A stretch of DNA of 64,000 nt, taken from assembly GCA_000165345.1 (NCBI GenBank), contig CM000431.1, positions 64,001 to 128,000 on the forward strand. Reading direction: 5' to 3'. Under the pieces are notes generated by a model. The model did not search any database. It was given only the letters and a program-made list of their open reading frames with translations, and had not been told where the DNA came from. The position numbers were made by a program, and so were the translations under genes. Within the stretch, counting starts at the first letter, position 1; each line of letters opens with the position of its first letter. Shown in pieces: positions 1 to 64,000 of the stretch.

Positions 1-2369
1 GAATTCTGAATTAATTTTGTCAAAGTATGTGGCAGACCTTGGAGGGGTTGGAGGTCTTTCGGAAAGAATGTTTTGGTCCCAATAATTACTATTGTTAAGA
101 ATCATTCTTGGGTCCTTTGAAGCTGAAGGGAGCAAGATCTTTGGGACAACTGTTAAGTCTCTCTTAATAAATAGTAGAGCTCCCGCATTTTGATGCTTTC
201 CACAATAATCAGTGGCAGAAAACAAAGTGATAAGCTTGCCACCAGCAAATCTCTCAAATCCGTCTTGTACACATTCGTGGGCTCTAATAATTAGATCCAG
301 GTTATTTTCACATAGGAACTGGATAACTCTATCAGGACCGAACTTAACGATAAAACCACATCCATCAGGATCTCTGGTGTCATTAGGAACAATTCCCTCG
401 AGTGAGTCATTATCAGTAGGATCAGACCATAAGAGATCAAGTATTCTCTGTTCATACTCAGTTTGTGGAGTTTGGGAAGGTCTTAATGGACGTTGAATTT
501 CTTTAATTTGTTCGACTTTATGAATAGAGCCTCCAATTCCACCATGAATACATAATATTCTATCTTCAATAATAGCTCCAACAGGAAGATACTCAAAAAC
601 ACGGTTAAACCAATTCCAACATGAATCAGGATCATCAGTATCTTCCCTCAACCTTCTCCTACATTCATCTTTAAAGCCATAAAGTGAATTAACAACAGGA
701 TCTTCATGATTACCTCTAATTAAATGGATTTGTCTTGGGTATCGAATTTTCAATGCAAAAAGCAAACAAATAGTTTCCAAGCTATGACTACCTCTGTCTA
801 CATAATCCCCCAAAAACAAGTAATCAGTGGAATCAATATCTCCTTTTGCTTCAAAAATATCTTCCAACTCTTCACTGATGGGAGCTTTATAATTATGAAA
901 GAGTCTCATTAGGTCATAATACTGCCCATGTATATCTCCATAAACTTTAACAGGCGTTCTGAGTTTAAGGACCATATCCTCTTGTTTTACAATACTGAAG
1001 GCCATTTCACAAAGTTGTATGACTTCTGGCCAAGTAAGTGAGAATGCTGCCATATGATTAAATCTAGCGGAAAGTTCAACAGGGGTAATAGTTGGATGAA
1101 GAAATAACTTTAAGCATTTTTCTATTAATCCAGTACCTGGCACTCCCATTGAACTTGGAGTTAACATCCAAGGAGAATCTGCAAGTGCGTGCTTTGCTGC
1201 AACTTTGTCAATTTTCCTTCCTTCCTCTCCAAGTTGGTCAATCGAAACCTTCTGGACAAGCGTAGAAAAGTCATTGTTCATAGAGTCAACAGTAATATGA
1301 ACTCTAGAGCTGACTTTGGTCACAGCAGGAGTTAATCCAATTAATCCCGCAGTAGTCTTATATTCCATTTTGGGTATGTATCTCTTTGAGTCATTTTGCA
1401 GCTGAATATTCGCCCTAGCTATTGCTCTCTCAACATCGGTGAATGGAATATCATTTGATTTAGGGGAGTTATACTCCTGTACATTATTTTGCTCATTAGT
1501 GGTTGAAGAGCCGAGGTCTTCATTGGTTAGATCGCTTCTCGTTTTGTTGGGATCACCAGTTCCAAAAACTAATTGATCCTTTGGCTGAACTCCAATAGTG
1601 TTATATGGAACTCCAATAAGGCTCTTTCGTCTAATTGACCTTTCCTTTTCATTATAGAAGTTTGGCTCTGCAGAACAATCCATAGAAAGTAAATCAACAG
1701 TAGGATGAGTTTGGGTCTTGTGGTCAAATCCTGCAAAACTGAACAAAGTTGATTTTATTGCCCATGCCGAATGCCTAAACCTTTCAATACCAGGCAAATC
1801 TCTCCACTCACAATTTTCAGTGTCATAAAGCATACTTGGCAACACCTTTGAAACATCATCTCCTCTTCCTCCTAATGCTAACATTTTAGATCCAACAAAT
1901 AAAACAACGTGCTGAAATCTTTGGGCAGGAGGCCCTCCCTTTCTGCATGGGGCTTCTATCCAGTCCCATCTTCCATCTCTATGTTGCCTAAGACCCCATG
2001 TATCTCTTAAGCATCGTGAATCGCTTGCTCTCCCTCCATGTACAACTGTCATCCCCGCTGCTGGCCCCTCCGTACACAATGCAGCACTATGGTATACTCT
2101 TGGAAATGGCACTCTCTCATCTCTATCAAACAATACTTGCGTCCACACAAACGGGCTTTCTTCAACATTCATAAACCACACATCATTCAAAGTTCTCTGT
2201 CCATCATTTCCCCCAAATACTATCAAATTAGGTTTGCTGTAGACCATTATATGTCCATATCTTCTCCCAGGAGTCCTTCCTCCACATATTGGCACACTCA
2301 TCCAACCGTAGTGGGGATCCTTTCTTAGGTCCAGTAAATACAATTCGTCGCTGCTCAAGCTTCCACCGC
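1..2369 (-). CDS. PPKL: PPKL-type kelch-domain Ser/Thr protein phosphatase, exon 3 of 3. The 3' end is partial because the frame is open to position 1. Gene model: complement(join(<1..2369,2424..2612,3025..3106)).
   Basis: Hand translation of the minus frame (codons on + triplets starting at positions 1 mod 3) is open from 346 to 2379 and again from 1 to 300. It encodes kelch repeats (RYGHIMVY, PRVYHSAAL, RFQHVVLFVG, RHSAWAIKS) followed by PPP catalytic motifs (GDIHGQ, GDYVDRG, GNHE, HGG, LLWSDP, RAHECVQDGFERF). A +1/-1 frameshift pair lies at about 300-362. This ORF is absent from the supplied ORF track, but I checked it triplet by triplet. Confidence 0.8.
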
Positions 2370-2423
2370 CTATTGGATTTTAATTAAGTTTAAAAGAAAA
2401 GAAATCTTTGAGTTCAGACTTAC
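2370..2423 (-). other. PPKL intron 2 (54 nt, GTAAGTCT...AATAG).
   Basis: It contains an in-frame TAA (tta at 2380-2382 on +). Removing it restores GGATG|GGGSLSSDELY kelch continuity. Confidence 0.7.
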
Positions 2424-2612
2424 CTGTAGCGCCTCCATATATAACAAGTTGCATTAAGTCTACACATGCTGACGCATGAGCTGCTCTTGCACTAGGGGGA
2501 TTATCTGCTGTAATCTTCTTCCATTGGAATCCTGCCGAAAAGTCCAGTATATATGTATCTGCTGTAATTGTATATCTTCCATTATCACCAATAGCTCCTC
2601 CAAACAACACAA
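2424..2612 (-). CDS. PPKL: PPKL exon 2 (189 nt, phase 1 at both ends). It encodes ..VLFGGAIGDNGRYTITADTYILDFSAGFQWKKITADNPPSARAAHASACVDLMQLVIYGGATG.
   Basis: The upstream intron ends at the acceptor tatacgTAG| with a preceding in-frame TAA. The downstream donor is cag|GTAAGTCT. Joining the three exons gives continuous kelch repeats. Confidence 0.7.
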
Positions 2613-3024
2613 CTACGTATAGTTAAACATATTTGTAACTTATTTTTCCTTTTTTTTCCCAAAATCAACGCCCACTCTACATCTTTCTTACAGGTTTATT
2701 CACATGCAAATAATTTTTATTTTTTGTCCACATGAAATTGCAAAATTTTGGCAATAACAATAAAAATTAAATACCGGCATTTACATGCAATTTTGCGTAG
2801 TGTCAAATTATTAACGAAGGTTAAAGTCAGGTTGGGGGGCTGTTGTGATGATAGCGGCGTAGAAGCGAATGTGGCAAGCATGACGAACAATAGTGAAACA
2901 CAGTAGTCTTCATAATTTCTGAATTTAGTTCGTTCATAATATCAAATCTTTTTGGGTAAAACCATATAAATAAAACATGTAGAGGAGGCGAAGTATTTTG
3001 GTACAATTTTAGGATTAGACTTAC
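2613..3024 (-). other. PPKL intron 1 (412 nt, GT..AG).
   Basis: GTAAGT donor on the minus strand at 3019-3024. Acceptor TAG at 2613-2615. The phase is consistent with the flanking exons. Confidence 0.6.
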
Positions 3025-3106
3025 CTTTAGAATTACCAACAAAAGTGGTTGAATGACCAAACCTTGCTGTGGGGATATCCCCAAACATTTGTTCTTTTTG
3101 AGCCAT
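3025..3106 (-). CDS. PPKL: PPKL exon 1 (82 nt): MAQKEQMFGDIPTARFGHSTTFVGNSK plus 1 nt.
   Basis: ATG is the reverse complement of cat at 3104-3106, in an aaaATGg context. The exon is followed by the donor aaag|GTAAGTCT, the same donor nonamer as intron 2. It encodes the first kelch motif (ARFGHS). Confidence 0.65.
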
Positions 3107-3741
3107 TTTAAAAATTAATTACGGTCAACTGAGACCTTTTCAAATTAAATTTCATCCAATAATTCAACGAATAAATTTCAGTCTAATGCTTTCGATTTTG
3201 AAACTTCATAATTATAGAAATTGATCTAGTATTTTGATTTTTTAGCCACACACAGTTAAGAAACACCCAGTTAGGAGTGGCAATGCCAATAAAAGATGAG
3301 CAAATGAGAGTAAAGCAAGGGCAAAATGATGCCTTCCAATATATTAACGAATAAAGCCCGGATTCTCAATATACTTCATCAACTTATTAATTTTTTTTTT
3401 AAATAATTAGCATAAAATATATTTTAAATAATAACACGTGTTGGCGCCTCTTTTATTATAGTATTTACGCAAAAAAATATTAGAGATTTCAAGATCATAA
3501 AAAAATAAATGAAAATTATTAACAAATTCCATAATAGGGTAATGCTTGTTTAAAATAATACTTGTTTTTCATATTTGAAACCTTCTAATAGATTTATTAA
3601 GTCCCATTAGGCTTTCTCTGATAATTTTAAGTGTCTAGTTAATCATCGTAAAAATACAAACATGACTTTTTCACAAAAAATGATTGAGAAATTAAAAAAA
3701 AATTAGCTTATACGAAAAATAAATCTAAAACCTTAGACTGG

Positions 3742-6700
3742 CTAATTACGTAGAAAATCATAAAAATCACAAAAATCTAAATAGTTTTTACCTGGTTTGC
3801 AGCATTCATTTAGAAAGATCTCGGTCCAGTGTATGTGAGCACAGTATTGGACAGAGTTGCTTTGATCAACTCCCAAGAAACGCTCATCTCTTTGCTGATC
3901 ATATGATTGAGAGTTCCCCAACTTGAGGTATTGTTCATATTGTTGGGGCGAAATAGTTTCTGAGCATAGAATGATGTCATCTTCCCATCCGAAAGAAGCA
4001 AGTATGTCTTGAACAGAGACCTTTCCATCTGAATCTTTATCAAAATTCCTGAAAACTGTTTTTAATGCGCTAGTATTATTTAGATACATTTCAGGCTCCA
4101 TTGAAGCAGCAATAAACTCAGAATATTCCCAGGATCCACTTTGATCTTGGTCTATGATACCAAAAATACCTTCTATTCTATTACAAAGCTCATTAAGTTT
4201 GATGATGTCGTCAATATTGAAGCTGCATAGAAACTTTAAAAGCTGGTCTTTATTGAACGTGCTTTGATTTGAAAGTGATTTCAAGTAGTCATCGATGGAC
4301 ATAGATTTGCGGTTTCCAATTTGATTGGAATGATTGAAAGCTCCTTTTTCTGGGCTTTCAATTGCAGAGCTTCGAAATCCTTCATCATAGATCTCATCAA
4401 AGTGGTCCTCTTCAATTTCACTGGCATTATCTATGTAATCTTCAAAACTAGGTTGATTGTTTGGGGAATTTGAAAGAGGAGGAAGAGAAGATGAACGAGA
4501 AGATGCAGATTGGAAGTTATCATTTGAAGTTTGTTTAGGGTGGCATTGCTTGTTCTTGTAATTGCTAGATGAAATCCTTTCAACGTGGAATATAAAACAA
4601 AGAACACATTGTAGTTCAGCAAGAGAAACTACACCATCTGCTGCAACATCAAACCTGTTGAATTGATCTCTGAGTTGATTAAATTCGCAGTTTTCTCCTA
4701 TTCGAAGAGCAATTGAAACTAAAATGACTCTTTTCAGAAGAGTATAGTTACAAAACCGTTCCCAAGATGATATCAGTTTAAGGAGAGGCTTGTAAGCGTT
4801 ACATGTCTTATTATAAATAACGCAGTGGAATAATTGTTCTTTATCGCATACTTTTGAGACGATATTTGGAATTGTAACGTTATTTATGACTGATATACGT
4901 TGACCATTTGCATTCTCGTCTGAATTCTCAAGATATTCATCTATATTTCCTTGTTTTAGATTATTATTTGTTAGTAAATTAGAAAAAGAAAGTGAGGACC
5001 TTGAAATACTGTATGACGTAGTGAATGTAGATGAAGAAGATGAAGAAGACGATATTGAATTGGGTATCGAAATTCCGGAGTAGCTTTTTGACCCATCACA
5101 ACTTCCATGATCTATTGAATTAATAGTAACGTTGCCTTGACAAATGTGATTAAGAACTATAGGGTTCCCACAATGGCAGCCAAAGTGAAATCTTGTATCT
5201 CCAGGAGGAGATAAAATGGAATCTTCTTGGTTTAATAAAGCATTGATAGTTGCTTTGGTTCGAGGAGTAGCTATTTGCTGATCTGTAATTTGAACTAAGC
5301 CAGGGTTATATATAGAACTATTTGGAATACTGGCAAGACTTGGATTAGCGTCTGTATTTGGATAAGCATTGTTCATTGAATAGAGAAGTGGAGTACTACA
5401 GGATCTTTTCAGCATTGAATTTCTATTCACGTTTCTAATTTGACTTCCAGTTGATAAACCATGAGATTCTAAGAACCCTATCATAGATCCTGCTACAGAT
5501 CCTTGCCCTGAGCTAGAGTCTAACCTTGGCGGAGCATTTACTATTTGTGTTTTGAAGAAACCTCCGGTTTCTGGAGAACTGGTAACAACTGGTGTATTAT
5601 CATCAGATCCTGATAAATTATTAAGATCTTCTTCAGAAAGAATATCATTTATTCGTTCTCGATTGGAATATAAACTTGGGGAAGAAATGCTGGATTTGAT
5701 CTTAAGACTACTAATGCCAGATGAAGCTCTGGACTTAGTAACCCTCATTCTCTGTTGATGCCATGGCCAAACAACAATCTTGTTAATCATTCCAATACCA
5801 CAAAGAGGAATGTTCGGCGTGTCCCAAGATCTAAGCCAAGGATGTTGTAATGCTTGGAATGCAGAAATCCTTTCTGATGGGTTCTTATTCAATAATTGAA
5901 GAAGAAAATCTTTGGCTTGAGTGGAGACTTGGCTCCAAATAGATTCTGAAAACGATACACTTCCTCTTCGAACTTTCTCAATGATTTCAGTATCAGTGTT
6001 TCCTGCAAATGGAGGCACTCCACATAATAGAATATGAGCCATTACACCAATTGACCAAATGTCACACTTATCATCATATCCTTTACCTAATAAAATTTCT
6101 GGAGCAATATAATATAATGTACCGACTCTGGTTCTAAGAGTTCCAGTTCTGGTAATTCTTTTTGCCAATCCAAAATCTATAAGTTTAAGAGGACTATTCA
6201 ACTCAAAACAATTACAGTTACATTCACACTCCTTCTCTTGATGGGAAGGTATTGGATATTTAATAGAAGAAGAATTGGAATTTGAAATAGAGTTAGATAC
6301 AGAACCCTTTTTCAAGTACATATTAGCAATAAAGTTTGGACTTCCAAATGGCTCAGAGTTAGGAATAGGTATATCTGTATGACTGAGTTCTCCATTGTTA
6401 GTTTCTTGATCATAACTTTCGTGCCTTTCTCCCACTTCTTTATCACGGTTTTTCTTACAAATCTCTGAATTTGAAGCAGAGAACAAGTGATTGGAAGTAA
6501 TATCACAAATGCCGTTATTGTTACTAGGAGTTATTGTGTTATCGTTGATATTATAGATTAGGGATTGGAGTTGTTGGTTGTTCATACTAGATGGTAAAGA
6601 TCTACAAATCCTAAATCTGTCTTGTTTCAAGTATTTGGATAGAGCAGCCTCTTCATCTTGGAATAACTGGCTACTTTTCTGTTCAAAAAGGCAGTGCTTG

Positions 6701-7284
6701 CAGTTAATATTGGACTTTGAGTGCAGAAACAAGAAGTTCTCAGGTTTAAGGTCTCTATGAACAATTCCCTTAGAGTGACAATAAGAAATTGCTGACAACA
6801 TTTGCTTAATTAAGTGGGCAGTTACTCTTTCTGAAAACCTTCCAACATGAGAAAGACGATCAAATAGCTCTCCTCCAGTGCAAAGCTCCATAATTAAGTA
6901 AATAGAGTTATAATCTTCAAAAGATTCGAATAACTTTGCGATATTTGGGTGATCTAAAATACTCAAAAGCTGCATTTCCTGTCTAAACCGGAAGATTTCA
7001 CCAGAAAATTGCTTCGGAATCTTCTTTGCTGCTCTGAGTATTCCTGAGCATCGCTCTTCCACAATATAAACTGCTCCCCAGCTCCCCTCTCCTACTTTCT
7101 CTCCCAGTTTATAATGGTTTTGAATTGGAAGGTAGCTGGTCCCCACAAATGAGTCTCTCTTAATTGGAGGTTTTGGTGTTTGGTTTGAGAGTCCAAATAC
7201 TGATGAATCTCTACTCAGCTTGCTTTCTGATGTTTCAACTTCTATATTATTTTTCGATTCCTCTCCATCCTTAATGCTCTGCAT
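3742..7284 (-). CDS. Atypical calcium-dependent (CDPK-like) Ser/Thr protein kinase, 1180 aa.
   Basis: Kinase motifs: GEGSWGAV (glycine loop), AAKKI, HRDLKPEN, DFG (LIDFGLA), YYIAPE, DIWSIGV. A roughly 185-aa Asn/Ser-rich insertion sits between the catalytic loop and DFG. C-terminal EF-hand loops are present: DKDSDGKVSVQD, DQDQSGSWEYSE, and a degenerate DVAADGVVSLAE. Confidence 0.85.
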   Translation of the reverse strand: MQSIKDGEESKNNIEVETSESKLSRDSSVFGLSNQTPKPPIKRDSFVGTSYLPIQNHYKLGEKVGEGSWGAVYIVEERCSGILRAAKKIPKQFSGEIFRFRQEMQLLSILDHPNIAKLFESFEDYNSIYLIMELCTGGELFDRLSHVGRFSERVTAHLIKQMLSAISYCHSKGIVHRDLKPENFLFLHSKSNINCKHCLFEQKSSQLFQDEEAALSKYLKQDRFRICRSLPSSMNNQQLQSLIYNINDNTITPSNNNGICDITSNHLFSASNSEICKKNRDKEVGERHESYDQETNNGELSHTDIPIPNSEPFGSPNFIANMYLKKGSVSNSISNSNSSSIKYPIPSHQEKECECNCNCFELNSPLKLIDFGLAKRITRTGTLRTRVGTLYYIAPEILLGKGYDDKCDIWSIGVMAHILLCGVPPFAGNTDTEIIEKVRRGSVSFSESIWSQVSTQAKDFLLQLLNKNPSERISAFQALQHPWLRSWDTPNIPLCGIGMINKIVVWPWHQQRMRVTKSRASSGISSLKIKSSISSPSLYSNRERINDILSEEDLNNLSGSDDNTPVVTSSPETGGFFKTQIVNAPPRLDSSSGQGSVAGSMIGFLESHGLSTGSQIRNVNRNSMLKRSCSTPLLYSMNNAYPNTDANPSLASIPNSSIYNPGLVQITDQQIATPRTKATINALLNQEDSILSPPGDTRFHFGCHCGNPIVLNHICQGNVTINSIDHGSCDGSKSYSGISIPNSISSSSSSSSTFTTSYSISRSSLSFSNLLTNNNLKQGNIDEYLENSDENANGQRISVINNVTIPNIVSKVCDKEQLFHCVIYNKTCNAYKPLLKLISSWERFCNYTLLKRVILVSIALRIGENCEFNQLRDQFNRFDVAADGVVSLAELQCVLCFIFHVERISSSNYKNKQCHPKQTSNDNFQSASSRSSSLPPLSNSPNNQPSFEDYIDNASEIEEDHFDEIYDEGFRSSAIESPEKGAFNHSNQIGNRKSMSIDDYLKSLSNQSTFNKDQLLKFLCSFNIDDIIKLNELCNRIEGIFGIIDQDQSGSWEYSEFIAASMEPEMYLNNTSALKTVFRNFDKDSDGKVSVQDILASFGWEDDIILCSETISPQQYEQYLKLGNSQSYDQQRDERFLGVDQSNSVQYCAHIHWTEIFLNECCKPGKNYLDFCDFYDFLRN

Positions 7285-8410
7285 CTTTTCCTTCTTTTCT
7301 ACTTAAATACATGTTATTTCTCAAAAAAAATGCTTAACACACTGAGTTATTCCCCATAAGCATACTTTAGATAGCTTAATTTGGCAAAAAACTTTGTTTA
7401 CGATATCTATATTTCTAGTTGTATATTTTCTTTGAATTCATTTTCAATCGGTACCGCCTAGGCGCCAATGATAGAGAGATAAAAGGGGAGGCCCAATAAA
7501 ATTAAAGTAAATTATCAATAGTGGCTATTGCATGCGCGAATATATTTTTATTGGGAAGTAATATTTTTGCGAATTTTAATTATTGCATGCAATATGGAAA
7601 TATGTTTATTTTCATGAACAGTTCTAGATAGGGGTTAGATTTTCTAACTGAATATTTGCGGTAGACTCATTTTCAATAAAAACAGATAAAAGTAGTCAAA
7701 CAATTCATTGTTTGGATACTATCTAGGCTAATTTGGTGCTAATATTCACAAAGGTTTTAATATAATATACATCCTTTCCCCCCCCTTTTAAAGCCATGCA
7801 AAAAAAAAGAAAATAAATTAGGCGCGCCAAGACACGTAATAATGTGTGTAATTGTGTGTTTAGATAATTAATATAAATGTAAATGTCAAGAAGACAAGAG
7901 GAAAAAAAAACCAGCGGAGTTTTGTAGAGGTCAGGGAAATTGGATTTTTTTGTTAAGCAAGAAATAATTAAAATAATTGGAAAAAGGTTCGAGGAAGCCA
8001 GGGAATTGCTCATTTAATATATATTTGGTAGAAAGAAATATCTAATGATTTGATATTAAAGTGGAAGAAACTAAAATTTGCCAGTGGGTATTAAATCTTA
8101 ATGAGGAGTTCTCCTTCCTCCTCTAAAACAAAGCAATTTTAACAATAGCATGCTTACGTTAATTTTGGAGTGGTTGAATAAGACTTCCAAAAAGTGAGGA
8201 TCAGACAAATCAACAAGAAATAGGATATTATTAGTAGAAAAAAGAGAATTTGATTTGTAGTATTGATTTACAAAACCATAAATACTACAAATATACCAAT
8301 ATTTAGTAAATATCAAAGATTCAAAAACAAGCCGTATATGAAGATTTATAATCCTGAAATAAACTACTAAATAACAAGTTAAAAACGATAAATAAGTTAA
8401 TAGAAGAAAT

Positions 8411-11400
8411 ATGGGAACAAAATTAGTGAGTAATATTAAGAATTTCATTATATCTGGAAGAAATCAGAATGGTATTAAAGGGTTGGTTAAAGGTTCTTAT
8501 CCTAATGGATATAGGAATTTTGGTCCAGATCTAGACAGGATGATGCTACCACTAAACAAGAAATATGTAGACGAGAGTAAATTAGTGGATAGTATTAATG
8601 AAGAAATAAATAGTATTGGGGGTTGTAGTACAAGTGGAGGAGGAAAGGATAATTATTACCTTTCAGTATTGAAATGTCTGGTGGAATTTATACAATGGGA
8701 TATTAAAAAGGAAAGAGAGAATTACGCAAAGTATGGTATGTTTTTATTTTTGAAATTATTGGAAGGCTACAAAGATCATTGGGTTGATTCTATAAGGCTT
8801 ACAGCGTTTATTAGGAATCAGTCAGAGGCGTGGCTATCAAAGGACAGCGGCGCATTACAGTATTACGGAAAGTGGATAATATTAGGAAATATGAAGAGAA
8901 GTTTGGAAAAGAATAGTCATTTGTATTATAAAGAGTTCGAAGGTTTGAGTAATGATGGTGCCCATATAGTTTCTACAAATCCTAATATTGGACAAAAGTA
9001 TCCAGGATTATCTGCCAATTCTTTACCTATTAAAATGTGTACATTAAGCAATAAGTTGGTTGAAATGTTATGTAAATGCGTTATCAATATAAATAACAGA
9101 CTGGAAAGTAAGAATGGAAAAGAAAAATTAAAAGGATGCAAAAATAGTATAATTACTGAAGAACAAAGTTTAAAAGCAAATGAAGTCAGTAATAAGGATT
9201 TGATAGAAGTTACATTAATACTCGAGATTATATTGCTTGGATTCTTAATGGAAGGTGAAATATTTGGGGAGAAATCTGATGCTTTAATTTCTGAATTTGT
9301 AATACCATCTTTAGCATCTATAATAGATTCAAAGCTTATATTAAGTTATTGTCTATCCTTTCACAATGTAAAATATTATTTGAATGAAAATGGTCCAGGA
9401 AGGTCATTATATAATACGATGGAAATATTCAGAGAAGATAGTAATTTATTCTTTCAAGGAGATAAAGCAACTATAAATGAATTGATTGAGAGTTTATATA
9501 TGAGATTTTTATATTTAATTGAAACTTTGAGTATAATTTTTTTAAAAGAATTTCAAGAAGAAAAAGCAATGCAACAAAGATGTTCTGAAACAATATCTGG
9601 AAAAGTAACATCAGAAATTGAGGATGATTCAGTATCTCAGAGCACTTCATTAAATAATTTTAATAATAATATTAGCAATAATGAGTTGGGTTTAATTCAA
9701 AGATTTAAAGTACAGGATAGAATTAATATATTGCCATTAAAATTCAAGAGCCTAAATGATAAGTTATATTCATTATGTTATTATCCATACATATTAACAT
9801 CTGATATTTGCTTAAGTATATGTAGAGGAAATTCTGATTATACAGTGGAACTAATAACATTATTAACTTGCGCTTTAAGATATCATACAATAAATACAGG
9901 TTATTCAGAAGATTTTCAAAGATTATTTCAGAATACTGATCCATTATTTATAATAGATGAGTTAATGGTTTCAATTTCAGGAGGTAATGATGAGATTCCA
10001 AGATCAATATTGTATTACGAAACACCACAATATTGTTATAGTTTGTTACGTTGTTTACATAGGGTATTATGTTGTTGCCCAAGAATTGTTGGTATTTCAA
10101 GATTAGTTTCAACTTTGATTAATTTGATTGATGTAATATTACCACTTTATGACTTAAATGGTACATTATGTTCAAGATCAAAGAATTTTGATGGCCAGAT
10201 AAGTAATATAGGGAATAATAGGGGAGGTATGGCAGGAGGTGATATAGGCAAATGTGCATTATTAATGAGAAATGTGGCATTTCAGGTAGTGTTTGATATA
10301 ATGTGTATATTAAGTGATACATCTCAAGTATTCTATGTTATTAGAGTACTAGTTAAAGTTCGAGATTGGTGTGGATCATGCTTATTAGATTTAATAAGAA
10401 GGTGCCAAAGACTTGCATCACAAAGTAGTGAGATGGGGAATTTAAATAAAAGAAGTTTAAGTACCTATAATAGCCAATTAAAGAGCAATAATGTTGGTGG
10501 AGTAAATGGCTTGACAACAGCAGTAAATCAAAAGTATGATAAGTTGGATTTAAGGACAAGGGTTGGTGCAACAGGATTATTACAAACTTCAAATAAAAAG
10601 ATTAGTGAATTAGGTAATATTAATAATACTTCAGAAGGTTCAAAGCTAGTACAGAATTCAAGCTTGGTTGGAGGAATTAGTGGTAGTGTTGCATCATATA
10701 ATTCAGGAATTGATTTATCTTCTTATCTTAATATAGGAGGATTAAGAGAGTTTGATTTGGAAATAGTGAACCCATCGTTTTGGAGTGCATCAAAAATATT
10801 GGAGATTGCAGGTATAAATAGAAAATGGATAACAGGCCAAATTGGTAATTCAGGTAACAATTATATAAGTATGAATTTCACTGGTGGAGGGGCTGGTGGA
10901 GGTGGAATGATTAATGGTTTAAATGGAAATAATAGCAATAATATGTCAATAAGTAGTGGAATATCTTCTGGATTATCTAGTGATATAATAGTATCGTCAA
11001 AAACTACTCAGGTAATTTTCAACAGAAGCGAAAATATGGGAAGCAATAATAGTGGGAATTCTGGATTAGGAGGTGCATTGAGAACTGATGTAATAGGAGG
11101 ATCAACAAAATCTATTCCTTCCACTAACACTAATATTATTACTGCTACGACCAATGCTACTACTACTACTACTTCTGCTACTAATGCTGCTACTGTTGTC
11201 ACATCTTCTACAACAACTTCTTCACCTTCAGCAATAACAATAGGTGCAGGGAATATATCATCATCAGGTTCATCTAATTATGGAAGTATTTCATCACCAA
11301 AAGCAGTAGTTCTTCCTTCATCAAATTATTGTTATGATTACAGTAGTGAAGATGAGGAGAATGAAGATTATGATTTTGATGATATAGACACTAGTAGTGA

Positions 11401-11803
11401 TGAAGATAAAAGTATAGTAAATTTTAAAGGTAGTGAAAGAAGAAGAGGAGGTGGAAGGTATAAGTTTGGTGGAGGATATGCAGAAGAAGATAGGAGAAGA
11501 GAAGAAGAAGATGATGATAGCGAGAATAGTGGCGGTGAGGATGGTGATGATGATTACTGGGAAGCAGATCAGAAGTTACTAGAATTGATAAGACTTCGTC
11601 CAACCAGTTCAATAATAAATGCTCAGCCTCCAACCGCTGGAATACTTCGTAGGACTGTTTCATCAGATGTAAGTATAAGTAAAGGAACATTCTCAAAGAT
11701 AGGAAGTATATCATCATTATGGACAAAGCATAATTCTTCCCCTCCAAAAGCTTTATCTTCAATGAAAAGAGTATGTTTTGCTGAAGTGGCACAGATATAT
11801 TAA
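8411..11803 (+). CDS. Hypothetical protein, 1130 aa, with a Ser/Thr/Asn-rich and acidic C-terminal half.
   Basis: A long single ORF with a non-repetitive N-terminal 550 aa. It starts at the first ATG after a divergent promoter region. I recognise no family. Confidence 0.6.
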   Translation: MGTKLVSNIKNFIISGRNQNGIKGLVKGSYPNGYRNFGPDLDRMMLPLNKKYVDESKLVDSINEEINSIGGCSTSGGGKDNYYLSVLKCLVEFIQWDIKKERENYAKYGMFLFLKLLEGYKDHWVDSIRLTAFIRNQSEAWLSKDSGALQYYGKWIILGNMKRSLEKNSHLYYKEFEGLSNDGAHIVSTNPNIGQKYPGLSANSLPIKMCTLSNKLVEMLCKCVININNRLESKNGKEKLKGCKNSIITEEQSLKANEVSNKDLIEVTLILEIILLGFLMEGEIFGEKSDALISEFVIPSLASIIDSKLILSYCLSFHNVKYYLNENGPGRSLYNTMEIFREDSNLFFQGDKATINELIESLYMRFLYLIETLSIIFLKEFQEEKAMQQRCSETISGKVTSEIEDDSVSQSTSLNNFNNNISNNELGLIQRFKVQDRINILPLKFKSLNDKLYSLCYYPYILTSDICLSICRGNSDYTVELITLLTCALRYHTINTGYSEDFQRLFQNTDPLFIIDELMVSISGGNDEIPRSILYYETPQYCYSLLRCLHRVLCCCPRIVGISRLVSTLINLIDVILPLYDLNGTLCSRSKNFDGQISNIGNNRGGMAGGDIGKCALLMRNVAFQVVFDIMCILSDTSQVFYVIRVLVKVRDWCGSCLLDLIRRCQRLASQSSEMGNLNKRSLSTYNSQLKSNNVGGVNGLTTAVNQKYDKLDLRTRVGATGLLQTSNKKISELGNINNTSEGSKLVQNSSLVGGISGSVASYNSGIDLSSYLNIGGLREFDLEIVNPSFWSASKILEIAGINRKWITGQIGNSGNNYISMNFTGGGAGGGGMINGLNGNNSNNMSISSGISSGLSSDIIVSSKTTQVIFNRSENMGSNNSGNSGLGGALRTDVIGGSTKSIPSTNTNIITATTNATTTTTSATNAATVVTSSTTTSSPSAITIGAGNISSSGSSNYGSISSPKAVVLPSSNYCYDYSSEDEENEDYDFDDIDTSSDEDKSIVNFKGSERRRGGGRYKFGGGYAEEDRRREEEDDDSENSGGEDGDDDYWEADQKLLELIRLRPTSSIINAQPPTAGILRRTVSSDVSISKGTFSKIGSISSLWTKHNSSPPKALSSMKRVCFAEVAQIY

Positions 11804-12420
11804 TAAAAGAGATTTGACTCAACTTTAATGTATTTTAGTTTAACCATTTGATTAATTTTTTTAATAATTTGTTGATTTATTATTAATATTAATAAAAATA
11901 TTGATATATAGACAATTTAATATTTCTCTTACAATTTAATTATATACAATATATGAATATATAAAAGTATGCAAAGACATATACAAAATGGAAAATTTAA
12001 GAATAATTGTTTAAAATGTTTTTATATATTTATTTCGAGTCCGACTGGAAAAAAAGTAAATATGAAAGAATATTTGGTGGGGAGATTTGATATAAGAGTT
12101 TTTGCATTACCGGTATTAAAAGATAAGTGATGACGTGTCATTTATTTATTAAGTATTTATTTTGAGAATAGTCTGAATAAATTGAATGAAAATTAAAGAG
12201 AAAATAATCAAGTGAAATATTGTTTTTTTTTTGTATTGAACTTAAATAATATTAATATTGAGTAGATATAGGTTATACAAATATTCTTTAAGAATATCTT
12301 TGAATAATTTTAGATTTATATTTCTATGTTATCAATTTTGAATTTAATTACATTTTTTGCATGACATGCATGCAATGTTGTTTATTGTGGCGGTAATTTC
12401 AGGGTCAAATGTCAGAAGTT

Positions 12421-12431
12421 TTGGCGGGAAA
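12421..12431. promoter_or_regulatory. E2F-like site TTGGCGGGAAA about 470 bp upstream of the helicase ATG.
   Basis: Exact match to the E2F/DP consensus TTTSSCGC. It is part of a window-wide set of GGCGGG/GGCGCC cores in 5' regions (3441-3448, 7458-7468, 7821-7830, 22447-22457, 24534-24544, 33067-33077, 33099-33106, 37260-37267, 50141-50148, 55920-55928). Confidence 0.5.
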
Positions 12432-12893
12432 GTGGGGTGTCATTTTTTTATTTTTAATGAAAAAACAAAAAGGATGTAGATAGATATAGCTGGGTGGGTT
12501 GGTTATTTGAATGTAGAAAGTGCAGATGAGAGTATAATATTACTGGATGGATGATATGAATGAAAGAGTTGTTGTGCTTATTATTTGAATAAATGTTGGA
12601 AATATTTTTTGAAAATTATTTGAAAAAGAAAAGGACATTAAAGGGAAAATAAATTGGCTCCATAATAATAATAAAAAAAGGAATAAAAATAAAATAAAAA
12701 TAAAATAAATTAATTCCATTTAAAAAACAAGAATAAAATAATATTTTAAATTATTTATAAGAAATATAAAGAAAATTGGTTTAAGACAGTAACAAAAAGT
12801 TATAGCTCTTAAATTTTAATTTGTCAATTTTTTTTTTCTTTAAGATTCAATTAAATTTAAACAAGATTTAGATTTCGATCTAGACAAGGAAAA

Positions 12894-15800
12894 ATGTTTG
12901 CTAATCAGGATGATTTTTGGACTTCAGATGAGGAGGAGGAAGAAGAGGAGGGGGTAGAAGAGGAGGGGGTAGAAGAGGAGGAGGTAGAAGGAGAAGAAGA
13001 TAAGGATGAAGAAAAGAATGATCAAAAAAATGATTTGGATATGGTTGAAGAAAAAGTTTCCAGAATCAGTCTAAAAGAGGGTAAGGAAGGAGAGGAGAAT
13101 GGTGAGGAAGAGGAAAGAAAGAAAAAGAAGGGATTTATCAGGAAGAAATGGAGTATAGAAGATGAGCGAGATGTTTCTGATTTCAGGGAAATTATAGGCT
13201 ATGAGCCTTGTAAGAAAGAAGATTTGGATGATTCAGAAGATTTGGAGAATGTGGTATTAAAATATCCCTATGAATTGGATGATTTTCAGAAAAGAGCAGT
13301 AATTAATATACATAATGGAGACCATGTTTTAGTTGCAGCTCACACTTCAGCAGGAAAAACAGCAGTAGCAGAATATGCAATAGAGTTAGCTAATAAGAAT
13401 GGAAGGAAAGCAATATATACATCTCCTATTAAAGCTTTAAGTAGTCAAAAATATCGAGAATTTTTGAATAGATTTAGAGAATATCCTGCACATTCATCAT
13501 TTACTCAAAGAAACAGGATTGGAATAATTACAGGAGATGTGAGTATTAATCCTGATGCACAATGTGTAATAATGACAACTGAGATTTTGAGGACAATGCT
13601 ATATAGAAATGATCCTTGTATTGAACAAATTCAGACGGTAATATTTGATGAGGTTCATTATATTAATGATTTGGAGAGAGGCGTTGTTTGGGAAGAGGTA
13701 TTGATATTATTGGATCCAAAAGTTCAACTGGTTTTGTTATCGGCAACAATTCCAAATTATATAGAGTTTGCTAATTGGATTGGAAGGATTAAACAAAATA
13801 CTGTTTATTGCATTCGAACTTTACATAGGCCTGTTCCTTTGAAGCATTATCTTTACATTTACGAGAAATGTTTCCAAATAATGGATGAGAATAATAAGTT
13901 CAATATAAATGGATACAAGGAAATGCTGGATTTTATTAAAACTTCAAAATCTAAGAAGAGTATTAGTAGCTTAAAAAGCAAGGTCAGTAAGCTCAGTTCG
14001 TCAATATCTAAGGCGAACTCATCTCAAGAAATTCAGTCTCAGGAAGACCCAAATCAAGAGGATCCCAGTCAAGAAGACCCAAATCAAGAGGATCCCAGTC
14101 AAGAAGATCCAACCCAGGAAGTTCAGTCCCAAGAAGAACCAATCCAAGAAGACCAATCCCAAGAAACTCAATCCCAAGAAACTCAATCCCAAGAAATCCA
14201 ATCCCAAGAAGCGAAAGTTGAAGACAACAATATTGCAATGCTTAGGATCTCAGCAATTAACAAGCAAATCTCATCTTCTGCTGGAGCAAAAGGAGGATCT
14301 GGGGGAATTCTTTCTAGTGCAGAAACCAAATTCAAGACTGAAGTTTATAGATTACAAGTGTTCTTAAAGCTCTTGGAGAAAAATGATCAATTACCTGTCA
14401 TACTATTTGGATTTTCTAGGAGAAAAGTGGAACAATTAGCAACCAATTTACCAAATCTCAACTTTTTATACAATCATAATGAAAAAAGTAATATTATTAC
14501 ATTTATTAAAGAATCCACAAGTAAATTAAATGAATTGGATCAAAAAATTCCTCAATTATTACAATGTAAAGAATTAGCTTTAAGAGGAATAGGAATTCAT
14601 CATAGTGGAATGCTTCCAATTATCAAAGAAATGACTGAGATCTTATTTACTAGAGGATTAATCAAAGTATTATTTGCAACTGAGACAATATCTATGGGAA
14701 TTAATTGTCCAGCTAGATCTATTGTATTTACTAGTATTAAAAAATATGATGGACGAAAAAATAGAATACTTCTTTCTTCTGAATATACACAAATGTCAGG
14801 AAGAGCTGGAAGAAGAGGTATTGATACTTTTGGTAATGTATTTATATTTAATTCATCACATGAAACAATACCAGAATGTATTGATATTGTAAAGATGATG
14901 CTTAATACTTATTTACCAGTACAAAGTAAATTCAGATTAACATATCAGATGATACTTCAACTTTCTTGTAGACATTCACTTAAAATTGAAGATATGATGA
15001 CTAAATCATTTAAAGAAATGTTCAGATCAATTAATCTTCCAATATTTCATCGAAATTTGAATAGAAAGCTTAAAAGACATCAAATCATACTTTCAAAATT
15101 ACATTCTATATTAGAATCATATAATAGTAATTTGGTTATTTCTAATTATAATCAAAGAAATACAAATCAAAAAGATGAATTTCAATTTGAATCTGATTCT
15201 GAATCTTTATTAAATATTATTAATGGTTTAATTTCAACTATTGAAACTTCAAATTTAATTTCTGGTCAATTATTTCAAAAACTATGTAATTCATCAATTA
15301 ATAAGAATATAATTTCTCAGAAGATTCTTAATCCTGGAAGATTAATACTATTCAATTCTTTTTCATTGACTGGTAAATCTTTACCAATGTTTGCAAATAT
15401 TTTGGAATATAATCCAACATCAACACTTTCTTCTATTATTGTTTATTCACAAGAATTTATTGATTTTCAATTTTCATCAAATAATTATCTTTCAAAAAAT
15501 ATTATGGATGGTAATGATAATAATAATAATAATAATAATAATAAAGGAATTGGTGATTCTAATAATGATATTCAATTTTATGATGTTGTTGAAGAAAGTA
15601 TTCAAAATTATCAAAATTCTAATAAGAATCGACAAATCAGTGTAGTACAAAACTTGATAGATCTTGATAGATCTAAAAAGAATAATAATCAAAGAAATTC
15701 TTCTTCATCGTATTCTTCAAAAAACTCTACAACAATCAATTTGATTCATCATTCAACATTTAATTCTCAGAAATTATTAATTTCAACATCTTTATATAAT

Positions 15801-17213
15801 AATACAAATATTAATGAAATCAATCCATTATTTAAAAACATTAATAATTATTATATTTTTCAAAATGTTCCATTAGAACTTTTTATGTTCATTTTTGATT
15901 TTAATGCTTCAGCTACAAATAATCAAACAAATCTTCTTAAAAGTATTAATTTTAAAGATATTTCCATATTACATAACATTGCAATTTTACTTAAAAACTC
16001 TGTTCAAGACTTTTTATCAAATCAGAATAGTATAAATAATATGAATGGTAATTGTAATAATTCTTTAAAAAATAATAATTTAGGAAATTCTGGTATAAAT
16101 CCTAATATTGGTCCAAAACCAAAGAATAAGAACAATAAAAAAGGTATGAAGGTAAATCTTTTTGAATTCATTAGTCATCAAGAACAACAAAACCAACAAT
16201 TAAATACTAATCGTGGAAATATTACTGAATATTCTTCATCTTCATCTTCAAACATACCAGAAAACTGGCCAAAATTATTACCCATTTCCAAAACACTAAA
16301 ATCAATAGAAATTGAATATTATGAACTTTTACAAAGATATAATGATCTTTTCCCAGAATTTGTTAATAATCATATATTCAAAAATTGTTATTCATTTATT
16401 ATTGAAGAAAATAATAATCATAATGATAATAATGGTAATAATACTATGATTCAACTTATTGTTGAACTTAATAAATTGGATCATGAAATATCAATTTATA
16501 AACATTTCATAAATGATGAAAGTTTGGATGATTATCCAGAAATGAAACTTAAAATACAATTATTAATTGAAAAAGGATTCCTTAATGAAAATCTTACTAT
16601 TACAACTAAAGGTAGAATAGCATCAGAATTACTTACAAGTGATGAACTTACTTTAATAGAAATATTACTGAATGGTATGTTACATAAATTAAATAATATT
16701 CATGAAATTACGGCTATATTATCTTGCTTTGTATTTCCTGAAAAAATGGAATCATTATCAAATTCAAATACTAGTACAAATAATAATAATAATAATAATA
16801 ATATTCTTGGTATAGATAGACCTTCATTACCTTCTGTTGAACTTTTGAATGCTCATGATGAGCTTATTAATATTCATACAGATTATGAAAAAACTCATTA
16901 TAAACATCAAATAAATTTAGATACTGAACATTTTTGGTCTTTATGTAATGATAAATTTATGTTAATTGCTTATAAATGGTCAAATAAAGAATCACTTAAA
17001 GAGATTATGGAATTTGTACATAATTCTGAAATGAATTTACATGAAGGTACAATTGTTAGAACAATTTTAAGACTTGATGAACTTGTTAGAAAACTTATAA
17101 TAGCAGCAAAAATGATGGGAGATAAAATACTTGAAGAAAAATTATGTTTAATACATGAAAATATTGCCAGAGATATCATTTTTATGACTTCTCTTTACTT
17201 TAATTCCAACTAG
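12894..17213 (+). CDS. Ski2/Mtr4-family DExH-box RNA helicase (SKI2-like by size, 1439 aa).
   Basis: Motif I AHTSAGKT, motif II DEVH (FDEVHYIND), motif III SAT (LSATIPN), HHSGMLP, motif VI QMSGRAGRRG. C-terminal DSHCT-like region (...EGTIVRTILRLDELVRKL...ARDIIFMTSLYF). Acidic E-rich N-terminus. Internal Q/E/S repeats and poly-Asn tracts. Confidence 0.85.
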   Translation: MFANQDDFWTSDEEEEEEEGVEEEGVEEEEVEGEEDKDEEKNDQKNDLDMVEEKVSRISLKEGKEGEENGEEEERKKKKGFIRKKWSIEDERDVSDFREIIGYEPCKKEDLDDSEDLENVVLKYPYELDDFQKRAVINIHNGDHVLVAAHTSAGKTAVAEYAIELANKNGRKAIYTSPIKALSSQKYREFLNRFREYPAHSSFTQRNRIGIITGDVSINPDAQCVIMTTEILRTMLYRNDPCIEQIQTVIFDEVHYINDLERGVVWEEVLILLDPKVQLVLLSATIPNYIEFANWIGRIKQNTVYCIRTLHRPVPLKHYLYIYEKCFQIMDENNKFNINGYKEMLDFIKTSKSKKSISSLKSKVSKLSSSISKANSSQEIQSQEDPNQEDPSQEDPNQEDPSQEDPTQEVQSQEEPIQEDQSQETQSQETQSQEIQSQEAKVEDNNIAMLRISAINKQISSSAGAKGGSGGILSSAETKFKTEVYRLQVFLKLLEKNDQLPVILFGFSRRKVEQLATNLPNLNFLYNHNEKSNIITFIKESTSKLNELDQKIPQLLQCKELALRGIGIHHSGMLPIIKEMTEILFTRGLIKVLFATETISMGINCPARSIVFTSIKKYDGRKNRILLSSEYTQMSGRAGRRGIDTFGNVFIFNSSHETIPECIDIVKMMLNTYLPVQSKFRLTYQMILQLSCRHSLKIEDMMTKSFKEMFRSINLPIFHRNLNRKLKRHQIILSKLHSILESYNSNLVISNYNQRNTNQKDEFQFESDSESLLNIINGLISTIETSNLISGQLFQKLCNSSINKNIISQKILNPGRLILFNSFSLTGKSLPMFANILEYNPTSTLSSIIVYSQEFIDFQFSSNNYLSKNIMDGNDNNNNNNNNKGIGDSNNDIQFYDVVEESIQNYQNSNKNRQISVVQNLIDLDRSKKNNNQRNSSSSYSSKNSTTINLIHHSTFNSQKLLISTSLYNNTNINEINPLFKNINNYYIFQNVPLELFMFIFDFNASATNNQTNLLKSINFKDISILHNIAILLKNSVQDFLSNQNSINNMNGNCNNSLKNNNLGNSGINPNIGPKPKNKNNKKGMKVNLFEFISHQEQQNQQLNTNRGNITEYSSSSSSNIPENWPKLLPISKTLKSIEIEYYELLQRYNDLFPEFVNNHIFKNCYSFIIEENNNHNDNNGNNTMIQLIVELNKLDHEISIYKHFINDESLDDYPEMKLKIQLLIEKGFLNENLTITTKGRIASELLTSDELTLIEILLNGMLHKLNNIHEITAILSCFVFPEKMESLSNSNTSTNNNNNNNNILGIDRPSLPSVELLNAHDELINIHTDYEKTHYKHQINLDTEHFWSLCNDKFMLIAYKWSNKESLKEIMEFVHNSEMNLHEGTIVRTILRLDELVRKLIIAAKMMGDKILEEKLCLIHENIARDIIFMTSLYFNSN
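14021..14212 (+). repeat. In-frame coding minisatellite inside the helicase gene. 15/30-nt units (caagaagacccaaatcaagaggatcccagt duplicated, then caagaaactcaatcc x3) encode (QEDPNQEDPS)2 and (QETQS)n.
   Basis: Direct tandem repetition is visible in the sequence. It also produces the artefactual antisense ORFs 14008..14238 and 14019..14207 in the track. Confidence 0.8.
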
Positions 17214-17427
17214 AAAGTAAATAAGAAAAATAAAAAAATTCATGAAAAAAACAATACAAAATCACGATTTGATATAGGAAAAAAAATTTATTTTAGTTAG
17301 AAAAGGTTTAAGTTAAGTTAAGTTTTTGTAAGGTTTTATGTTTGATAGTTTTTAGTTTTGGGTTTTGGGGTTAAATTTGTCTTGGGATTTTGGGTTTTTT
17401 GGTTTAAAATAAAGAATTAAGGTTTTG

Positions 17428-18146
17428 CCTTTAAGAGTTGGCTTGAGGCTTGAGGCTTTCTGGCCTTTAAGAGTTGACTTAGGGTTTCAGGCTTTCTGAC
17501 CTTTAAGAGTTGGCTTAGGGTTTCAGGCTTTCTAGCCTCCAAGGGTGGTTGGCTTGAGGTTTCAGAATTTTTGGCCTTTAAGAGTTGACTTGGGGTTTCA
17601 GGCTTTCTGACCTTTAAGAGTTGGCTTAGGGTTTCAGGCTTTCAGGCTTTTTGGCCTTTAAGAGTTGGCTTAGGGTTTCAGGCTTTCAGGCTTTCTGGCC
17701 TTTAAGAGTTGGCTTGGGATTTCAGGCTTTCTGACCTTTAAGAGTTGACTTAGGGTTTCAGGCTTTCTGACCTTTAAGAGTTGGCTTAGGGTTTCAGGCT
17801 TTCTAGCCTCCAAGGGTGGTTGGCTTGAGGTTTCAGAATTTTTGGCCTTTAAGGGTTGGCTTAGGGTTTCAGGCTTTTTTGCCTTTAAGAGTTGAATTGG
17901 GGTTTCAGGTTTTTGGCCTTTAAGAGTTGGCTCAGGGTTTCAGGCTTTCTGGCTTTCTGGCTTTCAGGCTTTTTGGCCTTTAAGAGTTGACTTGGGGTTT
18001 CAGGCTTTCTGACCTTTAAAAGTTGACTTAGAGTTTCAGGCTTTCTGACCTTTAAGAGTTGGCTTAGGGTTTCAGGCTTTCTGGCTTTCAGGCTTTCTGG
18101 CCTTTAAGAGTTGGCTTGGGATTTCAGGCTTTCTGGCTTTCTAGCT
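17428..18146. repeat. Intergenic minisatellite of about 20 imperfect units of 36-39 bp (consensus cctttaagagttggcttagggtttcaggctttctgg). Each unit carries a TTAGGGTTT telomere-like core.
   Basis: Tandem periodicity is read directly. The array is bounded by an identical 19-mer ttaaaataaagaattaagg at 17404-17422 and 18147-18165. It is preceded by a G/T-rich tttagttttgggttttgggg tract at 17350-17372. Confidence 0.85.
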
Positions 18147-18352
18147 TAAAATAAAGAATTAAGGTAAGGTTTTGACCTCCAAACGTCTTAGGGATTTAAG
18201 CTTCGGGTTTCACCTCGAGCCTCAACCCTTTAAGGTTTTTTTTTTTTTTTTTTGAAATTTAAAGTTAAATAAATACTTAATTATAATAACCTAATAGCCT
18301 TTCAATCATAATTAATATAACCAATTTTATTACTAATTTTAACAAAATAATA

Positions 18353-18393
<41 letters not shown>

Positions 18394-18450
18394 TTTTAAT
18401 ATGATCACCAATAATATCAAGAAATTTATAATAAAAAAATTGACCAACTA

Positions 18451-22267
<3,817 letters not shown>

Positions 22268-22446
22268 TTTATTTATATTTAATTAATTTTTTCCTTCTTT
22301 CTTCATCAATTTAAAAAATCCAAATTAAATAAATAAATAGACCAACTTTATAAATAATATATCTCATCCGATTTTCTTTTTTTTTTTCAACCAATAACCA
22401 TTTGTTACATGCAAACTATTTGCAAAAAAATGCATTTTGACCTTTT

Positions 22447-22487
22447 TTTTCCCGCCCAAGATGGCCACATGCAACTGTGCATGCACA
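22447..22487. promoter_or_regulatory. E2F-like TTTTCCCGCCC followed by the palindromic TGTGCATGCACA, about 180 bp upstream of the 22267 ATG on the minus strand.
   Basis: Read directly. Confidence 0.45.
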
Positions 22488-22869
22488 ACTGAGTCTACCA
22501 AGCTAAAAGGAATTAGTGGAAAAAAATAGGGGGAAAAACAGGGAAAATAGAAAGAAACAATTTGAAAATAAAGAATTTAGCAATTATAACCCAACCCTCT
22601 CTCTCAGAAGCTCCCTTTGTCACACATAAATCCCCTACTTATTTTTTGAATCTCCGGATTTGCGCTTACAAGTTCATTTAAAGTTAATTCTAAAGAGTAA
22701 TTAAAACGCGGGGAAGAGGCAAGAAAAGAAAAATAATTCTATTGAATTCAATGCTAAGAAATATACTGCGATGAAATATCGTATTAGCTACTAATATAAT
22801 TTCCGAATGATGGTAAATTTGAGTGATGATATCTGACGTTAATTAAAAGCTCTTTTCCTTTTAGTGTTT

Positions 22870-24354
22870 CTAATTCTTAGGATTGTTACTAGAGTTATGG
22901 TGGTAATTGTTGCCTGCTTGCCTGTTGGAATTCTTATTATTGAACTTTGAAGAATTTTGTGAAAAGTTCTGGCCCTGAGGCTGATTAATTTGCTTCCACT
23001 TTTCAATAGAGATTTCCATACCTCCAAGGTAAAGGCCATTATTTAAAAGGGTTTTGCAAGAAAACTCTGAATCCAATTCAATAATACCCCAATGCCTACC
23101 ACTAACTCTGGCTCTCTCAATATCAATTACATATCCTCCTCCATGTACCTTAAGTTGGTTCAAAACAGCCTCTCTGATCTGATCATCAGATATATTAGTA
23201 GGAAGTGAGTGCACAAAGATTTTGCGCTTATTTTTTGCTTCCTTTAGAGATTTTGGATCTTTTTGAGTACTTGTTTTTTTTGTCGAACCATTTTGAGATG
23301 CTGTCTTATTCTTATCCTCAGTTGGAACGTGGATTGCATACCCCTTAACCTTATTTCCATTCTTCAATGCTCCCCCCATAAGCTTTCCTGCATAGCTCGT
23401 GACTTCATATTTATGGGGATTAGAACGGTTAATATTAGCGTTATTCTTTGCATTAAGTGAATCAGTATAGTTTACTGGATCCAAAGGTGAAGGAGATGAT
23501 GCCGATGAAGTATTAGCAGCAGCATTATTGGATGTTGTATTAGGAGCGGAAGTACTAGCATTATTACTACTATTATTACTAGTATTAGCAGCAGTAGAAC
23601 TGGAAACCTTTTTCTGAGATTCAGCATTGGAATCAGTATTTGCATGGGCACCCACTGTTGCCACTGATTGACTTTTATTATCATCATCCTCTTTGGGTCC
23701 AGTGGCATGTTTATTAACTTCCTTGTTATGTTCATCATTGCATTGTACCTTACTTGAATGATGTTGTTCTTTCTGGGATTTATTAGTCTCAAAACCCGAG
23801 TCATGAGATTTTTTCCCACTATTCTTAGCTACTCCAGAATCATTATTTGCAATTTTAGCTGTATTCTGAACGCTTTGTTTAAGTGGTAACTCAGAATCAA
23901 TAAATATGAGGCAATCGTTCCTAATAAAATACCACCTTGGGCGAATTTCAGTTAAAAGGAAGTTTTGAACAAAACTTTTTCCAACACTCTCTCCCTCCCC
24001 AATATACATTCTTCCTTTAGCTGTAATGCACAAAGAATTATTGATGGATTTTGAGCATTCAAGCACCTCAACATAAGTTGTACAGTTACTTAAGTCTAAA
24101 AGATTTATTGCAGAACGAATCTTTTCTTTTGTCTCTGCTCTAATTGCAGATTGTGGGTTAAAAGAGCTATCCATAACTTCAGAACGATTCCCCACCCATG
24201 TTAAATATCCAGAGTCGTGATAAAGTTCATATAGGGTTGAGGGGTCCTTCTTCAGACGACTGTAGAACTCTGTTACAAAAAAGTCTGCAATCTTTGATGC
24301 ATTGCAAGTACTGCTATTATTTGTACCTTCTGTCATACTCAGAACTTGTCTCAA
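22870..24354 (-). CDS. G3BP-like RNA-binding protein with an N-terminal NTF2-like domain and a C-terminal RRM, 494 aa.
   Basis: N-terminus FFVTEFYSRLKKDPSTLYELYHDSGYLTW resembles the NTF2 fold of G3BP/NTF2. The middle is acidic and Ser/Asn-rich. The C-terminus has an RRM-like segment (KIFVHSLPTNISDDQIREAV...GYVIDIE). Confidence 0.6.
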   Translation of the reverse strand: MRQVLSMTEGTNNSSTCNASKIADFFVTEFYSRLKKDPSTLYELYHDSGYLTWVGNRSEVMDSSFNPQSAIRAETKEKIRSAINLLDLSNCTTYVEVLECSKSINNSLCITAKGRMYIGEGESVGKSFVQNFLLTEIRPRWYFIRNDCLIFIDSELPLKQSVQNTAKIANNDSGVAKNSGKKSHDSGFETNKSQKEQHHSSKVQCNDEHNKEVNKHATGPKEDDDNKSQSVATVGAHANTDSNAESQKKVSSSTAANTSNNSSNNASTSAPNTTSNNAAANTSSASSPSPLDPVNYTDSLNAKNNANINRSNPHKYEVTSYAGKLMGGALKNGNKVKGYAIHVPTEDKNKTASQNGSTKKTSTQKDPKSLKEAKNKRKIFVHSLPTNISDDQIREAVLNQLKVHGGGYVIDIERARVSGRHWGIIELDSEFSCKTLLNNGLYLGGMEISIEKWKQINQPQGQNFSQNSSKFNNKNSNRQAGNNYHHNSSNNPKN

Positions 24355-25222
24355 TTAATTTTGTATTTGAGATTTATAATAAATTATATTGCTTACCAAC
24401 CTTATTGGTATTCTTTAAAGAAAATGTGACTCCTCATTCTTTACCGATTATTTTAATATAGACGTGAAAAAATTTAATAACTTATGCTTAAATATTATTT
24501 ATATATATTTTAATATTTAATAAATATATATTCATGGCGGCACACAATATTCTCTTTTTAATAAATAAATATTTAATTTTTCCATACATTTTCCCTCCAA
24601 ATAATGTTTATTTTCTTTATTTATTCTTAAATAATTTAAGTTCGTTTAATGCGATCCTTTCTTTTCTAATTAAAGCTTGATTAATCATTTTTAATAGACT
24701 TTTTGTTGAAACATGAAAAAAAAGTTGTAATCTTAATACATTTAGTGTACTAACTACAGTACTAATTCAAATTTCTTGGCTCACACACTTCAAATCCATT
24801 TTTTTCTACTATGTGGGTTAAATATAATTTCCAAAGTTGCTTTAATTCTATATGGATTTTAGTAAACTTGGAGGAAAAAAAAAATATTTAGTCCAATATA
24901 CATCCTTAAACCTATTACTGATTTAGAACGGCTTATAATACACAATATGGAAACTAACCATTTAATTCATATACTTAGAAAGAGAAATTCAAAGAAATGA
25001 TTAAATCTTTAAAGGAAAAAGAGCTATTATTTTTATTTTGAGTAGTAAATTAGAAAAATAAAAAAACAAATGATTTCTTTATTAAAATAAAAATATCATT
25101 TATATATTTTTGCTAAGCTCCATTTGCTATTTTATATTAAGATTAATTATAGTTTTTAGTACCGGTATTGCAATTTTCAATTTTTATTTTTATTTTTTTT
25201 GCATGTAGCAATGATCAATAAA

Positions 25223-25248
25223 TGCATGCAGGGGGACAATTGCATGTG
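25223..25248. promoter_or_regulatory. TGCATGCA and TTGCATGTGG boxes in the 1.26-kb divergent promoter region shared by the G3BP-like and RCC1 genes.
   Basis: The AP2-type TGCATGCA octamer recurs in most 5' intergenic regions: 7583-7592, 12366-12378, 34631-34638, 38391-38467, 43639-43646, 55839-55848. Confidence 0.45.
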
Positions 25249-25286
25249 GACACCAAAAATAAATTGATTAAAAAAAAAAAAATATA

Positions 25287-25317
<31 letters not shown>

Positions 25318-25617
25318 TATAAATATATTTATATAGAGATTAAGCTTTAATAAAAATTTAATGCATCATTAATAGATAATATAAAAAAAATTAAAAGTAA
25401 AGGATTAAACAAAGTTCAGAAAGGAAAAAGGTCAATTTTAAGTAAAAATTTGAGTGCAGAGTTGAAACTATTTCAAGATTATTAAGATAAACAAACAATC
25501 GTAAATAAATAACAATAATACAAGTTTATGAAGTCAAAGATAGAGGAAAATTAATTAAGATGAATAATAGTTTTGATTTTAAAAATAGAAGAAATTGCTA
25601 AAAAATAAATATTTGAA

Positions 25618-28600
25618 ATGTATGCAACACAGGACCAAAGTCAACTACCAGATGTTCCTGATTTCATTAAGAATGAAGTAAAAAAGAATGCTTTTAAAAA
25701 ACAGGGAGGAGACTCACTGGGAGGTCATTCATTTACAAGAGCAGCTTCAAGCTTGAATCATTATTTTATAGTAGCAAAATTAAAAAACAAAGGCCAGCTT
25801 TATGCTTGGGGTGTAAACACAAATAATGTTTTAGGTTTGGGTATAGAAAATGGAGAATTTAATTTTCCTATGAAAGTGAACTTCTTTTCAGCGTTGGAGG
25901 TATTCCAAGTAAGCTGTGGTTATTCTCACACGGCTGTCCTAGTAAAAGGAATTTCAGAAGCATCAGGAAGAGTATATACTATGGGACTTGGAGATAGAGG
26001 GAGATTAGGATACACCAGAGGCTATACAGAATTTGGAAACGAGCATGATAAGAATGATTTGAATGAGTCTTGGTATACTCCAGTTCCTTGCATTGTAAAT
26101 TTTCCATTCAATGCAAAGATTAGTAGAATTTCTTGTGGAGCAAACCATAGCTTGGCTTTATCAGATTCGGGACTAGTATTTGCATGGGGAATAGGACAGT
26201 ATGGGTGTTTAGGAACTGGAGAACTTAATGATGTATATTCTCCCGTCAAAATTGAGGCTGGGCCAACAGATAAGAAAGTACTACATATAGCAGCAGGAGC
26301 AAGACATTCATTATGTTGTAATGAAGATGGACAAGTTTTTGCTTGGGGAAGCAATTCAAATGGGAGACTTGGTACCGGTGGATCTTATGGAATGAAGACT
26401 GTCCCAACCCAAATAAAGTCTTTGAGTCAATATCACATAACTTTAGTCGCTGCAGGAGAGTCACATAGTGGATGCATTGATAGTTTTGGCTATATATATA
26501 CTTGGGGGAATGGTGGAAGTGGTAAACTTGGTCATGGAACTCAATCTGATTGCAATATTCCAAGAAGAATTGAGGGAATCAGCTCATTACCTTTTGTGCA
26601 GTTAACACTTGGAGCATTTAATTCAATGGCATTATCTCAATCTGGAGAAGTTTATATTTGGGGAGCAAAACAACATGAAATCATATCACTTCCTACTAAG
26701 ATAGATGCTTTTGATTCACACATTTGCCATATTAATTCTGGTCCGTATATTTCCTTTGCCATGGATGTAAGGCATAATATATATCTATGGAATAACAGAC
26801 TACTAGTCAATTCAAAAAAATCTGAAGCATTGAATGCCAGTGAGGAACAATTATATAAGAGAATGAATAGTAAAAACCCCGTATTGCTTCCATTTTTTCA
26901 AAGTAAAGCTTTTGTTGATGATTGCATTTTTTATATGGGATTTAATCTAGTTGATTATAAAGGAAATAAGGTATCTTATGAACCAAAGTCAGAAGGAGGC
27001 TTGTTTTCAGTGAACAGAATATATAAATCAAATGGATCTTCGGAAATTGGATCATTAGTTGGTTCCCAAATTCCTTCATGGTCTGTTAGACAAATTGCTT
27101 GTGGCACATCGCATACTTTGCTATTAGTTTACGGTGGTACCATATTTGCGTGGGGAGATAACAAATACGGACAGCTTGGAGTTGATACAAGAAGGAGAAA
27201 ATCTCAAAACGGTGACAAAAATGAATCTTTCCTGAATGAACCTACTGAAATCAAGTTTTCAGAGCCTATTAGAAGAGTTGCATGTGGATCATGGCATAGT
27301 CTTTGCTGCGATATCAAAGGTAATTGCTTCTCATGGGGAAGAGGTGACAGAGGCCAACTGGGAACTGGAGCTATACGTAATTTGTACGAACCAGCAGGAA
27401 TTGTCACTTTAAAGAATGTTATTGAAGTAGCTGGGGGAGAGCTTTATAGTGCATGCATTGTTGCATGCATTACTACAGGAAATAAGGATCTTGACACGAT
27501 TAACTCAGGTGACCTCTGGATTTGGGGTGATGGAGATCTTGGAAAGTTAGGACTAGGAGATCATGTATTAAAATCGTGTATTGCAGCTCCAAGACATTTA
27601 AATCTGGGCACTCCAATCATAAAGGTAGCTTTAGGATCTTCACACACTTTGGTTTTAACAGCTTCAGGAGAACTAATTACTTGGGGAGCTGGATATTATG
27701 GACGTCTTGGAACCAATAGTACCAAAAGTCATTCAAATCCTATTAAAATCAGGTTTCCAATTAAAGGAGTTCAAATTGTTGATATTGCTGTTGGATCTTA
27801 TCATTCTATGGCAGTTTCATCTCTTGGAGACTTATGGGTTTGGGGTAAGGCAGAAAATGTTCTTTCTGAGAAAGACGTTCTCACACCCTACATTTTTGCT
27901 AAATTAGAATCACCTTCAGGAGTTCCGAGAATATACTCTATTCATGCTTTTGGAGATGTTTCCTATGCAATTACTCAGTCTGGAGTTTTGTGGATTTGGG
28001 GACCCGAAAATTCAGAAACTGAAAATATTCAAGGCTTAGAATCCAGCATTAAGATCAAGTCTCATACAGGTAGGGCTGAAATGATACTACTACCAGGAAA
28101 TGCAATAGGAGTTTCTGGAAGTACAACACACCATGTTTGTTTGTTGGCATCAGGAGAGGTTGTATCTTGGGGAGATCCCTCCAGAGGTAAATTGGGACAG
28201 CAAGATATTAGAAATAAAAAGTATATTGAAGATCCTACACTAGTAATACAAAAGTGGAATGACGCAAAGAATATGTTAGATTCAGTAGGCAAAGGAGATT
28301 CATCTGCTGGACTAGCAACTGATAAGAAGAAGAACTATACAAAGGATGAGGGAGTTACTACAATTGAAGAGCTTGAAGCATTTATGGGAGAGTTAACAAG
28401 TAACTCCGTACATTTTTCAAAGAAAGCAAAATCATTCGAATATGTACAAAGCTTACTGCATAAAGAAGATCCTCGTACTAGAAAGGATTCTATTTCTTTG
28501 CTTGAAGAAGACTTAGTTGTATTGTTTTCCTCTCATATTGAATACTTCAGGAAAATGAAGGAAGAAGAAGAGAGGCTCAGATATTTAATTTTTCTAGCTG

Positions 28601-31254
28601 AAGTACAAATGAGAAGACTCATTAATATGATTCAATCAGCAAATTCCAACAGCTTTATATTCATTGAAGATAACTACTATAGGAATATTTATGGGGATTA
28701 TTTTAATAGCTTCATACTCAAGTATATGTCAATGATAGAATATATATTTGCGATTCTAAGAACACAACCATTATATATTATTAACTTAATGCTGGAGTGC
28801 AGTTTTGGAGAAGAGTTTATCTCCATTCTAAATTGTTTGTATGGATTATTTCCTCCTCAGTTAGAATATGTTGAAGTTTTTGAAACAAAAAATTTCCATG
28901 GGTTAAACGATTCTTTGATTATGCTCGAAATCATTGGAGAAATATTATGTAAAAGAGAATTACAGGAAGCTTTTAGTACAAATGACGTTTTTTGGCCTGG
29001 GAAATCAAAGTTTCTCTACTATTTAAGTTCTGTTGTGTTAAGAGGTCCAGATCTAAGAAGCCTAGTACAGAATCTACTTGATATATATACTCCTACTTCT
29101 TTGGTTTCTGTTATTGCAAAGTTTCCAAAAGAGGTTCTATTGGTTTTGGACTCCTCCTGCCTTGCTCAATATTTAGGAATAAGTCCAAATGATGAGTCTT
29201 TGCCAAAACATTATTTAAATATGGTCAAGTTTGCTGAAGTTGCTTTATTGGTGGGAATATCTGAGAATATTAATAAAAATATAAAATTCCCGAGGATATT
29301 GGAGAGGTTGTTGTATAAGGCATGTAAATTAGTCAATCTCATGGAAATTCCATCATTCAATCCTCTTTTAGATTATAAACAACAAAAAGACCAAGCAATA
29401 CAGCAACCTCTTATAAGATTACTTTTATATGGAATAATACTTCCAATATTGGAACAATGCAATGCTTATTGTACATATTTCTATTTTCCTCTAATTACAG
29501 ATATGAGAATAATGTCCTCAATTCAGCTTTTGGCTCATTCTATCAAAATATTTCTTGCAGGATACTTAAATCAAACTTCTAGTTCTCAGGGATTCTTATG
29601 GATCAATTCCTTAATCAGCTTCTCTAGTTCAATTACTATTAAGATATCAGAAATGGTTAATGAACAAAAAGATGTAACAGATTTATCTTTAACCTATCTC
29701 TCATATAATTCACAGTATTCATTACACTCTGATAATTACCATGTAGTATTAAATCTGGTTGATATCATGGTTATGATTAATTCTATTCAAAAGTATAAGA
29801 ATTTCCTAAGATTAAATTTAATGGATCCTGTCATTAATTCTGTTGAATACTTTTCAAGAAGAGACAAATTATCAATACCTTTTTTTCCTTTAGAGTTTAT
29901 TAATCTGGTAAAAAATGTGAATCTACTGCCAAATTCTGATGGAGGAGGAGTTTTTGTTTCTATTCGAATAAGTCCAAGATGGATTATAAATAATGATGTA
30001 CGCCAAAGCAGAATTTCAAATTATCTAAGAGTTAGTAATATTTCTAGTAATATAGAAATAGAAAACTCGAATAGAAGAGCAAACAGAAAATTCTATGATT
30101 TAGATGAACAAAACTATGATGAAATAAGAGATGAAGAAAATACATGTCTTCCTCCATTAGATACTTCGATGATGTTTTGTCCACTTACAAAAATTGGGAT
30201 GTCACAATCTTTATTACCTAGATTTGAAGCAAATGTTAGAAAATCGAATGGAATATCAGAGTTTGGATTATTTATTAGGTATTTTGAGATACCTGATAAA
30301 AGGAGAGCGATTGAGAAAGGTCTATTAATGTTACCTATAATTACAGCTAGAACAATGTTTGAGTTACTTGAAACTGTTGATGAATATATTGAACAATTTA
30401 AAAGAAAAGAAAATGATAAAAGACAATATGAGCAGTTATCATTCATGTTAGAATTCAGAAAAGTTGTTGAAGAGTTAATGCTTAATTATCAAGATTCCAT
30501 TACACCATTATTAATATGGATTACTAATGAAATAATGGATAGAATTAAACATAGAGCCTATTTAGAACATTTACTTGAAATTGAGGAGAAACTAAGAGAT
30601 AAGAGGAAGTGGTATAAAGACCAATTAAATGAATGGGAAGATGTTATTGAAAAATCAGTCATAAACATGACATTATGGGGGTACAAAGACACTGAATTGA
30701 TTAATTTGCTAAATAGATATTACAAAAACAATATAAATACTACGATGAAGCAAATGGAAAATGTTCTGTATAATACAATGATAAGTGGGTACTATGCAGG
30801 CGAAGATGACTTAACAATGATTAAGAATGGAAATTATATTACAACTGATATTATTAAAAAAAGTATAACATTACCATTCTTATGTTTTCCATTAAGTATA
30901 TTTATTATGAACAATGTAATAAAGATTAAGAGTGATGAGAAAATCTTTAATTTATTTGAGTCACAAAGAAAAACTATGATGAATTTCTTCAGAAGAACAG
31001 CTCAAATGAATAATTGGACAATATTTATTACTTTTACTCCTACATTGGGTCTTGATTGTATAATCACAACAAGTAGATCAGGCTACAAAATTCAAAGTTC
31101 ATTTGAACAAAGAATTATTTGTAAGTTCTATATTACTCCAGACCAAGTAAAGAAAGCAAAGTTTTCAAATTTCCTTTATACGAGACTTTATTCTAATGGA
31201 TTAGTTGAAGTAAATCTACCAAGTTTTGTTTCTTATGTTTATTCCCAAATATAA
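25618..31254 (+). CDS. RCC1-repeat (regulator of chromosome condensation-like) protein, 1878 aa, with two RCC1 propeller regions and a roughly 1000-aa helical C-terminal region of unknown function.
   Basis: More than 12 RCC1 blades carry the hallmark WGxxxxGQLG / GxxHS motifs (for example YAWGVNTNNVLGLG, FAWGSNSNGRLGTG, FAWGDNKYGQLGV, FSWGRGDRGQLGTG, ITWGAGYYGRLGT). Confidence 0.8.
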   Translation: MYATQDQSQLPDVPDFIKNEVKKNAFKKQGGDSLGGHSFTRAASSLNHYFIVAKLKNKGQLYAWGVNTNNVLGLGIENGEFNFPMKVNFFSALEVFQVSCGYSHTAVLVKGISEASGRVYTMGLGDRGRLGYTRGYTEFGNEHDKNDLNESWYTPVPCIVNFPFNAKISRISCGANHSLALSDSGLVFAWGIGQYGCLGTGELNDVYSPVKIEAGPTDKKVLHIAAGARHSLCCNEDGQVFAWGSNSNGRLGTGGSYGMKTVPTQIKSLSQYHITLVAAGESHSGCIDSFGYIYTWGNGGSGKLGHGTQSDCNIPRRIEGISSLPFVQLTLGAFNSMALSQSGEVYIWGAKQHEIISLPTKIDAFDSHICHINSGPYISFAMDVRHNIYLWNNRLLVNSKKSEALNASEEQLYKRMNSKNPVLLPFFQSKAFVDDCIFYMGFNLVDYKGNKVSYEPKSEGGLFSVNRIYKSNGSSEIGSLVGSQIPSWSVRQIACGTSHTLLLVYGGTIFAWGDNKYGQLGVDTRRRKSQNGDKNESFLNEPTEIKFSEPIRRVACGSWHSLCCDIKGNCFSWGRGDRGQLGTGAIRNLYEPAGIVTLKNVIEVAGGELYSACIVACITTGNKDLDTINSGDLWIWGDGDLGKLGLGDHVLKSCIAAPRHLNLGTPIIKVALGSSHTLVLTASGELITWGAGYYGRLGTNSTKSHSNPIKIRFPIKGVQIVDIAVGSYHSMAVSSLGDLWVWGKAENVLSEKDVLTPYIFAKLESPSGVPRIYSIHAFGDVSYAITQSGVLWIWGPENSETENIQGLESSIKIKSHTGRAEMILLPGNAIGVSGSTTHHVCLLASGEVVSWGDPSRGKLGQQDIRNKKYIEDPTLVIQKWNDAKNMLDSVGKGDSSAGLATDKKKNYTKDEGVTTIEELEAFMGELTSNSVHFSKKAKSFEYVQSLLHKEDPRTRKDSISLLEEDLVVLFSSHIEYFRKMKEEEERLRYLIFLAEVQMRRLINMIQSANSNSFIFIEDNYYRNIYGDYFNSFILKYMSMIEYIFAILRTQPLYIINLMLECSFGEEFISILNCLYGLFPPQLEYVEVFETKNFHGLNDSLIMLEIIGEILCKRELQEAFSTNDVFWPGKSKFLYYLSSVVLRGPDLRSLVQNLLDIYTPTSLVSVIAKFPKEVLLVLDSSCLAQYLGISPNDESLPKHYLNMVKFAEVALLVGISENINKNIKFPRILERLLYKACKLVNLMEIPSFNPLLDYKQQKDQAIQQPLIRLLLYGIILPILEQCNAYCTYFYFPLITDMRIMSSIQLLAHSIKIFLAGYLNQTSSSQGFLWINSLISFSSSITIKISEMVNEQKDVTDLSLTYLSYNSQYSLHSDNYHVVLNLVDIMVMINSIQKYKNFLRLNLMDPVINSVEYFSRRDKLSIPFFPLEFINLVKNVNLLPNSDGGGVFVSIRISPRWIINNDVRQSRISNYLRVSNISSNIEIENSNRRANRKFYDLDEQNYDEIRDEENTCLPPLDTSMMFCPLTKIGMSQSLLPRFEANVRKSNGISEFGLFIRYFEIPDKRRAIEKGLLMLPIITARTMFELLETVDEYIEQFKRKENDKRQYEQLSFMLEFRKVVEELMLNYQDSITPLLIWITNEIMDRIKHRAYLEHLLEIEEKLRDKRKWYKDQLNEWEDVIEKSVINMTLWGYKDTELINLLNRYYKNNINTTMKQMENVLYNTMISGYYAGEDDLTMIKNGNYITTDIIKKSITLPFLCFPLSIFIMNNVIKIKSDEKIFNLFESQRKTMMNFFRRTAQMNNWTIFITFTPTLGLDCIITTSRSGYKIQSSFEQRIICKFYITPDQVKKAKFSNFLYTRLYSNGLVEVNLPSFVSYVYSQI

Positions 31255-31290
31255 ATCCGTTTAATGTATTAAATCAATTAAATAAAAAAT

Positions 31291-32691
31291 CTAAAATAAT
31301 ATAATTCCAACATTTGAAGGTGAAATTTGAGGTATCTTCCAATTAAACACATAATATCTTAATCTACCGGTACCGATAATAAATTTACTATCTTGAATAA
31401 CTTGTAAATTTTGCATCAGATCCAATGTATTAAAAGCATCACAATTATTATTTTTGGCAGTAATAAGCATTTCATTGAACAATTCTTTTAATGAGCAGGT
31501 ATTTGCAATATTGAAGTATGAATATGCAATATTAATAGTTGGAAATCTTTCATTATTGATGACAGTGGATTCTATTATAAAGAAGCTAAACAAGTCAGTA
31601 ATTTCTTTATTTTTATTTTCTCGAACATAAGTTACAATAACTTTATCAATATTCGTGAAATAATGTTTAACATCTTCAACATTAAAGCATTGATGAATTG
31701 TGATTTTGTCTTGCAAATCTTCAATCTTATCCAGCTTCATATATGCTTGTTTTCCAAGCTCTTTTGAATGGTTAATTTCATCATAGTTTATCAGATTATT
31801 CATGGTTTCGTTGCTGACATCTTTATATTTCATAAAGTAATTTTCGAATAATTTACAGATTTGTTCTGCATCAGAATCTACGGAGGGTCTAAACCCTTCA
31901 ATTCTTTTATCAGCAGGAATACGATGATATTTAATTAAAGAGCTCATGGTCATATTTCTTGGGATTCCAATAAAACCAGCTTCTAATAATTTCTTTACAT
32001 TAATTATACGATGCCAATAAGTTCCAATAGTAAAAGGTTTGGTAATATTCTTCCCACAAGTGTAAATTGATTGAAAGATTTTTTCACATCTGATTCTTCT
32101 TGTAATTTCCTTAATAAGTACAGGGGCAAGTCTTTTAGATCTAAGCTTCTTATGAACGCAAAGAAAATTAACTACAGAAGTATTCATAATGCAATTATGA
32201 ATTCTAACTTTGATTGGGATTGCGGAAATAAATCCAACCATTTTCTTTGTTTCATTAACTCTGACTCCAACAAGCCAGTTCTTTTTTTGACCAGGGACAC
32301 AAAGAGCCCATCTAAGAAACTCCTTTGAATAATTAAATCTAAATTGGGAATCGTCATCTTCAACATAATGGTCTTTTAATAATTGGTAAGTATCTTCAAA
32401 ATCTTGAGATTCTATATCCCATAAATTACAATCAAACCAAGAGAATCCATCTGGTAGCTTATATATTTCTTTTCTAAAAGAATCTGGTTCAATTTCAATG
32501 GGTCCAAATGAATATTCACTGGAAGAATCATCGTTTTGAACTACTGGTTGAGTATTCCAGAATTTGTGTGGTTTGATTGCATTTGCGGCAGTGTTCATAA
32601 AGCTACCTAAGCTCATTTCTTTCAGAAGATTTGTGATCTTCTTGGTATTTGAAATGGAAGATTCTGAATTCTCTGGGGTTTCACCACTCAT
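31291..32691 (-). CDS. NMT: Glycylpeptide N-tetradecanoyltransferase (N-myristoyltransferase), 466 aa.
   Basis: FWNTQPV N-terminal motif, the acetyltransferase-fold core FLCVHKKLRSKRLAPVLIKEITRR, and a C-terminal ...GTGRLRYYVFNW. The length matches NMTs. Confidence 0.85.
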   Translation of the reverse strand: MSGETPENSESSISNTKKITNLLKEMSLGSFMNTAANAIKPHKFWNTQPVVQNDDSSSEYSFGPIEIEPDSFRKEIYKLPDGFSWFDCNLWDIESQDFEDTYQLLKDHYVEDDDSQFRFNYSKEFLRWALCVPGQKKNWLVGVRVNETKKMVGFISAIPIKVRIHNCIMNTSVVNFLCVHKKLRSKRLAPVLIKEITRRIRCEKIFQSIYTCGKNITKPFTIGTYWHRIINVKKLLEAGFIGIPRNMTMSSLIKYHRIPADKRIEGFRPSVDSDAEQICKLFENYFMKYKDVSNETMNNLINYDEINHSKELGKQAYMKLDKIEDLQDKITIHQCFNVEDVKHYFTNIDKVIVTYVRENKNKEITDLFSFFIIESTVINNERFPTINIAYSYFNIANTCSLKELFNEMLITAKNNNCDAFNTLDLMQNLQVIQDSKFIIGTGRLRYYVFNWKIPQISPSNVGIILF

Positions 32692-33252
32692 TCTAATAAG
32701 TTATTCAAATGTGTATGCGTTGAAATAAGCAACTAAAATCGAATCAAAGTAATAGTAATATTAATTTTATTATTATAAATCAGTATGTTCAATTATATAC
32801 TCTTATTAATGGCACAAAGATATTAAGGAGGGGTTTTTGATTAATGTTTATCATTGGGTTTAGAGAGGGGCGATATAGTTATACTGAAACTTTCTAAGAA
32901 ATTACAAAAAAAAAAATGTGAATAAACTCAAATCTATAAGAGGAGTGAAAAGAATATTTGGTCATGCATAAATATGGAGTATTACAAAGAGGAATCAAAT
33001 ACTTAAAGAAATATTGATAAAAACAATATTGTTTTTATTAAAAATTGCAAACCAAATAATAAATAAATGGCGGCAAATCATGCACTGCCCTTATTTTAGG
33101 CGGGTAATGTTTAAAATATAATGATATCAAGCAAATCTAATAAAATTTGCAAAAGAAAAAAGTCAAGTAAAGAAAAAAAGAAGAAATTTGAAACAATAAT
33201 AATTGAAAGTTAAAGGTTGAGAAAACAAAAGTGTTATTTAATAAGTACATAA

Positions 33253-34107
33253 ATGAAAATAGAAGATAGCGTGATAGTGGTTACAGGTGGGATGAGTGGG
33301 TTAGGTAAAGCAGTTGTGGAGGAGCTGTTAAAGGAAAACCCAAGAAAGGTGTGTTTAATGGATGCAGTGCTAAAAGAAGGTGAATTGGAAGAAGAGCCAA
33401 TAAATAAGTGTGAAAAATACTGTGTAGATGTGACAGACTATAATTGTATAAAAAGTGCAGCCAAGTCAATAATTGATAAATATTCAAAGATAGACGCAGT
33501 GGTGCATTGTGCAGGTATTACTCATTGTCCAACACCAATAGTACAGAAGGATGATAATGGAAAAATAATGGAGAATAATGAGGATATTCCAGAAATTTGG
33601 GGAAAAGTCGTGAATGTAAATGTGATTGGTACATTGAATGTCATTCATTGTTTATCTCCATTTTTGGCTATGAATCAAGGAAACTCGCATGGGTTTGAAA
33701 AAGGAGTATTTATTTTGGTTTCAAGTAGTACAGCAAGAGATGGTCCTGCTCAAAATCAGGGTTATATTGCATCAAAAGGAGCAATTAATTCGTTAACTTT
33801 GCCATTAGCTAGAGAGTTGGGCCCGCTGGGAATTAGAGTTGTCACAATTGGTCCAGGGGTTTTCGATACTCCAATGTCAAAGCACGCAATGAGTGAAAAA
33901 ACTTCTTCTACTTTGTTAAAGTCGATTCCATTAGGAAGATTTGGCGTTCCAAACGAATTTGCTGAAACTGTTGTAAATGTTGGGTTAAAGTCTGAATACA
34001 TATCAGGAGAAATTATTTATTTGGATGGCGCCTGGAGGCCTCCATTTATAACTAGTGGGAGTGTGAGAAGGTTATCAATCCAAAAATCATCAAGTAATGA
34101 CGAATAA
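33253..34107 (+). CDS. Short-chain dehydrogenase/reductase, HSD17B10 / 3-hydroxyacyl-CoA dehydrogenase type-2-like, 284 aa.
   Basis: Rossmann TGGxSGLG (VVTGGMSGLGKA), an NAD-binding acidic residue, and the catalytic S...YxxxK (SSTARDG...YIASKGA). Confidence 0.75.
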   Translation: MKIEDSVIVVTGGMSGLGKAVVEELLKENPRKVCLMDAVLKEGELEEEPINKCEKYCVDVTDYNCIKSAAKSIIDKYSKIDAVVHCAGITHCPTPIVQKDDNGKIMENNEDIPEIWGKVVNVNVIGTLNVIHCLSPFLAMNQGNSHGFEKGVFILVSSSTARDGPAQNQGYIASKGAINSLTLPLARELGPLGIRVVTIGPGVFDTPMSKHAMSEKTSSTLLKSIPLGRFGVPNEFAETVVNVGLKSEYISGEIIYLDGAWRPPFITSGSVRRLSIQKSSSNDE

Positions 34108-34490
34108 AATAAGTTTGAGCGCATGAGAAGTTATAAATTTGCCTTAATTATTATTTTTTGAGTTGTTAATTCCATTTGACTCATAGTTTAACTATTTACC
34201 CTTACTTTGGTTAAACTATTTAAATGAGTTTAAGTGGAAAAGCTAAATACTGAAATAATATATATTACAATGACTTCTTAATAGTGTTTGTTGATTGATA
34301 CTGTATATATCAAATAAGTCTTGAATTAATGTATTTACTTTTCTCATTGTAATTTCTAAACCTTCCTCAGAATAATAAATCTATCATTCAATTTTCTTTT
34401 CTGCACATCATAGGGATCTTTTCACTTAAAAATACATTGCTCTTTGCCAATTAAACATTTGCTTTAATTCAGTCTCCCACTAAATGTGTT

Positions 34491-34563
34491 TGACCTGGTA
34501 GCTCCAACGGTAGAGCGTCTGACTCCAGATCAGACGGTTCAGGGTTCGAATCCCTGTCGGGTC
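34491..34563 (+). tRNA. tRNA-Trp (anticodon CCA at 34524-34526).
   Basis: Hand-folded cloverleaf. Acceptor GACCTGG/TCGGGTC (two G-U pairs). D stem gctc/gagc. Anticodon stem tctga/tcaga with loop cTCCAga. T arm caggg-TTCGAAT-ccctg with B box GGTTCGAATCC. Discriminator A. CCA is not encoded. Confidence 0.85.
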
Positions 34564-34564
34564 A

Positions 34565-34572
34565 CTTTTTTT
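34565..34572 (+). terminator. Pol III terminator T-run (T8) immediately 3' of the tRNA.
   Basis: cTTTTTTTTg directly follows the discriminator base. Confidence 0.7.
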
Positions 34573-34580
34573 TGAGCAGG

Positions 34581-34638
34581 CCAATTGGCGCCGGCGGCAA
34601 TTGTTATTTAGATAAACTGTGGGATGTGTATGCATGCA
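34581..34638. promoter_or_regulatory. Near-palindromic CAATTGGCGCCGGCGGCAATTG (20 of 22 positions symmetric) plus a TGCATGCA box at 34631-34638. It lies between the tRNA-Trp gene and the 34668 ATG.
   Basis: Read directly. Two inverted GGCGCC/GGCGGC cores. Confidence 0.45.
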
Positions 34639-34667
34639 AGGAATAAATGTAAAGAAGAATATCAGTA

Positions 34668-35792
34668 ATGTTCAAGTCGATAAAAAAGAAGAGAGATGAA
34701 TTTTTGTTTAAGTGGAATAGAAGGAGGTATAGTTATAGAATGGGATGGTATTATTCGATGTTGAGTATCGTTTCTGGAATAATTATTTTGGTTAGCTTTA
34801 TATTATTTTTCTTATTAAAAATGAATAGTTGTACTGGTAGGAGATGTGGGATTTTTCGAACATTTTCATGTTCTCCAACTAGTGTATCTCTTTTATCTTC
34901 AGCATTCATATCTTTGGGAAGTATTTACTCAATAAAATCTGCTTTTAGTTATATGCTTTCCAGATTATTATATAGTTTTGCAAATTATAGAACAACAGAC
35001 TTTATGGCTCTTGGAAAATTTGCTTCAATACTCGGAGCTTTGGTTAAGCATATTCCATTTCTTATTGCTTTATGTACAATTTGCAATGGGATAATATGTA
35101 TAACTGGGGTAATTTATATATTAATTGGACTTTGTAGCCATTCTTATTCTTCAGCAACTCAGATAATTGTAGACAATTGCCGTCTATATTTTTCAAATTG
35201 TGAAAATCCCACAGTCAATTCAATTTTTGATTGTAATGATCCTTCTCAGCTAATTTCATCCCCTTTTCTACAGCTAAGGTGTTTACCAGGCTCATCTGAA
35301 ATTTGTAGATATTCACAAGAACTTAAGTCAGGCAGTAATCCGTGTACAAAAGATATGCTAAAGAGCTATTTAATTTCGACAGGAGATAGTGAAATCATTG
35401 AAGAGTTGGAAAAACTGACAGGTAGGACCTTATCAATAAGTATGCCTAATCAAGTTGACAAAGAAAATAGTAGGAAAATAATCGAGAGAAAACTTGGCTC
35501 AACATATATTTCAACATTACAAGGCGTTAGCAATCGAGAATTACTGGATCTATACCTATTACCGTCTTCGCCTTCAGACCAAAGTGAATTAATAAGCAGC
35601 TATGGCTTCAGCGATCTATATGCAGCAGCTCGTGTTTGGATAGCTGCTGCATGCTATACTTATGTCTCGACGACCATTCTATTCTTCTTCGTTAAATACT
35701 TCAGCCCTCAGGATTCGTGTTTTTCTTTTGTTAGAAGTCCAAATGAATTCTTTCTTCTGAAAATACTAAATATATTTACTCCTTGGCAGTAA
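34668..35792 (+). CDS. Hypothetical multi-pass membrane protein, 374 aa, with a Cys-rich extracytoplasmic segment.
   Basis: At least four hydrophobic helices (IVSGIIILVSFILFFLL, LSSAFISLGSIYSI, IPFLIALCTICNGIICITGVIYILIGL, C-terminal AAACYTYVSTTILFFFV). A cysteine-rich loop CRLYFSNCENP...CNDP...CLPGSSEIC...CTKD. No recognised family. Confidence 0.55.
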   Translation: MFKSIKKKRDEFLFKWNRRRYSYRMGWYYSMLSIVSGIIILVSFILFFLLKMNSCTGRRCGIFRTFSCSPTSVSLLSSAFISLGSIYSIKSAFSYMLSRLLYSFANYRTTDFMALGKFASILGALVKHIPFLIALCTICNGIICITGVIYILIGLCSHSYSSATQIIVDNCRLYFSNCENPTVNSIFDCNDPSQLISSPFLQLRCLPGSSEICRYSQELKSGSNPCTKDMLKSYLISTGDSEIIEELEKLTGRTLSISMPNQVDKENSRKIIERKLGSTYISTLQGVSNRELLDLYLLPSSPSDQSELISSYGFSDLYAAARVWIAAACYTYVSTTILFFFVKYFSPQDSCFSFVRSPNEFFLLKILNIFTPWQ

Positions 35793-36221
35793 ATAAAATA
35801 AAGCAAAATATATATAACTTTAAAGGACTGGAGACAATTACTTTCATCTCTTTTTTCATAAAGTAATAAAAAGCTTTTAGGAAATACACCATAAAAATGT
35901 TTATTTTTGGCTTTCATCTACTATTTGAATTTATCTTCTCTGTAGATATAATAATTATTCTCTAATTCAAAAAAAAAAGCTGTAAGATAACAAACAATAA
36001 CTCGGATAATTAAAGATGTTGTTTTGAAAACTGATGTTGTTACATCTGAAAGCTGAAATTAATAAAAAAAAAAAAACTGTTTAAAAAATGATTAATTTCT
36101 TTTTTAAAATTTTATACCTTTGTAAACTTTCTTTTTTTCTTTTTTTTTTAAAAAAAACTTCGATACCACCTCTTCCTCATCCTTTTGAAATAATATTTAC
36201 ATATAAGGCATCAGGACCGTA

Positions 36222-36256
36222 TGCATGCAATTTCCCGCCCAAATTTGGGCGGAAAA
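36222..36256. promoter_or_regulatory. TGCATGCA box followed by a near-perfect 26-bp palindrome TTTCCCGCCCAAA|TTTGGGCGGAAAA (a double E2F-like site).
   Basis: Read directly. It sits in a 3'-3' convergent gap, 36-70 bp beyond the CAF1 stop codon. Confidence 0.45.
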
Positions 36257-36291
36257 CTTGGAGAATTGGTGATAAAGACATGAAGATCGCT

Positions 36292-37125
36292 TTATTTGAC
36301 AATAGTTGGAGGTGGTAAGCCAAAACCATATATCTGTCCATTAAAGAGGTTATCATCAACTTGGGAGTTGAGATGGAGTTTAAATAACTTGAAGAATGTG
36401 CAGCATGTAACAAGTGCGTCGGAACCAGCCTGATGTGCAATTCCAATCCTTTGAATTTTAAGATGTTCAGAAAGTTTTTGTAGTGAGGAAAGGTGACTAA
36501 GGCTGGAAAGTTGTTTCAAAATAAACTTTAGATCATAAAGCGTTGGAAAAAGTGCTTTAACAAGTTCTATAAAGTTTGTTTCAGTTTCTGGGAGTGGTTG
36601 TGAACTTAGAATCTTTACAAGGTAAGCAAAATCATAGCATCCATGGAAGCTAATCCATTTAACTTTAGGATTAAGAACAAGTCCGCTTCCATACATATAT
36701 TCGCCAAAACATAGAAAATCAATTCCGCTATTAAGGTGTTTATCAAATTCAATACCAGAGTGACGAAGAAATTGAATTGATTCCTGAGAATAGATATCAC
36801 ATTCCATATCAAACTTAAAATTAAATTGAAATGTTGAACAAATATTCGTAGGTGCTTGGCCATATTTATTTCGGAAGCTTAAACCAATCTGAATTACTTT
36901 AAGTAAATCCACATTAAATCGGACTGTTTGGTAATAATACTCATAATAATTATTTGTAGGACGTACCACTACACCTGGGAACTCTGTATCTATAGCGACA
37001 TATGGAAAGTCATCCATGATTTCTGATATCATCTGGAATGCCTCGTTAATATTATTCTGCCAAACTTCATATATAACTCCCTTTTTGGAAGCCACTGTCG
37101 CATTGTTATTAGCATAATTGGTCAT
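36292..37125 (-). CDS. CAF1: CCR4-NOT complex CAF1/POP2-family deadenylase (DEDD ribonuclease), 277 aa.
   Basis: N-terminal IYEVWQNNINEAFQMISEIMDDFPYVAIDTEFPGVV (the DTEFPG motif), IQIGLS, HGCYDFAYLVK, HQAGSDALVT, and a C-terminal ..QIYGFG. Confidence 0.85.
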   Translation of the reverse strand: MTNYANNNATVASKKGVIYEVWQNNINEAFQMISEIMDDFPYVAIDTEFPGVVVRPTNNYYEYYYQTVRFNVDLLKVIQIGLSFRNKYGQAPTNICSTFQFNFKFDMECDIYSQESIQFLRHSGIEFDKHLNSGIDFLCFGEYMYGSGLVLNPKVKWISFHGCYDFAYLVKILSSQPLPETETNFIELVKALFPTLYDLKFILKQLSSLSHLSSLQKLSEHLKIQRIGIAHQAGSDALVTCCTFFKLFKLHLNSQVDDNLFNGQIYGFGLPPPTIVK

Positions 37126-37819
37126 AATGGCTCCTCTCAGGCTTAGCTATTGCTAAATAATAGCAATAACGTAAAAACTTTCAATCTTTCAATTTTTACT
37201 GATTTTTTAAAATTATGAATAATATTAATTTGCCTGTCCAAATTTATTTAAAAAAAAAATTGGCGCCATTCCCTTGTGATGCTGTATGAGCGCGCGCCCT
37301 ATTTATTTAATTAGTAATTAACTTAATGTTCCCCCCTTCCAAAATTGAAATATTTTGTCAAGTTTTCAATATTTATTTTGAAAGTTATTATTTCTAAATT
37401 TCCAACTTCTATTTTCCCTCCCCCCCAATCCGTACTTAATTTTCAGTATTTTCAAAGTATATAATATAATTTCTGGGTAGGAAGGTAGTATTTAATTAAG
37501 TTATTTTTAGTGGCTTGCACTAAAGGTATGAGGTAATAGGGTTTGCCAGGAGTTGCATGAGCCAATAAAGAAAAAGATCTATTAGCATTATTGATATAAT
37601 AAATAATTAAATCAAAAAAAAAATATTACCACTTTATTCATAGTTTTGTGACCAATTGAAATATATCATATTCAAGAGCCTTCTCTTGACCAGTTATTTA
37701 GATTTCCTGGTATATTTTATAATATAAAAATTACAGTTTTATTAGTTATTAAAAGCTGTCAGATCTTGATTTAATTTCCCCTTTGATTGACTCTTGTTTC
37801 ATGTAAAAACCCTTCAAAA

Positions 37820-38212
37820 ATGGATCTTTTAAAGTCCACTATTTATGGGAACATAGACCAGGAATTTGTAATTGATAATACGTTAGATACTTGTTGTTTT
37901 CAATTTGAGACAGCTCAATCCACATTATCAATGGGTTTTGAAGATGATATATATTTACGTGACTCTATACAAACTTTACAAGATGATCCAGACCATATTG
38001 AACATACCGACCATAATTTTAATTTAAACTGGGATGAAGACTCCTCATTTGATCAAAAAAAACAAAAGGAGCTAAAGGAACTCACTTTCGAGCTCGCTAC
38101 TGATCCTTCTCCAAACTCTGAGTTTCTTGTTAGAGTAACTGAAACCTTAAATTCTATTTTACAGAACGAATTTAAAGCTCTTGATTTTCAAGTCTCTCCC
38201 TCCATTAGTTAA
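37820..38212 (+). CDS. Small acidic hypothetical protein, 130 aa, from the first ATG. The track ORF begins at an upstream TTG at 37787.
   Basis: Single ORF with coding-like composition, downstream of the divergent CAF1 promoter region. No recognisable domain. Confidence 0.4.
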   Translation: MDLLKSTIYGNIDQEFVIDNTLDTCCFQFETAQSTLSMGFEDDIYLRDSIQTLQDDPDHIEHTDHNFNLNWDEDSSFDQKKQKELKELTFELATDPSPNSEFLVRVTETLNSILQNEFKALDFQVSPSIS

Positions 38213-40161
38213 GCAGAATGGAGAATAAGCACATCACTTTTGGTTTTTATAGTTGATTAGAAATAATCAACGTAATTAGCTCTTCAGTCTTATATATCAT
38301 AATAATAATTATTATTTTAATCACCAGTCTTTATCAAGTTCTTATATACATCTACTTCTTAGAAAATTGTAACTTTTATTTCATGCTTATATGCATGTAT
38401 GCATATATGCATGCATTTGCGGGTATATAAATAATATATATCTATACTTAAACCCATTGCATGCAATATCTATTTTAAATGAATACTTATGTAATTATAA
38501 ACTTCAAATTACATGCAGCTTTTAATTCATTGATTTTTTATGCATTAATTAAATAAAATTGATTCTTTGAATTCCATAAATATAATTATCAAGTTTTTTC
38601 TCTTTAGTTTTGTTTTCTGAATATATTTTTTTCTTTAAATCCACCATCCCACCTAAACTTTTCGAGTTAAATGATTTCTGTTATTTAAAGAAACATTTAT
38701 CATTCTCGAATTCATAAAATTAAAATGACTTAAGGAGCTTTATTAAATTATTCCCACATACTTCAACTTCTCTTTTTTATAATTAATTAACTGAAATTAT
38801 TCATGAAAAATAGCCAAAGTTTACCCCCCCATGCAAAAAATGGATATTTGGAGTGAGTTTATTATATTTTAATTGCAAGTAAGTTCCCGCCTAGTTCTTT
38901 AGCACGTCTCTAAAAATAAAAATTTTTATTCACAATAAAAGAGTCGTGTAAAGCCAGGAAAAAACATAAGAGGAGTTTTAATAGTGCCACTTTAAAGCAA
39001 GAGCTGTGCACAGCTAATTTTTGACTTCCGATTAGTTGAGTGAGTCTTGGTCTAATTTATAAAGGCTTTTATAGGTGTATGATTCCAGTATCTAAAAGTG
39101 CTTGTAATTTATTTCTATATAGAAAACGTTGAAATATTACAGGTAAGGCTGAGACTTTTTAATCTTTGAATTGGAGTGGGTTTTTTTAGAATATATGAAA
39201 TTACCGTTGGTTCCTTTAGGTATTTAGAACAGAGTACATTCCACTTTAAAACTGGATTGCTATTTTTTATAATTATTTATTACCTTTACTGCTTATATAT
39301 TCAAATTGAAAGCTACCCCATAAACTCATTTTTTTTTTTTCTGAAGCCAATACTGAGTTATAAACAATTCATTGAGAAGCAGTTAAAAGGAAGATTAATG
39401 GATTTGTGATACAATTGGAATTATTCTCAAAACGAAAAATATATATATATTATATATTTTTCTCTTTCTCAATCGCTCTCTTTCTTTGGTTTAAGCACCA
39501 TAAATAAAATTAAAGTTTTAACAGAATAATAAGTTCTGCTAATTGTTTTCATTATTCCAAGTGAATTCTGTGTTATTCTAAACAGACAACATTGAAACTT
39601 TATTGACTTGCCATTCTTGCAAACAGTTAATGGTGTTAGAGAGTTGATAGAGAAAGATTGAAAACCTTTGTTTGTTTGTATGTATATGTATATATATATA
39701 TATATATATACTTCAAATTTTTTTTTCATCTTTTTTTTTGGATTATTGAGAAGATAGTGAAAGATTACTGAGATAAATTTCATTCAAAAATCTGTTGCTT
39801 TCATTTTTTTCTGGCACCTCTAAGCAACAATTAAGATAAAGTATAAGGCATTAAAAAGAAAAGATCCTCAAATAATTACTTCTCAACCAAATTATTTGTG
39901 TTGAATTTCCAGCGTTACTTTTGTCTAATTTATTTGGTTGAAGAGGATAACTTGAAATTACCAAATACTTCTTTAAACCAAGTTGCTCTTCGGAAGAAAT
40001 ATACTTATAAATAATTACATCGATAACCATTATAGAGGTTTTAAAAGGTTTTAAAATAATTAATTAACCACCCATTCAATTAAAGAATTAAAAAACAGAG
40101 ATTCATATATTACCAATAAACTTTCTTCACTTTTATTACTTTCCGATAATCACACAAAGAA

Positions 40162-43100
40162 ATGTCTGATAAAAAAACATCCACCATTATATGTGGATTT
40201 GAAAAGAAAAATCTGGAAGCCATAAAAACCTGTCTTGAGACGCATTTAAACAGAGAGAATATCTTAGATAATGCGGTAATACAAGAATGCTTCAATAAGG
40301 ATGTGTTGGGATTTTCTTTGGACTCTGTATCAAATTTGCAAGAATTAAAGGAAGTTTGGTATAGTTTATTTGGAAAAGATCCAAATACCAATAGAAAAGA
40401 GCTAATGCATGCGATCGGTATTAGTACTGGAATGTCTGAGGTTCTTAATCTTTCAATATACACACAATACGGGAATGAGATGAATTTAGGTATTTCCCAA
40501 TCAAATGAAGAGAAGAAGCTGAATGAAGAGGAATCCATGAATGCTTTGGTTGATACTTCAAAATTGATATTGGAATTTCTGGAAAATGGATGTGAAAAGG
40601 ATATTTATATTAAACCAATTTTCAAAGCTGAACGCACGACTCTAATTTTGCGTGATCTTGAGAATGATGTTATAGAGAATGAGATCTTTGACTTACTTAG
40701 TAAATGCCCTCATTTTCATACAGAAGAAACTTCTGAAAATAAAACAAATGAGTATAGTCTTGATGCTGTTAAGAAACTGGTCGTCAATTTTCGGAAAGAA
40801 GTTCATGGTACCTGGTTTATCACTCTTAAAACTGAGGATTTGACAACAAAAGTTGCCTTATGGTTACGTGATCAAAAACTGAGAGATAACAATAGTTCTT
40901 TATTACGAGTTGGAATAAAATCAGAGCACCCAATTGCTAGTCTTTTATCAGTATTGTCGATGAATAAGGGTATCCAATCAATACATAACAGAATGAGCAA
41001 CTTGCAGTTATCAGGAACTGAGATGGGAATTGGGATTCCTCCAATCTTATCAACTCTAAATGCTCCGCTTTCCAACTTACCTCCAAATATATCGAGTAGT
41101 GAACTTATAAACGTGAGCGCTGGAAATGTACCAAACAGTACTGTTTTAGATGGTCCCTCTTCAAATAGAAGAACTGCGTTGGGAAATGTTAGCCCAAATA
41201 TGAGTTATATGTTGAATACCCCAGGTTGCTCAAATAGCGGATTCATTCAAACTCACCCTCAGATAAATAGGCCCAACCAAGAGAATGATCATTCGACTAA
41301 GGATACAGGAAATGAACCACAAATAGGTATGGACAATTTGAATAGTCAGAATCCTGAGCATTTAACTGCGCCTCTTCCTGTAATGTATCCATATCATAGA
41401 GGTATTGGAAGAGCTATTGGAGTTCCGAACCATACAACTCCTTTAAATATCTATGGGCCAATACCAGGGGCTCCTAATGGTGGAATAATTGCTCCAATTA
41501 TTGTTGTTCCCGGAGCTACAATACCAGGAGGTATGGCTACATCTCCACTCCCTTCTCCAACACCGGAAGTAGGCTCACCAAATGCATCAAAAACAGGTGA
41601 TACGGAAGTTACCAAGTCCCCAAAGAATAACCATAAGAGGAGAGGTTCAAAGTCGTCATATATTAGTGATTCTGATACAAAAAGTTTATCTCCAAATATT
41701 TCCAACAGAAGAAGTAGCCCAGATGCTACCAATAATGTCAAACCTGCAAGCGAAGTCGAGAATTGTGGAGCCTTACCTGTGGCTGATGGTATGAACTCAG
41801 TAATTAGAGGAATTCCTCAGGGAGCTACCACAATGATACATGGAATAACTCCCTTTTATTATGGAATCTCAGGACTTTCAGAGGTACAGCCAGTCAATTT
41901 ACAATACTTAGGGGGCGGACCTCATCTTGGGCCTCATCCCCACATTTTCATTCATGGGAATCCACAATTCCATTATCATCATCAGATCGATATAGGAGCT
42001 CCTGGAGCAGCTGTTCAAGGAGATTCTGGAGACATGGAATCAAGCCCACCAAATACTATATCGAATTCTGAAGCCAACAAAGACAACATACAGCATATAA
42101 AACCTCAAATACCAACAATGTTCCCTGCTGGATATTATCATAATGTTCATTATATTGGAGATGAATCTTTAGGAGCTATTGGAAACCATGGATTTTCTGC
42201 TGGTAGCTTTGCAATCAATAATATTGGAGGAGACGGTATTGTTGTACCTGGGAATTTAAATGCTCAGGGCCGGAGTTTTTGGGTTAGAAACCCTTCAAAC
42301 AATACTGGAAACCAAAAATTTAAGGCTAATGGACGAAAGAACAATAATTCCAGTGGCAATCGTACAGGTAATAAATCCAGCCTTAACCCTTCCAACCCAA
42401 AGAAAAATAATAATCAAAAATCGTCTTTTGTGAATGGAACTAATCCAGAAGGCACATACTCTGAACCAAAGGTAGGATCGAAAACAGCAAGTATTTCCAA
42501 ATCTCCAGTAAATGACGCTATTACAAAGCATGATGAAATTGATCAATATGAAAATGCAGAAATGTGCTCAACCAATAGCTCTAAACAATATCCGAGTAAT
42601 GAGAAAGAAATCGAGTGTTCACCATCCGAAGAAGCACATATTGGAGACAACTCATCTATAACCGAAAATACAGCAAATACTTGTACTTCCTGTGCTAATG
42701 ATGATAACCAAAACCGAATTTCCAAGAAACTCCCGAATGAATCTTCAAAATTACCAATAGATGAGCCCCAAGACAAGCAGCAAACATTTAATAAGACCTT
42801 CAAACCCTTTTTGAATTCTGCCGGCAAGTCAAGAGGCCATAGAAATAGCAAAAACTCTTCAAACGGTGGTGGGAACTCTGAAGGAAAGGGAAACCTTGAA
42901 TATAGTGAGCATAGATCCAATCTAGCCAATGATAAATCAAAAGTACCTGATGGTACTAAAGGTAATAATGGACCAAACAATCAGGCTGCCGAGACTGGAT
43001 TAAATTATCATCAAAGAAGAAGAACCTCCAGGCAAATTAATACTGGTAGTGGTGGTTTTGGTGGAAGAGAAAATGGAAAATTTACACATGGAAAGTATAA

Positions 43101-43344
43101 TAATGGATATGAAAACAACCATTTTCGCTTAAAGCGTACAACTGAAAATGAACAGTCACACTTTAATTTTAATAATCATGGAAAACAGTCTGATGGATAT
43201 TCGAATAACAATCATTCCTATGGTAATAAGTCAATTAACCATAAAGGCAAAGGAAATGCAGCCAAAAGCAATTACCAAGAATCAAAAGAAATTGGCTTGG
43301 ATCATTTTCCATCATTATCTGATGCAATGGCAACCAAAAAGTAG
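40162..43344 (+). CDS. Hypothetical protein, 1060 aa. The N-terminal 300 aa are structured. The remainder is Ser/Asn/Gly/Pro-rich and disordered.
   Basis: Long ORF from the first ATG. No family recognised. I considered a La/RRM-like region (KPIFKAERTTLILRDLEN...) but could not confirm it. Confidence 0.6.
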   Translation: MSDKKTSTIICGFEKKNLEAIKTCLETHLNRENILDNAVIQECFNKDVLGFSLDSVSNLQELKEVWYSLFGKDPNTNRKELMHAIGISTGMSEVLNLSIYTQYGNEMNLGISQSNEEKKLNEEESMNALVDTSKLILEFLENGCEKDIYIKPIFKAERTTLILRDLENDVIENEIFDLLSKCPHFHTEETSENKTNEYSLDAVKKLVVNFRKEVHGTWFITLKTEDLTTKVALWLRDQKLRDNNSSLLRVGIKSEHPIASLLSVLSMNKGIQSIHNRMSNLQLSGTEMGIGIPPILSTLNAPLSNLPPNISSSELINVSAGNVPNSTVLDGPSSNRRTALGNVSPNMSYMLNTPGCSNSGFIQTHPQINRPNQENDHSTKDTGNEPQIGMDNLNSQNPEHLTAPLPVMYPYHRGIGRAIGVPNHTTPLNIYGPIPGAPNGGIIAPIIVVPGATIPGGMATSPLPSPTPEVGSPNASKTGDTEVTKSPKNNHKRRGSKSSYISDSDTKSLSPNISNRRSSPDATNNVKPASEVENCGALPVADGMNSVIRGIPQGATTMIHGITPFYYGISGLSEVQPVNLQYLGGGPHLGPHPHIFIHGNPQFHYHHQIDIGAPGAAVQGDSGDMESSPPNTISNSEANKDNIQHIKPQIPTMFPAGYYHNVHYIGDESLGAIGNHGFSAGSFAINNIGGDGIVVPGNLNAQGRSFWVRNPSNNTGNQKFKANGRKNNNSSGNRTGNKSSLNPSNPKKNNNQKSSFVNGTNPEGTYSEPKVGSKTASISKSPVNDAITKHDEIDQYENAEMCSTNSSKQYPSNEKEIECSPSEEAHIGDNSSITENTANTCTSCANDDNQNRISKKLPNESSKLPIDEPQDKQQTFNKTFKPFLNSAGKSRGHRNSKNSSNGGGNSEGKGNLEYSEHRSNLANDKSKVPDGTKGNNGPNNQAAETGLNYHQRRRTSRQINTGSGGFGGRENGKFTHGKYNNGYENNHFRLKRTTENEQSHFNFNNHGKQSDGYSNNNHSYGNKSINHKGKGNAAKSNYQESKEIGLDHFPSLSDAMATKK

Positions 43345-44523
43345 ATAACTCAACTTCTTTACTTGATTGTAAATCCACTGAACTTGAAGAATTGAAGTGT
43401 CAGGTCACTCTTTTTTTTAAAACTGAGCTCATCTGTTCAACTTTTTCTCCATGTTGACGCTTTGTAAATCTTTAAAATATTGTCTTGGACCTTAAAACAA
43501 AGCCTTAACGCTTCAATATTTTATACGCTAAACCAAAAACCTCATCTCTCTTTATTTTCAATGTTGAATTCAAAAACCCATCAATCCAGCCATTTTTTGT
43601 CTTTTTTTGCAAGCAACTGCCTGTTATTTTTTACCGGTGCATGCATACATATTTTTTTGTGCATGTACCTTTCTCATGTGGAAAGGCGGGGACTCCGCGA
43701 CTAGAAAAATAACTATAAATTGACTTGGAGATGCAGTAAAAACTAATTAAAAAACAATAATTAATTTATGAAAATAAAATAAATGGGGCGAATAGTGGTG
43801 ATAGGGAAAGAAGAATCAAGCCTTCCAGATGGCTTACTTCGGGATATTTTTTTTTTTTGCTTTAATAAAAGAAACTTAAAATAAATGAATTTTTAAATAA
43901 AATAATACATTTTGAAAATAAACCCTGAGGCAGATTATAATTAATTGATGCTTCTTTGACTTTTCGACTAATAGCAATAATAAGAATAATTGGTTCTGTT
44001 GAAAATACACTCGGCCAAGGCAGATAATGTAACTATATACCAGACCGAGGACCCATTCTAATCTTAGTGTGCTTCATTACGAATATTTACTCCCAAGCAT
44101 CTTGAAAGTTCTTAGAAGAGCAAGTTGTTTTCATGATTTTTTTAACTTCAAATTCGAATCAATTAAACGCATTAAATGGTATATTTGGACATTTACTATA
44201 TTAATGCTAACAAGGCCTGACATGTACTAACCTTGTGGAGGTAGAGATAAAGATATAAATAATCAAATCAAGAAAAGATTAGAGATTCTGAACTTAATAC
44301 CATTCTAGAATTTAATTCTGAGAGAGCTACCTCATTAATCAAGTAATTTTTAGTCATGAAAGTCAGGATATTTTTTTGATAGTTTTCAAATTACAATTTT
44401 TTTTTTTTTTTAAGTTAAATTGATTGATCAGAAAGACTGAGAAGATCATAAATATATTGCAAAATTATTTTACTTATATATTTGCTCCGAATATTATAAT
44501 TAAAATGATTAGATCTATTTTAG

Positions 44524-46812
44524 TTATACCCAATTCCTTTTTTTTTTTAATGAATTTCTAATAATGTTAAACTTGCTATTTTGAGTGTTTGACTTTTCCT
44601 CACTTTTCGCTTCTTGTTCCTCCAATGTTTGAAGCCTTTCTAAATATGTCATTCCTTTGCTTTTAAGTAAGTTATTCATTTTCAGTGCGCTTTGGAAGCT
44701 GCTTTTGGAGGCCTTTTGATTCGAATCCAGAAAAGATTTAGCACTTTTAAATACAGAGGAAAATCCAGATGAACCAACTTTATTGGACTGATTACAATCA
44801 GGATCTGGGCCTTGTATTTGGTTAAATTCAAAAGTAAATTCCTCTTGTTTTGAAAATTGATTCTTGTAACTATTAATATTGTAATCCTTGTTTAATAAAT
44901 TTGAAGATTTTTTTAAATGGACTTTAGATGAAACATAAGACATAAAAGAATTGTTTTTATCTTGCTGTTTGCTTTTAGAGTCGCAAACATCGCAACAAGA
45001 AAGATAATTAGAGGAAGATTTTTCCCTGTTAAACTTCTCGCCAAAGTAGCCAAGAAGATAACTTCTTCTGCATTGCCCATACTTATTGATTCTGATTTGG
45101 TATTGATTTGGATCTTGGGGTTTTGAATTTTGAATGGACCCAGGATAATGATCAATAGAAGATCTCTTCCTATTATTACTATTCTCAATACGATTTTCCG
45201 GATCATAATCTATTTCATAACATTCGTCAGTTTCTTGATATTCTGAATTATTGCACTGAGCAAACTCTATGACAGATTGTAAGTTATCTTGAAACTTCTC
45301 ATATGCTTGTTGAGCTTTTTGTTTGGATTTCATAAATAAGTACTGCAAAGACTTTCTCTTAATGCATTTTAAACAAGTAATATCTCTTTTACTGAAAAAT
45401 AGCATAGCTTTCGAGAATTTAGAATCCCTTCCAGCTCTTCCACTTTGTTGATAATATGAGTCAATACTATCTGGAATTGAGGAGTGAATCACAAAACGAA
45501 CATTTGGTTTGTGAACACCCATTCCAAAAGCAATTGTACCAACTAAAACTTGAATTTTATTCTCAAGCCATTCATTCTGTATTTGTGTTCTAATCTTTAG
45601 AGATAATCCTGCATGATAGGCTTTACTTGGAACGCCTTTATTAGATAAATACTGTGAAATATGTTCGCTAGATTTTCTTGAATTAACATATACAATTCCA
45701 ACAGCAGATTCTTGATTATCTATTCTTTTAAAGTATTCCTGCATATATAAAACTCCATTAAGAACTATTTCTTCAAGGCTTAAGTCTGCCAAATAATCAT
45801 TGTTATCAATATTATAAGCAGTATAGTGGATATTTGGTCGATTGAAAGAATTTACAGAAATATATGGATCTATTAAATTCAATACAGTCTTAATATCTCT
45901 TTGTACTTTTGGGGAGGCAGTGGCAGTACATGCTAAAACAGGGATATCTGAGAAAATGTTTTTTATTTGATTGAGCCTTCTATAAGCTGTCCTGAAATCG
46001 TGACCCCATTCACTTATACAATGAGCTTCATCTATTGCAAAACAATATAAATTTCCATTCAAATACAATTTATATAAACATCCAAGTACCTTTTCTGTCC
46101 CAAAACTTTCAGGTGTTACATATATAATACTGTTTGTTGGTACTTTTTTCTCCAAATCTATATATAATTCTTCCAATGCTTTATTCATACTTTGAGAGGG
46201 ATCGCTTTTTTGAATAATTGTTGAGCTTAGACCATTTGATTTTACTCCCCACTTTCTTAGAGAGTTTATCTGATCTTCTATTAAGGCAATCAAAGGACTG
46301 ACTACTACAGTTACCATTCCTTTACTAAGTGAAGGAATCTCTTTAACTTGTTTTTGGTATTCTCTCAATAGACTTGGTAACTGGTAAGTTAGTGACTTTC
46401 CTCCTCCTGTTGGTAGAATTAAAACTACATCCCTCCTTTCACAAACGAGTTTTTCTATCGCATCTTTTTGGCCTTTTCTATAATCTTCCAACTTCAAGTA
46501 TTTTAATCCCCATCTTAATCCATTCTTAAGTTCTTCAACATCACTGTGATTTACTTTATTTATACGCTTTATATTATCCACCTTTAACTTATATCTACAA
46601 AATAATTCTTGTATTCTGTCTTCTTGTGCTTTTTCAGCTTCAATACTATTTTCTAGCTCCTTTACTCTCAATAGTTCCTCGTTTTCAAAATCATCTTCAC
46701 TTTCCTCCGTCTTCTTTTTACTTAGACCCATAAAGTTGTTTAATGAAGATTGCTTCCACTCCTCACTTTTTTTAATTTTTCCTCTATTTGAACTCCCATC
46801 TATAATTCCCAT
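44524..46812 (-). CDS. RecQ-family ATP-dependent DNA helicase, 762 aa.
   Basis: Walker A LPTGGGKSLTYQLP, DEAH (FAIDEAHCISEWGHDFR), motif III LACTATA, motif V/VI AFGMGVHKPNVRFVIHSSIPDSIDSYYQQSGRAGRD, and an RQC zinc-binding cysteine cluster (CRRSY...CCDVCD). Confidence 0.85.
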   Translation of the reverse strand: MGIIDGSSNRGKIKKSEEWKQSSLNNFMGLSKKKTEESEDDFENEELLRVKELENSIEAEKAQEDRIQELFCRYKLKVDNIKRINKVNHSDVEELKNGLRWGLKYLKLEDYRKGQKDAIEKLVCERRDVVLILPTGGGKSLTYQLPSLLREYQKQVKEIPSLSKGMVTVVVSPLIALIEDQINSLRKWGVKSNGLSSTIIQKSDPSQSMNKALEELYIDLEKKVPTNSIIYVTPESFGTEKVLGCLYKLYLNGNLYCFAIDEAHCISEWGHDFRTAYRRLNQIKNIFSDIPVLACTATASPKVQRDIKTVLNLIDPYISVNSFNRPNIHYTAYNIDNNDYLADLSLEEIVLNGVLYMQEYFKRIDNQESAVGIVYVNSRKSSEHISQYLSNKGVPSKAYHAGLSLKIRTQIQNEWLENKIQVLVGTIAFGMGVHKPNVRFVIHSSIPDSIDSYYQQSGRAGRDSKFSKAMLFFSKRDITCLKCIKRKSLQYLFMKSKQKAQQAYEKFQDNLQSVIEFAQCNNSEYQETDECYEIDYDPENRIENSNNRKRSSIDHYPGSIQNSKPQDPNQYQIRINKYGQCRRSYLLGYFGEKFNREKSSSNYLSCCDVCDSKSKQQDKNNSFMSYVSSKVHLKKSSNLLNKDYNINSYKNQFSKQEEFTFEFNQIQGPDPDCNQSNKVGSSGFSSVFKSAKSFLDSNQKASKSSFQSALKMNNLLKSKGMTYLERLQTLEEQEAKSEEKSNTQNSKFNIIRNSLKKKRNWV

Positions 46813-47115
46813 TTCATAGCAAAGTTATGTTTCAATTACTACTCTTTATATTTGTTCACAAACAACTACTTACAAAATTTGTTACTTCTTCTTCTGTTTA
46901 AACCCTCCTAATATATTAATATACATTAATTTGTACACATGCTACTCAAATTTATTATTATTATTTTATTTTATTTATTTCTTATTTATTAATCGCCGGT
47001 ATAGGAAAATTTGTGTAATTTTTTTTTATTAGCAAAAAAAAATTTATTCGCATGACTAATAAAATTATATACCGGTAAAGCAGTAAATGACGTGTCGAAA
47101 AAATACAAAATTAAA

Positions 47116-49851
47116 ATGCAAAAAATTAATACCCCAAATTATGATAAGATAATATTTGACGAGATTGAACACCAAAATTTGAATTTTTTGGACCTAAAGG
47201 AATTAAATGATAAATTTTTAGAGAAACCAGTATTTGAGCTTGAGAATGAAGAAATTAACTTAAAAATAAGAGAAATACTAAAAAATAAGAATATTGTAAA
47301 ACCAATAATTTTGTTAATTGTTGTAAATAGGCTAATAAAAATTGGAAACAAGTCCATTTTTTTAAAGCCTGGAAAATGTATTGAAGAAAATGTATTCATC
47401 CCCGAGCTGGAATTACTTGCTTTTTTACTTAAAGAAGGAAACATTATTAGAGACTGTTGTGAATATGCCAATTTTTCAAATTTACAAGATATAAGTAACT
47501 CATTTACTATTGAAGTTTTGAATTCCATAATTAAAATTCCCACCCTTGCAATTAACTCAATACTGACCTTGAAACCAAGTCTAAAGAATAATATGAATTT
47601 TAGAATACTTGATAAATATATTCCGCTAGAACTACATGATTCCAACTACTATGAAAATATTTGGATATGTACATTATATATTTTAAACGATATAAGACTA
47701 ACTGATAAAGCCACTTACAATGTTTTACAGGTTATTTTCAGCAGATTATTCCTGAGAGGATACAAGGAAATTTTATGTAGGATTATGGTTGGATGGTCGA
47801 ATAATATTGATAAATCTTTATTTGAAGACTGCAAACTTCTTAATAATGAAGAATTATGCTTAAATCGTGTTTTTGATAATATACTAAAAATTAACAAAAC
47901 TGATGATAATTTAATTAAGTCTTTTATTAAACAACTATTCAAAGAAATAGAGTCGGTAAGAGTGCAGAATAATCAAGGAATATTATTTCTCAAGCTGAAA
48001 GACCGGAACTTTGAGGAGGAATTAAAAGTTGAAGATATAAGAAATGACGATTTCTTTTTATTTCTTAAATCCATTGTTGACTTTTGTATTATTGAAGAAG
48101 ACTTGAAGAATAAGGGATTTCTCAAAAGTGAATTGTTTCAGATTAAGAAACAAAACTTTTCTATTAAAACATACTTGTTATTTCTGGATATTTGTGTTCT
48201 TAATGTTATCAAGAATGATGAATTCAATAAATATTTCTTGCCTGAGCAGAGCTTTGACTATTTAGAAATGATTAGATCAGAAAAACTGGCTGCTCTGGAA
48301 GAATCCAACAAATTAAAGATTTATTTAAATTTTCTTAAGGAACTGACCCAATGTTTGACTAAGCAATGGAATTCCTATCAAGATTCAATGGCTTATTCTC
48401 TTACTCTTTCTACAGTAATTATTCGATCAGTCTCTATTTTAATATACTTAAATCTAAGTAATTTATTAAACTTAAAGAAAGTATTACTTGAATTTTATAT
48501 GGATATCACAGAAGGTATACAATTTAGACTTAAGAATATTGACCCACTCATTAGGTCTAGTGCTATGTATCTGGGAGAATTTTACTTTAACCTACTCTAT
48601 GAATTGTTCCCGTCCACTAATGAAGCTGATAGCGGATATTTAATGAGTGAAAACCCAAAATTTGATGAACTTAAATTATTTAATCCAGAAATTAAAAACC
48701 GCTTATCCTGCATTTATAATTCCACAAAATTCTTTGCAATTAACACCTTTTCATATGAAGGTGAGATCCAAATCAGAAATGCTACTGAATCCATTAAAGA
48801 TATGTCCTTGAGCAAGGAAAAAAAAGAGTTTAATGAAGATCAAGAAAAGAAGATCATAGATGAAGATGATGAATTTTGGAATAAGGCACCCTCAATCAAA
48901 GCAAATTCCAAAAATGAAGGAATAATACAATTAAAAACTCCAAAAAGCTTACATTATACTTCAGGAATAGAGCAAAAGAAGCAAGAGCCAAAAAGGAAGC
49001 TTGTGAATAAATCTTTTGACTTGATTAATCTATACACAGATGAAAAGAAATCTAAAGAAATACAAGACAAATCTGAAAAACTGTTAAATATATTAAAAGA
49101 GTTAGCTGAAAATATCGAAAAGGATGATTCTAATTATGACCACCTAATTCTTCCTCTTATTGATAAGTTAATTTCATTAAAAGAAAAAGATCAAAAGATA
49201 CTTGTACTCATAATTTTTTCAAAACTAATTCAGTATAAGACAGATAAAGTTTCAGTGGAAATGATTAACTATTCATGCAATATGAACAACGGGATTCCAA
49301 TGGATTTCAGGATCCTCATACTAAATTCTCTGACATCTGCATGCCAAAACATGGCAAATACACAAAGTAATACTCAATCAACTATTCGCCCTAATAAAAA
49401 AACTATAATTAATCTATTTGATAAATATTCACTAATTTGGTCATCCCGTCTAGTTAAATATATCATGGAACTAATTACGCACTCTGAAAATCACGAATGC
49501 TTTGAGAAAATTCCTAATATATTCTTCATTTCATCTCTAGAACTATTTAACCAAATTATCGTTAACACATCATCTAACAATGCAAACATTGGACAAATTG
49601 CCCACTCTGGGCTAGAATTTATCACATCCATAGATTTAACTAATAATCATTTATTCAAAGACATAGCTATCAGAAAATCCATTTATATGCTTACCTTTAA
49701 CATTATTCTCAAGATTAAATACTCATCATATTTTCTGGCCCTAAACCAAATTTTACGCCAGGTCGTCACATGGATTTCCAAAGCAGAGATATCTGAAACA
49801 GATCCCAATTCTATCTGGATCATTCAAGAAACCAAATCATTTATTTCTTAA
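47116..49851 (+). CDS. Hypothetical protein, about 911 aa from the first ATG. The track ORF starts at an upstream GTG at 47092.
   Basis: A long ORF rich in Leu/Ile/Lys/Asn, probably helical. No recognised family. Confidence 0.6.
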   Translation: MQKINTPNYDKIIFDEIEHQNLNFLDLKELNDKFLEKPVFELENEEINLKIREILKNKNIVKPIILLIVVNRLIKIGNKSIFLKPGKCIEENVFIPELELLAFLLKEGNIIRDCCEYANFSNLQDISNSFTIEVLNSIIKIPTLAINSILTLKPSLKNNMNFRILDKYIPLELHDSNYYENIWICTLYILNDIRLTDKATYNVLQVIFSRLFLRGYKEILCRIMVGWSNNIDKSLFEDCKLLNNEELCLNRVFDNILKINKTDDNLIKSFIKQLFKEIESVRVQNNQGILFLKLKDRNFEEELKVEDIRNDDFFLFLKSIVDFCIIEEDLKNKGFLKSELFQIKKQNFSIKTYLLFLDICVLNVIKNDEFNKYFLPEQSFDYLEMIRSEKLAALEESNKLKIYLNFLKELTQCLTKQWNSYQDSMAYSLTLSTVIIRSVSILIYLNLSNLLNLKKVLLEFYMDITEGIQFRLKNIDPLIRSSAMYLGEFYFNLLYELFPSTNEADSGYLMSENPKFDELKLFNPEIKNRLSCIYNSTKFFAINTFSYEGEIQIRNATESIKDMSLSKEKKEFNEDQEKKIIDEDDEFWNKAPSIKANSKNEGIIQLKTPKSLHYTSGIEQKKQEPKRKLVNKSFDLINLYTDEKKSKEIQDKSEKLLNILKELAENIEKDDSNYDHLILPLIDKLISLKEKDQKILVLIIFSKLIQYKTDKVSVEMINYSCNMNNGIPMDFRILILNSLTSACQNMANTQSNTQSTIRPNKKTIINLFDKYSLIWSSRLVKYIMELITHSENHECFEKIPNIFFISSLELFNQIIVNTSSNNANIGQIAHSGLEFITSIDLTNNHLFKDIAIRKSIYMLTFNIILKIKYSSYFLALNQILRQVVTWISKAEISETDPNSIWIIQETKSFIS

Positions 49852-49870
49852 GTCATATTGGAATATCCGC

Positions 49871-49900
49871 TTCCCGCCAACTTCAGATCTATGGCGGGAA
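49871..49900. promoter_or_regulatory. Perfect 9-bp inverted repeat of E2F-like half-sites (TTCCCGCCA, 12-bp spacer, TGGCGGGAA). A third copy ttccgcc follows at 49904-49910.
   Basis: Read directly. It lies 20-50 bp past the stop codon of the 47116..49851 gene and about 600 bp upstream of the ABC transporter ATG. Confidence 0.5.
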
Positions 49901-50508
49901 CCGTTCCGCCTTTAAAAAAATAAGCTTTATATGGGAAAAAAAAAGGAATAAAACTTGTGAAACAATTTTTCAAGCAATAATAAAAATGAGGAACTGAAGT
50001 TATTGGTAAGAGGTTTGAGAATAAGAACGTATTATTCTACAGAACTTTGATTATTTAAGTATTTTAACAATTTATAGTTAATGTAATATTAATAGTCATA
50101 TTTTCCCATGTGCAATATCTAAAAAATTCAGTGCACTCAAATGGCGCTCACTTTTTCTCCCAAATCCCAAACCCAAATTAGTGGAATGGAATTAAAATAA
50201 AAAAATTACTAAAGGAAAAAGAAACAGGTTAAGGATTTGAGAATACTTTAAATGCAATTAACTTAATATAATTTTAAGCTTTTATATAAATAATTCAATT
50301 TAGAGAAACGAATTAAGGAATAAACTTTAATATTATAAGTATTGGGAAATAGAAACTAATTTTAAGAAAAGGGAATTTTTAAATTTAATATTATTTGAAG
50401 TCAAGGCAGCATTTTTAAAAAGTTAACTTTAATGAAATTGATTGGCAATCTAATTACTAGGCTCTAAGGCTATTCTGTAATCAATCTATAACAATCCAAG
50501 ACGTAACA

Positions 50509-53500
50509 ATGTTCGGAAAAACTCTAGATGATACGTCTTTCCACAAAAAAATTAGTTTTCAGAAAGAAGAGAGCCTAGAAATTCCATACTTGAAAGAAAA
50601 TCCAATTAAAAGGCAGAAAAATCAATCATTTTTTAGCTTTGCACACTCGTATATTCAGTTTACATGGGTTACAAAATGGATATATTTAGGATCAAGAAGG
50701 CCTCTTCCAGCCAAAGATTTACCAGACTTACCAGAAACTGATAGTACTAACTACTGGTCCAATTTGTTTGAAAATTCCATTGAACAAGAGAGATTAAAAA
50801 ACTTATCTTCTTTTGACCGTAACGTATTGGTCATTAGAGCTCTTTGGAAATGTTTATATGGTCAATTTATTATGCTGATTATTCTTAAGGTATCTTGGGA
50901 AGCCTGTTTATACTTAAACAACTCAGTTATTCGTGGATTTATTCAGTACAAAGAGATGGAAAGTTCTGCTGAAGTTAGTGGTGTTAGTAGCGAAAAGTCT
51001 CAAGCTTTAGGTGTTGGATTATGGAATGGTCTATTATTGGTACTCTTCTATCTTGTACATGTTTATATTTCAACTCAATTCAATTTTTGGGAATCTAGGG
51101 TTATTTTAAAAATACAAACATGTCTAAAAACCTCTATATTCAAGAGGTTAATAGAAAGTAAATCTTGTGCAAAGAACCTACTTCAAAATGGCAAAGAAAT
51201 TGTTGATTCCAAGATTAAGGAGGATAAGCTCAATATTGCAGAAGATTTACATTTAGATATAGATTCTAGTCTTTCCAATCAAAACTCCAAATCCCAAAAT
51301 AATAATTTGAATGAAACTGGACAAAATACAAACAGAAGTTTTGATGACAAAAAGAAAGGATCTGAAGATAGATATACTATTTCAACTAATGTGTTTAATC
51401 TATTAATGGTGGATGTTGAGGATATTGAAGACTTTATTATGGCTCTTATCCAGTTTATTCTACTTCCATGCAGAATTTTTGTCGCATCATTGCTTATGTA
51501 CAGAAATATTGGAGAGTCTGCCATTCCTGGAGTCGTTGTAATGATCTCAATGATCGTCTTTATGATCATTCTGGATATTATTTCAGCTTTACTTAAAGGC
51601 CCACTACTCTATTGGCGTGATAAACGTCTAGCAAAACTACATGAGGTTTTAAATAAGATTAGAACTATTAAGATACTCGGATGGGCTCCATTTGCTGAAG
51701 AAATTGTTCTTCGAGATAGGAGAAATGAAGTCAGCTATTTGTATAGGATCATTTCATTCTCAGCTTTATCATATTTGTTCTTCAAATTGGCAATATCTGG
51801 TTCTGTTGTTGCTATTATGGTTTATTATACAAAAGGAATGCTCAGCAGAGCTGGTAATCTTTCTTCTTATCCAAATGGCTTTGATTTGAAAGCTTCCAAT
51901 ATTATCCCTTTAATCCACGTAATTAACTATGTGGCTGGAATTCTCAGAACTGTTCCAAACTCTTTGAATATGCTTATTGAGGGTTGGATATCATTAAAAA
52001 GGTTTAGTCATCACTTGGGATATTCTCATTTACCTTCTGATGTAAATAAAGAACTACTTGAGAATCATCGCTCTCTAGGCGACGATATAGTTTGTAAATC
52101 GAATATATCTTCTGAAGGCAGAATAGAGAAACAACAAAAGCAGGAAGAAACTCCTTTAATTTCAAAGATTCTTACCTTTGATGGCGGAAATATGCTCGAG
52201 GTAAATGAAGTAATTAACAAAAAAAACCAGGATAAATTACCTTCACAGGTATTTCATTCTTATAAAAATCAAAAAATGGAGTACACATTCGATGAATCTA
52301 TTCTAGTTTATCTTCAAGATCTAGAGTATATTCCAGAATCTGATGATGAGAATTTCAAGAAAACAAAAAATAGCTTTACTTTAATTATCCCAAAGATGAT
52401 AATTAAAAAGAATTCATGTCATTTAATAGTTGGTAATTCAGGATCAGGAAAAAGTACTTTGCTATATGGAATATTAGGTGAAGTTTATTCCAAACGAGGT
52501 TTAAGATTTATTAGATCCCAAAATAGTACAATAGGGTTCTGTAGTGAAGACCCATGGATCCCAATTGGAACTATACGATCAGTAATACTCTTTGAAAGAC
52601 CATGGAATGAAAAGAGATATAATCGAGTTCTTGAAGCCTGTTTACTAATTGAGGACATCATGCAATGGCAAGAAAGAGATTTAAGGGTTTTAGATGATGG
52701 TGGCCATATACTGTCAGGCGGGCAAAGATCAAGATTAACTTTAGCCAGAGCCTTGTATGGCTTTTTATCTGATCAAGAAGAATATAACTCTTTTGATGAA
52801 GATAGTATTGAAGAAAATAGCCATCACAGTGTATACTGTATCAGTGACAGAAGTTCAAATAGATTCGATACTCAACTATTCTTGTTTGATGACACTTTTG
52901 TTTCTCTTGACCCTAATGTTGGGAGGAGAATCTTTTATAATTTGTTTAATAGAGAAAATGGTTTATTAACAGGAGGTAATTATTCTGCCGTTATTGTAAT
53001 TAATACAACGGTGTTGTTGTGCTTCTTAGATGAAAAACTTTCGCAAGAGGAAATAAACGAGAAATTTGGGGTCGAAATTAACATTTGGAACATCAAATCA
53101 GAATCTGGAAGACCTAACTACAACGTTCTAGAACATTCCAAATATGAAACTTTAAAGAATAGTGGTATGGAAAAAGATCACAGCTTTAATAACAGTGAAT
53201 CCAACTCCAGAACAGTTTCTGGCTATATTGATGTGGGATCCAGCCAAGTAACAAAAGAAAAATTCGAACTCAGAAAGAGGAATTTGTCGGCTGAAAAGGA
53301 AGCCAAGTCCAATAGTAATTTAAGCTCATCAATAGTAACAGATTTTGAGCATCAGAATTCAATAATTAAAGCTAGAGGGACTGCTAGTAGCTACTCTTCT
53401 TCAGATTTTTACAACGAGGATATTATTTGCATTCAATCTGAAACTGGTCATAGAGCAATTCCCTTAAGTTTGTATAGATGGTACTTATCTAAGGTAGGAA

Positions 53501-55464
53501 TAGTCTTCTTTATATCTGTTTGCTTACTAATAATGACAAGTATCATCTTAGATAGTGGCCAAGACTTTCTACTTGTAGAATGGACAGGTTTCACTTCGGA
53601 CGGTAGGGATTTGAAGACTGGTACGGAGTTTTATGATAGCAATTCAAGCTCACTCAATACTTTTGAATCTCATATGAACTATATGTATGGACTAATTATA
53701 ATATTTATATTTGGGATCTTGACACACCTTCTCGTACAAGTAACACAGATTTACGCAAGTCTTAGAGCTGCAAAGAAAATTCATAATGAAATGTTGAGTA
53801 AATTACTTACTACTTCTCAGGAATTCTTTGACAGAAATACAATTGGACAAATAATTAACCGTTTTTGTTTGGATATGGTTTCTATAGACAGAAAGACTAT
53901 GTTCAGGATATGCAATTTTGTCTCAATTTTTTTGGAGATCTTAATCAGAGGTGGATTCATCATTTTCGTGTTTCCATGGCTACTATTAATGATACCTCCA
54001 ATTTGCCTATTTGCTTGGTTTTGGCTATTCCAATATTATAGACATGCATCCAGAGAACTTTTTAGATCCAATCTATCAGCTCATACACCAGTATGTAATA
54101 TTTATACCCAAGCATTAATGGGAGGATCTATTATTCGAGCATTTAGATGTGGGCATGTATTTCTAAATAGAAATATCAATTATATTGATAATCTTCAGAA
54201 GATCAGATTTATGAGATCTGCATCTGCTCAGTGGATTAGTGTTAGAATGCAGCTTCTTTTGCTTCCATTTACAGCTGGTATTACATTGGCGCCAATTCTG
54301 TTAAAGTACCTGAATTTAAGTACAGCATTCTTTGCGTCATTTACTATTATTAAAATGACTGCAGGGTTATGGGGTCTTGCTTTGGTTTTTGTAATGTCCT
54401 ATGCTCCCTTAATTAATGATTTTTTCAATATGTTCACAACCGTAGAGAAGTCTATGTGTGCTGTTGAAAGGGTTTCAGTACTACTAAATGATTTGGAAGA
54501 TTCAAAAAAGAAGGAATTTAATGAGGAAGTTCACGAATTGAAATACAAAGAATACATGGTATCAAACCGTAATTCTCCCCAGAATAATTTCCAGGGCCTT
54601 TATATTTATGAGTTAAGGGTAGAGTATGGAAACCAATCTCTTGGAATTGAGCTTAAGAATGAGTACGTAAAATATGGGGAATGTATAGGAATTATTGGTA
54701 GAACTGGGAGTGGGAAAACAACATTTTTAAATTCTTTATTAGGTCTTACTCCAATCCAATCCGGTCTATTATTTTTGGATGGAAAATGGCTATTTAATAA
54801 AGATATGAGAAAGAATAGGAACGATTACATAGGAGTTTTACCTCAGAATTCAATAGGCTTTGATGGGTGGACAATCAGAAAGTTTTTAGATCCTTTTGAT
54901 GAGATTCATGATGATCAGGTTATTTGGGATGGAATATATGCTTGTGGTCTCGAGACTACCCTCCGTTCTATGAGTAACTTGAACCCCTTGGATGCAGTAT
55001 TAGGAAATACTTCAGGTGGGATCTCAAAGAGACGTGGCTCTAAGGACAAAAATGAGTATAAATTTACTCAGAAACATTTAAGACAGCTTGCTCTTGCTAG
55101 ACTAGTAATCCACAGGTTAAAGTATAAGATTATTCTTGTAGATGAGCCTCCAGAGGAACTTTCTAGCGATTTGCAGAAACAAAATGGTAGCGATAATTAT
55201 GTCTCTATGAACTCTTCTTCTTCAACCAGGAAATTAGGAAGCAATATTTTGGAAAACCAGTACCTTTCTGTAGAGGAAATCGTATCCAAATTTATGAAGC
55301 ACTGTGTAGTTTTTATAGTTGCTCACAACTACAAGTCTTTAAAATCCTGTAATCGAATTTGGGTTTTATCAGGAGGAGTTAAAGTTAACGAGTGTGAATT
55401 TTCTCAAGTGAACAACCAACAAATGCTTGCAGATTTTTTACTTACTAACACAAAAAATCAATAA
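50509..55464 (+). CDS. Full-length ABC transporter (TMD-NBD-TMD-NBD), ABCC/MRP-like, 1651 aa.
   Basis: NBD1: Walker A GNSGSGKST, signature LSGGQRSRLTLARAL, Walker B LFLFDD. NBD2: Walker A GRTGSGKTT, Walker B IILVDE, and an interrupted signature (TSGGISKRR...LRQLALARL). Multiple transmembrane helices precede each NBD. Confidence 0.85.
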   Translation: MFGKTLDDTSFHKKISFQKEESLEIPYLKENPIKRQKNQSFFSFAHSYIQFTWVTKWIYLGSRRPLPAKDLPDLPETDSTNYWSNLFENSIEQERLKNLSSFDRNVLVIRALWKCLYGQFIMLIILKVSWEACLYLNNSVIRGFIQYKEMESSAEVSGVSSEKSQALGVGLWNGLLLVLFYLVHVYISTQFNFWESRVILKIQTCLKTSIFKRLIESKSCAKNLLQNGKEIVDSKIKEDKLNIAEDLHLDIDSSLSNQNSKSQNNNLNETGQNTNRSFDDKKKGSEDRYTISTNVFNLLMVDVEDIEDFIMALIQFILLPCRIFVASLLMYRNIGESAIPGVVVMISMIVFMIILDIISALLKGPLLYWRDKRLAKLHEVLNKIRTIKILGWAPFAEEIVLRDRRNEVSYLYRIISFSALSYLFFKLAISGSVVAIMVYYTKGMLSRAGNLSSYPNGFDLKASNIIPLIHVINYVAGILRTVPNSLNMLIEGWISLKRFSHHLGYSHLPSDVNKELLENHRSLGDDIVCKSNISSEGRIEKQQKQEETPLISKILTFDGGNMLEVNEVINKKNQDKLPSQVFHSYKNQKMEYTFDESILVYLQDLEYIPESDDENFKKTKNSFTLIIPKMIIKKNSCHLIVGNSGSGKSTLLYGILGEVYSKRGLRFIRSQNSTIGFCSEDPWIPIGTIRSVILFERPWNEKRYNRVLEACLLIEDIMQWQERDLRVLDDGGHILSGGQRSRLTLARALYGFLSDQEEYNSFDEDSIEENSHHSVYCISDRSSNRFDTQLFLFDDTFVSLDPNVGRRIFYNLFNRENGLLTGGNYSAVIVINTTVLLCFLDEKLSQEEINEKFGVEINIWNIKSESGRPNYNVLEHSKYETLKNSGMEKDHSFNNSESNSRTVSGYIDVGSSQVTKEKFELRKRNLSAEKEAKSNSNLSSSIVTDFEHQNSIIKARGTASSYSSSDFYNEDIICIQSETGHRAIPLSLYRWYLSKVGIVFFISVCLLIMTSIILDSGQDFLLVEWTGFTSDGRDLKTGTEFYDSNSSSLNTFESHMNYMYGLIIIFIFGILTHLLVQVTQIYASLRAAKKIHNEMLSKLLTTSQEFFDRNTIGQIINRFCLDMVSIDRKTMFRICNFVSIFLEILIRGGFIIFVFPWLLLMIPPICLFAWFWLFQYYRHASRELFRSNLSAHTPVCNIYTQALMGGSIIRAFRCGHVFLNRNINYIDNLQKIRFMRSASAQWISVRMQLLLLPFTAGITLAPILLKYLNLSTAFFASFTIIKMTAGLWGLALVFVMSYAPLINDFFNMFTTVEKSMCAVERVSVLLNDLEDSKKKEFNEEVHELKYKEYMVSNRNSPQNNFQGLYIYELRVEYGNQSLGIELKNEYVKYGECIGIIGRTGSGKTTFLNSLLGLTPIQSGLLFLDGKWLFNKDMRKNRNDYIGVLPQNSIGFDGWTIRKFLDPFDEIHDDQVIWDGIYACGLETTLRSMSNLNPLDAVLGNTSGGISKRRGSKDKNEYKFTQKHLRQLALARLVIHRLKYKIILVDEPPEELSSDLQKQNGSDNYVSMNSSSSTRKLGSNILENQYLSVEEIVSKFMKHCVVFIVAHNYKSLKSCNRIWVLSGGVKVNECEFSQVNNQQMLADFLLTNTKNQ

Positions 55465-56104
55465 TATCTTTTTTTTTTTTATTTTTGCCTCTACTTATAT
55501 TTTTAGCATTTTAAACTTATAAATATATTAAGAAAATTTAAGCAAAAACAATAAAGATACCTACCTGATAAAATGATTATTAAAGCAGTAGTTAGATATC
55601 AAGTATATTGTTTGACTAAATAGTAAGGAAAACAAAAAAAAACATTATTAGTAATATAAGCGAGTTAGATTTGAATACGTCGGGTTTCTTTTTTTTTTTT
55701 TAATAATTTGGAAATTCTCCCTTAATATTGACATTTCTTTAATTTATCGAATAACTATTTGTTCTTGTTATATTATCAACAAATTTTTGCTTTTATTAGA
55801 ATCAGCTTAATATTTTTGTATTACGTGTAAATATTGCGCATGCATGCAATTTAGAAAAATTTGTTTGCACAAATTCATGTATGAACTCTATACCGGTCTT
55901 GAATGTGGCAAAAACTACGTTTGGCGCCAGTTATTGGTTGATTATTTAATTAGGTGAATAAAAAAATAAAGAATAATAATTCGAAAAGTATTTTTAATTA
56001 TAAGTTAGGAGAAAGCAGAGGCAACCAAGTTTTATTTCAATCAAAGTTTTTTTTTGAAGTATTTTTGGAACGAAACCAGTGTGTCTTCGAAAGCTCGACA
56101 CTAA

Positions 56105-58780
56105 ATGGAGAATATAGGTCTGGAAGCGGTTGCTGGGAAGATTAAGAATGGAAAGAATGATGGGGTTGAGTTTCTATTCTTAACAAAAGCAGTTGAGGGT
56201 TGCTTGATTTCTCAGGAAATAATTTCTGAGCTGTTAGATTTTGATATTTTTTGTATTGACTGGCAAGAATATAATAAGGATCCAAAATATACAGTGGGGA
56301 ATTTTGATAAGGTAAATAGCATAAACTTTGTAATACAAGAACCACTGATACAGGTTTTGAGAGAAATATTGGTTACTTTGGAAGCTACTTTGGATGCAAA
56401 TCTTGATCTGAATATTAGGATATATTTGCCTTATTCTTCAGAATTACATGTAGAATATGCAAGGAATATTGGATTATTGCAGGAGGAAATCTGTACTATT
56501 AACAAGAAGGTTCAATTAAAAAGGTTTGACTTTATAAGCATAATAAACGAAGTAATGAAAGAATTTGAGGGAATAAACATTTCTATAAAAACAGTGAATT
56601 GGATATCAATATTTTATTGTAATGCAAATTTGATATGCAATAATTCTTGTTCTTCAGTTTATGCAACTTGTATTGAGAATAGAAGTGTACCAATTCCTCT
56701 TTTAGAAGAGGACATAGAGAGAGTATATAACAGTGTAGTGAATGAAAGAAAGAACCAACATTTAAATAACTTCATAATGCCGGATTTGTTTAGCAAAGAA
56801 AATGTAAAAAAAGATATGGCACTTCTTAACTTGGTAAACCTTCCATCTAACCTGAGAAAAGCTTATTCAATGCATATATTGCAGCTTATGTCATTTCTTC
56901 AACAAGTAACAGGAACCAATTTTGTAGAATCAGAAAGCTGTTCTATTAATTTTCTATCAATGGGTCAAACTTCTAATTTAATTTCAAAAGCTATGCAGGA
57001 AAGCTACCTCAAAATGGTTAATACCAGCTCAAAAACACAAATCAAGCCAAGCAATACAAAAGATGATATTACAATACTAATAATGGATAGGAACTTAGAT
57101 TGTATTTCTCCAATTTATTCACCAATACTAAACATTAACTTGTCAGAGGACGAGACTTTCTCAAGATTTGACGACGGAATTATTGAATTTTTAGATGAAT
57201 TTATTTTAAGTAATACTCAAAATCAAGCTATTGGCAATATTAGTACTGGTGATAGTCTTGAAAAAGATGATCCAGAATTAAACTGTAAGGAGTTAGAAGA
57301 AGATAGAGAATCTTATCTTGATAAAAAAGTTGAAGATTCTAATAATTCAGACGAAAGCTATATACATGAAATCACAAATCCGGTATACCTTTCAATAATG
57401 CTGGATCCTGAGAAGCTCCAAAAGGATCTTGTTATTTCTCAAAACTACCCAATACTCTCTTACAGGTTCATTTCAGCTCTGGAAGATCTTAAAGACTTGG
57501 TTTTATCGCGAGAGAAGAGTTTTTCCGAGTCTTTGAAAAAAGATATAATTAACAGAATTGACTCTATAATGAATATTCATCCAATATATGGTCAAAATTC
57601 ATGGATGTTTTTACTTTTAAGTCTAAACCAGTCTCATTATACCAGAAAATTTTGGACTGAGGTCTGTGATGTTTGCAATAACTATGATGTAAAGTCAGAT
57701 AAGAGGAAAGTTATGGTTTTGATTATAGTATACAGATATTTGGTTATTATCCAGAATGATATAGCATCAAATTCTAACGATATAAACATGAAATCACCTT
57801 CTACTCAGACTTCATCATCATCTTTAACTCCAGTAATTTTCCAGGATCAAATTGAAAAGGAGGAAGACATTATTGGGAAAATTGTTTCAATTTTACTAAT
57901 TATTAGAGAAAAACTTTTACCAGATTCTATTACAAATATTTCAAAAAAGTTAGAGGATTTGAGTTTAAATCCATCATTATATAATACATATGATTTGAAG
58001 TTGGAATTATCAGCTCTACTTCAAATCCTTCATTATTTTTTAATACCAATGTTTCCATTGGATTTGGTATCATTCAACTCAATATTTGTCAGAAATCTCA
58101 AAAAAAAATTTACAAATAATTCCTTTGAAAATATATCTGTAAATGATCAGACCGAATTTCAGAGTTATTCTTTAGAATGCATTAGAAAGATAATTTCTCT
58201 AGCAATCTCTTGTTCAAGTTATGAAGGTCCAGATTGTAAATTTACATCCTTTAATTTAAAACAAGTGTTGGATTGCTTCCATCCAAAAGGAGGATTCTCT
58301 AGTTTTGGTGATCTTGAAAAATTAGGAAGAAAGCTTAACAATATTAGAAATGCAAGAAGTAAAATAAAGTACAAGTTTTTTCGTAATTTTCAGTTATCTC
58401 CATTTTTACCAGAAAATAGTAACAAACAAGAATTTCGGATATTGTCTTTAGTATCTCAAGTAATTCTTTATATAATTCAAACAATATTTATTGAAGAAAG
58501 TAAAACTTCCAAGGAATGGTTGAAAGTTGATTTAAAAATGAAAAGTATTTCATCCAATTATGATGAATCAGGCCTCCAAAGTTTGAGAAATAAGCTAAAA
58601 GAAACAAAGAAGACTTTAGTTATTAACATTATTGGCAATATTTCAATGTTTGAGATCAACGAGATTGAAAAGCTTTCAAAGAAATTTAGAGATTATGTTA
58701 ATATTATTATTCTAACAGATCATATAAGCTCGGCAGCATCTATTACTAATTCCTTAATCACTGATCATCATAACTTATAA
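56105..58780 (+). CDS. Sec1/Munc18-like (SM family) protein, possibly Vps33/Vps45-type, 891 aa.
   Basis: The ITILIMDRNLDCISPIYSP segment matches the conserved SM-family LiLDRxxDxxsPL core. The size and helical composition are compatible. The assignment is tentative. Confidence 0.4.
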   Translation: MENIGLEAVAGKIKNGKNDGVEFLFLTKAVEGCLISQEIISELLDFDIFCIDWQEYNKDPKYTVGNFDKVNSINFVIQEPLIQVLREILVTLEATLDANLDLNIRIYLPYSSELHVEYARNIGLLQEEICTINKKVQLKRFDFISIINEVMKEFEGINISIKTVNWISIFYCNANLICNNSCSSVYATCIENRSVPIPLLEEDIERVYNSVVNERKNQHLNNFIMPDLFSKENVKKDMALLNLVNLPSNLRKAYSMHILQLMSFLQQVTGTNFVESESCSINFLSMGQTSNLISKAMQESYLKMVNTSSKTQIKPSNTKDDITILIMDRNLDCISPIYSPILNINLSEDETFSRFDDGIIEFLDEFILSNTQNQAIGNISTGDSLEKDDPELNCKELEEDRESYLDKKVEDSNNSDESYIHEITNPVYLSIMLDPEKLQKDLVISQNYPILSYRFISALEDLKDLVLSREKSFSESLKKDIINRIDSIMNIHPIYGQNSWMFLLLSLNQSHYTRKFWTEVCDVCNNYDVKSDKRKVMVLIIVYRYLVIIQNDIASNSNDINMKSPSTQTSSSSLTPVIFQDQIEKEEDIIGKIVSILLIIREKLLPDSITNISKKLEDLSLNPSLYNTYDLKLELSALLQILHYFLIPMFPLDLVSFNSIFVRNLKKKFTNNSFENISVNDQTEFQSYSLECIRKIISLAISCSSYEGPDCKFTSFNLKQVLDCFHPKGGFSSFGDLEKLGRKLNNIRNARSKIKYKFFRNFQLSPFLPENSNKQEFRILSLVSQVILYIIQTIFIEESKTSKEWLKVDLKMKSISSNYDESGLQSLRNKLKETKKTLVINIIGNISMFEINEIEKLSKKFRDYVNIIILTDHISSAASITNSLITDHHNL

Positions 58781-58820
58781 TACAAATAAGCTACTCCTTT
58801 TGCAAGCCCTTAATCATTTA

Positions 58821-61800
58821 TCATATTAAAGAACATATCACATTTTTCAACTTTTCCAAATTTGAACGATTACTACATTCAATCCACCTATAATGCGGAA
58901 GTGGTGTTGATGGATGGGTTATAATAATCATACTAGGAGTTTCTGCCTCCCTTACTTGAAAGTAATCCGGAAATTCTCGTTTGCTTGAAGAAGAGGAGAA
59001 GGAGGAGGAAGAGGATGAATAAGATGTTGGAGTCGAAGGTCGTAATCTTTGAGAACTTCTAGTTCGTGGAGACGGAGAAATGCATTCACTCTGTCTTTGC
59101 ATTTGAATTACAATCTCTGACATCATTTTATCATTGAATAGAGTCTCTTTAAGTCCAGCTTCCTCCTTCTTATTACAAGGCATAGGGTAAATATCGTCAA
59201 TATTTAAAGCATAGCCATGGCCCTTTATTGAATTTCGATTCAATATCACACTCTTAAAGTCCTCGTTATTATTAAAGACTGATCTACAAACATTTATCTT
59301 CCTGGAATTTGATTTGGATAAGCTCCCCATTATTACATATTGAATATTGTGAAGCTGGATACTATGCTCAACGCTTACATTCTCACTTTCAGACTCAGAA
59401 CATAAAATACCACTATTCATTTGCAAGACCAATAATGAATCATTTGTTACAACTGCTATCTTTGATCCGTCCCCACAAGTTGTCACATATAAAACTCCAT
59501 TGAAAAGCTGTCCAAGTTGAATACTATTTCCTATATCATCCCTACTTGATGATATCCTCTGGTTTACTATGTGGTCAGGCCCACCAATGCATGTCACAAT
59601 GTCATGCAAAAATGCATGTTCTTTTGAAAATGGCGCCAAAACCTGAGATTTGGAATAAAATACACGTGGAAGCCTGGTTCTATTGGTATTACCAACCCTA
59701 TCAACTGTGGAAGCTTTTTGGATCCCTTGAGCAGTTTTTTGAGTAAAATCCAATACGCCTGTAATTGGTTTTACTACTGCTGCAACAAGTCCCTTAGTAA
59801 TGCCAATTGCTAAGGAATTAGGATTACCTGTTGTTGCTCCATCTAGGACTTCGCCAACAAGACTTGAGAGTCCATCAGTTACTGATTTTCCAAATGCATG
59901 AGCTCCAATACTGATTCCATCCATCAGATCTTTGGGTTGTTGTCCATGTACAAATCTTCTTCTTTCTTCCATATATTTTTCATCCATTGTTAATGCCCCA
60001 GCTATTTGACTTGCAGTTCCAGCCATCTTTGATATTGCTTGGAATGTTCCAAAAACTGAATGATTCATAAAGGATTCTATTCCTTTCTTCACTCCAGTTA
60101 CCACATTTGCTCCATTATTATTATTATTATCATTTCTTCCAGAAGTCACAGCATAAATTGGCTCATAAAACAAATCTCCAATTCCAGCTCCAATATTCGT
60201 AAAAGAGTTTACTGGATTTCCAACTGATCCTAGAGAGGTTGCAATTACATATAATTGGCTATATAGTTCATGTTCGTAATGCTTTCTGATTTTTTGAATC
60301 AAATTTGAGCAACTTTCACTATCTCTAGACTCAAATTGGTTCATCCACAAAGGAGCATCTTCAATAGTTGTAATTGATCTAATTAATGATGAAAATACCA
60401 ATCCAAAAGTGTGAGCAAACTGTTCAAGGACTTTGCCAAAATTCAAATTTTTAATGATACTACCATTTCTTTGTCTACTATTAATATTTGAGATTTCATA
60501 ATTATTTGTTGGATTTTGGAAGCTCGAAGATGAAGAAGAAGAAGATGATGATGATGATGATAATGATGATGATGACGACGATGATGAAGAAGATGATGAT
60601 GACGACAATGATGATGATGATGATGATGATAAAGAATCCGAGTTAATTGAAGATTTTAAAAGGTTCAAGTTGAAGGTCAGATGGATTACCATGGGATAAA
60701 TCTTGAAATTCTTAATAAAAACCTTATCAAAAAACGATTGTTTAAGAGGGAATTGTTTAATTATATCCTTCTTATCGATAAACTGATATTCATCATCGTC
60801 TTCTTCTTCATTCTCTTCTTCTTGTTCTTCCTCAATACCATATCCAAAATTAATATTACCACCATTATATTCATTATCATTATTTTTGGATAATTCATAA
60901 TCTCCATCACCCAAACCAAGATCATCGCATTTAGGAGATCTGCTCTCTCCGTCCAAATTGGTATTCTTATCATAATCATAAATTGAAATATTGGTTCCTG
61001 ATCTTTCTTTCTTTACATTATTACCAATTGATCTTGAAATCTCTTTAATCTGATCAATAAACATTGTAAGGATATATATAAAGTGGGTATCAAAACATAT
61101 ATTTATTCCAAGAAGTCTAATTAACAGTTTATTCACGTTAATTAGTTGTAACGAATCTCCATTACTATTCTTTTGGTTTCTCAAGAATCCTTGAGAAATT
61201 AACAACTCTGAAGGAAGTCTGATATTTGGAATATTCAAGCTTTTAAGATATTCAGAAACTTCTGAAAAGTAATTCTCTGAAAGATTCTGTGATATCAAAA
61301 TTCTTGAGTTTCTTCTATTTAAGTTTACTTCCAGTTCTTTAACATCTTCCTCCAAATCAACCTCACCACTACTATCTGAAACTTTTCCTTTTGAACTTTT
61401 TACACAATCCCAACAAAAGTTTGATGCGATTACTAACATTGGAAGTATTGATCTTTCAGAATTTGATAATAAAGATGAATTCGAATATTGATGTTGATTT
61501 GAAGAATCCAAAAAGTTATTTTGATTTGAAGAAAATGAAAATGAAGCAAAATCTGTCTTATTCGAAGCCAGGAATTTCTCTTCTAGGGTATTCAGAGTCC
61601 TTGATGAACTTGAAGGTAGTCTTTGGAAAAGTACTGGATAAAGTGTATCTTTATATTGTAAATCAATTTGTATATTTCCTATTGAAATCTGGAAATCTTG
61701 AGGAGCATTCAAATGAGTGAAGAAGCAGTATTTACTATGTAAGTTATCCAAAACTACTAGAAACAGCTCTTGAGGTGTATTTCTACTTGGATTCTCCCAA

Positions 61801-64000
61801 ATCACTGAAACTAGCACTTGAGAACAAAATATATCAAATATATATTGTTCAGAACTTGAATATCCTCTATTGAAAGAAGAAAATTTAGTTAAAGATGATG
61901 ATACCACACTTACAGGACTTCCATAACTATTTCCTGATTTAAAACTTGGAGAAGAAATTGATGTTGGTCTTGATGGTTGAAGTAAAGATAATGCTCTTCT
62001 TGTTAATCCTTTCTTACTATGCCAATCCATGAAATCTTCATATGAAAACAATCCCAAGATATAATTATTCCCTTTTGAAGATATTTTGGAAACCTTATAA
62101 ATAATCCAATCTTTCTTTTCATTTGATCCAAAGTCATAAACTTCAAATAAATGGTTCTTTTCTTGCCTTCTTTTATTGCTATAATTATCAATACTTATAT
62201 ATTTGGTCTTTTTATTCGCATTATAACCACTAATCATAGTATTGGCTGAATTTGCATTTGTTATATTCAAGTCATTATGAATAAAGATATCTCTTGGTCT
62301 GAAGTAATCTTCCCATACAAATTCTGATATTGACTTTGAACGGAATATTTGCTTTACTATTGAACTTGATGGTAAATATGTACTATTCTTGCTATCATCA
62401 TTCCTTTGGCTAATATGTAAATCCTTATTCGAACAATTAAAAATGAAGACTGAAGAAATATTACGAGTATAAAATTCTTGATTACATGTCTTTTTTGTTG
62501 TTATTAGTACCATCTCAAATCCAAGATTCTCATCTAAAATGGATCTAATCTTTAAATAAGATAATCCATCTGGTCCTTCTTCTAATGATTCAAAATTATC
62601 ATTAACTTCAGTTTTAACTTGAAATTTATCTCCTAATGGCTTTTTTAAAAGGATTTTCCAAGATTTATTCTTATTTAAAACAAAATTTGGATATATAATT
62701 GATCCACTTTTTATGGAAATCACTCGTGATCTTCTTGTTTGATCATTTCCAATATGGTAAGAAGATACTGTTCCACTTTTTACTCTATCTGATAGATTCT
62801 TATAATTTAATCTGATAGTATCTGGAAAATATGGAACTATTGGAATTGAAGTACTAGGATTTAAAATAAAGTTTGAATGACTCTGCATTTCTATAGTAAT
62901 TTTGGAGTTATTTACAACCATTTTCTGGGGAAATAAAATTAAATGGCCAATCAAAACCCTAGCAATGCTTCCATTTAGTTGAAGTTCTAAAGAAATATCT
63001 CTATAAAAGAAATTATATCCAACCATTCCAAGTTTGTCTTGAAGGATACCTAAATTATATATTCCTCCTTTTTTGGTCTTTATATGAGGTTTAGTAAAGT
63101 CAAGTATATGTTGTTTTCCATTAATTAAAGCCATAAAAACTATCTTTCTTGATTTAATCTTATCAAAAGCTCCTTCAATATGAATTGAACCTTCTCTTTT
63201 CACTAATGGGATAATGGAATGTTTAATTAAATCTCCATATTGGCCAAATAAGTTCTGATTTGATTTAAGCCAAGTATTGCTAGTCTTCATTAAATTACTT
63301 ACTGAATCTGGTGGAGGAGTAAAATCTGAAAGTATAATATTTGAAAGATTTAATTCAGATCCAACACTATTAAACCAATATTTAGAATGTACCACCCAAG
63401 TTAATGGATATCCACCTTTTGGATTCTTTTCTAAATTATATACAGAAAACATGGAAATTTTATTTTTTCCAGGAACAATTTCTCCAAGTCTTTGTAAGTA
63501 GATTTCATTATTATCACCACCATTTAAGTCATTAAGTGTATTTTGAGTCTTCCAAATACCTAATTTAATATCATTTCCTAAATCAATTAAACATGACCAA
63601 ATGACCGTAAAGTTTTGACTATTATTTTCAAAATGGTTATTATTATCAGTCTTAGAATCTTTTCGTGATTTAACTCCAATTTCTAACTTTACTTGAGGAT
63701 TTTCATCAAATAAAGAACAAGGTAAATATAGAGCTTTTGGTTTCATATATTCCAAAATACCAGAATTACTTGAAAAATCTTGATCATTGATTTGAGTGGT
63801 TATAACATTTAATTTATTATTTCCTTCTTTTTCACTAGTAAAAGCAAAGAATCTGTATTCAAGATCCAATGGTAAAGTTGAAATAAGGGTCAAAAAAGGC
63901 TTAAACTTTAGGATATATTTATAGAATTGATACTTTCCTTGACCAAAAGTTGACATTATTCCTTCAATTGTAATATAGAATCCAACTCCTGCACATTCTC
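58821..64000 (-). CDS. Large VPS13-like protein, C-terminal 1711+ aa. The frame stays open past the in-window ATG at 63956 up to the window edge, so the gene is probably 5'-partial.
   Basis: A glycine-rich ATG_C-type segment (GEVLDGATTGNPNSLAIGITKGLVAAVVKPITGVLDFTQKTAQGIQKA) is typical of Vps13/Atg2 C-termini. It also has a poly-Ser/acidic tract and a very large size. Confidence 0.5.
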   Translation of the reverse strand, partial: ECAGVGFYITIEGIMSTFGQGKYQFYKYILKFKPFLTLISTLPLDLEYRFFAFTSEKEGNNKLNVITTQINDQDFSSNSGILEYMKPKALYLPCSLFDENPQVKLEIGVKSRKDSKTDNNNHFENNSQNFTVIWSCLIDLGNDIKLGIWKTQNTLNDLNGGDNNEIYLQRLGEIVPGKNKISMFSVYNLEKNPKGGYPLTWVVHSKYWFNSVGSELNLSNIILSDFTPPPDSVSNLMKTSNTWLKSNQNLFGQYGDLIKHSIIPLVKREGSIHIEGAFDKIKSRKIVFMALINGKQHILDFTKPHIKTKKGGIYNLGILQDKLGMVGYNFFYRDISLELQLNGSIARVLIGHLILFPQKMVVNNSKITIEMQSHSNFILNPSTSIPIVPYFPDTIRLNYKNLSDRVKSGTVSSYHIGNDQTRRSRVISIKSGSIIYPNFVLNKNKSWKILLKKPLGDKFQVKTEVNDNFESLEEGPDGLSYLKIRSILDENLGFEMVLITTKKTCNQEFYTRNISSVFIFNCSNKDLHISQRNDDSKNSTYLPSSSIVKQIFRSKSISEFVWEDYFRPRDIFIHNDLNITNANSANTMISGYNANKKTKYISIDNYSNKRRQEKNHLFEVYDFGSNEKKDWIIYKVSKISSKGNNYILGLFSYEDFMDWHSKKGLTRRALSLLQPSRPTSISSPSFKSGNSYGSPVSVVSSSLTKFSSFNRGYSSSEQYIFDIFCSQVLVSVIWENPSRNTPQELFLVVLDNLHSKYCFFTHLNAPQDFQISIGNIQIDLQYKDTLYPVLFQRLPSSSSRTLNTLEEKFLASNKTDFASFSFSSNQNNFLDSSNQHQYSNSSLLSNSERSILPMLVIASNFCWDCVKSSKGKVSDSSGEVDLEEDVKELEVNLNRRNSRILISQNLSENYFSEVSEYLKSLNIPNIRLPSELLISQGFLRNQKNSNGDSLQLINVNKLLIRLLGINICFDTHFIYILTMFIDQIKEISRSIGNNVKKERSGTNISIYDYDKNTNLDGESRSPKCDDLGLGDGDYELSKNNDNEYNGGNINFGYGIEEEQEEENEEEDDDEYQFIDKKDIIKQFPLKQSFFDKVFIKNFKIYPMVIHLTFNLNLLKSSINSDSLSSSSSSSLSSSSSSSSSSSSSSLSSSSSSSSSSSSSFQNPTNNYEISNINSRQRNGSIIKNLNFGKVLEQFAHTFGLVFSSLIRSITTIEDAPLWMNQFESRDSESCSNLIQKIRKHYEHELYSQLYVIATSLGSVGNPVNSFTNIGAGIGDLFYEPIYAVTSGRNDNNNNNGANVVTGVKKGIESFMNHSVFGTFQAISKMAGTASQIAGALTMDEKYMEERRRFVHGQQPKDLMDGISIGAHAFGKSVTDGLSSLVGEVLDGATTGNPNSLAIGITKGLVAAVVKPITGVLDFTQKTAQGIQKASTVDRVGNTNRTRLPRVFYSKSQVLAPFSKEHAFLHDIVTCIGGPDHIVNQRISSSRDDIGNSIQLGQLFNGVLYVTTCGDGSKIAVVTNDSLLVLQMNSGILCSESESENVSVEHSIQLHNIQYVIMGSLSKSNSRKINVCRSVFNNNEDFKSVILNRNSIKGHGYALNIDDIYPMPCNKKEEAGLKETLFNDKMMSEIVIQMQRQSECISPSPRTRSSQRLRPSTPTSYSSSSSSFSSSSSKREFPDYFQVREAETPSMIIITHPSTPLPHYRWIECSNRSNLEKLKNVICSLI

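What the first reader, a model, noticed from the sequence alone, without database searches (positions are those of the whole stretch)
3441..55928. E2F-like GGCGGG/GGCGCC sites mark nearly every 5' intergenic region, several as palindromic pairs
TTGGCGCC / GGCGGGAA cores occur upstream of almost every gene start: 3441, 7458, 7821, 12421, 22447, 24534, 33067, 33099, 34581, 37260, 49871-49910, 50141, 55920. Three are organised as inverted repeats. One is a perfect 9-bp pair with a 12-bp spacer at 49871-49900. One is a 26-bp near-palindrome at 36231-36256. One is a 22-bp near-palindrome at 34581-34602. Such palindromes are ideal for E2F/DP dimers binding head to head. Within Apicomplexa the combination with TGCATGCA boxes is characteristic of Cryptosporidium. 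That supports the taxonomic call. It also suggests that a few stacked-site promoters (ABC transporter, membrane protein) are especially strongly E2F-regulated.
Basis: partly seen in the sequence, partly recalled or inferred. Interest (0 to 1): 0.5.

Follow-up and report, generated by a model that had tools for sequence, protein, structure and literature searches.

The report
Known Cryptosporidium E2F-like promoter motifs
The GC-rich GGCGCC/GGCGGG boxes between the genes of this Cryptosporidium parvum segment are real, strongly enriched and conserved across species, but they are the already published "E2F motif" of this parasite, and the best palindromic pair sits at the start of a published antisense RNA.

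Summary
The window is Cryptosporidium parvum chromosomal DNA, 99.98% identical to CP044420.1. GGCGSS cores occur 19 times in 13.6 kb of intergenic DNA against 1.4 expected from dinucleotide shuffles (0 of 1000 shuffles reach 19). Coding DNA (50 kb) has 4 against 2.5 expected. Unbiased k-mer ranking recovers GGCGGGAA and TTGGCGCC directly after the TGCATGCA family. Sites recur at orthologous positions in the other Cryptosporidium species sampled (10 loci; C. ubiquitum, chipmunk genotype I, C. canis, C. felis, C. xiaoi, C. serpentis, C. muris and an unnamed GC-rich species): 48 intergenic hits against 6.9 expected.

This is the published Cryptosporidium E2F motif, reported in upstream regions, in ATAC-seq peaks and upstream of lncRNAs. 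The genus is reported to be the only apicomplexan that kept E2F/DP. Binding by E2F/DP has not been shown experimentally.

- The inverted pair at 49871-49900 lies 57-86 bp upstream of the start of the published antisense lncRNA Cp_lnc_150 (49814, minus strand).
- The palindrome at 36231-36256 and the site at 43685 lie between convergent genes, not in 5' regions.
- Two or three genes lack any site.

One extra observation: an E2F-like/TGCATG cluster inside the VPS13-like coding sequence shows synonymous-site conservation.

Verdict: observation confirmed, interpretation partly supported, already known.

The parts
3441..3448 (.). TTGGCGCC site, preceded by ACACGTG, about 335 bp upstream of exon 1 of the Kelch-phosphatase gene (ATG at 3106, minus strand)
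   Evidence: An orthologous TTGGCGCC lies at the same distance from the CDPK stop codon in chipmunk genotype I, and TTGCGCGCCA in C. felis.
7458..7468 (.). CTAGGCGCCAA site, 177 bp upstream of the CDPK start codon, in a divergent intergenic region
   Evidence: Conserved in chipmunk genotype I at 179 bp.
7821..7837 (.). GGCGCGCC palindromic site fused to AAGACACGT, in the CDPK/gene 8411 divergent region
   Evidence: The composite GCGCCAA(A)GACACG is conserved in chipmunk genotype I, C. felis and C. xiaoi.
12421..12431 (+). TTGGCGGGAAA site, 471 bp upstream of the SKI2 helicase start codon; TGCATGCA box at 12367
   Evidence: Orthologous TTTTGGCGGG sites in chipmunk genotype I, C. felis and C. 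xiaoi.
22447..22459 (-). TTTTCCCGCCCAA site, 184 bp upstream of the large gene ending at 22267 (minus strand); TGCATGCA box at 22478
   Evidence: A site is present upstream of the ortholog in chipmunk genotype I, C. felis, C. xiaoi and C. muris, at 56-146 bp.
24534..24542 (.). Weak variant ATGGCGGCA, 200 bp upstream of the NTF2-domain gene
   Evidence: Orthologous regions were not covered, so conservation is untested.
33067..33106 (+). Two direct sites 30 bp apart (ATGGCGGCA and TAGGCGGGTA) with CATGCA between them, in the NMT/SDR divergent region (154-184 bp from the SDR start codon)
   Evidence: C. ubiquitum has the same two-site module 30 bp apart. C. xiaoi, C. serpentis and the GC-rich species L016 also have sites there.
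34583..34602 (.). Compound double site AATTGGCGCCGGCGGCAATT (20-bp near-palindrome), 18 bp downstream of tRNA-Trp (34492-34565) and 66-85 bp upstream of the start codon of gene 34668
   Evidence: Orthologous double sites: CCCGCCGGCGGG in L016, GCGCGCCCGCGGGG in C. ubiquitum, TGGCGCCA in C. serpentis. The tRNA is conserved in four species.
36222..36256 (.). TGCATGCA box abutting a 26-bp near-palindrome of two inverted sites (TTTCCCGCCCAAA / TTTGGGCGGAAAA), in a convergent intergenic region 36-61 bp past the CAF1 stop codon
   Evidence: C. ubiquitum keeps the right arm and a degenerate left arm. L016 keeps CATGCAA plus two sites 35-47 bp from the CAF1 stop codon. Not upstream of any annotated gene. 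Predicted by me to be an antisense or unannotated promoter.
37260..37299 (.). TTGGCGCCA (137 bp upstream of the CAF1 start codon) and GCGCGCGCCC 31 bp further on, in the CAF1/gene 37820 divergent region
   Evidence: TTGGCGCCA is exactly conserved within diverged flanks in C. ubiquitum, chipmunk genotype I and L016. There are two sites in C. xiaoi.
38884..38894 (-).
   Evidence: Identical site and flanks in C. ubiquitum and chipmunk genotype I. No conserved ORF nearby.
43638..43692 (+).
   Evidence: A site at the matching position, about 830-870 bp beyond the RecQ stop codon, in C. ubiquitum, chipmunk genotype I and the GC-rich species L016; C. canis (L011) has one at 418 bp. No lncRNA in the published catalogue.
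49871..49910 (.). Perfect inverted pair TTCCCGCCA-N12-TGGCGGGAA plus a third degenerate site TTCCGCC, 20-59 bp past the stop codon of gene 47116-49851
   Evidence: These are the recorded upstream motifs of Cp_lnc_150 at -66 and -85 (PMC7840661 Table S3). The right arm is conserved in three other species. The whole pair with a 12-bp spacer is conserved in C. canis.
49107..49814 (-). Published antisense lncRNA Cp_lnc_150, antisense to the 3' end of gene 47116-49851; its 5' end lies 57 bp from the inverted pair
   Evidence: Both ends of the published sequence match the window exactly.
50141..50149 (+). Degenerate site ATGGCGCTC, 366 bp upstream of the ABC transporter start codon
   Evidence: The orthologous position is a canonical TTGGCGCC(C/T)ACTTTT in C. 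ubiquitum, chipmunk genotype I and C. canis.
55920..55930 (.). TTTGGCGCCAG site, 182 bp upstream of gene 56105; TGCATGCA box at 55841
   Evidence: Conserved at 164-181 bp upstream of the ortholog in three other species.
59570..59655 (.). Cluster inside the VPS13-like coding sequence: TTGGCGCCAT, two CATGCA/TGCATG boxes, and ACATGCATTGG(C/T)GGGCC (degenerate in C. parvum)
   Evidence: 17 of 24 synonymous codons are invariant in four species, against 46 of 203 in the rest of the aligned 3' coding sequence (Fisher P = 4e-6). The invariant runs coincide with the motifs. The region was chosen after seeing it, so this is a post hoc test.

Best explanation
These are instances of the known Cryptosporidium 'E2F motif' family ([A/T][C/G]GCGC[G/C][A/T], GGCGGG; MEME form TTSSCGCCWAA). 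This is the most abundant cis-element of C. parvum promoters.

Shown here:
- The sites are confined to non-coding DNA, far above what composition predicts.
- In the 5' regions they typically sit about 80-200 bp upstream of start codons.
- They cluster with each other (pairs 20-31 bp apart) and with TGCATGCA (ApiAP2-type) boxes.
- They are kept at orthologous positions across the genus while the flanking intergenic sequence diverges.
- One pair lies 57-86 bp upstream of a mapped transcript start (Cp_lnc_150).

Inferred:
- Each site is bound by an E2F/DP winged-helix heterodimer. C. parvum has two E2F and two DP genes according to the literature.
- Binding opens or marks a nucleosome-free promoter in very AT-rich DNA and activates RNA polymerase II transcription in one or both directions. 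The transcripts include mRNAs and antisense or intergenic lncRNAs.
- The inverted pair at 49871-49900 most likely holds two heterodimers about two helical turns apart. It would serve as a bidirectional promoter for Cp_lnc_150 to the left and possibly the ABC transporter mRNA to the right.
- The sites in over-long convergent regions (36231, 43685) most likely mark unannotated transcription units.

Because the motif precedes genes of every functional class, it acts as a general promoter element and not as a cell-cycle-specific switch.
For: - Identity of the DNA.
- Enrichment over dinucleotide shuffles and over coding DNA.
- Unbiased k-mer ranking places GGCGGGAA and TTGGCGCC 8th and 9th among 8-mers, directly after low-complexity words and the TGCATGCA family.
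- Positions relative to start codons (81, 137, 154, 177, 182, 184, 200 bp and further).
- Clustering with TGCATGCA (P = 0.005) and with each other (P = 0.017).
- Cross-species counts in 10 orthologous loci: 48 intergenic hits against 6.9 expected, 26 hits in 170 kb of coding DNA, Fisher P = 1e-18.
- Site-by-site conservation.
- Exact mapping of Cp_lnc_150 and of its recorded E2F/DP1 motifs onto the inverted pair.
- Literature:
  - E2F is the most over-represented upstream motif, found in 161 of 200 co-expression clusters (PMC3734150, PMC4117751).
  - It is the top motif in sporozoite ATAC-seq peaks and between genes of polycistrons (bioRxiv 10.1101/2025.01.17.633476).
  - It is the top motif upstream of lncRNAs (PMC7840661).
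  - E2F and DP genes are present in the genome (PMC12246861).
Against: - No ChIP, CUT&RUN, EMSA or protein-binding-array result shows that Cryptosporidium E2F/DP binds these sites. PMC12246861 states that most regulators lack functional validation, and one search found nothing.
- The motif is far more widespread than a canonical E2F regulon.
- Retinoblastoma-family partners are reported absent (PMC3734150).
- The gastric species have fewer strict sites. C. muris has 1 in 24 kb and C. serpentis 4 in 21 kb, with degenerate forms instead.
- Both inverted pairs would also fold as hairpins in the 3' UTRs of the adjacent genes.
- Only one transcript start in the window is documented. All other site-to-gene assignments rest on proximity.
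Confidence: 0.8

Rival explanations
1. The motif is a real promoter element but is read by a factor other than E2F/DP. Candidates are a GC-box-binding ApiAP2, zinc-finger or Myb-type protein, or it could be a core-promoter or nucleosome-excluding element. The resemblance to E2F sites would then be coincidental.
For: - No direct binding data exist (PMC12246861).
- The motif precedes genes of all classes and most gene clusters (PMC4117751), unlike a classical E2F regulon.
- Several window sites deviate from the strict consensus: GGCGGC and GGCGCT.
- General GC-rich 6-mers are also enriched in intergenic DNA, 50 against 19 expected.
Against: - Both variants (GGCGCC/GCGCGC and TTTCCCGCC/GGCGGGAA, with T-rich and A-rich flanks) are the two classical E2F/DP site forms (PMC3734150, citing plant and animal work).
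- Protein-binding arrays of C. parvum AP2 domains did not recover this motif (PMC4117751).
- The genus that has the motif is the one apicomplexan genus that kept E2F/DP.
- Permuted GC-rich control patterns are not clearly enriched.
Confidence: 0.12
2. The two inverted pairs (36231-36256 and 49871-49900) act at the RNA level. They would be stem-loops in the 3' UTRs of CAF1 and of gene 47116-49851, affecting 3'-end formation or stability, instead of or in addition to being DNA binding sites.
For: - Both lie 20-61 nt past a stop codon.
- Predicted hairpins: -19.9 kcal/mol (z -3.5) on the CAF1-sense strand, and -16.9 kcal/mol (z -2.7) on the sense strand of gene 47116-49851.
- In C. parvum and C. 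ubiquitum the single imperfections in the 36231 element become G-U pairs on the CAF1-sense strand.
Against: - At the 49.9 kb element, C. ubiquitum and chipmunk genotype I keep only one arm, which is a complete E2F-like site with no hairpin.
- In the GC-rich species the 36.2 kb element is two adjacent sites without a significant hairpin (z -0.1).
- Any two inverted copies of one motif form a hairpin by construction.
- A transcript start is documented 57 bp from the 49.9 kb pair.
- Two transitions both giving G-U on the same strand is expected by chance about one time in two to four.
Confidence: 0.06
3. The sites are chance or compositional by-products of GC-rich patches in intergenic DNA and have no function.
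For: The window is small. Some listed sites are degenerate. One perfect 10-bp palindrome, TTGGCGCCAA, sits in the ABC transporter coding sequence (54286) and is not conserved.
Against: - 0 of 1000 shuffles reach the observed intergenic count.
- Intergenic DNA is more AT-rich than coding DNA yet carries 17-fold more sites.
- Core 6-mers are retained at most aligned positions in intergenic regions that are only 45-65% identical.
- The same enrichment is seen in the other species sampled.
Confidence: 0.02

Closest known systems
Cryptosporidium parvum E2F-like upstream motifs (motif 3 [C/G]GCGC[G/C] and motif 4 GGCGGG of Oberstaller et al. 2013, PMC3734150; first noted in non-coding DNA of chromosome 6 by Bankier et al. 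2003, as cited there)
   Same: Same organism, same two sequence variants, same location in upstream non-coding DNA, and the same co-occurrence with the AP2_1 box TGCATGCA. This window is simply a local sample of that genome-wide pattern.
   Different: Nothing essential. The window adds locus-level detail: site-by-site conservation across the genus, paired architecture, and sites in convergent regions.
E2F/DP1 motif upstream of C. parvum lncRNAs (Li et al. 2021, PMC7840661; motif 1 TTSSCGCCWAA)
   Same: The inverted pair at 49871-49900 is literally an entry of their Table S3 (Cp_lnc_150: -66 TTCCCGCCAAC and -85 TTCCCGCCATA). The transcript maps exactly to 49107-49814 on the minus strand.
   Different: The other 3'-located or intragenic sites (36231, 38886, 43685, 59632) have no transcript in the held part of that catalogue.
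E2F motifs in sporozoite ATAC-seq peaks and between genes of polycistronic transcripts (bioRxiv 10.1101/2025.01.17.633476)
   Same: A single dominant motif in open-chromatin promoter peaks. More than half of those peaks are annotated as bidirectional. The motif is present in tandem intergenic spacers.
   Different: Their peak coordinates could not be overlaid here, because no supplementary files are held.
Canonical animal and plant E2F/DP sites (TTTSGCGC; Arabidopsis TTTCCCGCC/TTTGGCGGG), including promoters with two inverted E2F sites such as the adenovirus E2 early promoter (from my own knowledge)
   Same: Same core and T/A-rich flanks. There is precedent for two inverted sites being occupied cooperatively by two E2F complexes.
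   Different: In animals and plants the sites mark a restricted cell-cycle and DNA-replication regulon controlled by retinoblastoma-family proteins. Here they precede most genes, and those partners are reported absent (PMC3734150).

Membership tests
Cryptosporidium E2F-like promoter motif | Sequence matches [A/T][C/G]GCGC[G/C][A/T], GGCGGG or TTSSCGCCWAA | tested here: met
   19 intergenic GGCGSS cores. 10 intergenic 11-mers lie within one mismatch of TTSSCGCCWAA.
Cryptosporidium E2F-like promoter motif | Over-representation in non-coding or upstream DNA after correcting for composition | tested here: met
   19 observed against 1.44 expected, 0 of 1000 shuffles reaching 19. Coding DNA has 4 against 2.5 expected. 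De novo k-mer ranks 8 and 9.
Cryptosporidium E2F-like promoter motif | Located upstream of transcript starts or in open chromatin | tested here: inconclusive
   One direct case: the Cp_lnc_150 start at 49814, 57-86 bp from the pair. Other sites are judged only by distance to start codons.
Cryptosporidium E2F-like promoter motif | Purifying selection, meaning retention at orthologous positions in other Cryptosporidium species | tested here: met
   Most sites are retained in 2-4 other species although intergenic identity is only 45-65%.
Functional E2F/DP binding site | E2F and DP genes present in the same genome | not testable with these tools
   They are not in this window. The literature lists cgd1_1560 and cgd6_1430 (E2F) and cgd7_3650 and cgd8_1850 (DP) (PMC12246861; bioRxiv 10.1101/2025.01.17.633476).
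Functional E2F/DP binding site | Physical binding by the E2F/DP heterodimer (ChIP, EMSA or binding array) | not testable with these tools
   No such experiment was found. The review states that functional validation is lacking.
Canonical cell-cycle E2F regulon | Target genes restricted to DNA replication and cell-cycle functions | tested here: not met
   Genes with sites here include a CDPK kinase, SKI2 helicase, NMT, a short-chain dehydrogenase, CAF1, an ABC transporter and hypothetical proteins. The motif behaves as a general promoter element.
ApiAP2 AP2_1 box (TGCATGCA) | Palindromic TGCATGCA enriched in intergenic DNA | tested here: met
   10 intergenic copies against 0.12 expected. Top-ranked non-repetitive k-mer family.

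The most novel reading that the evidence does not exclude
E2F-like/TGCATG modules that are not in 5' regions mark a conserved layer of unannotated transcription, such as antisense or internal promoters. Three such modules are seen here:
- the pair 36-61 bp past the CAF1 stop codon;
- the site in the 1.2-kb convergent spacer at 43685;
- the cluster embedded in the VPS13-like coding sequence, with synonymous-site constraint.

Inverted pairs with a fixed 12-bp spacer placed just past a stop codon would then be a dedicated architecture for sense/antisense bidirectional promoters. Cp_lnc_150 is the one documented example, and the pair is conserved in C. canis.
Probability: 0.3. Interest if true: 0.45.

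Novelty: already known. Interest (0 to 1): 0.2.

Why it matters
The E2F motif is thought to drive a disproportionate share of transcription in Cryptosporidium, the only apicomplexan genus reported to have kept E2F/DP. That pattern is already published, so this window adds confirmation and not discovery.

The locus-level results do give concrete targets for the still-missing functional tests of E2F/DP binding and of antisense transcription in this pathogen:
- conservation of individual sites across the genus;
- an inverted pair tied to a mapped antisense lncRNA;
- promoter-like modules in convergent spacers;
- a promoter-like module inside a coding sequence.

Tried and rejected
1. Orientation rule. 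I tested whether the asymmetric GGCGGGAA form always points toward its gene. Among independent orthologous groups in one-sided intergenic regions, 3 point toward and 2 point away. Rejected.

2. Other lncRNAs from the Li et al. catalogue. I searched the catalogue with 18-mers taken 150 bp to either side of the sites at 36243, 38886, 43685, 54290 and 59635, and to one side of 34027 and 3443. There were no matches. Neighbouring catalogue entries 148 and 151-154 do not map to the window.

3. Small conserved protein genes in the convergent or long spacers. Six-frame segments compared with three species gave only multi-frame hits in C. ubiquitum, on both strands. That indicates DNA-level conservation, not coding conservation.

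4. Structured RNA genes. Rfam and ARAGORN found only tRNA-Trp.

5. RNA hairpin reading of the palindromes. I kept this as a minor rival.

6. The perfect palindrome TTGGCGCCAA inside the ABC transporter coding sequence (54286). It is not conserved in three other species and is treated as chance or lineage-specific.

7. Polycistron and ATAC-seq supplementary data. These are not held.

8. My first crude gene model misclassified three regions:
   - Exon 1 of the Kelch-phosphatase gene lies at 3106.
   - The 36-bp repeat belongs to the large gene ending at 22267.
   - The 104-aa ORF at 39469-39783 is dubious.
   After correction the enrichment conclusions are unchanged.


Full report
**What the DNA is.** The window is AT-rich (about 30% G+C) and densely packed with long, mostly intronless eukaryotic ORFs. 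The protein encoded at 34668-35792 is found unchanged in two Cryptosporidium parvum assemblies. Window 24668-45792 is 99.98% identical to CP044420.1. The gene at 47116-49851 is 96% identical to C. hominis CHM_3g400. There is a 500-N assembly gap at 20327-20826.

**Gene model.** The genes, in window order, are:
- a Kelch-phosphatase gene, whose exon 1 starts at 3106 on the minus strand and is followed by an intron;
- a CDPK-type kinase (3742-7284, minus strand);
- a hypothetical gene (8411-11803);
- SKI2 helicase (12894-17213);
- a very large minus-strand gene ending at 22267, which is 2634-2923 aa in other species but is broken here by the gap and a 36-bp repeat;
- an NTF2-domain gene;
- an RCC1-repeat gene;
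- N-myristoyltransferase;
- a short-chain dehydrogenase;
- a hypothetical membrane protein (34668-35792);
- CAF1;
- a small gene (37820-38212);
- a hypothetical gene (40162-43344);
- a RecQ helicase;
- a hypothetical gene (47116-49851);
- an ABC transporter (50509-55464);
- a hypothetical gene (56105-58780);
- the 3' part of a VPS13-like gene.

Every listed site is present. GGCGSS cores on either strand occur 23 times. Nineteen are in the 13.6 kb of intergenic DNA and four are in the 50 kb of coding DNA. Dinucleotide-preserving shuffles of the intergenic regions give 1.44 +/- 1.15, and none of 1000 shuffles reaches 19. Coding DNA is at expectation (4 against 2.5). The density ratio is 17-fold, Fisher P = 7e-10. 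Permuted GC-rich control patterns are not clearly enriched.

An unbiased ranking of all 8-mers was run after masking a tandem repeat. GGCGGGAA and TTGGCGCC come 8th and 9th, directly behind homopolymer and AT words and the TGCATGCA family. With the refined gene model, 13 of the 14 intergenic regions of 300 bp or more carry a site. The three regions of 116 bp or less carry none.

In the 5' regions, the nearest sites lie 81, 137, 154, 177, 182, 184 and 200 bp from start codons, with a few at 335-640 bp. Six of ten intergenic TGCATGCA boxes lie within 85 bp of a site (P = 0.005). Site pairs 20-31 bp apart are more frequent than random placement within the same regions allows (P = 0.017).

**The palindromes.**
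- 49871-49900 is a perfect 9+9 bp inverted pair with a 12-bp spacer, followed by a third degenerate site.
- 36231-36256 is a 26-bp palindrome with one mismatched pair.

**Conservation.** Using orthologs of three window proteins, I fetched syntenic loci from C. ubiquitum, chipmunk genotype I, C. canis, an unnamed GC-rich species, C. felis, C. xiaoi, C. serpentis and C. muris. Across these loci the same pattern occurs 48 times in 37.9 kb of intergenic DNA (6.9 expected). It occurs 26 times in 169.6 kb of coding DNA, and most of those coding hits are in the 51%-GC species.

Site by site:
- The TTGGCGCCA upstream of CAF1 is conserved.
- The TTTGGCGCCAG upstream of gene 56105 is conserved.
- The TTCCCGCC upstream of the large gene ending at 22267 is conserved.
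- The TTTTGGCGGG upstream of SKI2 is conserved.
- The two-site module between NMT and the dehydrogenase is conserved.
- The composite GCGCCAA(A)GACACG next to the kinase gene is conserved.
- The double site after tRNA-Trp is conserved.

These are retained in two to four other species, although the surrounding intergenic DNA is only 45-65% identical even to C. ubiquitum. The weak 50141 site corresponds to a canonical TTGGCGCC in three species. The gastric species (C. muris, C. serpentis) have fewer strict sites and some degenerate ones.

**What it is.** This is the published Cryptosporidium E2F motif.
- Oberstaller et al. 2013 describe motif 3 ([C/G]GCGC[G/C]) and motif 4 (GGCGGG) as E2F-like and as the most over-represented upstream motifs. 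They note earlier reports for chromosome 6 and for replication and glycolysis genes (PMC3734150).
- The follow-up paper counts the motif upstream of 161 of 200 co-expression clusters. It did not find it among AP2-domain specificities (PMC4117751).
- A 2025 preprint finds it to be the dominant motif in sporozoite ATAC-seq peaks and in the spacers of polycistronic transcripts. It lists two E2F and two DP genes.
- A 2025 review repeats that Cryptosporidium is the only apicomplexan genus with E2F/DP, and that functional validation is lacking (PMC12246861).
- I found no binding experiment.

The phenomenon is therefore already known. The assignment of the trans-factor remains an inference.

The showcase pair at 49871-49900 does not sit in a typical 5' position for the ABC transporter. 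It begins 20 bp after the stop codon of the upstream gene and lies about 610 bp before the ABC start codon. Table S3 of Li et al. 2021 lists, for antisense lncRNA Cp_lnc_150, E2F/DP1 motifs TTCCCGCCAAC at -66 and TTCCCGCCATA at -85. These are exactly the two arms. The published Cp_lnc_150 sequence matches window 49107-49814 on the minus strand at both ends. The pair is therefore 57-86 bp upstream of a documented antisense transcript start, which lies inside the last codons of gene 47116-49851.

Across species, the right arm is kept in all four species examined. The whole pair with the same 12-bp spacer is kept in C. canis. The left arm has decayed in C. ubiquitum and chipmunk genotype I. I infer a bidirectional promoter. 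The proximal conserved site at 50141 may serve the ABC gene.

The palindrome at 36231-36256 abuts a TGCATGCA box and lies between two convergent genes, 36-61 bp past the CAF1 stop codon. This geometry mirrors the Cp_lnc_150 case. C. ubiquitum keeps one and a half sites there, and the GC-rich species keeps CATGCAA plus two sites. A further conserved site at 43685 lies in a second convergent spacer.

These two spacers are 499 and 1179 bp long. The three site-free convergent spacers are 36, 40 and about 116 bp long. In C. serpentis, which has no sites there, the same two spacers are 85 and 194 bp. I infer unannotated transcription units. None is in the held part of the lncRNA catalogue, and no conserved small ORF was found.

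**Mechanism.** The structure cited in PMC3734150 shows one E2F/DP heterodimer recognising one symmetric CG core. Each arm of a pair is therefore a full site, and a pair would hold two heterodimers. Centre-to-centre spacings of about 21 and 30-31 bp recur. That is compatible with binding on one face of the helix, but the numbers are too small to test.

Because genes of every class carry the motif, it behaves as a general promoter element and not as a cell-cycle switch.

A rival RNA-level reading has some support from predicted folding. Under it, the pairs would be 3'-UTR hairpins. It is weakened by species that keep a single arm or two non-complementary sites.

**An extra observation.** Of the four intragenic cores, the one at 59632 lies in a cluster (TTGGCGCCAT, two CATGCA boxes, ACATGCATTGGnGGGCC) inside the VPS13-like coding sequence. 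The protein is conserved there. Even so, 17 of 24 synonymous codons are identical in four species, against 46 of 203 in the rest of the aligned region (P = 4e-6). The invariant runs coincide with the motifs. The region was picked after seeing it, so the test is post hoc. It suggests an embedded regulatory module.

**Verdict.** The finding is already known. It has modest residual interest in the antisense, convergent-spacer and intragenic modules.

Noticed in passing
window 34492-34565 (+); L006 9664-9738; L007 9381-9454; L008 9725-9800: A tRNA-Trp(CCA) gene sits between the dehydrogenase gene and gene 34668 in all four species examined. The E2F-like double site follows 10-40 bp after its 3' end, so a Pol III gene abuts a Pol II promoter element.
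   Followed up: partly
window 59570-59655: An E2F-like plus TGCATG motif cluster lies inside the VPS13-like coding sequence. 17 of 24 synonymous codons are invariant in four species, against 46 of 203 in neighbouring sequence (post hoc test). It may be an embedded promoter for an antisense or internal transcript.
   Followed up: partly
window 17427-18142 and 20327-20826: A 36-bp tandem repeat (about 14-18 copies) encodes RKPETPSQLLKA-like units on the minus strand, but with frame changes. Together with a 500-N gap, it breaks a gene that is 2634-2923 aa in other species. The gene is incomplete or mis-assembled in this window.
   Followed up: partly
window 12108-12141 and 47070-47098: A second composite element, TACCGGTA followed after 12-17 bp by TGACGTGTC, occurs twice. 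One copy lies in the only sizeable divergent promoter without an E2F-like site (RecQ / gene 47116). ACCGGTA is itself enriched in intergenic DNA (8 occurrences in 5 regions against 0.38 expected).
   Followed up: no
window 3431-3448 and 7821-7837: ACGTGT/CACGTG directly abuts E2F-like sites (ACACGTGTTGGCGCC; GGCGCGCCAAGACACGT). The second composite is conserved as GCGCCAA(A)GACACG in chipmunk genotype I, C. felis and C. xiaoi.
   Followed up: partly
window 38874-39034 and 39353-39470: Two non-coding blocks are 80-100% identical to C. ubiquitum within a 1.9-kb spacer that is otherwise 57% identical. They begin at the E2F-like site at 38886. No conserved ORF and no Rfam match. They may be a lincRNA or a long 5' UTR of gene 40162.
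   Followed up: partly
window 3023-3106 (-): Exon 1 of the Kelch-phosphatase gene (MAQKEQMFGDIPTARFGHSTTFVGNSKG) is followed by an intron. A plain ORF scan puts the start at 2301 and so misplaces the promoter by 800 bp.
   Followed up: yes
window 35793-36291 and 43345-44523, compared with 31255-31290 and 58781-58820: Convergent spacers are either tiny (36-40 bp) or long (499 and 1179 bp). Only the long ones carry E2F-like and TGCATGCA boxes. In C. serpentis the same two spacers are 85 and 194 bp long and have no sites.
   Followed up: partly
window 54286-54295: A perfect 10-bp palindrome, TTGGCGCCAA, lies inside the ABC transporter coding sequence. It is not conserved in C. ubiquitum, chipmunk genotype I or C. 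canis.
   Followed up: yes
window 18971-19405: A long imperfect TTA trinucleotide array (about 145 copies) lies inside the large minus-strand gene. It is a low-complexity coding or spacer tract next to the assembly gap.
   Followed up: no

Follow-up and report, generated by a model that had tools for sequence, protein, structure and literature searches.

The 64-kb stretch of DNA analysed here (the window) derives from chromosome 3 of Cryptosporidium parvum Iowa II and contains a minisatellite located ~80 kb from the left end of the 1.10-Mb chromosome, in a neighbourhood of housekeeping genes that encode a calcium-dependent kinase, a Ski2 helicase and an NTF2-domain protein. The array occupies the gap between two convergent genes, with a + strand ORF that ends at 17213 and a - strand ORF that ends at 18451; these ORFs bear out the convergent arrangement proposed in a preliminary description of the window that had been made from the sequence alone.

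The upstream flanking gene (12894-17213, + strand) encodes a 1,439-aa Ski2-type SFII RNA helicase with the Pfam domains DEAD, Helicase_C and DSHCT (protein EAK87306.1 in C. parvum Iowa II). The protein is identical in three chromosome-scale C. parvum assemblies, at ~74.8-79.1 kb of a 1.10-Mb record (e.g. GCA_015245375.1 CP044420.1), and it is most closely related to Ski2 from other Cryptosporidium species. Repeats are also found within the Ski2 coding sequence. A 15-bp repeat encoding EEGVE/EEVEG close to the N-terminus (12926-12990) varies by steps of 5 aa, and relative to C. parvum it is longer by 10 residues in the C. hominis assembly GCA_045269125.1 (L004) and by 15 in another C. hominis assembly (L008). 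Short poly-Asn runs (~15517 and ~16779) are unequal between two C. parvum isolates, and an imperfect 15/30-bp coding repeat with QEDPNQEDPS-type motifs lies at 14039-14211 (TRF scores 103-134).

The downstream gene, of which the 3' part is at 18451-20326 (- strand), encodes a large protein of low complexity that is rich in Asn and, where the assembly is complete, about 2,950-2,990 aa long (gene calls of 2981 aa in the C. parvum assembly L002, 2946 aa in C. hominis L004 and 2987 aa in the C. parvum assembly GCA_048859185.1, hereafter L007). In the window, a 500-N assembly gap (20327-20826) interrupts this gene, so that it reads as a pair of ORFs, 18451-20850 and 20318-22267. For chromosome 3 of the C. 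parvum IOWA reference, just one 500-bp gap is tabulated in the literature (PMC4407392), where its size in C. hominis is given as 5.6 kb. The same gene includes a very long, imperfect (TTA)n tract (18971-19405; ~145 copies by TRF) that codes for poly-Asn, and that differs by 3 bp and 24 bp in length between the window and L007. A tRNA gene at 34492-34564 (+ strand, 60.7 bits) was the sole Rfam family to reach its gathering score in the 64-kb window.

Organisation of the array

Using TRF and parsing into units, we identified a minisatellite array of 718 bp (17428-18145) that comprises 18 units, counted on unit start, with the consensus CCTTTAAGAGTTGGCTTAGGGTTTCAGGCTTTCTGG. TRF reported a period of 36 with 14.1 copies (score 562) and a period of 111 (score 714). 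The preliminary description had recorded about 20 units of 36-39 bp in roughly 720 bp; the array and its extent stand, but there are 18 units and their lengths run from 35 to 60 bp. The modal length is 36 bp (n = 10), and the other units are of 39 bp (n = 2), 44 bp (n = 2), 35, 60, 52 and 45 bp. Long C. parvum units contain extra copies of an 8-bp sub-repeat, AGGCTTTC, that has expanded inside them. On the + strand the array is 68% G+T, and its GC content is 45%. A search with the 29-nt unit core, allowing up to 3 mismatches, gave 14 matches, all within the array, against 0 expected. We detected no further copies of the core elsewhere in the 64-kb window or in the loci that we fetched from other assemblies, and a scan of JGI metagenomes with the degenerate unit gave no match. 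The array thus has the head-to-tail units, of a length between ~10 and 100 bp and well above chance expectation, by which minisatellites are recognised. A motif that the preliminary description had attributed to every unit, TTAGGGTTT, is found in 8 of 18 units only; the remainder carry TTGGGGTTT, TTGAGGTTT, TTGGGATTT, TCAGGGTTT or TTAGAGTTT instead.

Self-comparison of the array at offsets of 271, 278 and 402 bp gave runs of 36-bp segments that are 92-100% identical (repeat families D1 and D2), which indicates that multi-unit blocks were duplicated recently.

Repeat-related sequence extends beyond the array on both sides. Upstream, at 17351-17403, is a G/T-rich lead-in with T4G3 and T4G4 motifs, followed by a degenerate part-unit, recognised from the sequence, from a third repeat family (D3) and from the contexts of the 19-mer described below. 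The lead-in includes TTTAGTTTTGGGTTTTGGGG (17351-17370), which the preliminary description had correctly noted ahead of the array. The part-unit shares homology with the final unit of the array and with the tail of the long C. hominis units; in family D3, 17377-17401 is 80% identical to 18111-18135. Downstream, sequence comparison revealed a terminal degenerate unit, GACCTCCAAACGTCTTAGGGATTTAAGCTTCGGGTTTCACCTCGAGCCTCAACCCTTTAAGG (18165-18235), and then a poly-T tract of variable length (18236-18253), the two together spanning 18165-18253. Both are present at every C. parvum and C. hominis locus, including that of L007, which lacks the array. Neither the poly-T tract nor a (TA)16 microsatellite at 18359-18391 has a fixed length across the assemblies of C. 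parvum and C. hominis.

Comparison of assemblies also revealed a 27-bp indel polymorphism upstream of the lead-in (17303-17329; AAGGTTTAAGTTAAGTTAAGTTTTTGT), with AAGGTTT direct repeats at both edges. The window, L002 and L007 have the 27 bp, which L001 (IOWA-ATCC) and L003 (IOWA T2T) lack; C. hominis carries a 22-bp version. Hence, assemblies that are nominally of IOWA type are not alike at this position. The Iowa II reference has been described as a hybrid of two subtypes (PMC8848321).

Distribution of the array among Cryptosporidium species

We fetched orthologous loci via the Ski2 orthologues, and compared nine C. parvum and C. hominis loci together with loci from four further species. The gene order kinase, ~1,100-aa protein, Ski2 and convergent large low-complexity protein is common to C. 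parvum, C. hominis, C. meleagridis and chipmunk genotype I. At the shorter loci from C. felis and C. muris, a convergent gene again comes directly after Ski2, and the upstream kinase is also found in C. muris. Each of the six species therefore has a convergent gene next to Ski2, and the upstream order is common wherever the fetched DNA reaches.

The spacer between Ski2 and its neighbour differs greatly in length. It is ~1.23 kb in IOWA-type C. parvum, with an array of 18 units, and about 0.8 kb in each of four C. hominis assemblies, with 4 units. We read the spacers of C. meleagridis (236 bp) and chipmunk genotype I (110 bp) directly and found no array or 19-mer, and those of C. felis (42 bp) and C. 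muris (135 bp) were judged, by length, to be too short for an array. Among the six species compared, the array thus appears to be an innovation of the C. parvum/C. hominis lineage.

The C. hominis array is built differently from that of C. parvum. Its four units, of 98, 61, 37 and 97 bp in the four assemblies, all open with a C. parvum-type core, CCTTTAAGGGTTGG(C/T)TTAGGGTTTCAGGGCTTTTGG. In the 61-bp unit, this core is extended by an A-rich tail; in the units of 98 and 97 bp, it is extended by that tail and the 19-mer (TTAAAATAAAGAATTAAAG and TTAAAATAAAGAATTAAGG). Since the unit core is common to both species, the array of C. parvum is older than the split from C. hominis. The units nonetheless carry species-diagnostic bases: 14 of the 18 C. 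parvum units have AAGAG...CAGGCTTTCTGG, versus AAGGG...CAGGGCTTTTGG in C. hominis units. This sharing of diagnostic bases within a species is concerted evolution. Block duplications and species-specific bases are what slippage and unequal exchange would be expected to leave.

The C. hominis assemblies exhibit a single unit-level variant (CCTTT or CCTCC), with the fourth unit starting CCTTTAAGGG in L004 and CCTCCAAGGG in L008, L009 and L010. The contig of L010 stops in the poly-T tract just past the array, suggesting that this region breaks short-read assemblies. [quoted passage not shown] The level of divergence at 18165-18450 argues that the spacer following the array is not constrained.

The framing 19-mer and an array-less C. 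parvum allele

The array is framed by two exact copies of the 19-mer TTAAAATAAAGAATTAAGG, at 17404-17422 (copy 1) and 18146-18164 (copy 2). The preliminary description had reported both copies and placed the first correctly; the second begins one base earlier than it had stated. The 19-mer has exactly two occurrences, and shuffled sequences averaged 0.43 matches with 3 mismatches allowed.

We then compared alleles within C. parvum. The array is identical in every unit between the window and three chromosome-scale assemblies (L001-L003), four IOWA-type assemblies in all, which differ around it only in the 27-bp indel, the length of the poly-T tract and the length of the (TA)n tract. Hence, the array is not hypervariable on laboratory time scales. 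We also considered whether the array in the window might be an assembly artefact, and ruled this out because the three further assemblies have the identical array; the other indels in the region show that these assemblies do not simply reproduce a single sequence.

In a fifth C. parvum assembly, GCA_048859185.1 (L007), the spacer measures 493 bp and contains 0 units and one 19-mer. L007 lacks exactly the 742 bp from one 19-mer to the next, such that its single 19-mer joins the upstream flank of copy 1 to the downstream flank of copy 2. It is a distinct isolate, set apart from the window by SNPs at 14915, 17282 and 18276 and by several in-frame AAT/ATT indels, but with a divergence of only ~0.01-0.1%. 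Copy number therefore differs at the locus: four C. parvum assemblies have 18 units, L007 has 0 and the four C. hominis assemblies have 4 compound units each. This had been anticipated by the preliminary description, which had predicted length polymorphism; the comparison within C. parvum covers two lineages, and the array-less allele is known from one assembly.

An exact 19-mer on either side of the array, and a clean empty site with one 19-mer in a closely related isolate, are features that a mobile element could produce. The preliminary description had proposed that the 19-mers are a duplicated target or the terminal repeats of a non-autonomous element, and had suggested a search for an empty site with a single 19-mer. 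Such a site exists, and L007 could accordingly be read as the state before insertion, with the 19-mers as a target-site duplication or as terminal direct repeats. The structure of the C. hominis array points elsewhere. There, the 19-mer forms the end of the 98- and 97-bp units, with its two copies only 196 bp apart, an arrangement that the preliminary description had itself named as counting against its proposal. The similarity between the two frames in C. parvum also reaches past the 19-mer on both sides: to the left of each copy, side-by-side alignment of the contexts revealed homologous sequence, TTG.CTTGGGATTT..GG.TTT.TGG (family D3), and to the right of each copy a unit starts anew. We detected no terminal inverted repeats, the inverted repeats within 17200-18460 being confined to the (TA)n tract, and no second copy of the putative element in the window or the fetched loci; its interior is a homogeneous tandem array without coding capacity. 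Finally, the presence of the unit in C. hominis makes the array older than the C. parvum isolates, and the empty allele derived. We consider an insertion of this kind extremely improbable. Because the C. hominis copies lie inside 97-98-bp units, the 19-mer belongs to the repeat, as the end of a compound unit, and not to a target-site duplication. The two C. parvum 19-mers are likely to be remnants of the longer unit of this repeat, and likely substrates for deletion.

For the L007 allele, the simplest reading is a deletion between the two repeats that bear the 19-mer rather than a pre-insertion site, and since the unit is also found in C. hominis, deletion is the parsimonious direction. One base does not fit. 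The base before the 19-mer is T at IOWA copy 1, and C at copy 2, in L007 and at both C. hominis copies. A simple crossover within the 19-mer of an IOWA-like allele is thus not a full explanation of the L007 junction, which would call either for a C-to-T substitution in IOWA at a later date or for a junction that is shifted left by one base.

Relationship to telomeric sequence

Interstitial telomeric sequences are internal, strand-asymmetric, G/T-rich tandem tracts, and the array resembles them in being internal, tandem, G/T-rich on the + strand and supplied with TTAGGG cores, in 8 units, as well as with T4G3 and T4G4 motifs just upstream. The preliminary description had accordingly suggested a relic of chromosome fusion or of telomere healing. 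A related idea is that telomerase made a patch at a double-strand break, which later degenerated and was amplified. Consistent with either, the unit has a loose TnAGn sub-periodicity of 7-8 nt, and exceeds mononucleotide shuffles in local alignment against TnAGn arrays, with z = 5.2 for (TTTAGG)n and z = 9.4 for (TTTAGGG)n, although such shuffles are a weak control for TT/GG-rich sequence.

The telomere repeat of Cryptosporidium is reported in the literature to be TTTAGG/CCTAAA. We counted 0 TTTAGG hexamers across the array, and the 64-kb window is free of TTTAGG or CCTAAA in tandem; the telomere-type array with the best score, TTTAGGG, is a repeat that Cryptosporidium does not use. The unit is a compound one of 36 bp. 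In the gene-order comparison we detected no fusion, healing or synteny breakpoint at the site: Ski2 has a convergent gene as its neighbour in all six species, with the upstream order in common where the fetched DNA reaches it, which argues against a breakpoint of either type. The site is also well inside the chromosome, with housekeeping genes around it. We therefore regard a telomeric origin, whether by fusion, healing or repair, as very unlikely. "Telomere-like" describes a resemblance of composition and motif, and is not evidence of descent; the array is not supported as a telomeric relic, and a very old telomere-type seed may lie behind it. Literature searches gave no description of an interstitial telomere tract or of a VNTR at this locus. 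A G-quadruplex array was rejected in turn, since no motif of the form (G3+N1-7)x4 was found in the array.

Coding, structural and regulatory potential

Several possible roles for the array were examined. A coding repeat was ruled out: the longest ORF is 47 aa, and the frame is broken by the 35-, 44- and 52-bp units. A composite query of the translations of three open frames had no match among 5.8 billion predicted proteins, and none of the nine loci from C. parvum and C. hominis has a gene call in the array. A known RNA family was likewise ruled out, with a best Rfam E-value of 0.82 (20.8 bits, against a gathering score of 55), as was DNA prone to form hairpins or cruciforms, given a single-strand DNA fold z of +1.17 relative to shuffles and inverted repeats only in the (TA)n tract. 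A centromere or other essential chromosomal element was rejected because the array is absent from one C. parvum isolate and from four other species.

We also considered whether the array might be a functional cis-element or non-coding RNA, acting as a spacer or terminator for convergent transcription, as a set of telobox-type (AAACCCTAA) sites for Myb-like factors, or as a recombination hot spot. Its position, exactly between two convergent 3' ends, and its stability in the four IOWA-type assemblies would suit such a role, and TTAGGGTTT is the reverse complement of the plant telobox core. Against this, the array is dispensable in L007, and convergent genes only 42-236 bp apart do without it in four species. 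TTAGGGTTT has been retained in fewer than half of the units, the array has neither an Rfam match nor a fold, and the flanking spacer evolves faster than coding DNA. A function of this type seems unlikely.

Discussion

We have described an ordinary lineage-specific intergenic minisatellite with higher-order structure. In our assessment it is quite probable that this is a non-coding minisatellite that was born locally, in the 3' spacer that separates two convergent genes, in an ancestor common to C. parvum and C. hominis, and that it has no detectable function of its own. G/T-rich spacer sequence would have been duplicated to give a compound unit in which a 36-bp core was joined to an A-rich tail and to the 19-mer. 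The core would then have multiplied to 18 copies in C. parvum, with a surviving tail and its 19-mer on either side; replication slippage and unequal exchange presumably drove this amplification, and multi-unit blocks were duplicated recently. Lastly, one C. parvum lineage would have lost exactly the 742 bp between the 19-mers, with one copy left behind. The order of these events, slippage and exchange as their mechanism, and the neutrality of the array are the parts of this account that we infer. Of the preliminary description, the observations were partly confirmed and the interpretation partly supported.

The array shares many properties with known repeat systems. Minisatellite (VNTR) loci serve in Cryptosporidium multilocus typing; like them, the array has head-to-tail units of tens of bp, with a copy number and an organisation that differ by isolate and species, and would have evolved by slippage and unequal exchange, with no function needed as an explanation. 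It differs from them in its long unit (36 bp, with compound forms of 61-98 bp in C. hominis), in its large size (0.7 kb), in being intergenic and not in a coding low-complexity tract like typing loci, and in C. parvum variation that is all-or-none (18 versus 0 units) and not stepwise. Primate alpha satellite is a higher-order-repeat satellite with concerted evolution, and the duplicated multi-unit blocks, 92-100% identical, and the species-diagnostic bases of the array are reminiscent of it. In contrast to alpha satellite, the array spans hundreds of bp and not megabases, is found at one locus within the window and the fetched loci, and has no centromeric role, as indicated by the isolate that does not have it. 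Deletion between short direct repeats proceeds by slipped-strand or single-strand-annealing mechanisms, and the array-less allele is of the expected form, being short of one repeat-to-repeat distance with one 19-mer kept. It departs from a plain deletion of this type in the base to the left of the L007 19-mer, which fits copy 2 and C. hominis and not IOWA copy 1. Perez-Cordon et al. surveyed the Iowa II genome with Tandem Repeats Finder, as described in PMC6917613.

The array itself is of little biological weight. With primers in the 3' ends of the flanking genes, both of which are conserved, the locus could provide a PCR size marker, a cheap one for species or lineage if population sampling confirms the alleles: anchor-to-anchor distances are ~1.25 kb in IOWA-type C. 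parvum, ~0.5 kb in array-less C. parvum, ~0.8 kb in C. hominis and <0.3 kb in C. meleagridis. The coding repeat and poly-Asn runs of Ski2 could be finer typing markers than the intergenic array. A more general caution is that an organism's own telomere sequence should be checked before repeats that contain TTAGGG are named telomere-like. It is most improbable that the array is the amplified, degenerate descendant of a telomerase-templated double-strand-break repair patch in the C. parvum/C. hominis ancestor, perhaps now a local hot spot for unequal exchange or deletion between convergent genes; were it so, an apicomplexan would supply one of the few documented instances in which a repair-type interstitial telomeric insertion became a minisatellite. 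As a locally born minisatellite, the locus is a clear example of deletion between direct repeats, and it illustrates that a 0.7-kb minisatellite can be acquired, rebuilt and lost in the compact, repeat-poor genome of Cryptosporidium over the short time span of C. parvum and C. hominis.

Follow-up and report, generated by a model that had tools for sequence, protein, structure and literature searches.

Locus organization and promoter-type motifs

The DNA analysed is a 64-kb window of Cryptosporidium parvum chromosome 3, in which a 499-bp tail-to-tail gap separates a Cryptosporidium-specific membrane-protein gene (CPATCC_001004, EAK89227.1; 34668–35792, plus strand, with its TAA at 35790–35792) from the gene for the CAF1/Pop2 deadenylase (CPATCC_001005, EAK89226.1; PF04857; 36292–37125, minus strand, with its TAA at 36294–36292). 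The gap is unusually long by comparison with two other convergent gaps in the window, which measure 36 and 40 bp; a second long convergent gap, at 43345–44523, has TGCATGCA together with GGCGGG. Among the relatives, the orthologous gap measures 85 bp in C. serpentis, with neither the motifs nor the conserved block described below, and 930 bp in C. xiaoi, where the E2F and AP2 motifs are both absent. A sequence-only reading of the window had placed a promoter-type motif cluster in the CAF1/membrane gap, 36–70 bp past the CAF1 stop, and its coordinates and sequence are exact.

The cluster consists of two elements. The first, TGCATGCA (36222–36229), is a palindromic ApiAP2_1 motif that matches the octamer (T/C)GCATGC(A/G) exactly; motifs of this type are bound in vitro by the AP2 domains of cgd2_3490 and cgd1_3520 (PMC4117751). 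The second is a double E2F/DP-type site (36231–36256), a 26-bp near-palindrome TTTCCCGCCCAAATTTGGGCGGAAAA (TTTCCCGCC ... GGCGGAAAA) that is complementary at 12 of its 13 positions and maps to 103,250–103,275 of CP044420.1. Its left arm, TTTCCCGCC (36231–36239), is an exact match to the E2F consensus and its right arm is TTTGGGCGGAAAA; the canonical C. parvum E2F/DP consensus includes TTTCCCGCC and TTTGGCGGG (PMC3734150) and corresponds to motifs 3 and 4 of Oberstaller 2013, with a TTTSSCGC consensus and a 6-bp GC core between T-rich and A-rich flanks. Both are published C. parvum promoter motifs (Oberstaller 2013 and 2014), and the description of the cluster as promoter-type is thus well founded. 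A CArG/MADS-box reading of CCAAATTTGG was rejected because the spacer ranges in length from 6 to 8 nt among species.

Both motif types are about 10–20 times enriched in the window. TGCATGCA occurs in 12 copies against 0.63 expected from shuffled sequence (none of 100 shuffles reaches 12), and TTTSSCGSS occurs seven times against 0.82 expected; ten of the 12 and six of the seven, respectively, lie outside long open reading frames. E2F-like clusters have a background rate of about 0.08–0.12 per 100 bp of non-coding DNA, and GC-containing palindromes with arms of at least 13 nt are found at two loci in the window against 0.15 expected. The claim that the combination sits 5′ of genes everywhere else is mostly correct, but it fails for the second long convergent gap and for two copies of TGCATGCA inside a coding sequence, at 27450 and 27462. 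If transcribed, the 26-bp palindrome is predicted to fold into a 13-bp hairpin, which is more stable in minus-strand RNA (−19.9 kcal/mol, z −4.2) than in plus-strand RNA (−15, z −2.4).

To the left of the motifs lies a proximal spacer (36158–36221), which read on the minus strand contains GGTATCG (plus-strand CGATACC, 36161–36167), a purine-rich GAGA/G-box-like run and CTGATGCCTTG. Alignments show low overall identity for this spacer (28–54%), with GATACC kept in seven lineages, L005 included, and a purine run that is G-box-like in C. ubiquitum and chipmunk genotype I; these boxes may serve as promoter elements. Beyond the spacer are homopolymer A/T runs (36131–36157), comprising a T-rich segment at 36131–36149 and A8 at 36150–36157. 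They occur on the left side of the motif cluster only, and no homopolymer run of six or more is present within 100 bp to its right.

Conservation of the motif cluster

Conservation in syntenic regions, a check that the sequence-only reading had proposed, is positive for the cluster. All eight intestinal-clade genomes have E2F-type cores at 30–75 bp from the CAF1 stop, and six of them also have a TGCAT/CATGCA core, while the sequence flanking these cores has diverged to about 35–60% identity. E2F-type cores form an inverted pair in C. tyzzeri (perfect), C. meleagridis, C. ubiquitum, L020 (with perfect 8-nt arms), L005 and C. canis. In chipmunk genotype I the dyad has decayed and a new GTTGGCGGGCAAAT has appeared about 20 nt closer to CAF1, which indicates turnover of a binding site and not maintenance of a hairpin. 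The changes seen in the E2F arms across species remain within the DNA consensus (TTTCCCGCC, TTTGCGCGCC, TTGGCGGG), with no free drift of compensatory pairs. The known promoter of the membrane-protein gene, taken as a control, displays core retention and site turnover alike in the same species. The ApiAP2_1 core is located at the orthologous place in C. tyzzeri, C. meleagridis, chipmunk genotype I, L005 and C. canis and is lost from the orthologous gaps of C. ubiquitum and L020; the full TGCATGCA octamer is confined at this site to the parvum group.

Conserved non-coding block and candidate polyadenylation signals

Much of the rest of the gap is well conserved. Identity over 35793–36135 is 86% to chipmunk genotype I and 79% to C. 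ubiquitum, with a peak of 88–95% at 35940–36020, compared with 57–78% for other intergenic sequence, 61–79% for third codon positions and 84–91% for coding sequence. This delimits a conserved block (35880–36100, core 35940–36040) whose conservation over 35880–36060 is at the level of coding sequence and above the neutral level. Every reading frame of the block is interrupted by stops, and its core contains a 1-nt indel. It is single-copy, with no paralogue of the core detected by nhmmer in the window or in the orthologous loci of relatives, and it is absent from C. canis, L005, C. xiaoi and C. serpentis; in C. canis and L005 the motifs are present but the block is not. The least conserved part of the gap is the 150 nt nearest the CAF1 stop.

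Structure searches of this region were negative. RNAalifold of the block on both strands gave a weak energy and a positive covariation term, and single-sequence folding of the gap gave z-scores of −1.8 to +0.45 with no signal besides the palindrome. A tRNA scan and an Rfam 15 scan of the window, the latter at the gathering threshold, returned only a tRNA-Trp (34492–34565), and relaxing the scan of the gap to E-values of up to 10 produced only irrelevant families (best E-values 0.08–10), none credible. Inspection of the gap identified no conserved C/D or H/ACA boxes, Sm sites, TTTAGG telomerase template or U1/U2/U5 signatures. A known structured small RNA (snRNA, snoRNA, RNase P/MRP, SRP or another Rfam 15 family) was therefore discarded as an identity for the block, given the lack of an Rfam match and of covarying structure. 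Since no stable or covarying structure was found, any RNA function of the block is putative, and it could act as DNA. Splice-site readings of the gap (a minus-strand branch point, U-tract and AG at 35957–35990; a plus-strand GTAAGA at 35982) are speculative and yield no open reading frame. The short Logan contig L018 ends at a break within a homopolymer tract and is therefore uninformative as transcript evidence.

The Cryptosporidium poly(A) signal is A(A/G)TAAA, and candidates occur at three places. On the plus strand, a signal at a conserved position (35792–35802) overlaps and follows the stop codon of the membrane-protein gene, as AATAAA in the parvum group and, at the same place, as AATGAA in chipmunk genotype I, C. 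ubiquitum, L020, L019, L005 and C. canis. From this signal the membrane-protein mRNA is predicted to end near 35815–35835, and the block is therefore probably not its 3′ untranslated region (3′UTR). On the minus strand, an AATAAA at 35905–35900 does not vary among the six lineages possessing the block; it is a putative poly(A) signal, either of a minus-strand unit or, equally compatibly, of a long CAF1 3′UTR for which it would be the distal signal. A second minus-strand AATAAA (36291–36296) overlaps the CAF1 stop in the parvum group and chipmunk genotype I, where it may be a proximal CAF1 signal, and is absent at that stop in C. ubiquitum, L005 and C. canis. Depletion of poly(A) hexamers on the minus strand was tested as evidence of a through-transcript and was not significant.

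Proposed function as the promoter of a small non-coding RNA

The explanation that we favour, tentatively and at somewhat less than even probability, is that the motif cluster is a promoter for an unannotated non-coding RNA of roughly 200–260 nt on the CAF1 strand. The cluster would be a selectively maintained E2F/DP and ApiAP2 module, a typical C. parvum Pol II promoter, placed directly against the 3′ end of CAF1; in this compact genome, promoters elsewhere likewise border on the gene that precedes them. E2F/DP heterodimers would occupy the two inverted half-sites at 36231–36256 and an AP2 protein would occupy TGCATGCA, with the A/T runs at 36131–36157 keeping the region nucleosome-poor. Transcription would start leftward on the minus strand at about 36090–36135 and cross the conserved block, which would form the body of the RNA, and the transcript would be cleaved and polyadenylated after the invariant AATAAA at 35905–35900, giving a product that is missing from the C. 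parvum annotation. Of this scheme, the motifs with their enrichment and conservation, the conserved block and its lack of coding potential are observed; factor binding, start position, direction and 3′ end are inferred, as is the RNA itself.

Published work on C. parvum provides a precedent. The 100 bp upstream of its long non-coding RNAs (lncRNAs) have E2F and ApiAP2_1 as their two highest-ranking motifs, and these RNAs tend toward the 3′ ends of genes (Li et al., 2021; PMC7840661), and the general suggestion of the sequence-only reading, that a non-coding or antisense RNA starts at a gene 3′ end, agrees with this property. E2F also dominates among the motifs of open chromatin and of the spacers between cistrons on one strand (bioRxiv 10.1101/2025.01.17.633476). 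Within the window there is a parallel in a triple E2F cluster 20–60 bp past the stop of the gene at 47116–49851 (plus strand), followed by A-runs and then by a same-strand gene.

The direction of firing is suggested by the A/T runs. Among the co-occurrence cases examined in parts 1–2 of Table S3 of Li et al. (2021; PMC7840661), 11 of 11 lncRNAs have a T-run between the E2F/AP2 motif and the start site, and the presence of A/T runs only to the left of the cluster points to leftward, minus-strand firing. The resulting minus-strand order is motif, A/T run and conserved block, with a predicted distance from motif to start of 100–160 bp, somewhat beyond the 100-bp span of the lncRNAs. The order of the two motifs was also considered as a sign of direction: AP2 precedes E2F in four of five promoters in the window, but the portion of the lncRNA catalogue covered is split six to seven, with three mixed, and this indicator was consequently dropped.

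Counting against a small RNA are the structureless block, its lack in C. canis and L005 and the silence of the lncRNA catalogue. The supplementary table of the Li et al. preprint has no entry with CPATCC_0010040 or CPATCC_0010050 as the sense, upstream or downstream gene, and 13 k-mer probes from the locus had no match among the 324 lncRNA sequences compared, out of 396 catalogued. The catalogue admitted transcripts of at least 200 nt observed in more than two stranded RNA-seq samples and discarded read-through-like ones (PMC7840661), and its time points include none before 24 h, when E2F/DP is highest (PMC7840661; bioRxiv 10.1101/2025.01.17.633476). Because short, read-through-like and early transcripts would have been missed in this way, the absence is partly excusable, and absence from the catalogue is not absence of RNA.

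Alternative explanations

The cluster and the block could instead lie within a long 3′UTR of CAF1, with CAF1 transcripts passing the motifs and the block and ending after the AATAAA at 35905–35900. The block would then be a 3′UTR regulatory region and the palindrome a 13-bp hairpin, with the E2F-like sequence being secondary or an internal promoter of the sort suggested for cistrons within polycistronic transcripts. We regard this as unlikely, though the likeliest of the rivals. It is consistent with the location of the block, the invariant AATAAA and CAF1 all on one strand, and a transcript merged with CAF1 would escape lncRNA calling, which fits its absence from the catalogue; E2F motifs are, moreover, common between the cistrons of read-through or polycistronic transcripts (bioRxiv 10.1101/2025.01.17.633476). 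The position of the poly(A) signals cuts both ways, as C. ubiquitum, L005 and C. canis lack a canonical signal near the CAF1 stop and have their first one 300–420 nt downstream, whereas in the parvum group and chipmunk genotype I the AATAAA that overlaps the stop could end the mRNA early. The hairpin is similarly ambiguous. It is stronger on the CAF1-sense strand because the sole imperfection is a G·U pair there, and alignment inspection indicates the same in C. ubiquitum and chipmunk genotype I; one C. canis copy, however, has its G·U pair on the opposite strand, and the resulting bias of 3 to 1 is not significant. The arm changes that stay within the E2F DNA consensus without free compensatory pairs, and the new E2F core that arose by site turnover near the decayed dyad of chipmunk genotype I, argue against selection on a transcribed hairpin. 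The poor conservation of the proximal 150 nt and the insignificant depletion of poly(A) hexamers on the CAF1 strand also fail to support a through-transcript.

A second alternative, which we consider quite improbable, is that the promoter fires rightward on the plus strand and yields an antisense lncRNA over the 3′ portion of CAF1, in which case the conserved block would be unrelated. Such an arrangement would be typical of the organism, in which 363 of 396 lncRNAs are antisense, with a 3′ bias on the sense gene and E2F and ApiAP2_1 as the top upstream motifs (PMC7840661). The cluster is suitably placed 36–70 bp from the CAF1 stop, and palindromic motifs can act in either direction. Yet no catalogued lncRNA has CAF1 (CPATCC_0010050) as its sense gene, four plus-strand k-mers from 36306–36420 have no match among the 324 sequences compared, out of 396 catalogued, and the motifs are not separated from a rightward start by an A/T run as in the 11 of 11 lncRNAs examined in parts 1–2 of Table S3. 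The 3′ end of CAF1 is also not more conserved than the rest of its coding sequence, and the conserved block would be left unexplained.

It is very unlikely that the cluster is a downstream element with no transcript of its own, such as a 3′ enhancer, silencer, insulator or roadblock in which the palindrome binds E2F/DP or forms a cruciform or hairpin. The element is conserved, its palindrome is far above chance and thermodynamically strong, and it is placed exactly between two converging units with no transcript catalogued there. The sequence-only reading had offered palindromes of this kind as bidirectional terminators or insulators, but none is present in the 36- and 40-bp convergent gaps of the window or in the 85-bp gap of C. 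serpentis, and the 930-bp gap of C. xiaoi contains no E2F/AP2 motif; a general termination device is therefore not supported. Neither a hairpin or roadblock terminator nor a 3′ enhancer is described in the Cryptosporidium literature surveyed, and this explanation again does not account for the conserved block.

A composite of these possibilities can be imagined in which the E2F dyad has a dual use. At the DNA level it would recruit E2F/DP to initiate the small RNA. In CAF1 read-through transcripts its 13-bp GC hairpin, or else a protein roadblock at the site, would mark the boundary of the converging units and tie the stability or the 3′-end formation of the CAF1 mRNA to E2F activity; the core at 35940–36040 would be a clade-specific functional RNA of an undescribed kind. 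This proposal is highly speculative and we give it little weight.

Finally, an unannotated small protein gene, which the sequence-only reading had also suggested, has next to no probability: the only candidate is a 69-aa open reading frame (35708–35917, minus strand) downstream of the cluster, annotated in C. hominis TU502 (XP_667563.1) and a second C. hominis assembly (PPS92988.1) and in C. tyzzeri (CTYZ_00002740), as a `hypothetical protein' in some annotations, but it overlaps the 3′ end of the membrane-protein gene, is not conserved (its ATG is lost in C. meleagridis and it stops after three codons in chipmunk genotype I and C. ubiquitum) and was judged non-coding. Six-frame cross-species tblastx of the gap likewise found stops in every frame and no conserved open reading frame, and the most conserved core carries the 1-nt indel.

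Comparison with known systems and biological implications

The proposed promoter of a small minus-strand RNA most closely resembles the C. parvum lncRNA promoters described by Li, Baptista, Sateriale, Striepen and Kissinger (2021; PMC7840661), in which E2F/DP1 and ApiAP2_1 motifs lie close together at the 3′ end of a coding gene with an adjoining T-run, non-coding downstream sequence and conservation among Cryptosporidium species. It differs from these in that no lncRNA has been called at the CAF1 locus, that the proposed RNA is shorter and lies close to the 200-nt cut-off, and that the E2F site is a 26-bp inverted double site. In addition, the proposed RNA would follow CAF1 in tandem on the same strand within a tail-to-tail gap, while 309 of the 363 antisense lncRNAs stand head-to-head with the gene upstream (PMC7840661). 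The E2F motifs described in the spacers of polycistronic transcripts and in ATAC-seq peaks (bioRxiv 10.1101/2025.01.17.633476) share with the CAF1 locus a position right after the upstream stop and ahead of a same-strand unit, an arrangement that permits both read-through and internal starts, but the unit proposed downstream of CAF1 is non-coding and unannotated. A similar case of E2F in a spacer of this kind occurs in the window at 49868–49912.

The membrane-protein gene promoter (34566–34667) resembles the CAF1-end cluster in combining an E2F-type GC core with TGCATGCA within about 100 bp and in having conserved cores and diverged flanks; unlike that promoter, the CAF1-end cluster has no protein-coding gene immediately downstream. 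Inverted double E2F sites are also known from animal cell-cycle promoters (DHFR, E2F1), in which the halves overlap as TTTSGCGCSAAA. The CAF1-end site has the same two inverted half-sites and the same dyad of T-run, GC core and A-run, but its halves are everted (CGCC ... GGCG) and separated by an AT spacer of 4–8 nt, the length of which depends on the species.

The candidate non-coding unit is thus most likely an instance of a feature type already known in C. parvum and not a new type. With it the roughly 400 lncRNAs known in this parasite, in which gene regulation is still little understood, would gain one further candidate, and current concepts would stay as they are; the locus also offers a compact, conserved E2F double site on which the function of E2F/DP could be tested. 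If the small RNA exists, the C. parvum annotation misses a conserved non-coding gene beside the CAF1 deadenylase, and a search rule would follow from it, in that unusually long tail-to-tail gaps with E2F/AP2 motifs, of which there are two in the window, would probably be hidden transcription units and not spacer.

Gene context and motif cluster

The window belongs to C. parvum chromosome 3, and the three nearest long ORFs encode proteins identical to C. parvum Iowa II/ATCC entries: N-myristoyltransferase (NMT; 31291-32691, minus strand), a membrane protein (EAK89227.1/CPATCC_001004; 34668-35792, plus strand) and the CAF1/Pop2 deadenylase (EAK89226.1/CPATCC_001005; 36292-37125, minus strand). 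A short-chain dehydrogenase gene (33253-34107) and a tRNA-Trp gene (34492-34565), both on the plus strand, lie between the first two. The gap between the stops of the membrane-protein gene and CAF1 (35793-36291) does not differ in the ATCC assembly, its palindrome lying there at CP044420.1:103250-103275, and is unusually long: two further tail-to-tail gaps of the window measure 36 and 40 bp. Elsewhere, an assembly gap of 500 N (20327-20826) within an AT-rich region divides two long ORFs on the minus strand, 18451-20325 and 20318-22267; the composition profile shows GC values of 0.08-0.11 because of this N run.

The motifs that the sequence-only reading described in the gap are all present at their positions, namely the AP2_1-type octamer TGCATGCA (36222-36229) and a double E2F/DP dyad (36231-36256), a 26-mer that is a near-perfect palindrome complementary at 12 of 13 positions. 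The octamer occurs 12 times in the window (0.63 expected), the E2F-type pattern TTTSSCGSS seven times (0.82 expected) and GC-containing palindromes with arms of at least 13 nt at two loci (0.15 expected). Nearly all copies of TGCATGCA and the E2F-type pattern are intergenic; the claim that the combination lies 5' of genes everywhere else does not hold as a universal rule, as the convergent gap 43345-44523 contains TGCATGCA and GGCGGG and two copies of TGCATGCA are in coding sequence.

The E2F/DP motif of C. parvum, [C/G]GCGC[G/C] and GGCGGG with TTTCCCGCC/TTTGGCGGG, is the top over-represented upstream motif of the genome, and GCATGCA ('AP2_1') is bound in vitro by the AP2 domains of cgd2_3490 and cgd1_3520 (PMC3734150, PMC4117751). 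E2F likewise dominates among the motifs of sporozoite open chromatin and is found in same-strand intercistronic spacers (bioRxiv 10.1101/2025.01.17.633476). A CGATACC box (GGTATCG on the minus strand; 36161-36167) lies ∼55-60 bp to the left of TGCATGCA and is kept in seven lineages, including an intestinal-clade locus (L005) that lacks the conserved block described below and most of the spacer.

Conservation of the motif cluster

The syntenic locus was compared in ten other genomes: C. tyzzeri, C. meleagridis, chipmunk genotype I, C. ubiquitum, L020 (related to C. ubiquitum), L005, two C. canis assemblies, C. xiaoi and C. serpentis. E2F-type cores occur 30-75 bp from the CAF1 stop in all eight intestinal-clade genomes, the background for such clusters in non-coding DNA being about 0.1 per 100 bp. 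Six of the eight also have a TGCAT/CATGCA core, which C. ubiquitum and L020 have lost, and identity around the cores (36200-36290) falls to about 35-60%. The core variants TTTCCCGCC, TTTGCGCGCC and TTGGCGGG all remain within the E2F DNA consensus. The dyad of chipmunk genotype I is degraded, with a new GTTGGCGGGCAAAT ∼20 nt away, a change that by sequence comparison is binding-site turnover and not the upkeep of one fixed sequence. The membrane-gene promoter (34566-34667), used as a positive control, behaved likewise in these species, with both cores kept in all intestinal-clade species examined; this promoter occupies the short space from the tRNA-Trp terminator T-run to the ATG and carries a palindromic CAATTGGCGCCGGCGGCAATTG and one TGCATGCA. 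Such motifs are absent from the orthologous gaps of C. xiaoi (930 bp) and C. serpentis (85 bp). The element is thus conserved in synteny within the intestinal clade, and we take it to be functional DNA. Enrichment and conservation together exclude a chance origin of the cluster.

The C. canis orthologous gap (L002 4979-5298 and L006 5104-5441) has a GC content of 50-51%, versus 25-31% in other intestinal-clade species, and its similarity to C. parvum is confined to the initial ∼50 nt and the motif cluster. One C. canis assembly has an extra E2F copy (GGCGGGAAATTTTGTGTGGCGGG).

A conserved non-coding block

The left two-thirds of the gap is conserved above neutral sequence. Identity to C. parvum over 35793-36135 is 86% in chipmunk genotype I and 79% in C. 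ubiquitum, compared with 66-78 and 57-70%, respectively, over four other intergenic regions, 70-79 and 61-71% at third codon positions, and 89-91 and 84-88% in coding sequence. The identity profile dips at 35820-35880, peaks at 88-95% over 35940-36020 and collapses over 36100-36200. This block is single copy and is missing from C. canis, L005, C. xiaoi and C. serpentis. It is non-coding, since it has stops in all frames and a 1-nt indel in its core. It matches no Rfam family, and neither strand shows a covarying or unusually stable structure. The single candidate ORF, of 69 residues on the minus strand (35708-35917), overlaps the 3' end of the membrane-protein gene; the C. hominis TU502 and C. 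tyzzeri annotations list it as a hypothetical protein (XP_667563.1 and CTYZ_00002740, respectively). Because its ATG is lost in C. meleagridis and early stops interrupt it in chipmunk genotype I and C. ubiquitum, it is probably an artefact of gene annotation.

Transcript ends and direction

Directly after the membrane-gene stop, at the same position, stands AATAAA in the parvum group or AATGAA in all other species. This looks like the poly(A) signal of that gene, which places the predicted 3' end of the mRNA around 35815-35835, short of the block. The six lineages sharing the block all keep a minus-strand AATAAA (35905-35900) unchanged. Another AATAAA, lacking in C. ubiquitum, L005 and C. canis, overlaps the CAF1 stop in members of the parvum group and in chipmunk genotype I.

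Orientation is uninformative here because the two motifs are palindromes. The AP2-distal, E2F-proximal order is seen in four of five promoters in the window; upstream of lncRNAs, part of Table S3 of Li et al. (2021; PMC7840661) gives six cases of one order, seven of the other and three mixed, and this order was dropped as an indicator of the plus strand. In the co-occurrence cases examined from parts 1-2 of that table, a T-run at -14 to -75 lies nearer the start site than the E2F/AP2 motif in 11 of 11. Here the sole homopolymer runs (36131-36157) are to the left of the motifs, with none within 100 bp to the right, and the conserved block starts just past them.

A same-strand parallel exists in the window, where three E2F sites 20-60 bp past the stop of 47116-49851 (plus strand) are followed by A-runs and the next plus-strand gene. 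This cluster (49868-49912; CTTCCCGCCAAC, ATGGCGGGAAC and GTTCCGCCTTTAAA) starts 20 bp after the stop, and the ATG of the next long ORF (50509, plus strand) follows it at a distance of 600 bp; a GTAAGA-like donor at ∼50005 hints at a possible unrecognised 5' exon of that downstream gene.

Proposed function and alternatives

Our tentative preference is that the motif cluster is the promoter of a downstream unit on the CAF1 strand yielding a non-coding RNA. E2F/DP would hold the dyad and an AP2 factor TGCATGCA; minus-strand transcription would start at ∼36090-36135 and end past the AATAAA at 35905-35900, giving a putative RNA of ∼200-260 nt. The locus would work in the manner of the lncRNA promoters driven by E2F/AP2 that Li et al. 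(2021) described at gene 3' ends, and like same-strand intercistronic spacers with E2F.

In the sole genome-wide lncRNA catalogue, that of Li et al. (2021), the preprint table names neither CPATCC_0010040 nor CPATCC_0010050 as the sense, upstream or downstream gene of any lncRNA; the closest entries are Cp_lnc_318 at CPATCC_0009990 and Cp_lnc_319 at CPATCC_0010400. Thirteen sequence probes from the locus matched none of 324 of the 396 catalogued lncRNA sequences, and the motif table has no entry with the sequences of this site. That catalogue excluded transcripts shorter than 200 nt and read-through-like ones and did not include time points before 24 h (PMC7840661), whereas E2F and DP expression peaks before 24 h (bioRxiv 10.1101/2025.01.17.633476); its silence for these reasons weakens the proposed RNA and does not refute it. 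A detected transcript is the defining feature of catalogue members, and the locus, which has no catalogued one, is therefore not classed among them; it is best called a new candidate of a known kind.

A long CAF1 3' UTR reaching across the gap as far as that AATAAA (35905-35900) would agree with the strand, with the three lineages lacking a proximal poly(A) signal, with the stronger minus-strand hairpin (-19.9 versus -15 kcal/mol) and with the empty catalogue. However, it fits poorly with turnover that preserves an E2F consensus and with the poor conservation of the proximal 150 nt, and we consider it rather unlikely. A plus-strand antisense RNA over CAF1, although in agreement with the published 3'-end bias, lacks a catalogue entry and a T-run and leaves the block unaccounted for; it is distinctly unlikely. 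That the element acts without a transcript, or as the bidirectional terminator or insulator entertained in the sequence-only reading, is very doubtful: it is absent from other convergent gaps and from the C. serpentis orthologue, and so is no general device. The small protein gene also proposed there is contradicted by the stops in all frames and the unconserved 69-residue ORF and is scarcely credible.

Other candidate loci and significance

A second long tail-to-tail gap (43345-44523; 1180 bp), between 40162-43344 (plus strand) and 44524-46812 (minus strand), carries TGCATGCA (43638) and GGCGGGG (43685). A GC-richer plus-strand stretch of ∼75 nt (∼43784-43860), ∼100 bp downstream and ending in T12, is a possible small RNA, for which Rfam at E up to 1 gave nothing credible. 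Within the coding sequence of an RCC1-repeat gene (25618-31254, plus strand), two copies of TGCATGCA 12 bp apart form a palindrome with 11-nt arms (27447-27472), a possible internal or antisense promoter. The region 38213-40161, 1.9 kb without a long ORF, has two copies of TGCATGCA (38408 and 38458), CCCGCC at 38886 and the only other GC-containing palindrome with 13-nt arms in the window (38382-38413); it is a possible site of additional unannotated units.

What makes the CAF1 gap noteworthy is the combination of a conserved double E2F site with a block conserved at the level of coding sequence. As a rule, long tail-to-tail gaps with promoter motifs probably conceal transcription units.

Follow-up and report, generated by a model that had tools for sequence, protein, structure and literature searches.

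The locus raises the question of what occupies the 1,949 bp (38213-40161) that separate cgd3_360 from cgd3_380 in C. parvum. In the window, by which we mean the whole 64,000-nt stretch of DNA that was analysed (window position + 67019 gives the position in CP044420.1, chromosome 3 of C. parvum IOWA-ATCC), this is the longest of the 16 spacers separating large ORFs; the runners-up measure 1,263, 1,237 and 1,179 bp. Intergenic distance in the C. parvum genome averages 504 bp (PMC7840661). The original prediction spoke of a gene-less interval of 1.95 kb. The length stands, but 'gene-less' has to be taken to mean that no credible gene is present, as a small hypothetical gene (cgd3_370) is annotated inside it. 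The spacer is flanked as follows:

37820..38212, plus strand, cgd3_360 / CPATCC_001006, the upstream neighbour (130 aa), whose stop codon forms the left end of the interval.
40162..43344, plus strand, cgd3_380 / CPATCC_001008, the downstream neighbour (1,060 aa).

For cgd3_360, orthologue calls exist in C. hominis, C. meleagridis, chipmunk genotype I and C. ubiquitum, and the spacer keeps a length of 1.94-1.99 kb in these four species and C. parvum. No Pfam domain was found in the cgd3_380 protein; its N-terminus is conserved starting at the ATG, and the sequence 5' of that codon diverges immediately. The results below support the presence of one or more functional non-coding elements in the spacer, and cgd3_380 is the likely target of the control region that it contains.

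Conservation was followed across six aligned species (C. parvum, C. hominis, C. meleagridis, chipmunk genotype I, C. ubiquitum and C. canis). In both C. bovis and C. xiaoi, the contigs break within the interval. Four conserved blocks and one repeat were delimited, with identities given relative to C. parvum in the order hominis/meleagridis/chipmunk/ubiquitum/canis:

38895..39060, putatively plus strand, Block A body, identity 0.99/0.96/0.84/0.80/0.66.
39190..39245, plus strand, Block C, core TTCAGGTATYTARAACRGAG, identity 0.96/0.95/0.77/0.71/0.51.
39350..39500, plus strand, Block B, identity 0.98/0.94/0.90/0.83/0.55.
39600..39675, plus strand, Block D, with GAGA-like GTTAGAGAGTTGATAGAGAAAGATTG, identity 0.99/0.92/0.83/0.75/0.37.
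39678..39711, no strand assigned, (TG/TA)n microsatellite, with two T9 runs after it (39718-39739).

With the start of the cgd3_380 CDS as reference (0.98/0.93/0.85/0.76/0.60), the four blocks are conserved about as well as the flanking coding sequence, or better. Between C. parvum and C. ubiquitum, Blocks A and B reach 0.80-0.83, compared to 0.41-0.54 in background spacer and 0.71-0.76 in flanking CDS, and in 100-nt windows their conservation equals that of the tRNA-Trp gene and the CAF1 CDS. Searches with nhmmer against C. canis recovered Block A (E=1e-38) and Block B (E=1e-13), and Block C was also matched. Block D, whose GAGA motif is tabulated in PMC12246861 Table 3, is present in Logan contigs L009 and L010. 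Each block is single-copy within the window. The remainder of the spacer behaves differently: directly 3' of the cgd3_360 stop there is little conservation and there are many indels, and the 480 nt next to the cgd3_380 ATG are the least conserved part (0.41 to C. ubiquitum), with many indels and small conserved islands. The microsatellite varies in length, being longer in C. hominis and missing from chipmunk genotype I and C. ubiquitum.

This conservation does not follow a reading frame. The blocks contain 1-2-nt indels between species (1 nt in Block A; 1-2 nt in Block B of C. meleagridis) and show translated similarity in every frame on both strands, and they are therefore non-coding. A comparison of all 89 stop-to-stop peptides with C. 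ubiquitum and C. canis for hidden coding exons likewise returned frame-independent similarity, and the only long ORF in Block A (48 codons, minus strand) is stopped in those two species. Two other small ORFs lie where the original prediction had placed them:

39176..39409, plus strand, 77-aa ORF with a GTG start.
39469..39783, minus strand, cgd3_370 / CPATCC_001007, annotated as a 104-aa hypothetical protein, which reads YIYIYIYIYI across a TA tract.

Both had been considered not credible, and the comparison agrees with that view, as stops or frameshifts interrupt them in each of the five species aligned with C. parvum. The 77-aa ORF is judged spurious because of its stops in all other species. 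A real protein product of cgd3_370, or of any other small ORF or exon here, would be in keeping with the annotation of cgd3_370 in both C. parvum Iowa II and IOWA-ATCC, yet its frame is broken even in C. hominis, its product forms a singleton cluster among ~15 billion proteins and has no Pfam match, and its loss has been reported for chipmunk genotype I (PMC6532270). We judge that cgd3_370 is not a real gene, and a protein-coding role for the interval is almost certainly to be dismissed.

A short way upstream of Block A lie three groups of motifs that are canonical for C. parvum promoters:

38392..38517, no strand assigned, AP2_1-type box cluster, six TGCATG with both strands counted.
38824..38843, plus strand, C7ATGCAAAAAATGG element, a G-box followed by CATGCA.
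38868..38894, plus strand, composite of AATTGCAAGTAAG and TTCCCGCCTAG, marking the left limit of strong conservation.

GCATGC and TGCATG boxes had been pointed out before, and they are found at the positions claimed, with TGCATG at 38392, 38408/38410, 38458/38460, 38512 and 38830 and GCATGC at 38409 and 38459. Within the cluster are two full TGCATGCA palindromes (38408-38415 and 38458-38465), and this type of motif is listed as ApiAP2 AP2_1 (PMC12246861 Table 3; PMC7840661 Table S3). Both words are enriched in the window (TGCATG, 59 observed vs 23 expected; GCATGC, 19 vs 4.9), and none of 100 shuffles reached the observed number in either case. The cluster is present in 6/6 species, with turnover of single sites and 0.50 identity to C. 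ubiquitum. Also present is the second element of the original prediction, composed of a C7 run (38824-38830) and ATGCAAAAAATGG (38831-38843). It reads CCCC.C, the complement of G.GGGG, and its CATGCA is the minus-strand TGCATG core; the six species keep it as (C/T)n-ATGCA-R-R-M-A-R-T-R-R-ATA. The G-box motif is tabulated in PMC12246861 Table 3. The third group includes TTCCCGCCTAG (38884-38894), which fits the E2F/DP1 consensus TTSSCGCCWAA (PMC7840661 Table S3), and the whole composite is almost invariant across the six species. TTSSCGCC occurs 16 times in the window, where 0.53 occurrences are expected. A comparable composite, TGCATGCAATTTCCCGCC, is located at 36222-36239. Both the GCATGC and the C7ATGCA elements belong to the ordinary motifs of transcription factors and not to an RNA.

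CATGCA at 38830 stands 54 nt from the E2F site at 38884, and pairs of E2F and TGCATG motifs are found 80-470 nt 5' of six start codons of the window (7461, 12423, 22449, 33069, 34585 and 55921). The pair in the spacer has the layout of the other six, yet the nearest ATG, that of cgd3_380, is 1,278 nt away, and we call it an orphan promoter for this reason. Neither E2F nor TGCATG motifs occur between 38,900 and the cgd3_380 ATG. Published C. parvum lncRNAs carry E2F and AP2_1 motifs less than 100 nt upstream (PMC7840661), and E2F is the dominant motif in sporozoite open chromatin (bioRxiv 10.1101/2025.01.17.633476).

We propose that this orphan promoter is of the standard C. parvum type, its TGCATGCA boxes (38392-38517), G-box with CATGCA (38824-38843) and E2F/DP1 site TTCCCGCCTAG (38884-38894) facing rightwards into ~800 nt of non-coding sequence (Blocks A, C, B and D) on which purifying selection is strong. 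Transcription of this non-coding unit, on the plus strand, would begin ~100 nt or less 3' of the E2F site, and the Block A body is predicted to be the 5' part of its transcript. The rightward direction is suggested because the strong conservation lies to the right of the E2F site; in the parallel case of CAF1, the 135 nt from E2F site to ATG (37126-37260) are 0.84-0.90 identical. The plus strand is favored because one-sided changes in candidate hairpins (G-U to A-U, G-C to G-U and U-A to U-G) preserve pairing on that strand only. We infer transcription, its strand, the ends of the RNA and the link to cgd3_380 from such features of the sequence. That the region is transcribed, be it as a separate RNA or as one long leader of cgd3_380, has in our estimate a probability of roughly 70%.

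The form of this transcription that we prefer has two modules, and we give it a little less than an even chance. A separate non-coding RNA would have Block A as its conserved 5' module, under constraint at the level of sequence and not of structure, and Block B, with its TATA-like tract and pyrimidine-rich stretch, would together with Block D provide the core promoter and a ~0.7-kb leader for cgd3_380. Block B comprises the conserved GAAGATTAATGGATTTGTGATACAATTGGAA, TA-rich sequence at 39437-39461 and the pyrimidine-rich TTTTTCTCTTTCTCAATCGCTCTCTTTC (39457-39489). Neither the TA tract nor the CT stretch varies among five species, and both can still be recognised in C. canis and in two Logan contigs that come from species further away; a three-codon ATG-N6-TGA mini-ORF is kept in the six species. 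Block B might be read as a TATA-like core promoter and start region of cgd3_380 or, alternatively, as an internal module of an RNA; a promoter for cgd3_380 at the TA tract is our conjecture. More tentatively, Block A, perhaps together with C, B and D, could be a non-coding RNA restricted to the intestinal clade, in which sequence and not fold is selected. Such an RNA, which we consider rather unlikely in this exact form, would have its own AP2/E2F promoter and no counterpart in described RNA families, and it could act in cis as a regulator of cgd3_380 or as a guide- or sponge-like RNA.

The covariance and structure scans proposed with the original prediction revealed no known RNA family. At gathering score, a scan of the whole window with Rfam 15 is passed by tRNA-Trp alone (34492-34565). 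At E<=10, the interval gives nothing real, only repeat-driven microRNA matches and one H/ACA match (E=8). The best match in 37700-40400 is mir-297 on TG/TA repeats, with 29 bits against a threshold of 90, and the (TG/TA)n microsatellite accounts for the spurious matches to mir-297 and mir-1277. Within Block A lie a possible hairpin GCACGUCUCU...AGAGUCGUGU, an invariant palindrome AGCTGTGCACAGCT, a U-run AAUUUUUGA (39016-39024) that resembles an Sm site, and a possible 3' hairpin at 39033-39056. Its folding z-scores are not significant (-0.99 on the plus strand, -0.58 on the minus strand). RNAalifold gave -14.5 kcal/mol, no compensatory pairs and a covariation term of -0.16 kcal/mol. A structure drawn by hand was 89% paired with two pairs changed on both sides, a score equalled by 22/500 shuffles. 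Six sequences as close as these give such tests little power. When RNAalifold was run in sliding windows against column shuffles, the palindromic TGCATGCA regions and the TA repeats were all that stood out, which is trivial. Part of Block A may instead consist of DNA-binding sites, not RNA, because the GTGCAC inside AGCTGTGCACAGCT resembles an ApiAP2 DNA motif.

A member of a known structured family (snRNA, snoRNA, RNase MRP RNA, telomerase RNA or similar) could be imagined from the Sm-like U-run, behind which a possible hairpin shows one double change (U-A to G-C), and from the absence of RNase MRP and telomerase RNAs among those reported for C. parvum by Rfam-based annotation (PMC9465071). 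The scans speak against it, as does the U-run itself, whose position is not kept in C. canis. U1, U2, U4, U5, U6, U3, SRP and RNase P RNAs are already assigned to single copies (PMC9465071), and none was detected in the window. A U1-like 5' end was considered in minus-strand CAGGTAAGG, and an snRNA was rejected as U1-U6 are assigned elsewhere, the U-run shifts in C. canis, and AAUUUUUGA and CAGGTAAGG are on inconsistent strands. A telomerase RNA was rejected as well, the interval holding no (CCTAAA) template 9-mer (TTTAGG on the other strand), and by reading the sequence no C/D or H/ACA box arrangement was seen. We regard a known family as very improbable here. Concerning transcripts, 18 tags from both strands of the interval had no match among the part of the lncRNA FASTA of PMC7840661 that was compared. 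Tags from the spacer at 35.8-36.2 kb were likewise unmatched in that part, so the tag method is without a positive control in the window. No cDNA name of the 'Cdg3_FLc' type was found in the literature. Among assembled contigs, those matched by the cgd3_380, cgd3_370 and CAF1 proteins were all of genome size, none of them a transcript.

It was originally suggested that the interval could contain a spliced non-coding RNA or an upstream non-coding exon of cgd3_380, with a short intron as one of the clues:

39143..39189, plus strand, candidate 47-nt intron GTAAGG...TTTTTTTAG preceded by CAG, not supported.

The sequence is indeed present in C. parvum; its donor (CAG|GTAAGG) is good, it also holds TTTAAT as a branch-like site, a T7 tract and AG, and its length is near that of PPKL intron 2 in the window (54 nt, donor GTAAGTCT). 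GTAAG is kept in chipmunk genotype I, and the GCAAG of C. hominis and C. meleagridis could be a rare GC donor. As donor dinucleotide, however, C. ubiquitum has GA and C. canis has GG, so that GT occurs only in C. parvum and chipmunk genotype I, and the T-tract and AG acceptor, kept in five species, are lost in C. canis. In addition, 39061-39189 is among the less conserved portions of the central region. The pattern GTAAG...Y6...AG has eight matches on both strands of the window (128 kb of sequence), and with a chance of ~0.2 for this interval one match in 2 kb is unsurprising. A spliced RNA using this intron is very improbable. Compared with the short GT-AG introns of C. parvum, such as PPKL intron 2, the candidate is alike in length and in the look of donor and acceptor in C. 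parvum only, and unlike in that its donor dinucleotide is not conserved in 4/5 other species. What is supported of the suggestion is the functional non-coding content, in the form of four conserved blocks behind an AP2/G-box/E2F promoter; the specific evidence offered with it is not.

Among the other ways to read the conserved blocks, the nearest to ours is that the AP2/E2F promoter at ~38.88 kb belongs to cgd3_380 itself, with Blocks A-D in a ~1.2-kb 5' leader that may be spliced. This amounts to the upstream exon suggested originally, minus its 47-nt intron. The blocks share the strand of cgd3_380 and remain collinear with that gene in all six species, and no E2F or TGCATG motif intervenes from 38,900 to the ATG. 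The published lncRNA pipeline drops transcripts that read into a neighbouring mRNA, which with a long leader would explain the absence of an lncRNA match. In C. muris an E2F-like AACCGCCTAA lies ~480 nt 5' of the orthologous ATG in an otherwise empty spacer, although similarity to this species is not above chance. A candidate GT...Yn-AG pair (39219-39346) flanks the least conserved, length-variable stretch from Block C to Block B in most species, but conservation extends ~20 nt beyond the candidate donor at 39219, unusual for an intron. Furthermore, a leader of 1.2 kb is extreme against the 504 bp mean intergenic distance (PMC7840661), and the poor conservation of the ATG-proximal 480 nt, with its small islands, is as in a proximal promoter. 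We hold the long leader to be somewhat less probable than the two-module form.

Less likely again, and unlikely in our judgement, is that the blocks function as DNA only, as dense protein-binding sites (a distal enhancer, extended promoter or chromatin element) serving cgd3_380 or cgd3_360 with no stable RNA of their own. The conserved AP2_1, G-box, E2F and GAGA-like motifs, the palindromes within Block A and the absent or weak signals of RNA structure are all in line with it, and a TA tract that stays invariant despite the fast mutation of TA repeats fits a DNA-binding protein such as TBP. In contrast, unbroken runs of 150-170 nt at coding-level conservation far exceed the need of 6-11-bp sites with free spacers; the AP2 cluster at 38392-38517, at 0.50 to C. 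ubiquitum, shows the site turnover that would be expected. The one-sided changes in candidate stems, wobble-compatible on the plus strand alone, also point away from DNA. The interval could finally be the internal UTR of a dicistronic cgd3_360-cgd3_380 transcript. The two genes share a strand, polycistronic transcripts exist in C. parvum, and an E2F motif is found in 160/201 internal UTRs (bioRxiv 10.1101/2025.01.17.633476). Nonetheless, the pair is unnamed in the main text of that report, 1.95 kb is very long for an internal UTR in the C. parvum genome, and the sequence after the cgd3_360 stop is poorly conserved and indel-rich, so that we find a dicistronic unit hardly credible.

Beyond the six species, the syntenic spacer of C. 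muris is only 602 bp long and shows no similarity to the interval above shuffles. The feature is thus not universal in the genus. A 20-base gapped pattern from Block A returned five matches in JGI metagenomes, all GC-rich and attributed to chance.

If the proposal of a promoter with a conserved non-coding unit is true, the C. parvum reference annotation would lose the spurious cgd3_370 and gain a conserved non-coding unit at CP044420.1 ~105.9-106.7 kb; the feature may already be in the CpBGF telomere-to-telomere annotation. It would also offer a clean natural AP2/G-box/E2F promoter separable from coding sequence and useful for promoter dissection, in a species in which almost no regulatory element has been tested so far. 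The interval is an ordinary kind of feature and reveals no new class of biology, since the lncRNAs known from C. parvum number several hundred and its intermediate-size ncRNAs dozens, with the same motifs upstream of them.

Long 5' untranslated leaders are typical of Plasmodium and Toxoplasma mRNAs. The spacer is similar to them in having the strand of its downstream gene, conserved patches and the mini-ORF of Block B, and differs in that such lengths are not typical of Cryptosporidium; uORFs are not described in this genus (PMC12246861). It also has features in common with the lincRNAs and is-ncRNAs of C. parvum (Li et al. 2021, PMC7840661; Li et al. 2022, PMC9465071), being intergenic, AT-rich, non-coding and single-copy with E2F and AP2 motifs upstream. 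Like the 15 is-ncRNAs reported as conserved in close relatives only, it is conserved among intestinal species and undetectable in C. muris. Unlike these RNAs, it is known here from sequence, with no match in the part of the lncRNA FASTA compared, and it has little of the conserved secondary structure that was selected for in the 2022 screen.

A further comparison is with the known upstream regulatory regions of C. parvum, in which ApiAP2 TGCATGCA, G-box and E2F/DP1 motifs have been described (Mullapudi 2007; Oberstaller 2013, tabulated in PMC12246861 and PMC7840661). The spacer shares with them the motifs, their enrichment and their cross-species conservation, and the pairing of AP2 and E2F sites within ~100 nt is that of six annotated promoters in the window. 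It differs from them in that no start codon follows for 1,278 nt, compared to 80-470 nt for the others in the window, and in that 170 nt of near-invariant non-coding sequence lie 3' of its E2F site.

The 1,060-aa ORF at 40162..43344 was found with every residue identical on CP044420.1 of Cryptosporidium parvum IOWA-ATCC (GCA_015245375.1), where coordinates equal window coordinates plus 67,019, and exact look-up identified the genes on both sides of the 38213-40161 spacer as well as one within it. At 1,949 bp this spacer is the longest of the 16 in the window (runners-up 1,263, 1,237, and 1,179 bp); the mean intergenic distance of the genome is 504 bp (PMC7840661). The original prediction, which had singled out the interval for its unusual length and its sequence features, was right in its observation. 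All feature positions were correct on re-checking the sequence, and the region is functional. Orthologous loci were compared from C. hominis (L003), C. meleagridis (L006), chipmunk genotype I (L007), C. ubiquitum (L008), and C. canis (L012) and, further, from two more distant species in Logan assemblies (L009 and L010), C. xiaoi (L011), C. bovis (L004), and C. muris (L005). The spacer measures 1.94-1.99 kb in C. parvum, C. hominis, C. meleagridis, chipmunk genotype I, and C. ubiquitum, and only 602 bp in C. muris. In the six-species alignment four blocks stand clearly above background, and the spacer contains a non-coding segment conserved over about 0.8 kb.

Features of the spacer and its flanks, with identity to C. 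parvum in the order C. hominis / C. meleagridis / chipmunk genotype I / C. ubiquitum / C. canis.
37820..38212, cgd3_360 / CPATCC_001006, flanking gene, 130 aa
38895-39060, Block A, 0.99 / 0.96 / 0.84 / 0.80 / 0.66
39190-39245, Block C, 0.96 / 0.95 / 0.77 / 0.71 / 0.51
39350-39500, Block B, 0.98 / 0.94 / 0.90 / 0.83 / 0.55
39469..39783, minus strand, cgd3_370 / CPATCC_001007, annotated gene, 104-aa ORF inside the interval
39600-39675, Block D, 0.99 / 0.92 / 0.83 / 0.75 / 0.37
40162..43344, cgd3_380 / CPATCC_001008, flanking gene, 1,060 aa
40162-40400, first 240 nt of the cgd3_380 CDS, 0.98 / 0.93 / 0.85 / 0.76 / 0.60

Outside the blocks, spacer identity is 0.41-0.54 to C. ubiquitum and 0.2-0.3 to C. 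canis, and in 100-nt windows the conservation of Blocks A and B equals that of the coding sequence of CAF1 and of the tRNA-Trp gene. The blocks are single-copy within the window and differ between species by 1-2-nt indels. Both Logan contigs begin precisely in Block B's TA tract (L009 1-80, L010 1-60) and retain TTTTTCTCTTTCTCAA and Block D; together with C. xiaoi (L011 1-30) and C. bovis (L004 1-60), which break at G-rich runs, they make four independent assemblies that end inside the spacer. Such repeated breaks indicate a region that is hard to assemble, so lengths from draft genomes may be wrong. The C. muris spacer contains AACCGCCTAA...CGTCTC...TGCACAGTATTT (L005 9040-9110, minus strand) soon after the stop of the cgd3_360 orthologue, a stretch that resembles both ends of Block A by eye and whose overall similarity is not above shuffles. 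Block B also holds a three-codon mini-ORF, ATG-N6-TGA (ATGGATTTGTGA, 39398-39409), whose ATG and TGA are both retained across the six species; the genus Cryptosporidium has no described uORFs (PMC12246861).

The interval, which had been called gene-less, indeed contains no real ORF, but the annotated gene cgd3_370 lies inside it. Stops or frameshifts interrupt its frame, and also that of a 77-aa plus-strand ORF, in each of the five other aligned species. The cgd3_370 protein is a singleton among ~15 billion proteins and has no Pfam match, and the gene was reported "lost" in chipmunk genotype I (PMC6532270). As a test for hidden exons, all 89 stop-to-stop translations of the interval were set against the orthologous intervals of C. 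ubiquitum and C. canis. Translated similarity within the conserved blocks appeared in all frames and on both strands, and the blocks are therefore conserved at the nucleotide level. The one long minus-strand ORF of Block A, with 48 codons, runs into stops in both C. ubiquitum and C. canis.

Upstream motifs of C. parvum include E2F/DP1 TTSSCGCCWAA and ApiAP2 ANTTGCATGYA (PMC7840661, Table S3), as well as AP2_1 TGCATGCA, the G-box G.GGGG, and GAGA (PMC12246861, Table 3). A canonical, conserved AP2/G-box/E2F promoter lies directly upstream of the conserved segment. Its E2F site TTCCCGCCTAG (38884-38894) forms the left edge of conserved sequence, is nearly invariant across six species, and is preceded by AATTGCAAGTAAG, with one mismatch to the ApiAP2 consensus. 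The predicted C7 run with ATGCAAAAAATGG is present at 38824-38843; this C7ATGCA element, 54 nt upstream of the E2F site, combines a G-box with a TGCATG core and is conserved in six species. The GCATGC/TGCATG boxes were also found as described (TGCATG at 38392, 38408/38410, 38458/38460, 38512, and 38830; GCATGC at 38409 and 38459), and a TGCATGCA cluster 370-490 nt upstream of the E2F site is kept in all species while its individual sites turn over. In the window TGCATG occurs 59 times vs 23 expected and GCATGC 19 times vs 4.9 (equalled in 0 of 100 shuffles), and TTSSCGCC 16 times vs 0.53. Elsewhere in the window, pairs of E2F and TGCATG sites (7461, 12423, 22449, 33069, 34585, 55921) precede a start codon by 80-470 nt. 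No ATG follows the 38830/38884 pair over the next 1,278 nt, and this pair is therefore an orphan promoter.

Other parts of the window offer related observations. A second orphan promoter-like composite, TATGCATGCAATTTCCCGCCCAAATTTGGGCGGAAAA (36222-36258), sits in the spacer on which the 374-aa gene and CAF1 converge and comprises one AP2_1 box plus a pair of inverted E2F sites; with a nearby 150-nt block (35912-36061, 0.82 identity to C. ubiquitum) it could represent an unannotated RNA, perhaps antisense. Downstream of cgd3_380, the convergent spacer of 1,179 bp holds three TGCATG matches (43638-43665), one TGCATGCA among them, with no start codon close by; they are possibly another ncRNA or antisense promoter. 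In the 34492-34600 region, tRNA-Trp (CCA) lies 20 nt upstream of back-to-back E2F sites (34585, 34593), themselves 80 nt upstream of the ATG of the 374-aa gene, a very tight arrangement of Pol III gene and Pol II promoter. Between ORFs ending at 17213 and 18451, ~14 copies of a 36-nt unit (GCCTTTAAGAGTTGGCTTGGGGTTTCAGGCTTTCTG, 81% matches) form a tandem array (17427-18142), whose period points to a protein repeat of 12 residues or a repeat gene missing from the annotation. GC readings of 8-11% at 19-21 kb are produced jointly by 500 N (20327-20826, masked or gap) and the very AT-rich, (ATT)n-rich stretch around them, so the low GC is partly an artefact and not a centromere-like feature.

The original prediction had also proposed a 47-nt intron resembling those of PPKL. 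GTAAGG...TTTTTTTAG is present at 39143-39189, and PPKL, on the minus strand below 3,106, has GTAAGTCT donors and a second intron of 54 nt, but the candidate intron is not conserved across species. The donor dinucleotide (39143-39144) is GT in C. parvum and chipmunk genotype I, whereas C. hominis and C. meleagridis have GC, C. ubiquitum has GA, and C. canis has GG. The acceptor T-tract and AG are present in five species and absent from C. canis. Because, in addition, GTAAG...Y6...AG recurs (8 occurrences in the window; chance of one within the interval ~0.2), the intron was rejected as evidence. In most species an alternative pair, GTAT at 39219 and Yn-AG at ~39346, flanks the stretch between Blocks C and B where conservation is lowest and length varies; this pair is a lead only. 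PPKL intron 1 (2615-3024, minus strand; ~410 nt, long for C. parvum) contains two TGCATG boxes (2703, 2784) and could be an intronic promoter or host an RNA.

The segment matches no known RNA family and has no convincing RNA structure. A covariance scan of the interval returned only repeat-driven microRNA matches far below threshold, and at gathering score Rfam found tRNA-Trp and nothing else in the whole window. U1-U6, U3, SRP, and RNase P, already assigned as single copies in the C. parvum genome (PMC9465071), were not detected in the window by Rfam; the telomere-template 9-mer is absent from the interval, and the position of an Sm-like AAUUUUUGA is not conserved in C. canis. The predicted fold of Block A is no more stable than those of shuffled sequences (z = -0.99 plus strand, -0.58 minus strand), and RNAalifold on six species gave -14.5 kcal/mol with a covariation term of -0.16 and zero compensatory pairs. 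When RNAalifold was run in sliding windows against column shuffles, nothing stood out except the palindromic TGCATGCA and the TA-repeat regions. Pairing reaches 89% in a hand-drawn three-hairpin structure, and two of its pairs have changed on both sides; this was equalled by 22 of 500 shuffles, and one of the sequences had served to derive the structure. Where only one side of a candidate stem has changed, wobble pairing is kept on the plus strand alone, which hints weakly at a plus-strand RNA. Eighteen interval tags, covering both strands, had no match in the accessible part of the lncRNA sequences of Li et al. (2021), where tags from one neighboring spacer were also unmatched. Protein look-ups with cgd3_380, cgd3_370, and CAF1 gave genome-sized contigs only, and thus no assembled transcripts.

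The hidden non-coding feature of the original prediction stands as a conserved non-coding segment with a promoter, but the specific intron argument fails. We tentatively favor, at a probability of about 0.4, a separate ncRNA followed by the promoter of cgd3_380. Plus-strand transcription would start in Block A, which may be the conserved 5' module of this RNA, and Block B (a TATA-like tract and pyrimidine stretch) with Block D would provide the core promoter and leader of cgd3_380. This reading is preferred because the blocks are discrete, long, and near-invariant, and because the 480 nt proximal to the cgd3_380 ATG consist of small islands in a variable background, like an ordinary promoter. 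A single ~1.2 kb leader of cgd3_380 would explain why the blocks are collinear with that gene and why no canonical motif lies closer to its ATG; we consider it somewhat less likely. The palindromes, the recognized motifs, and the lack of RNA structure would suit regulatory modules acting at the DNA level with no stable RNA, an explanation we regard as less likely still, and minor alternatives share the remaining probability. The answer is probably already present in existing long-read and ATAC data; the CpBGF annotation includes 766 lncRNAs, 87 sncRNAs, and Iso-seq UTRs.

A promoter with no assigned gene next to conserved non-coding sequence is an ordinary feature for the C. parvum genome. Strong conservation runs rightwards of the E2F site at 38884-38894, and the CAF1 promoter likewise has 135 strongly conserved nt from E2F site to ATG. 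By this parallel, a plus-strand start would be placed within ~100 nt after 38894.
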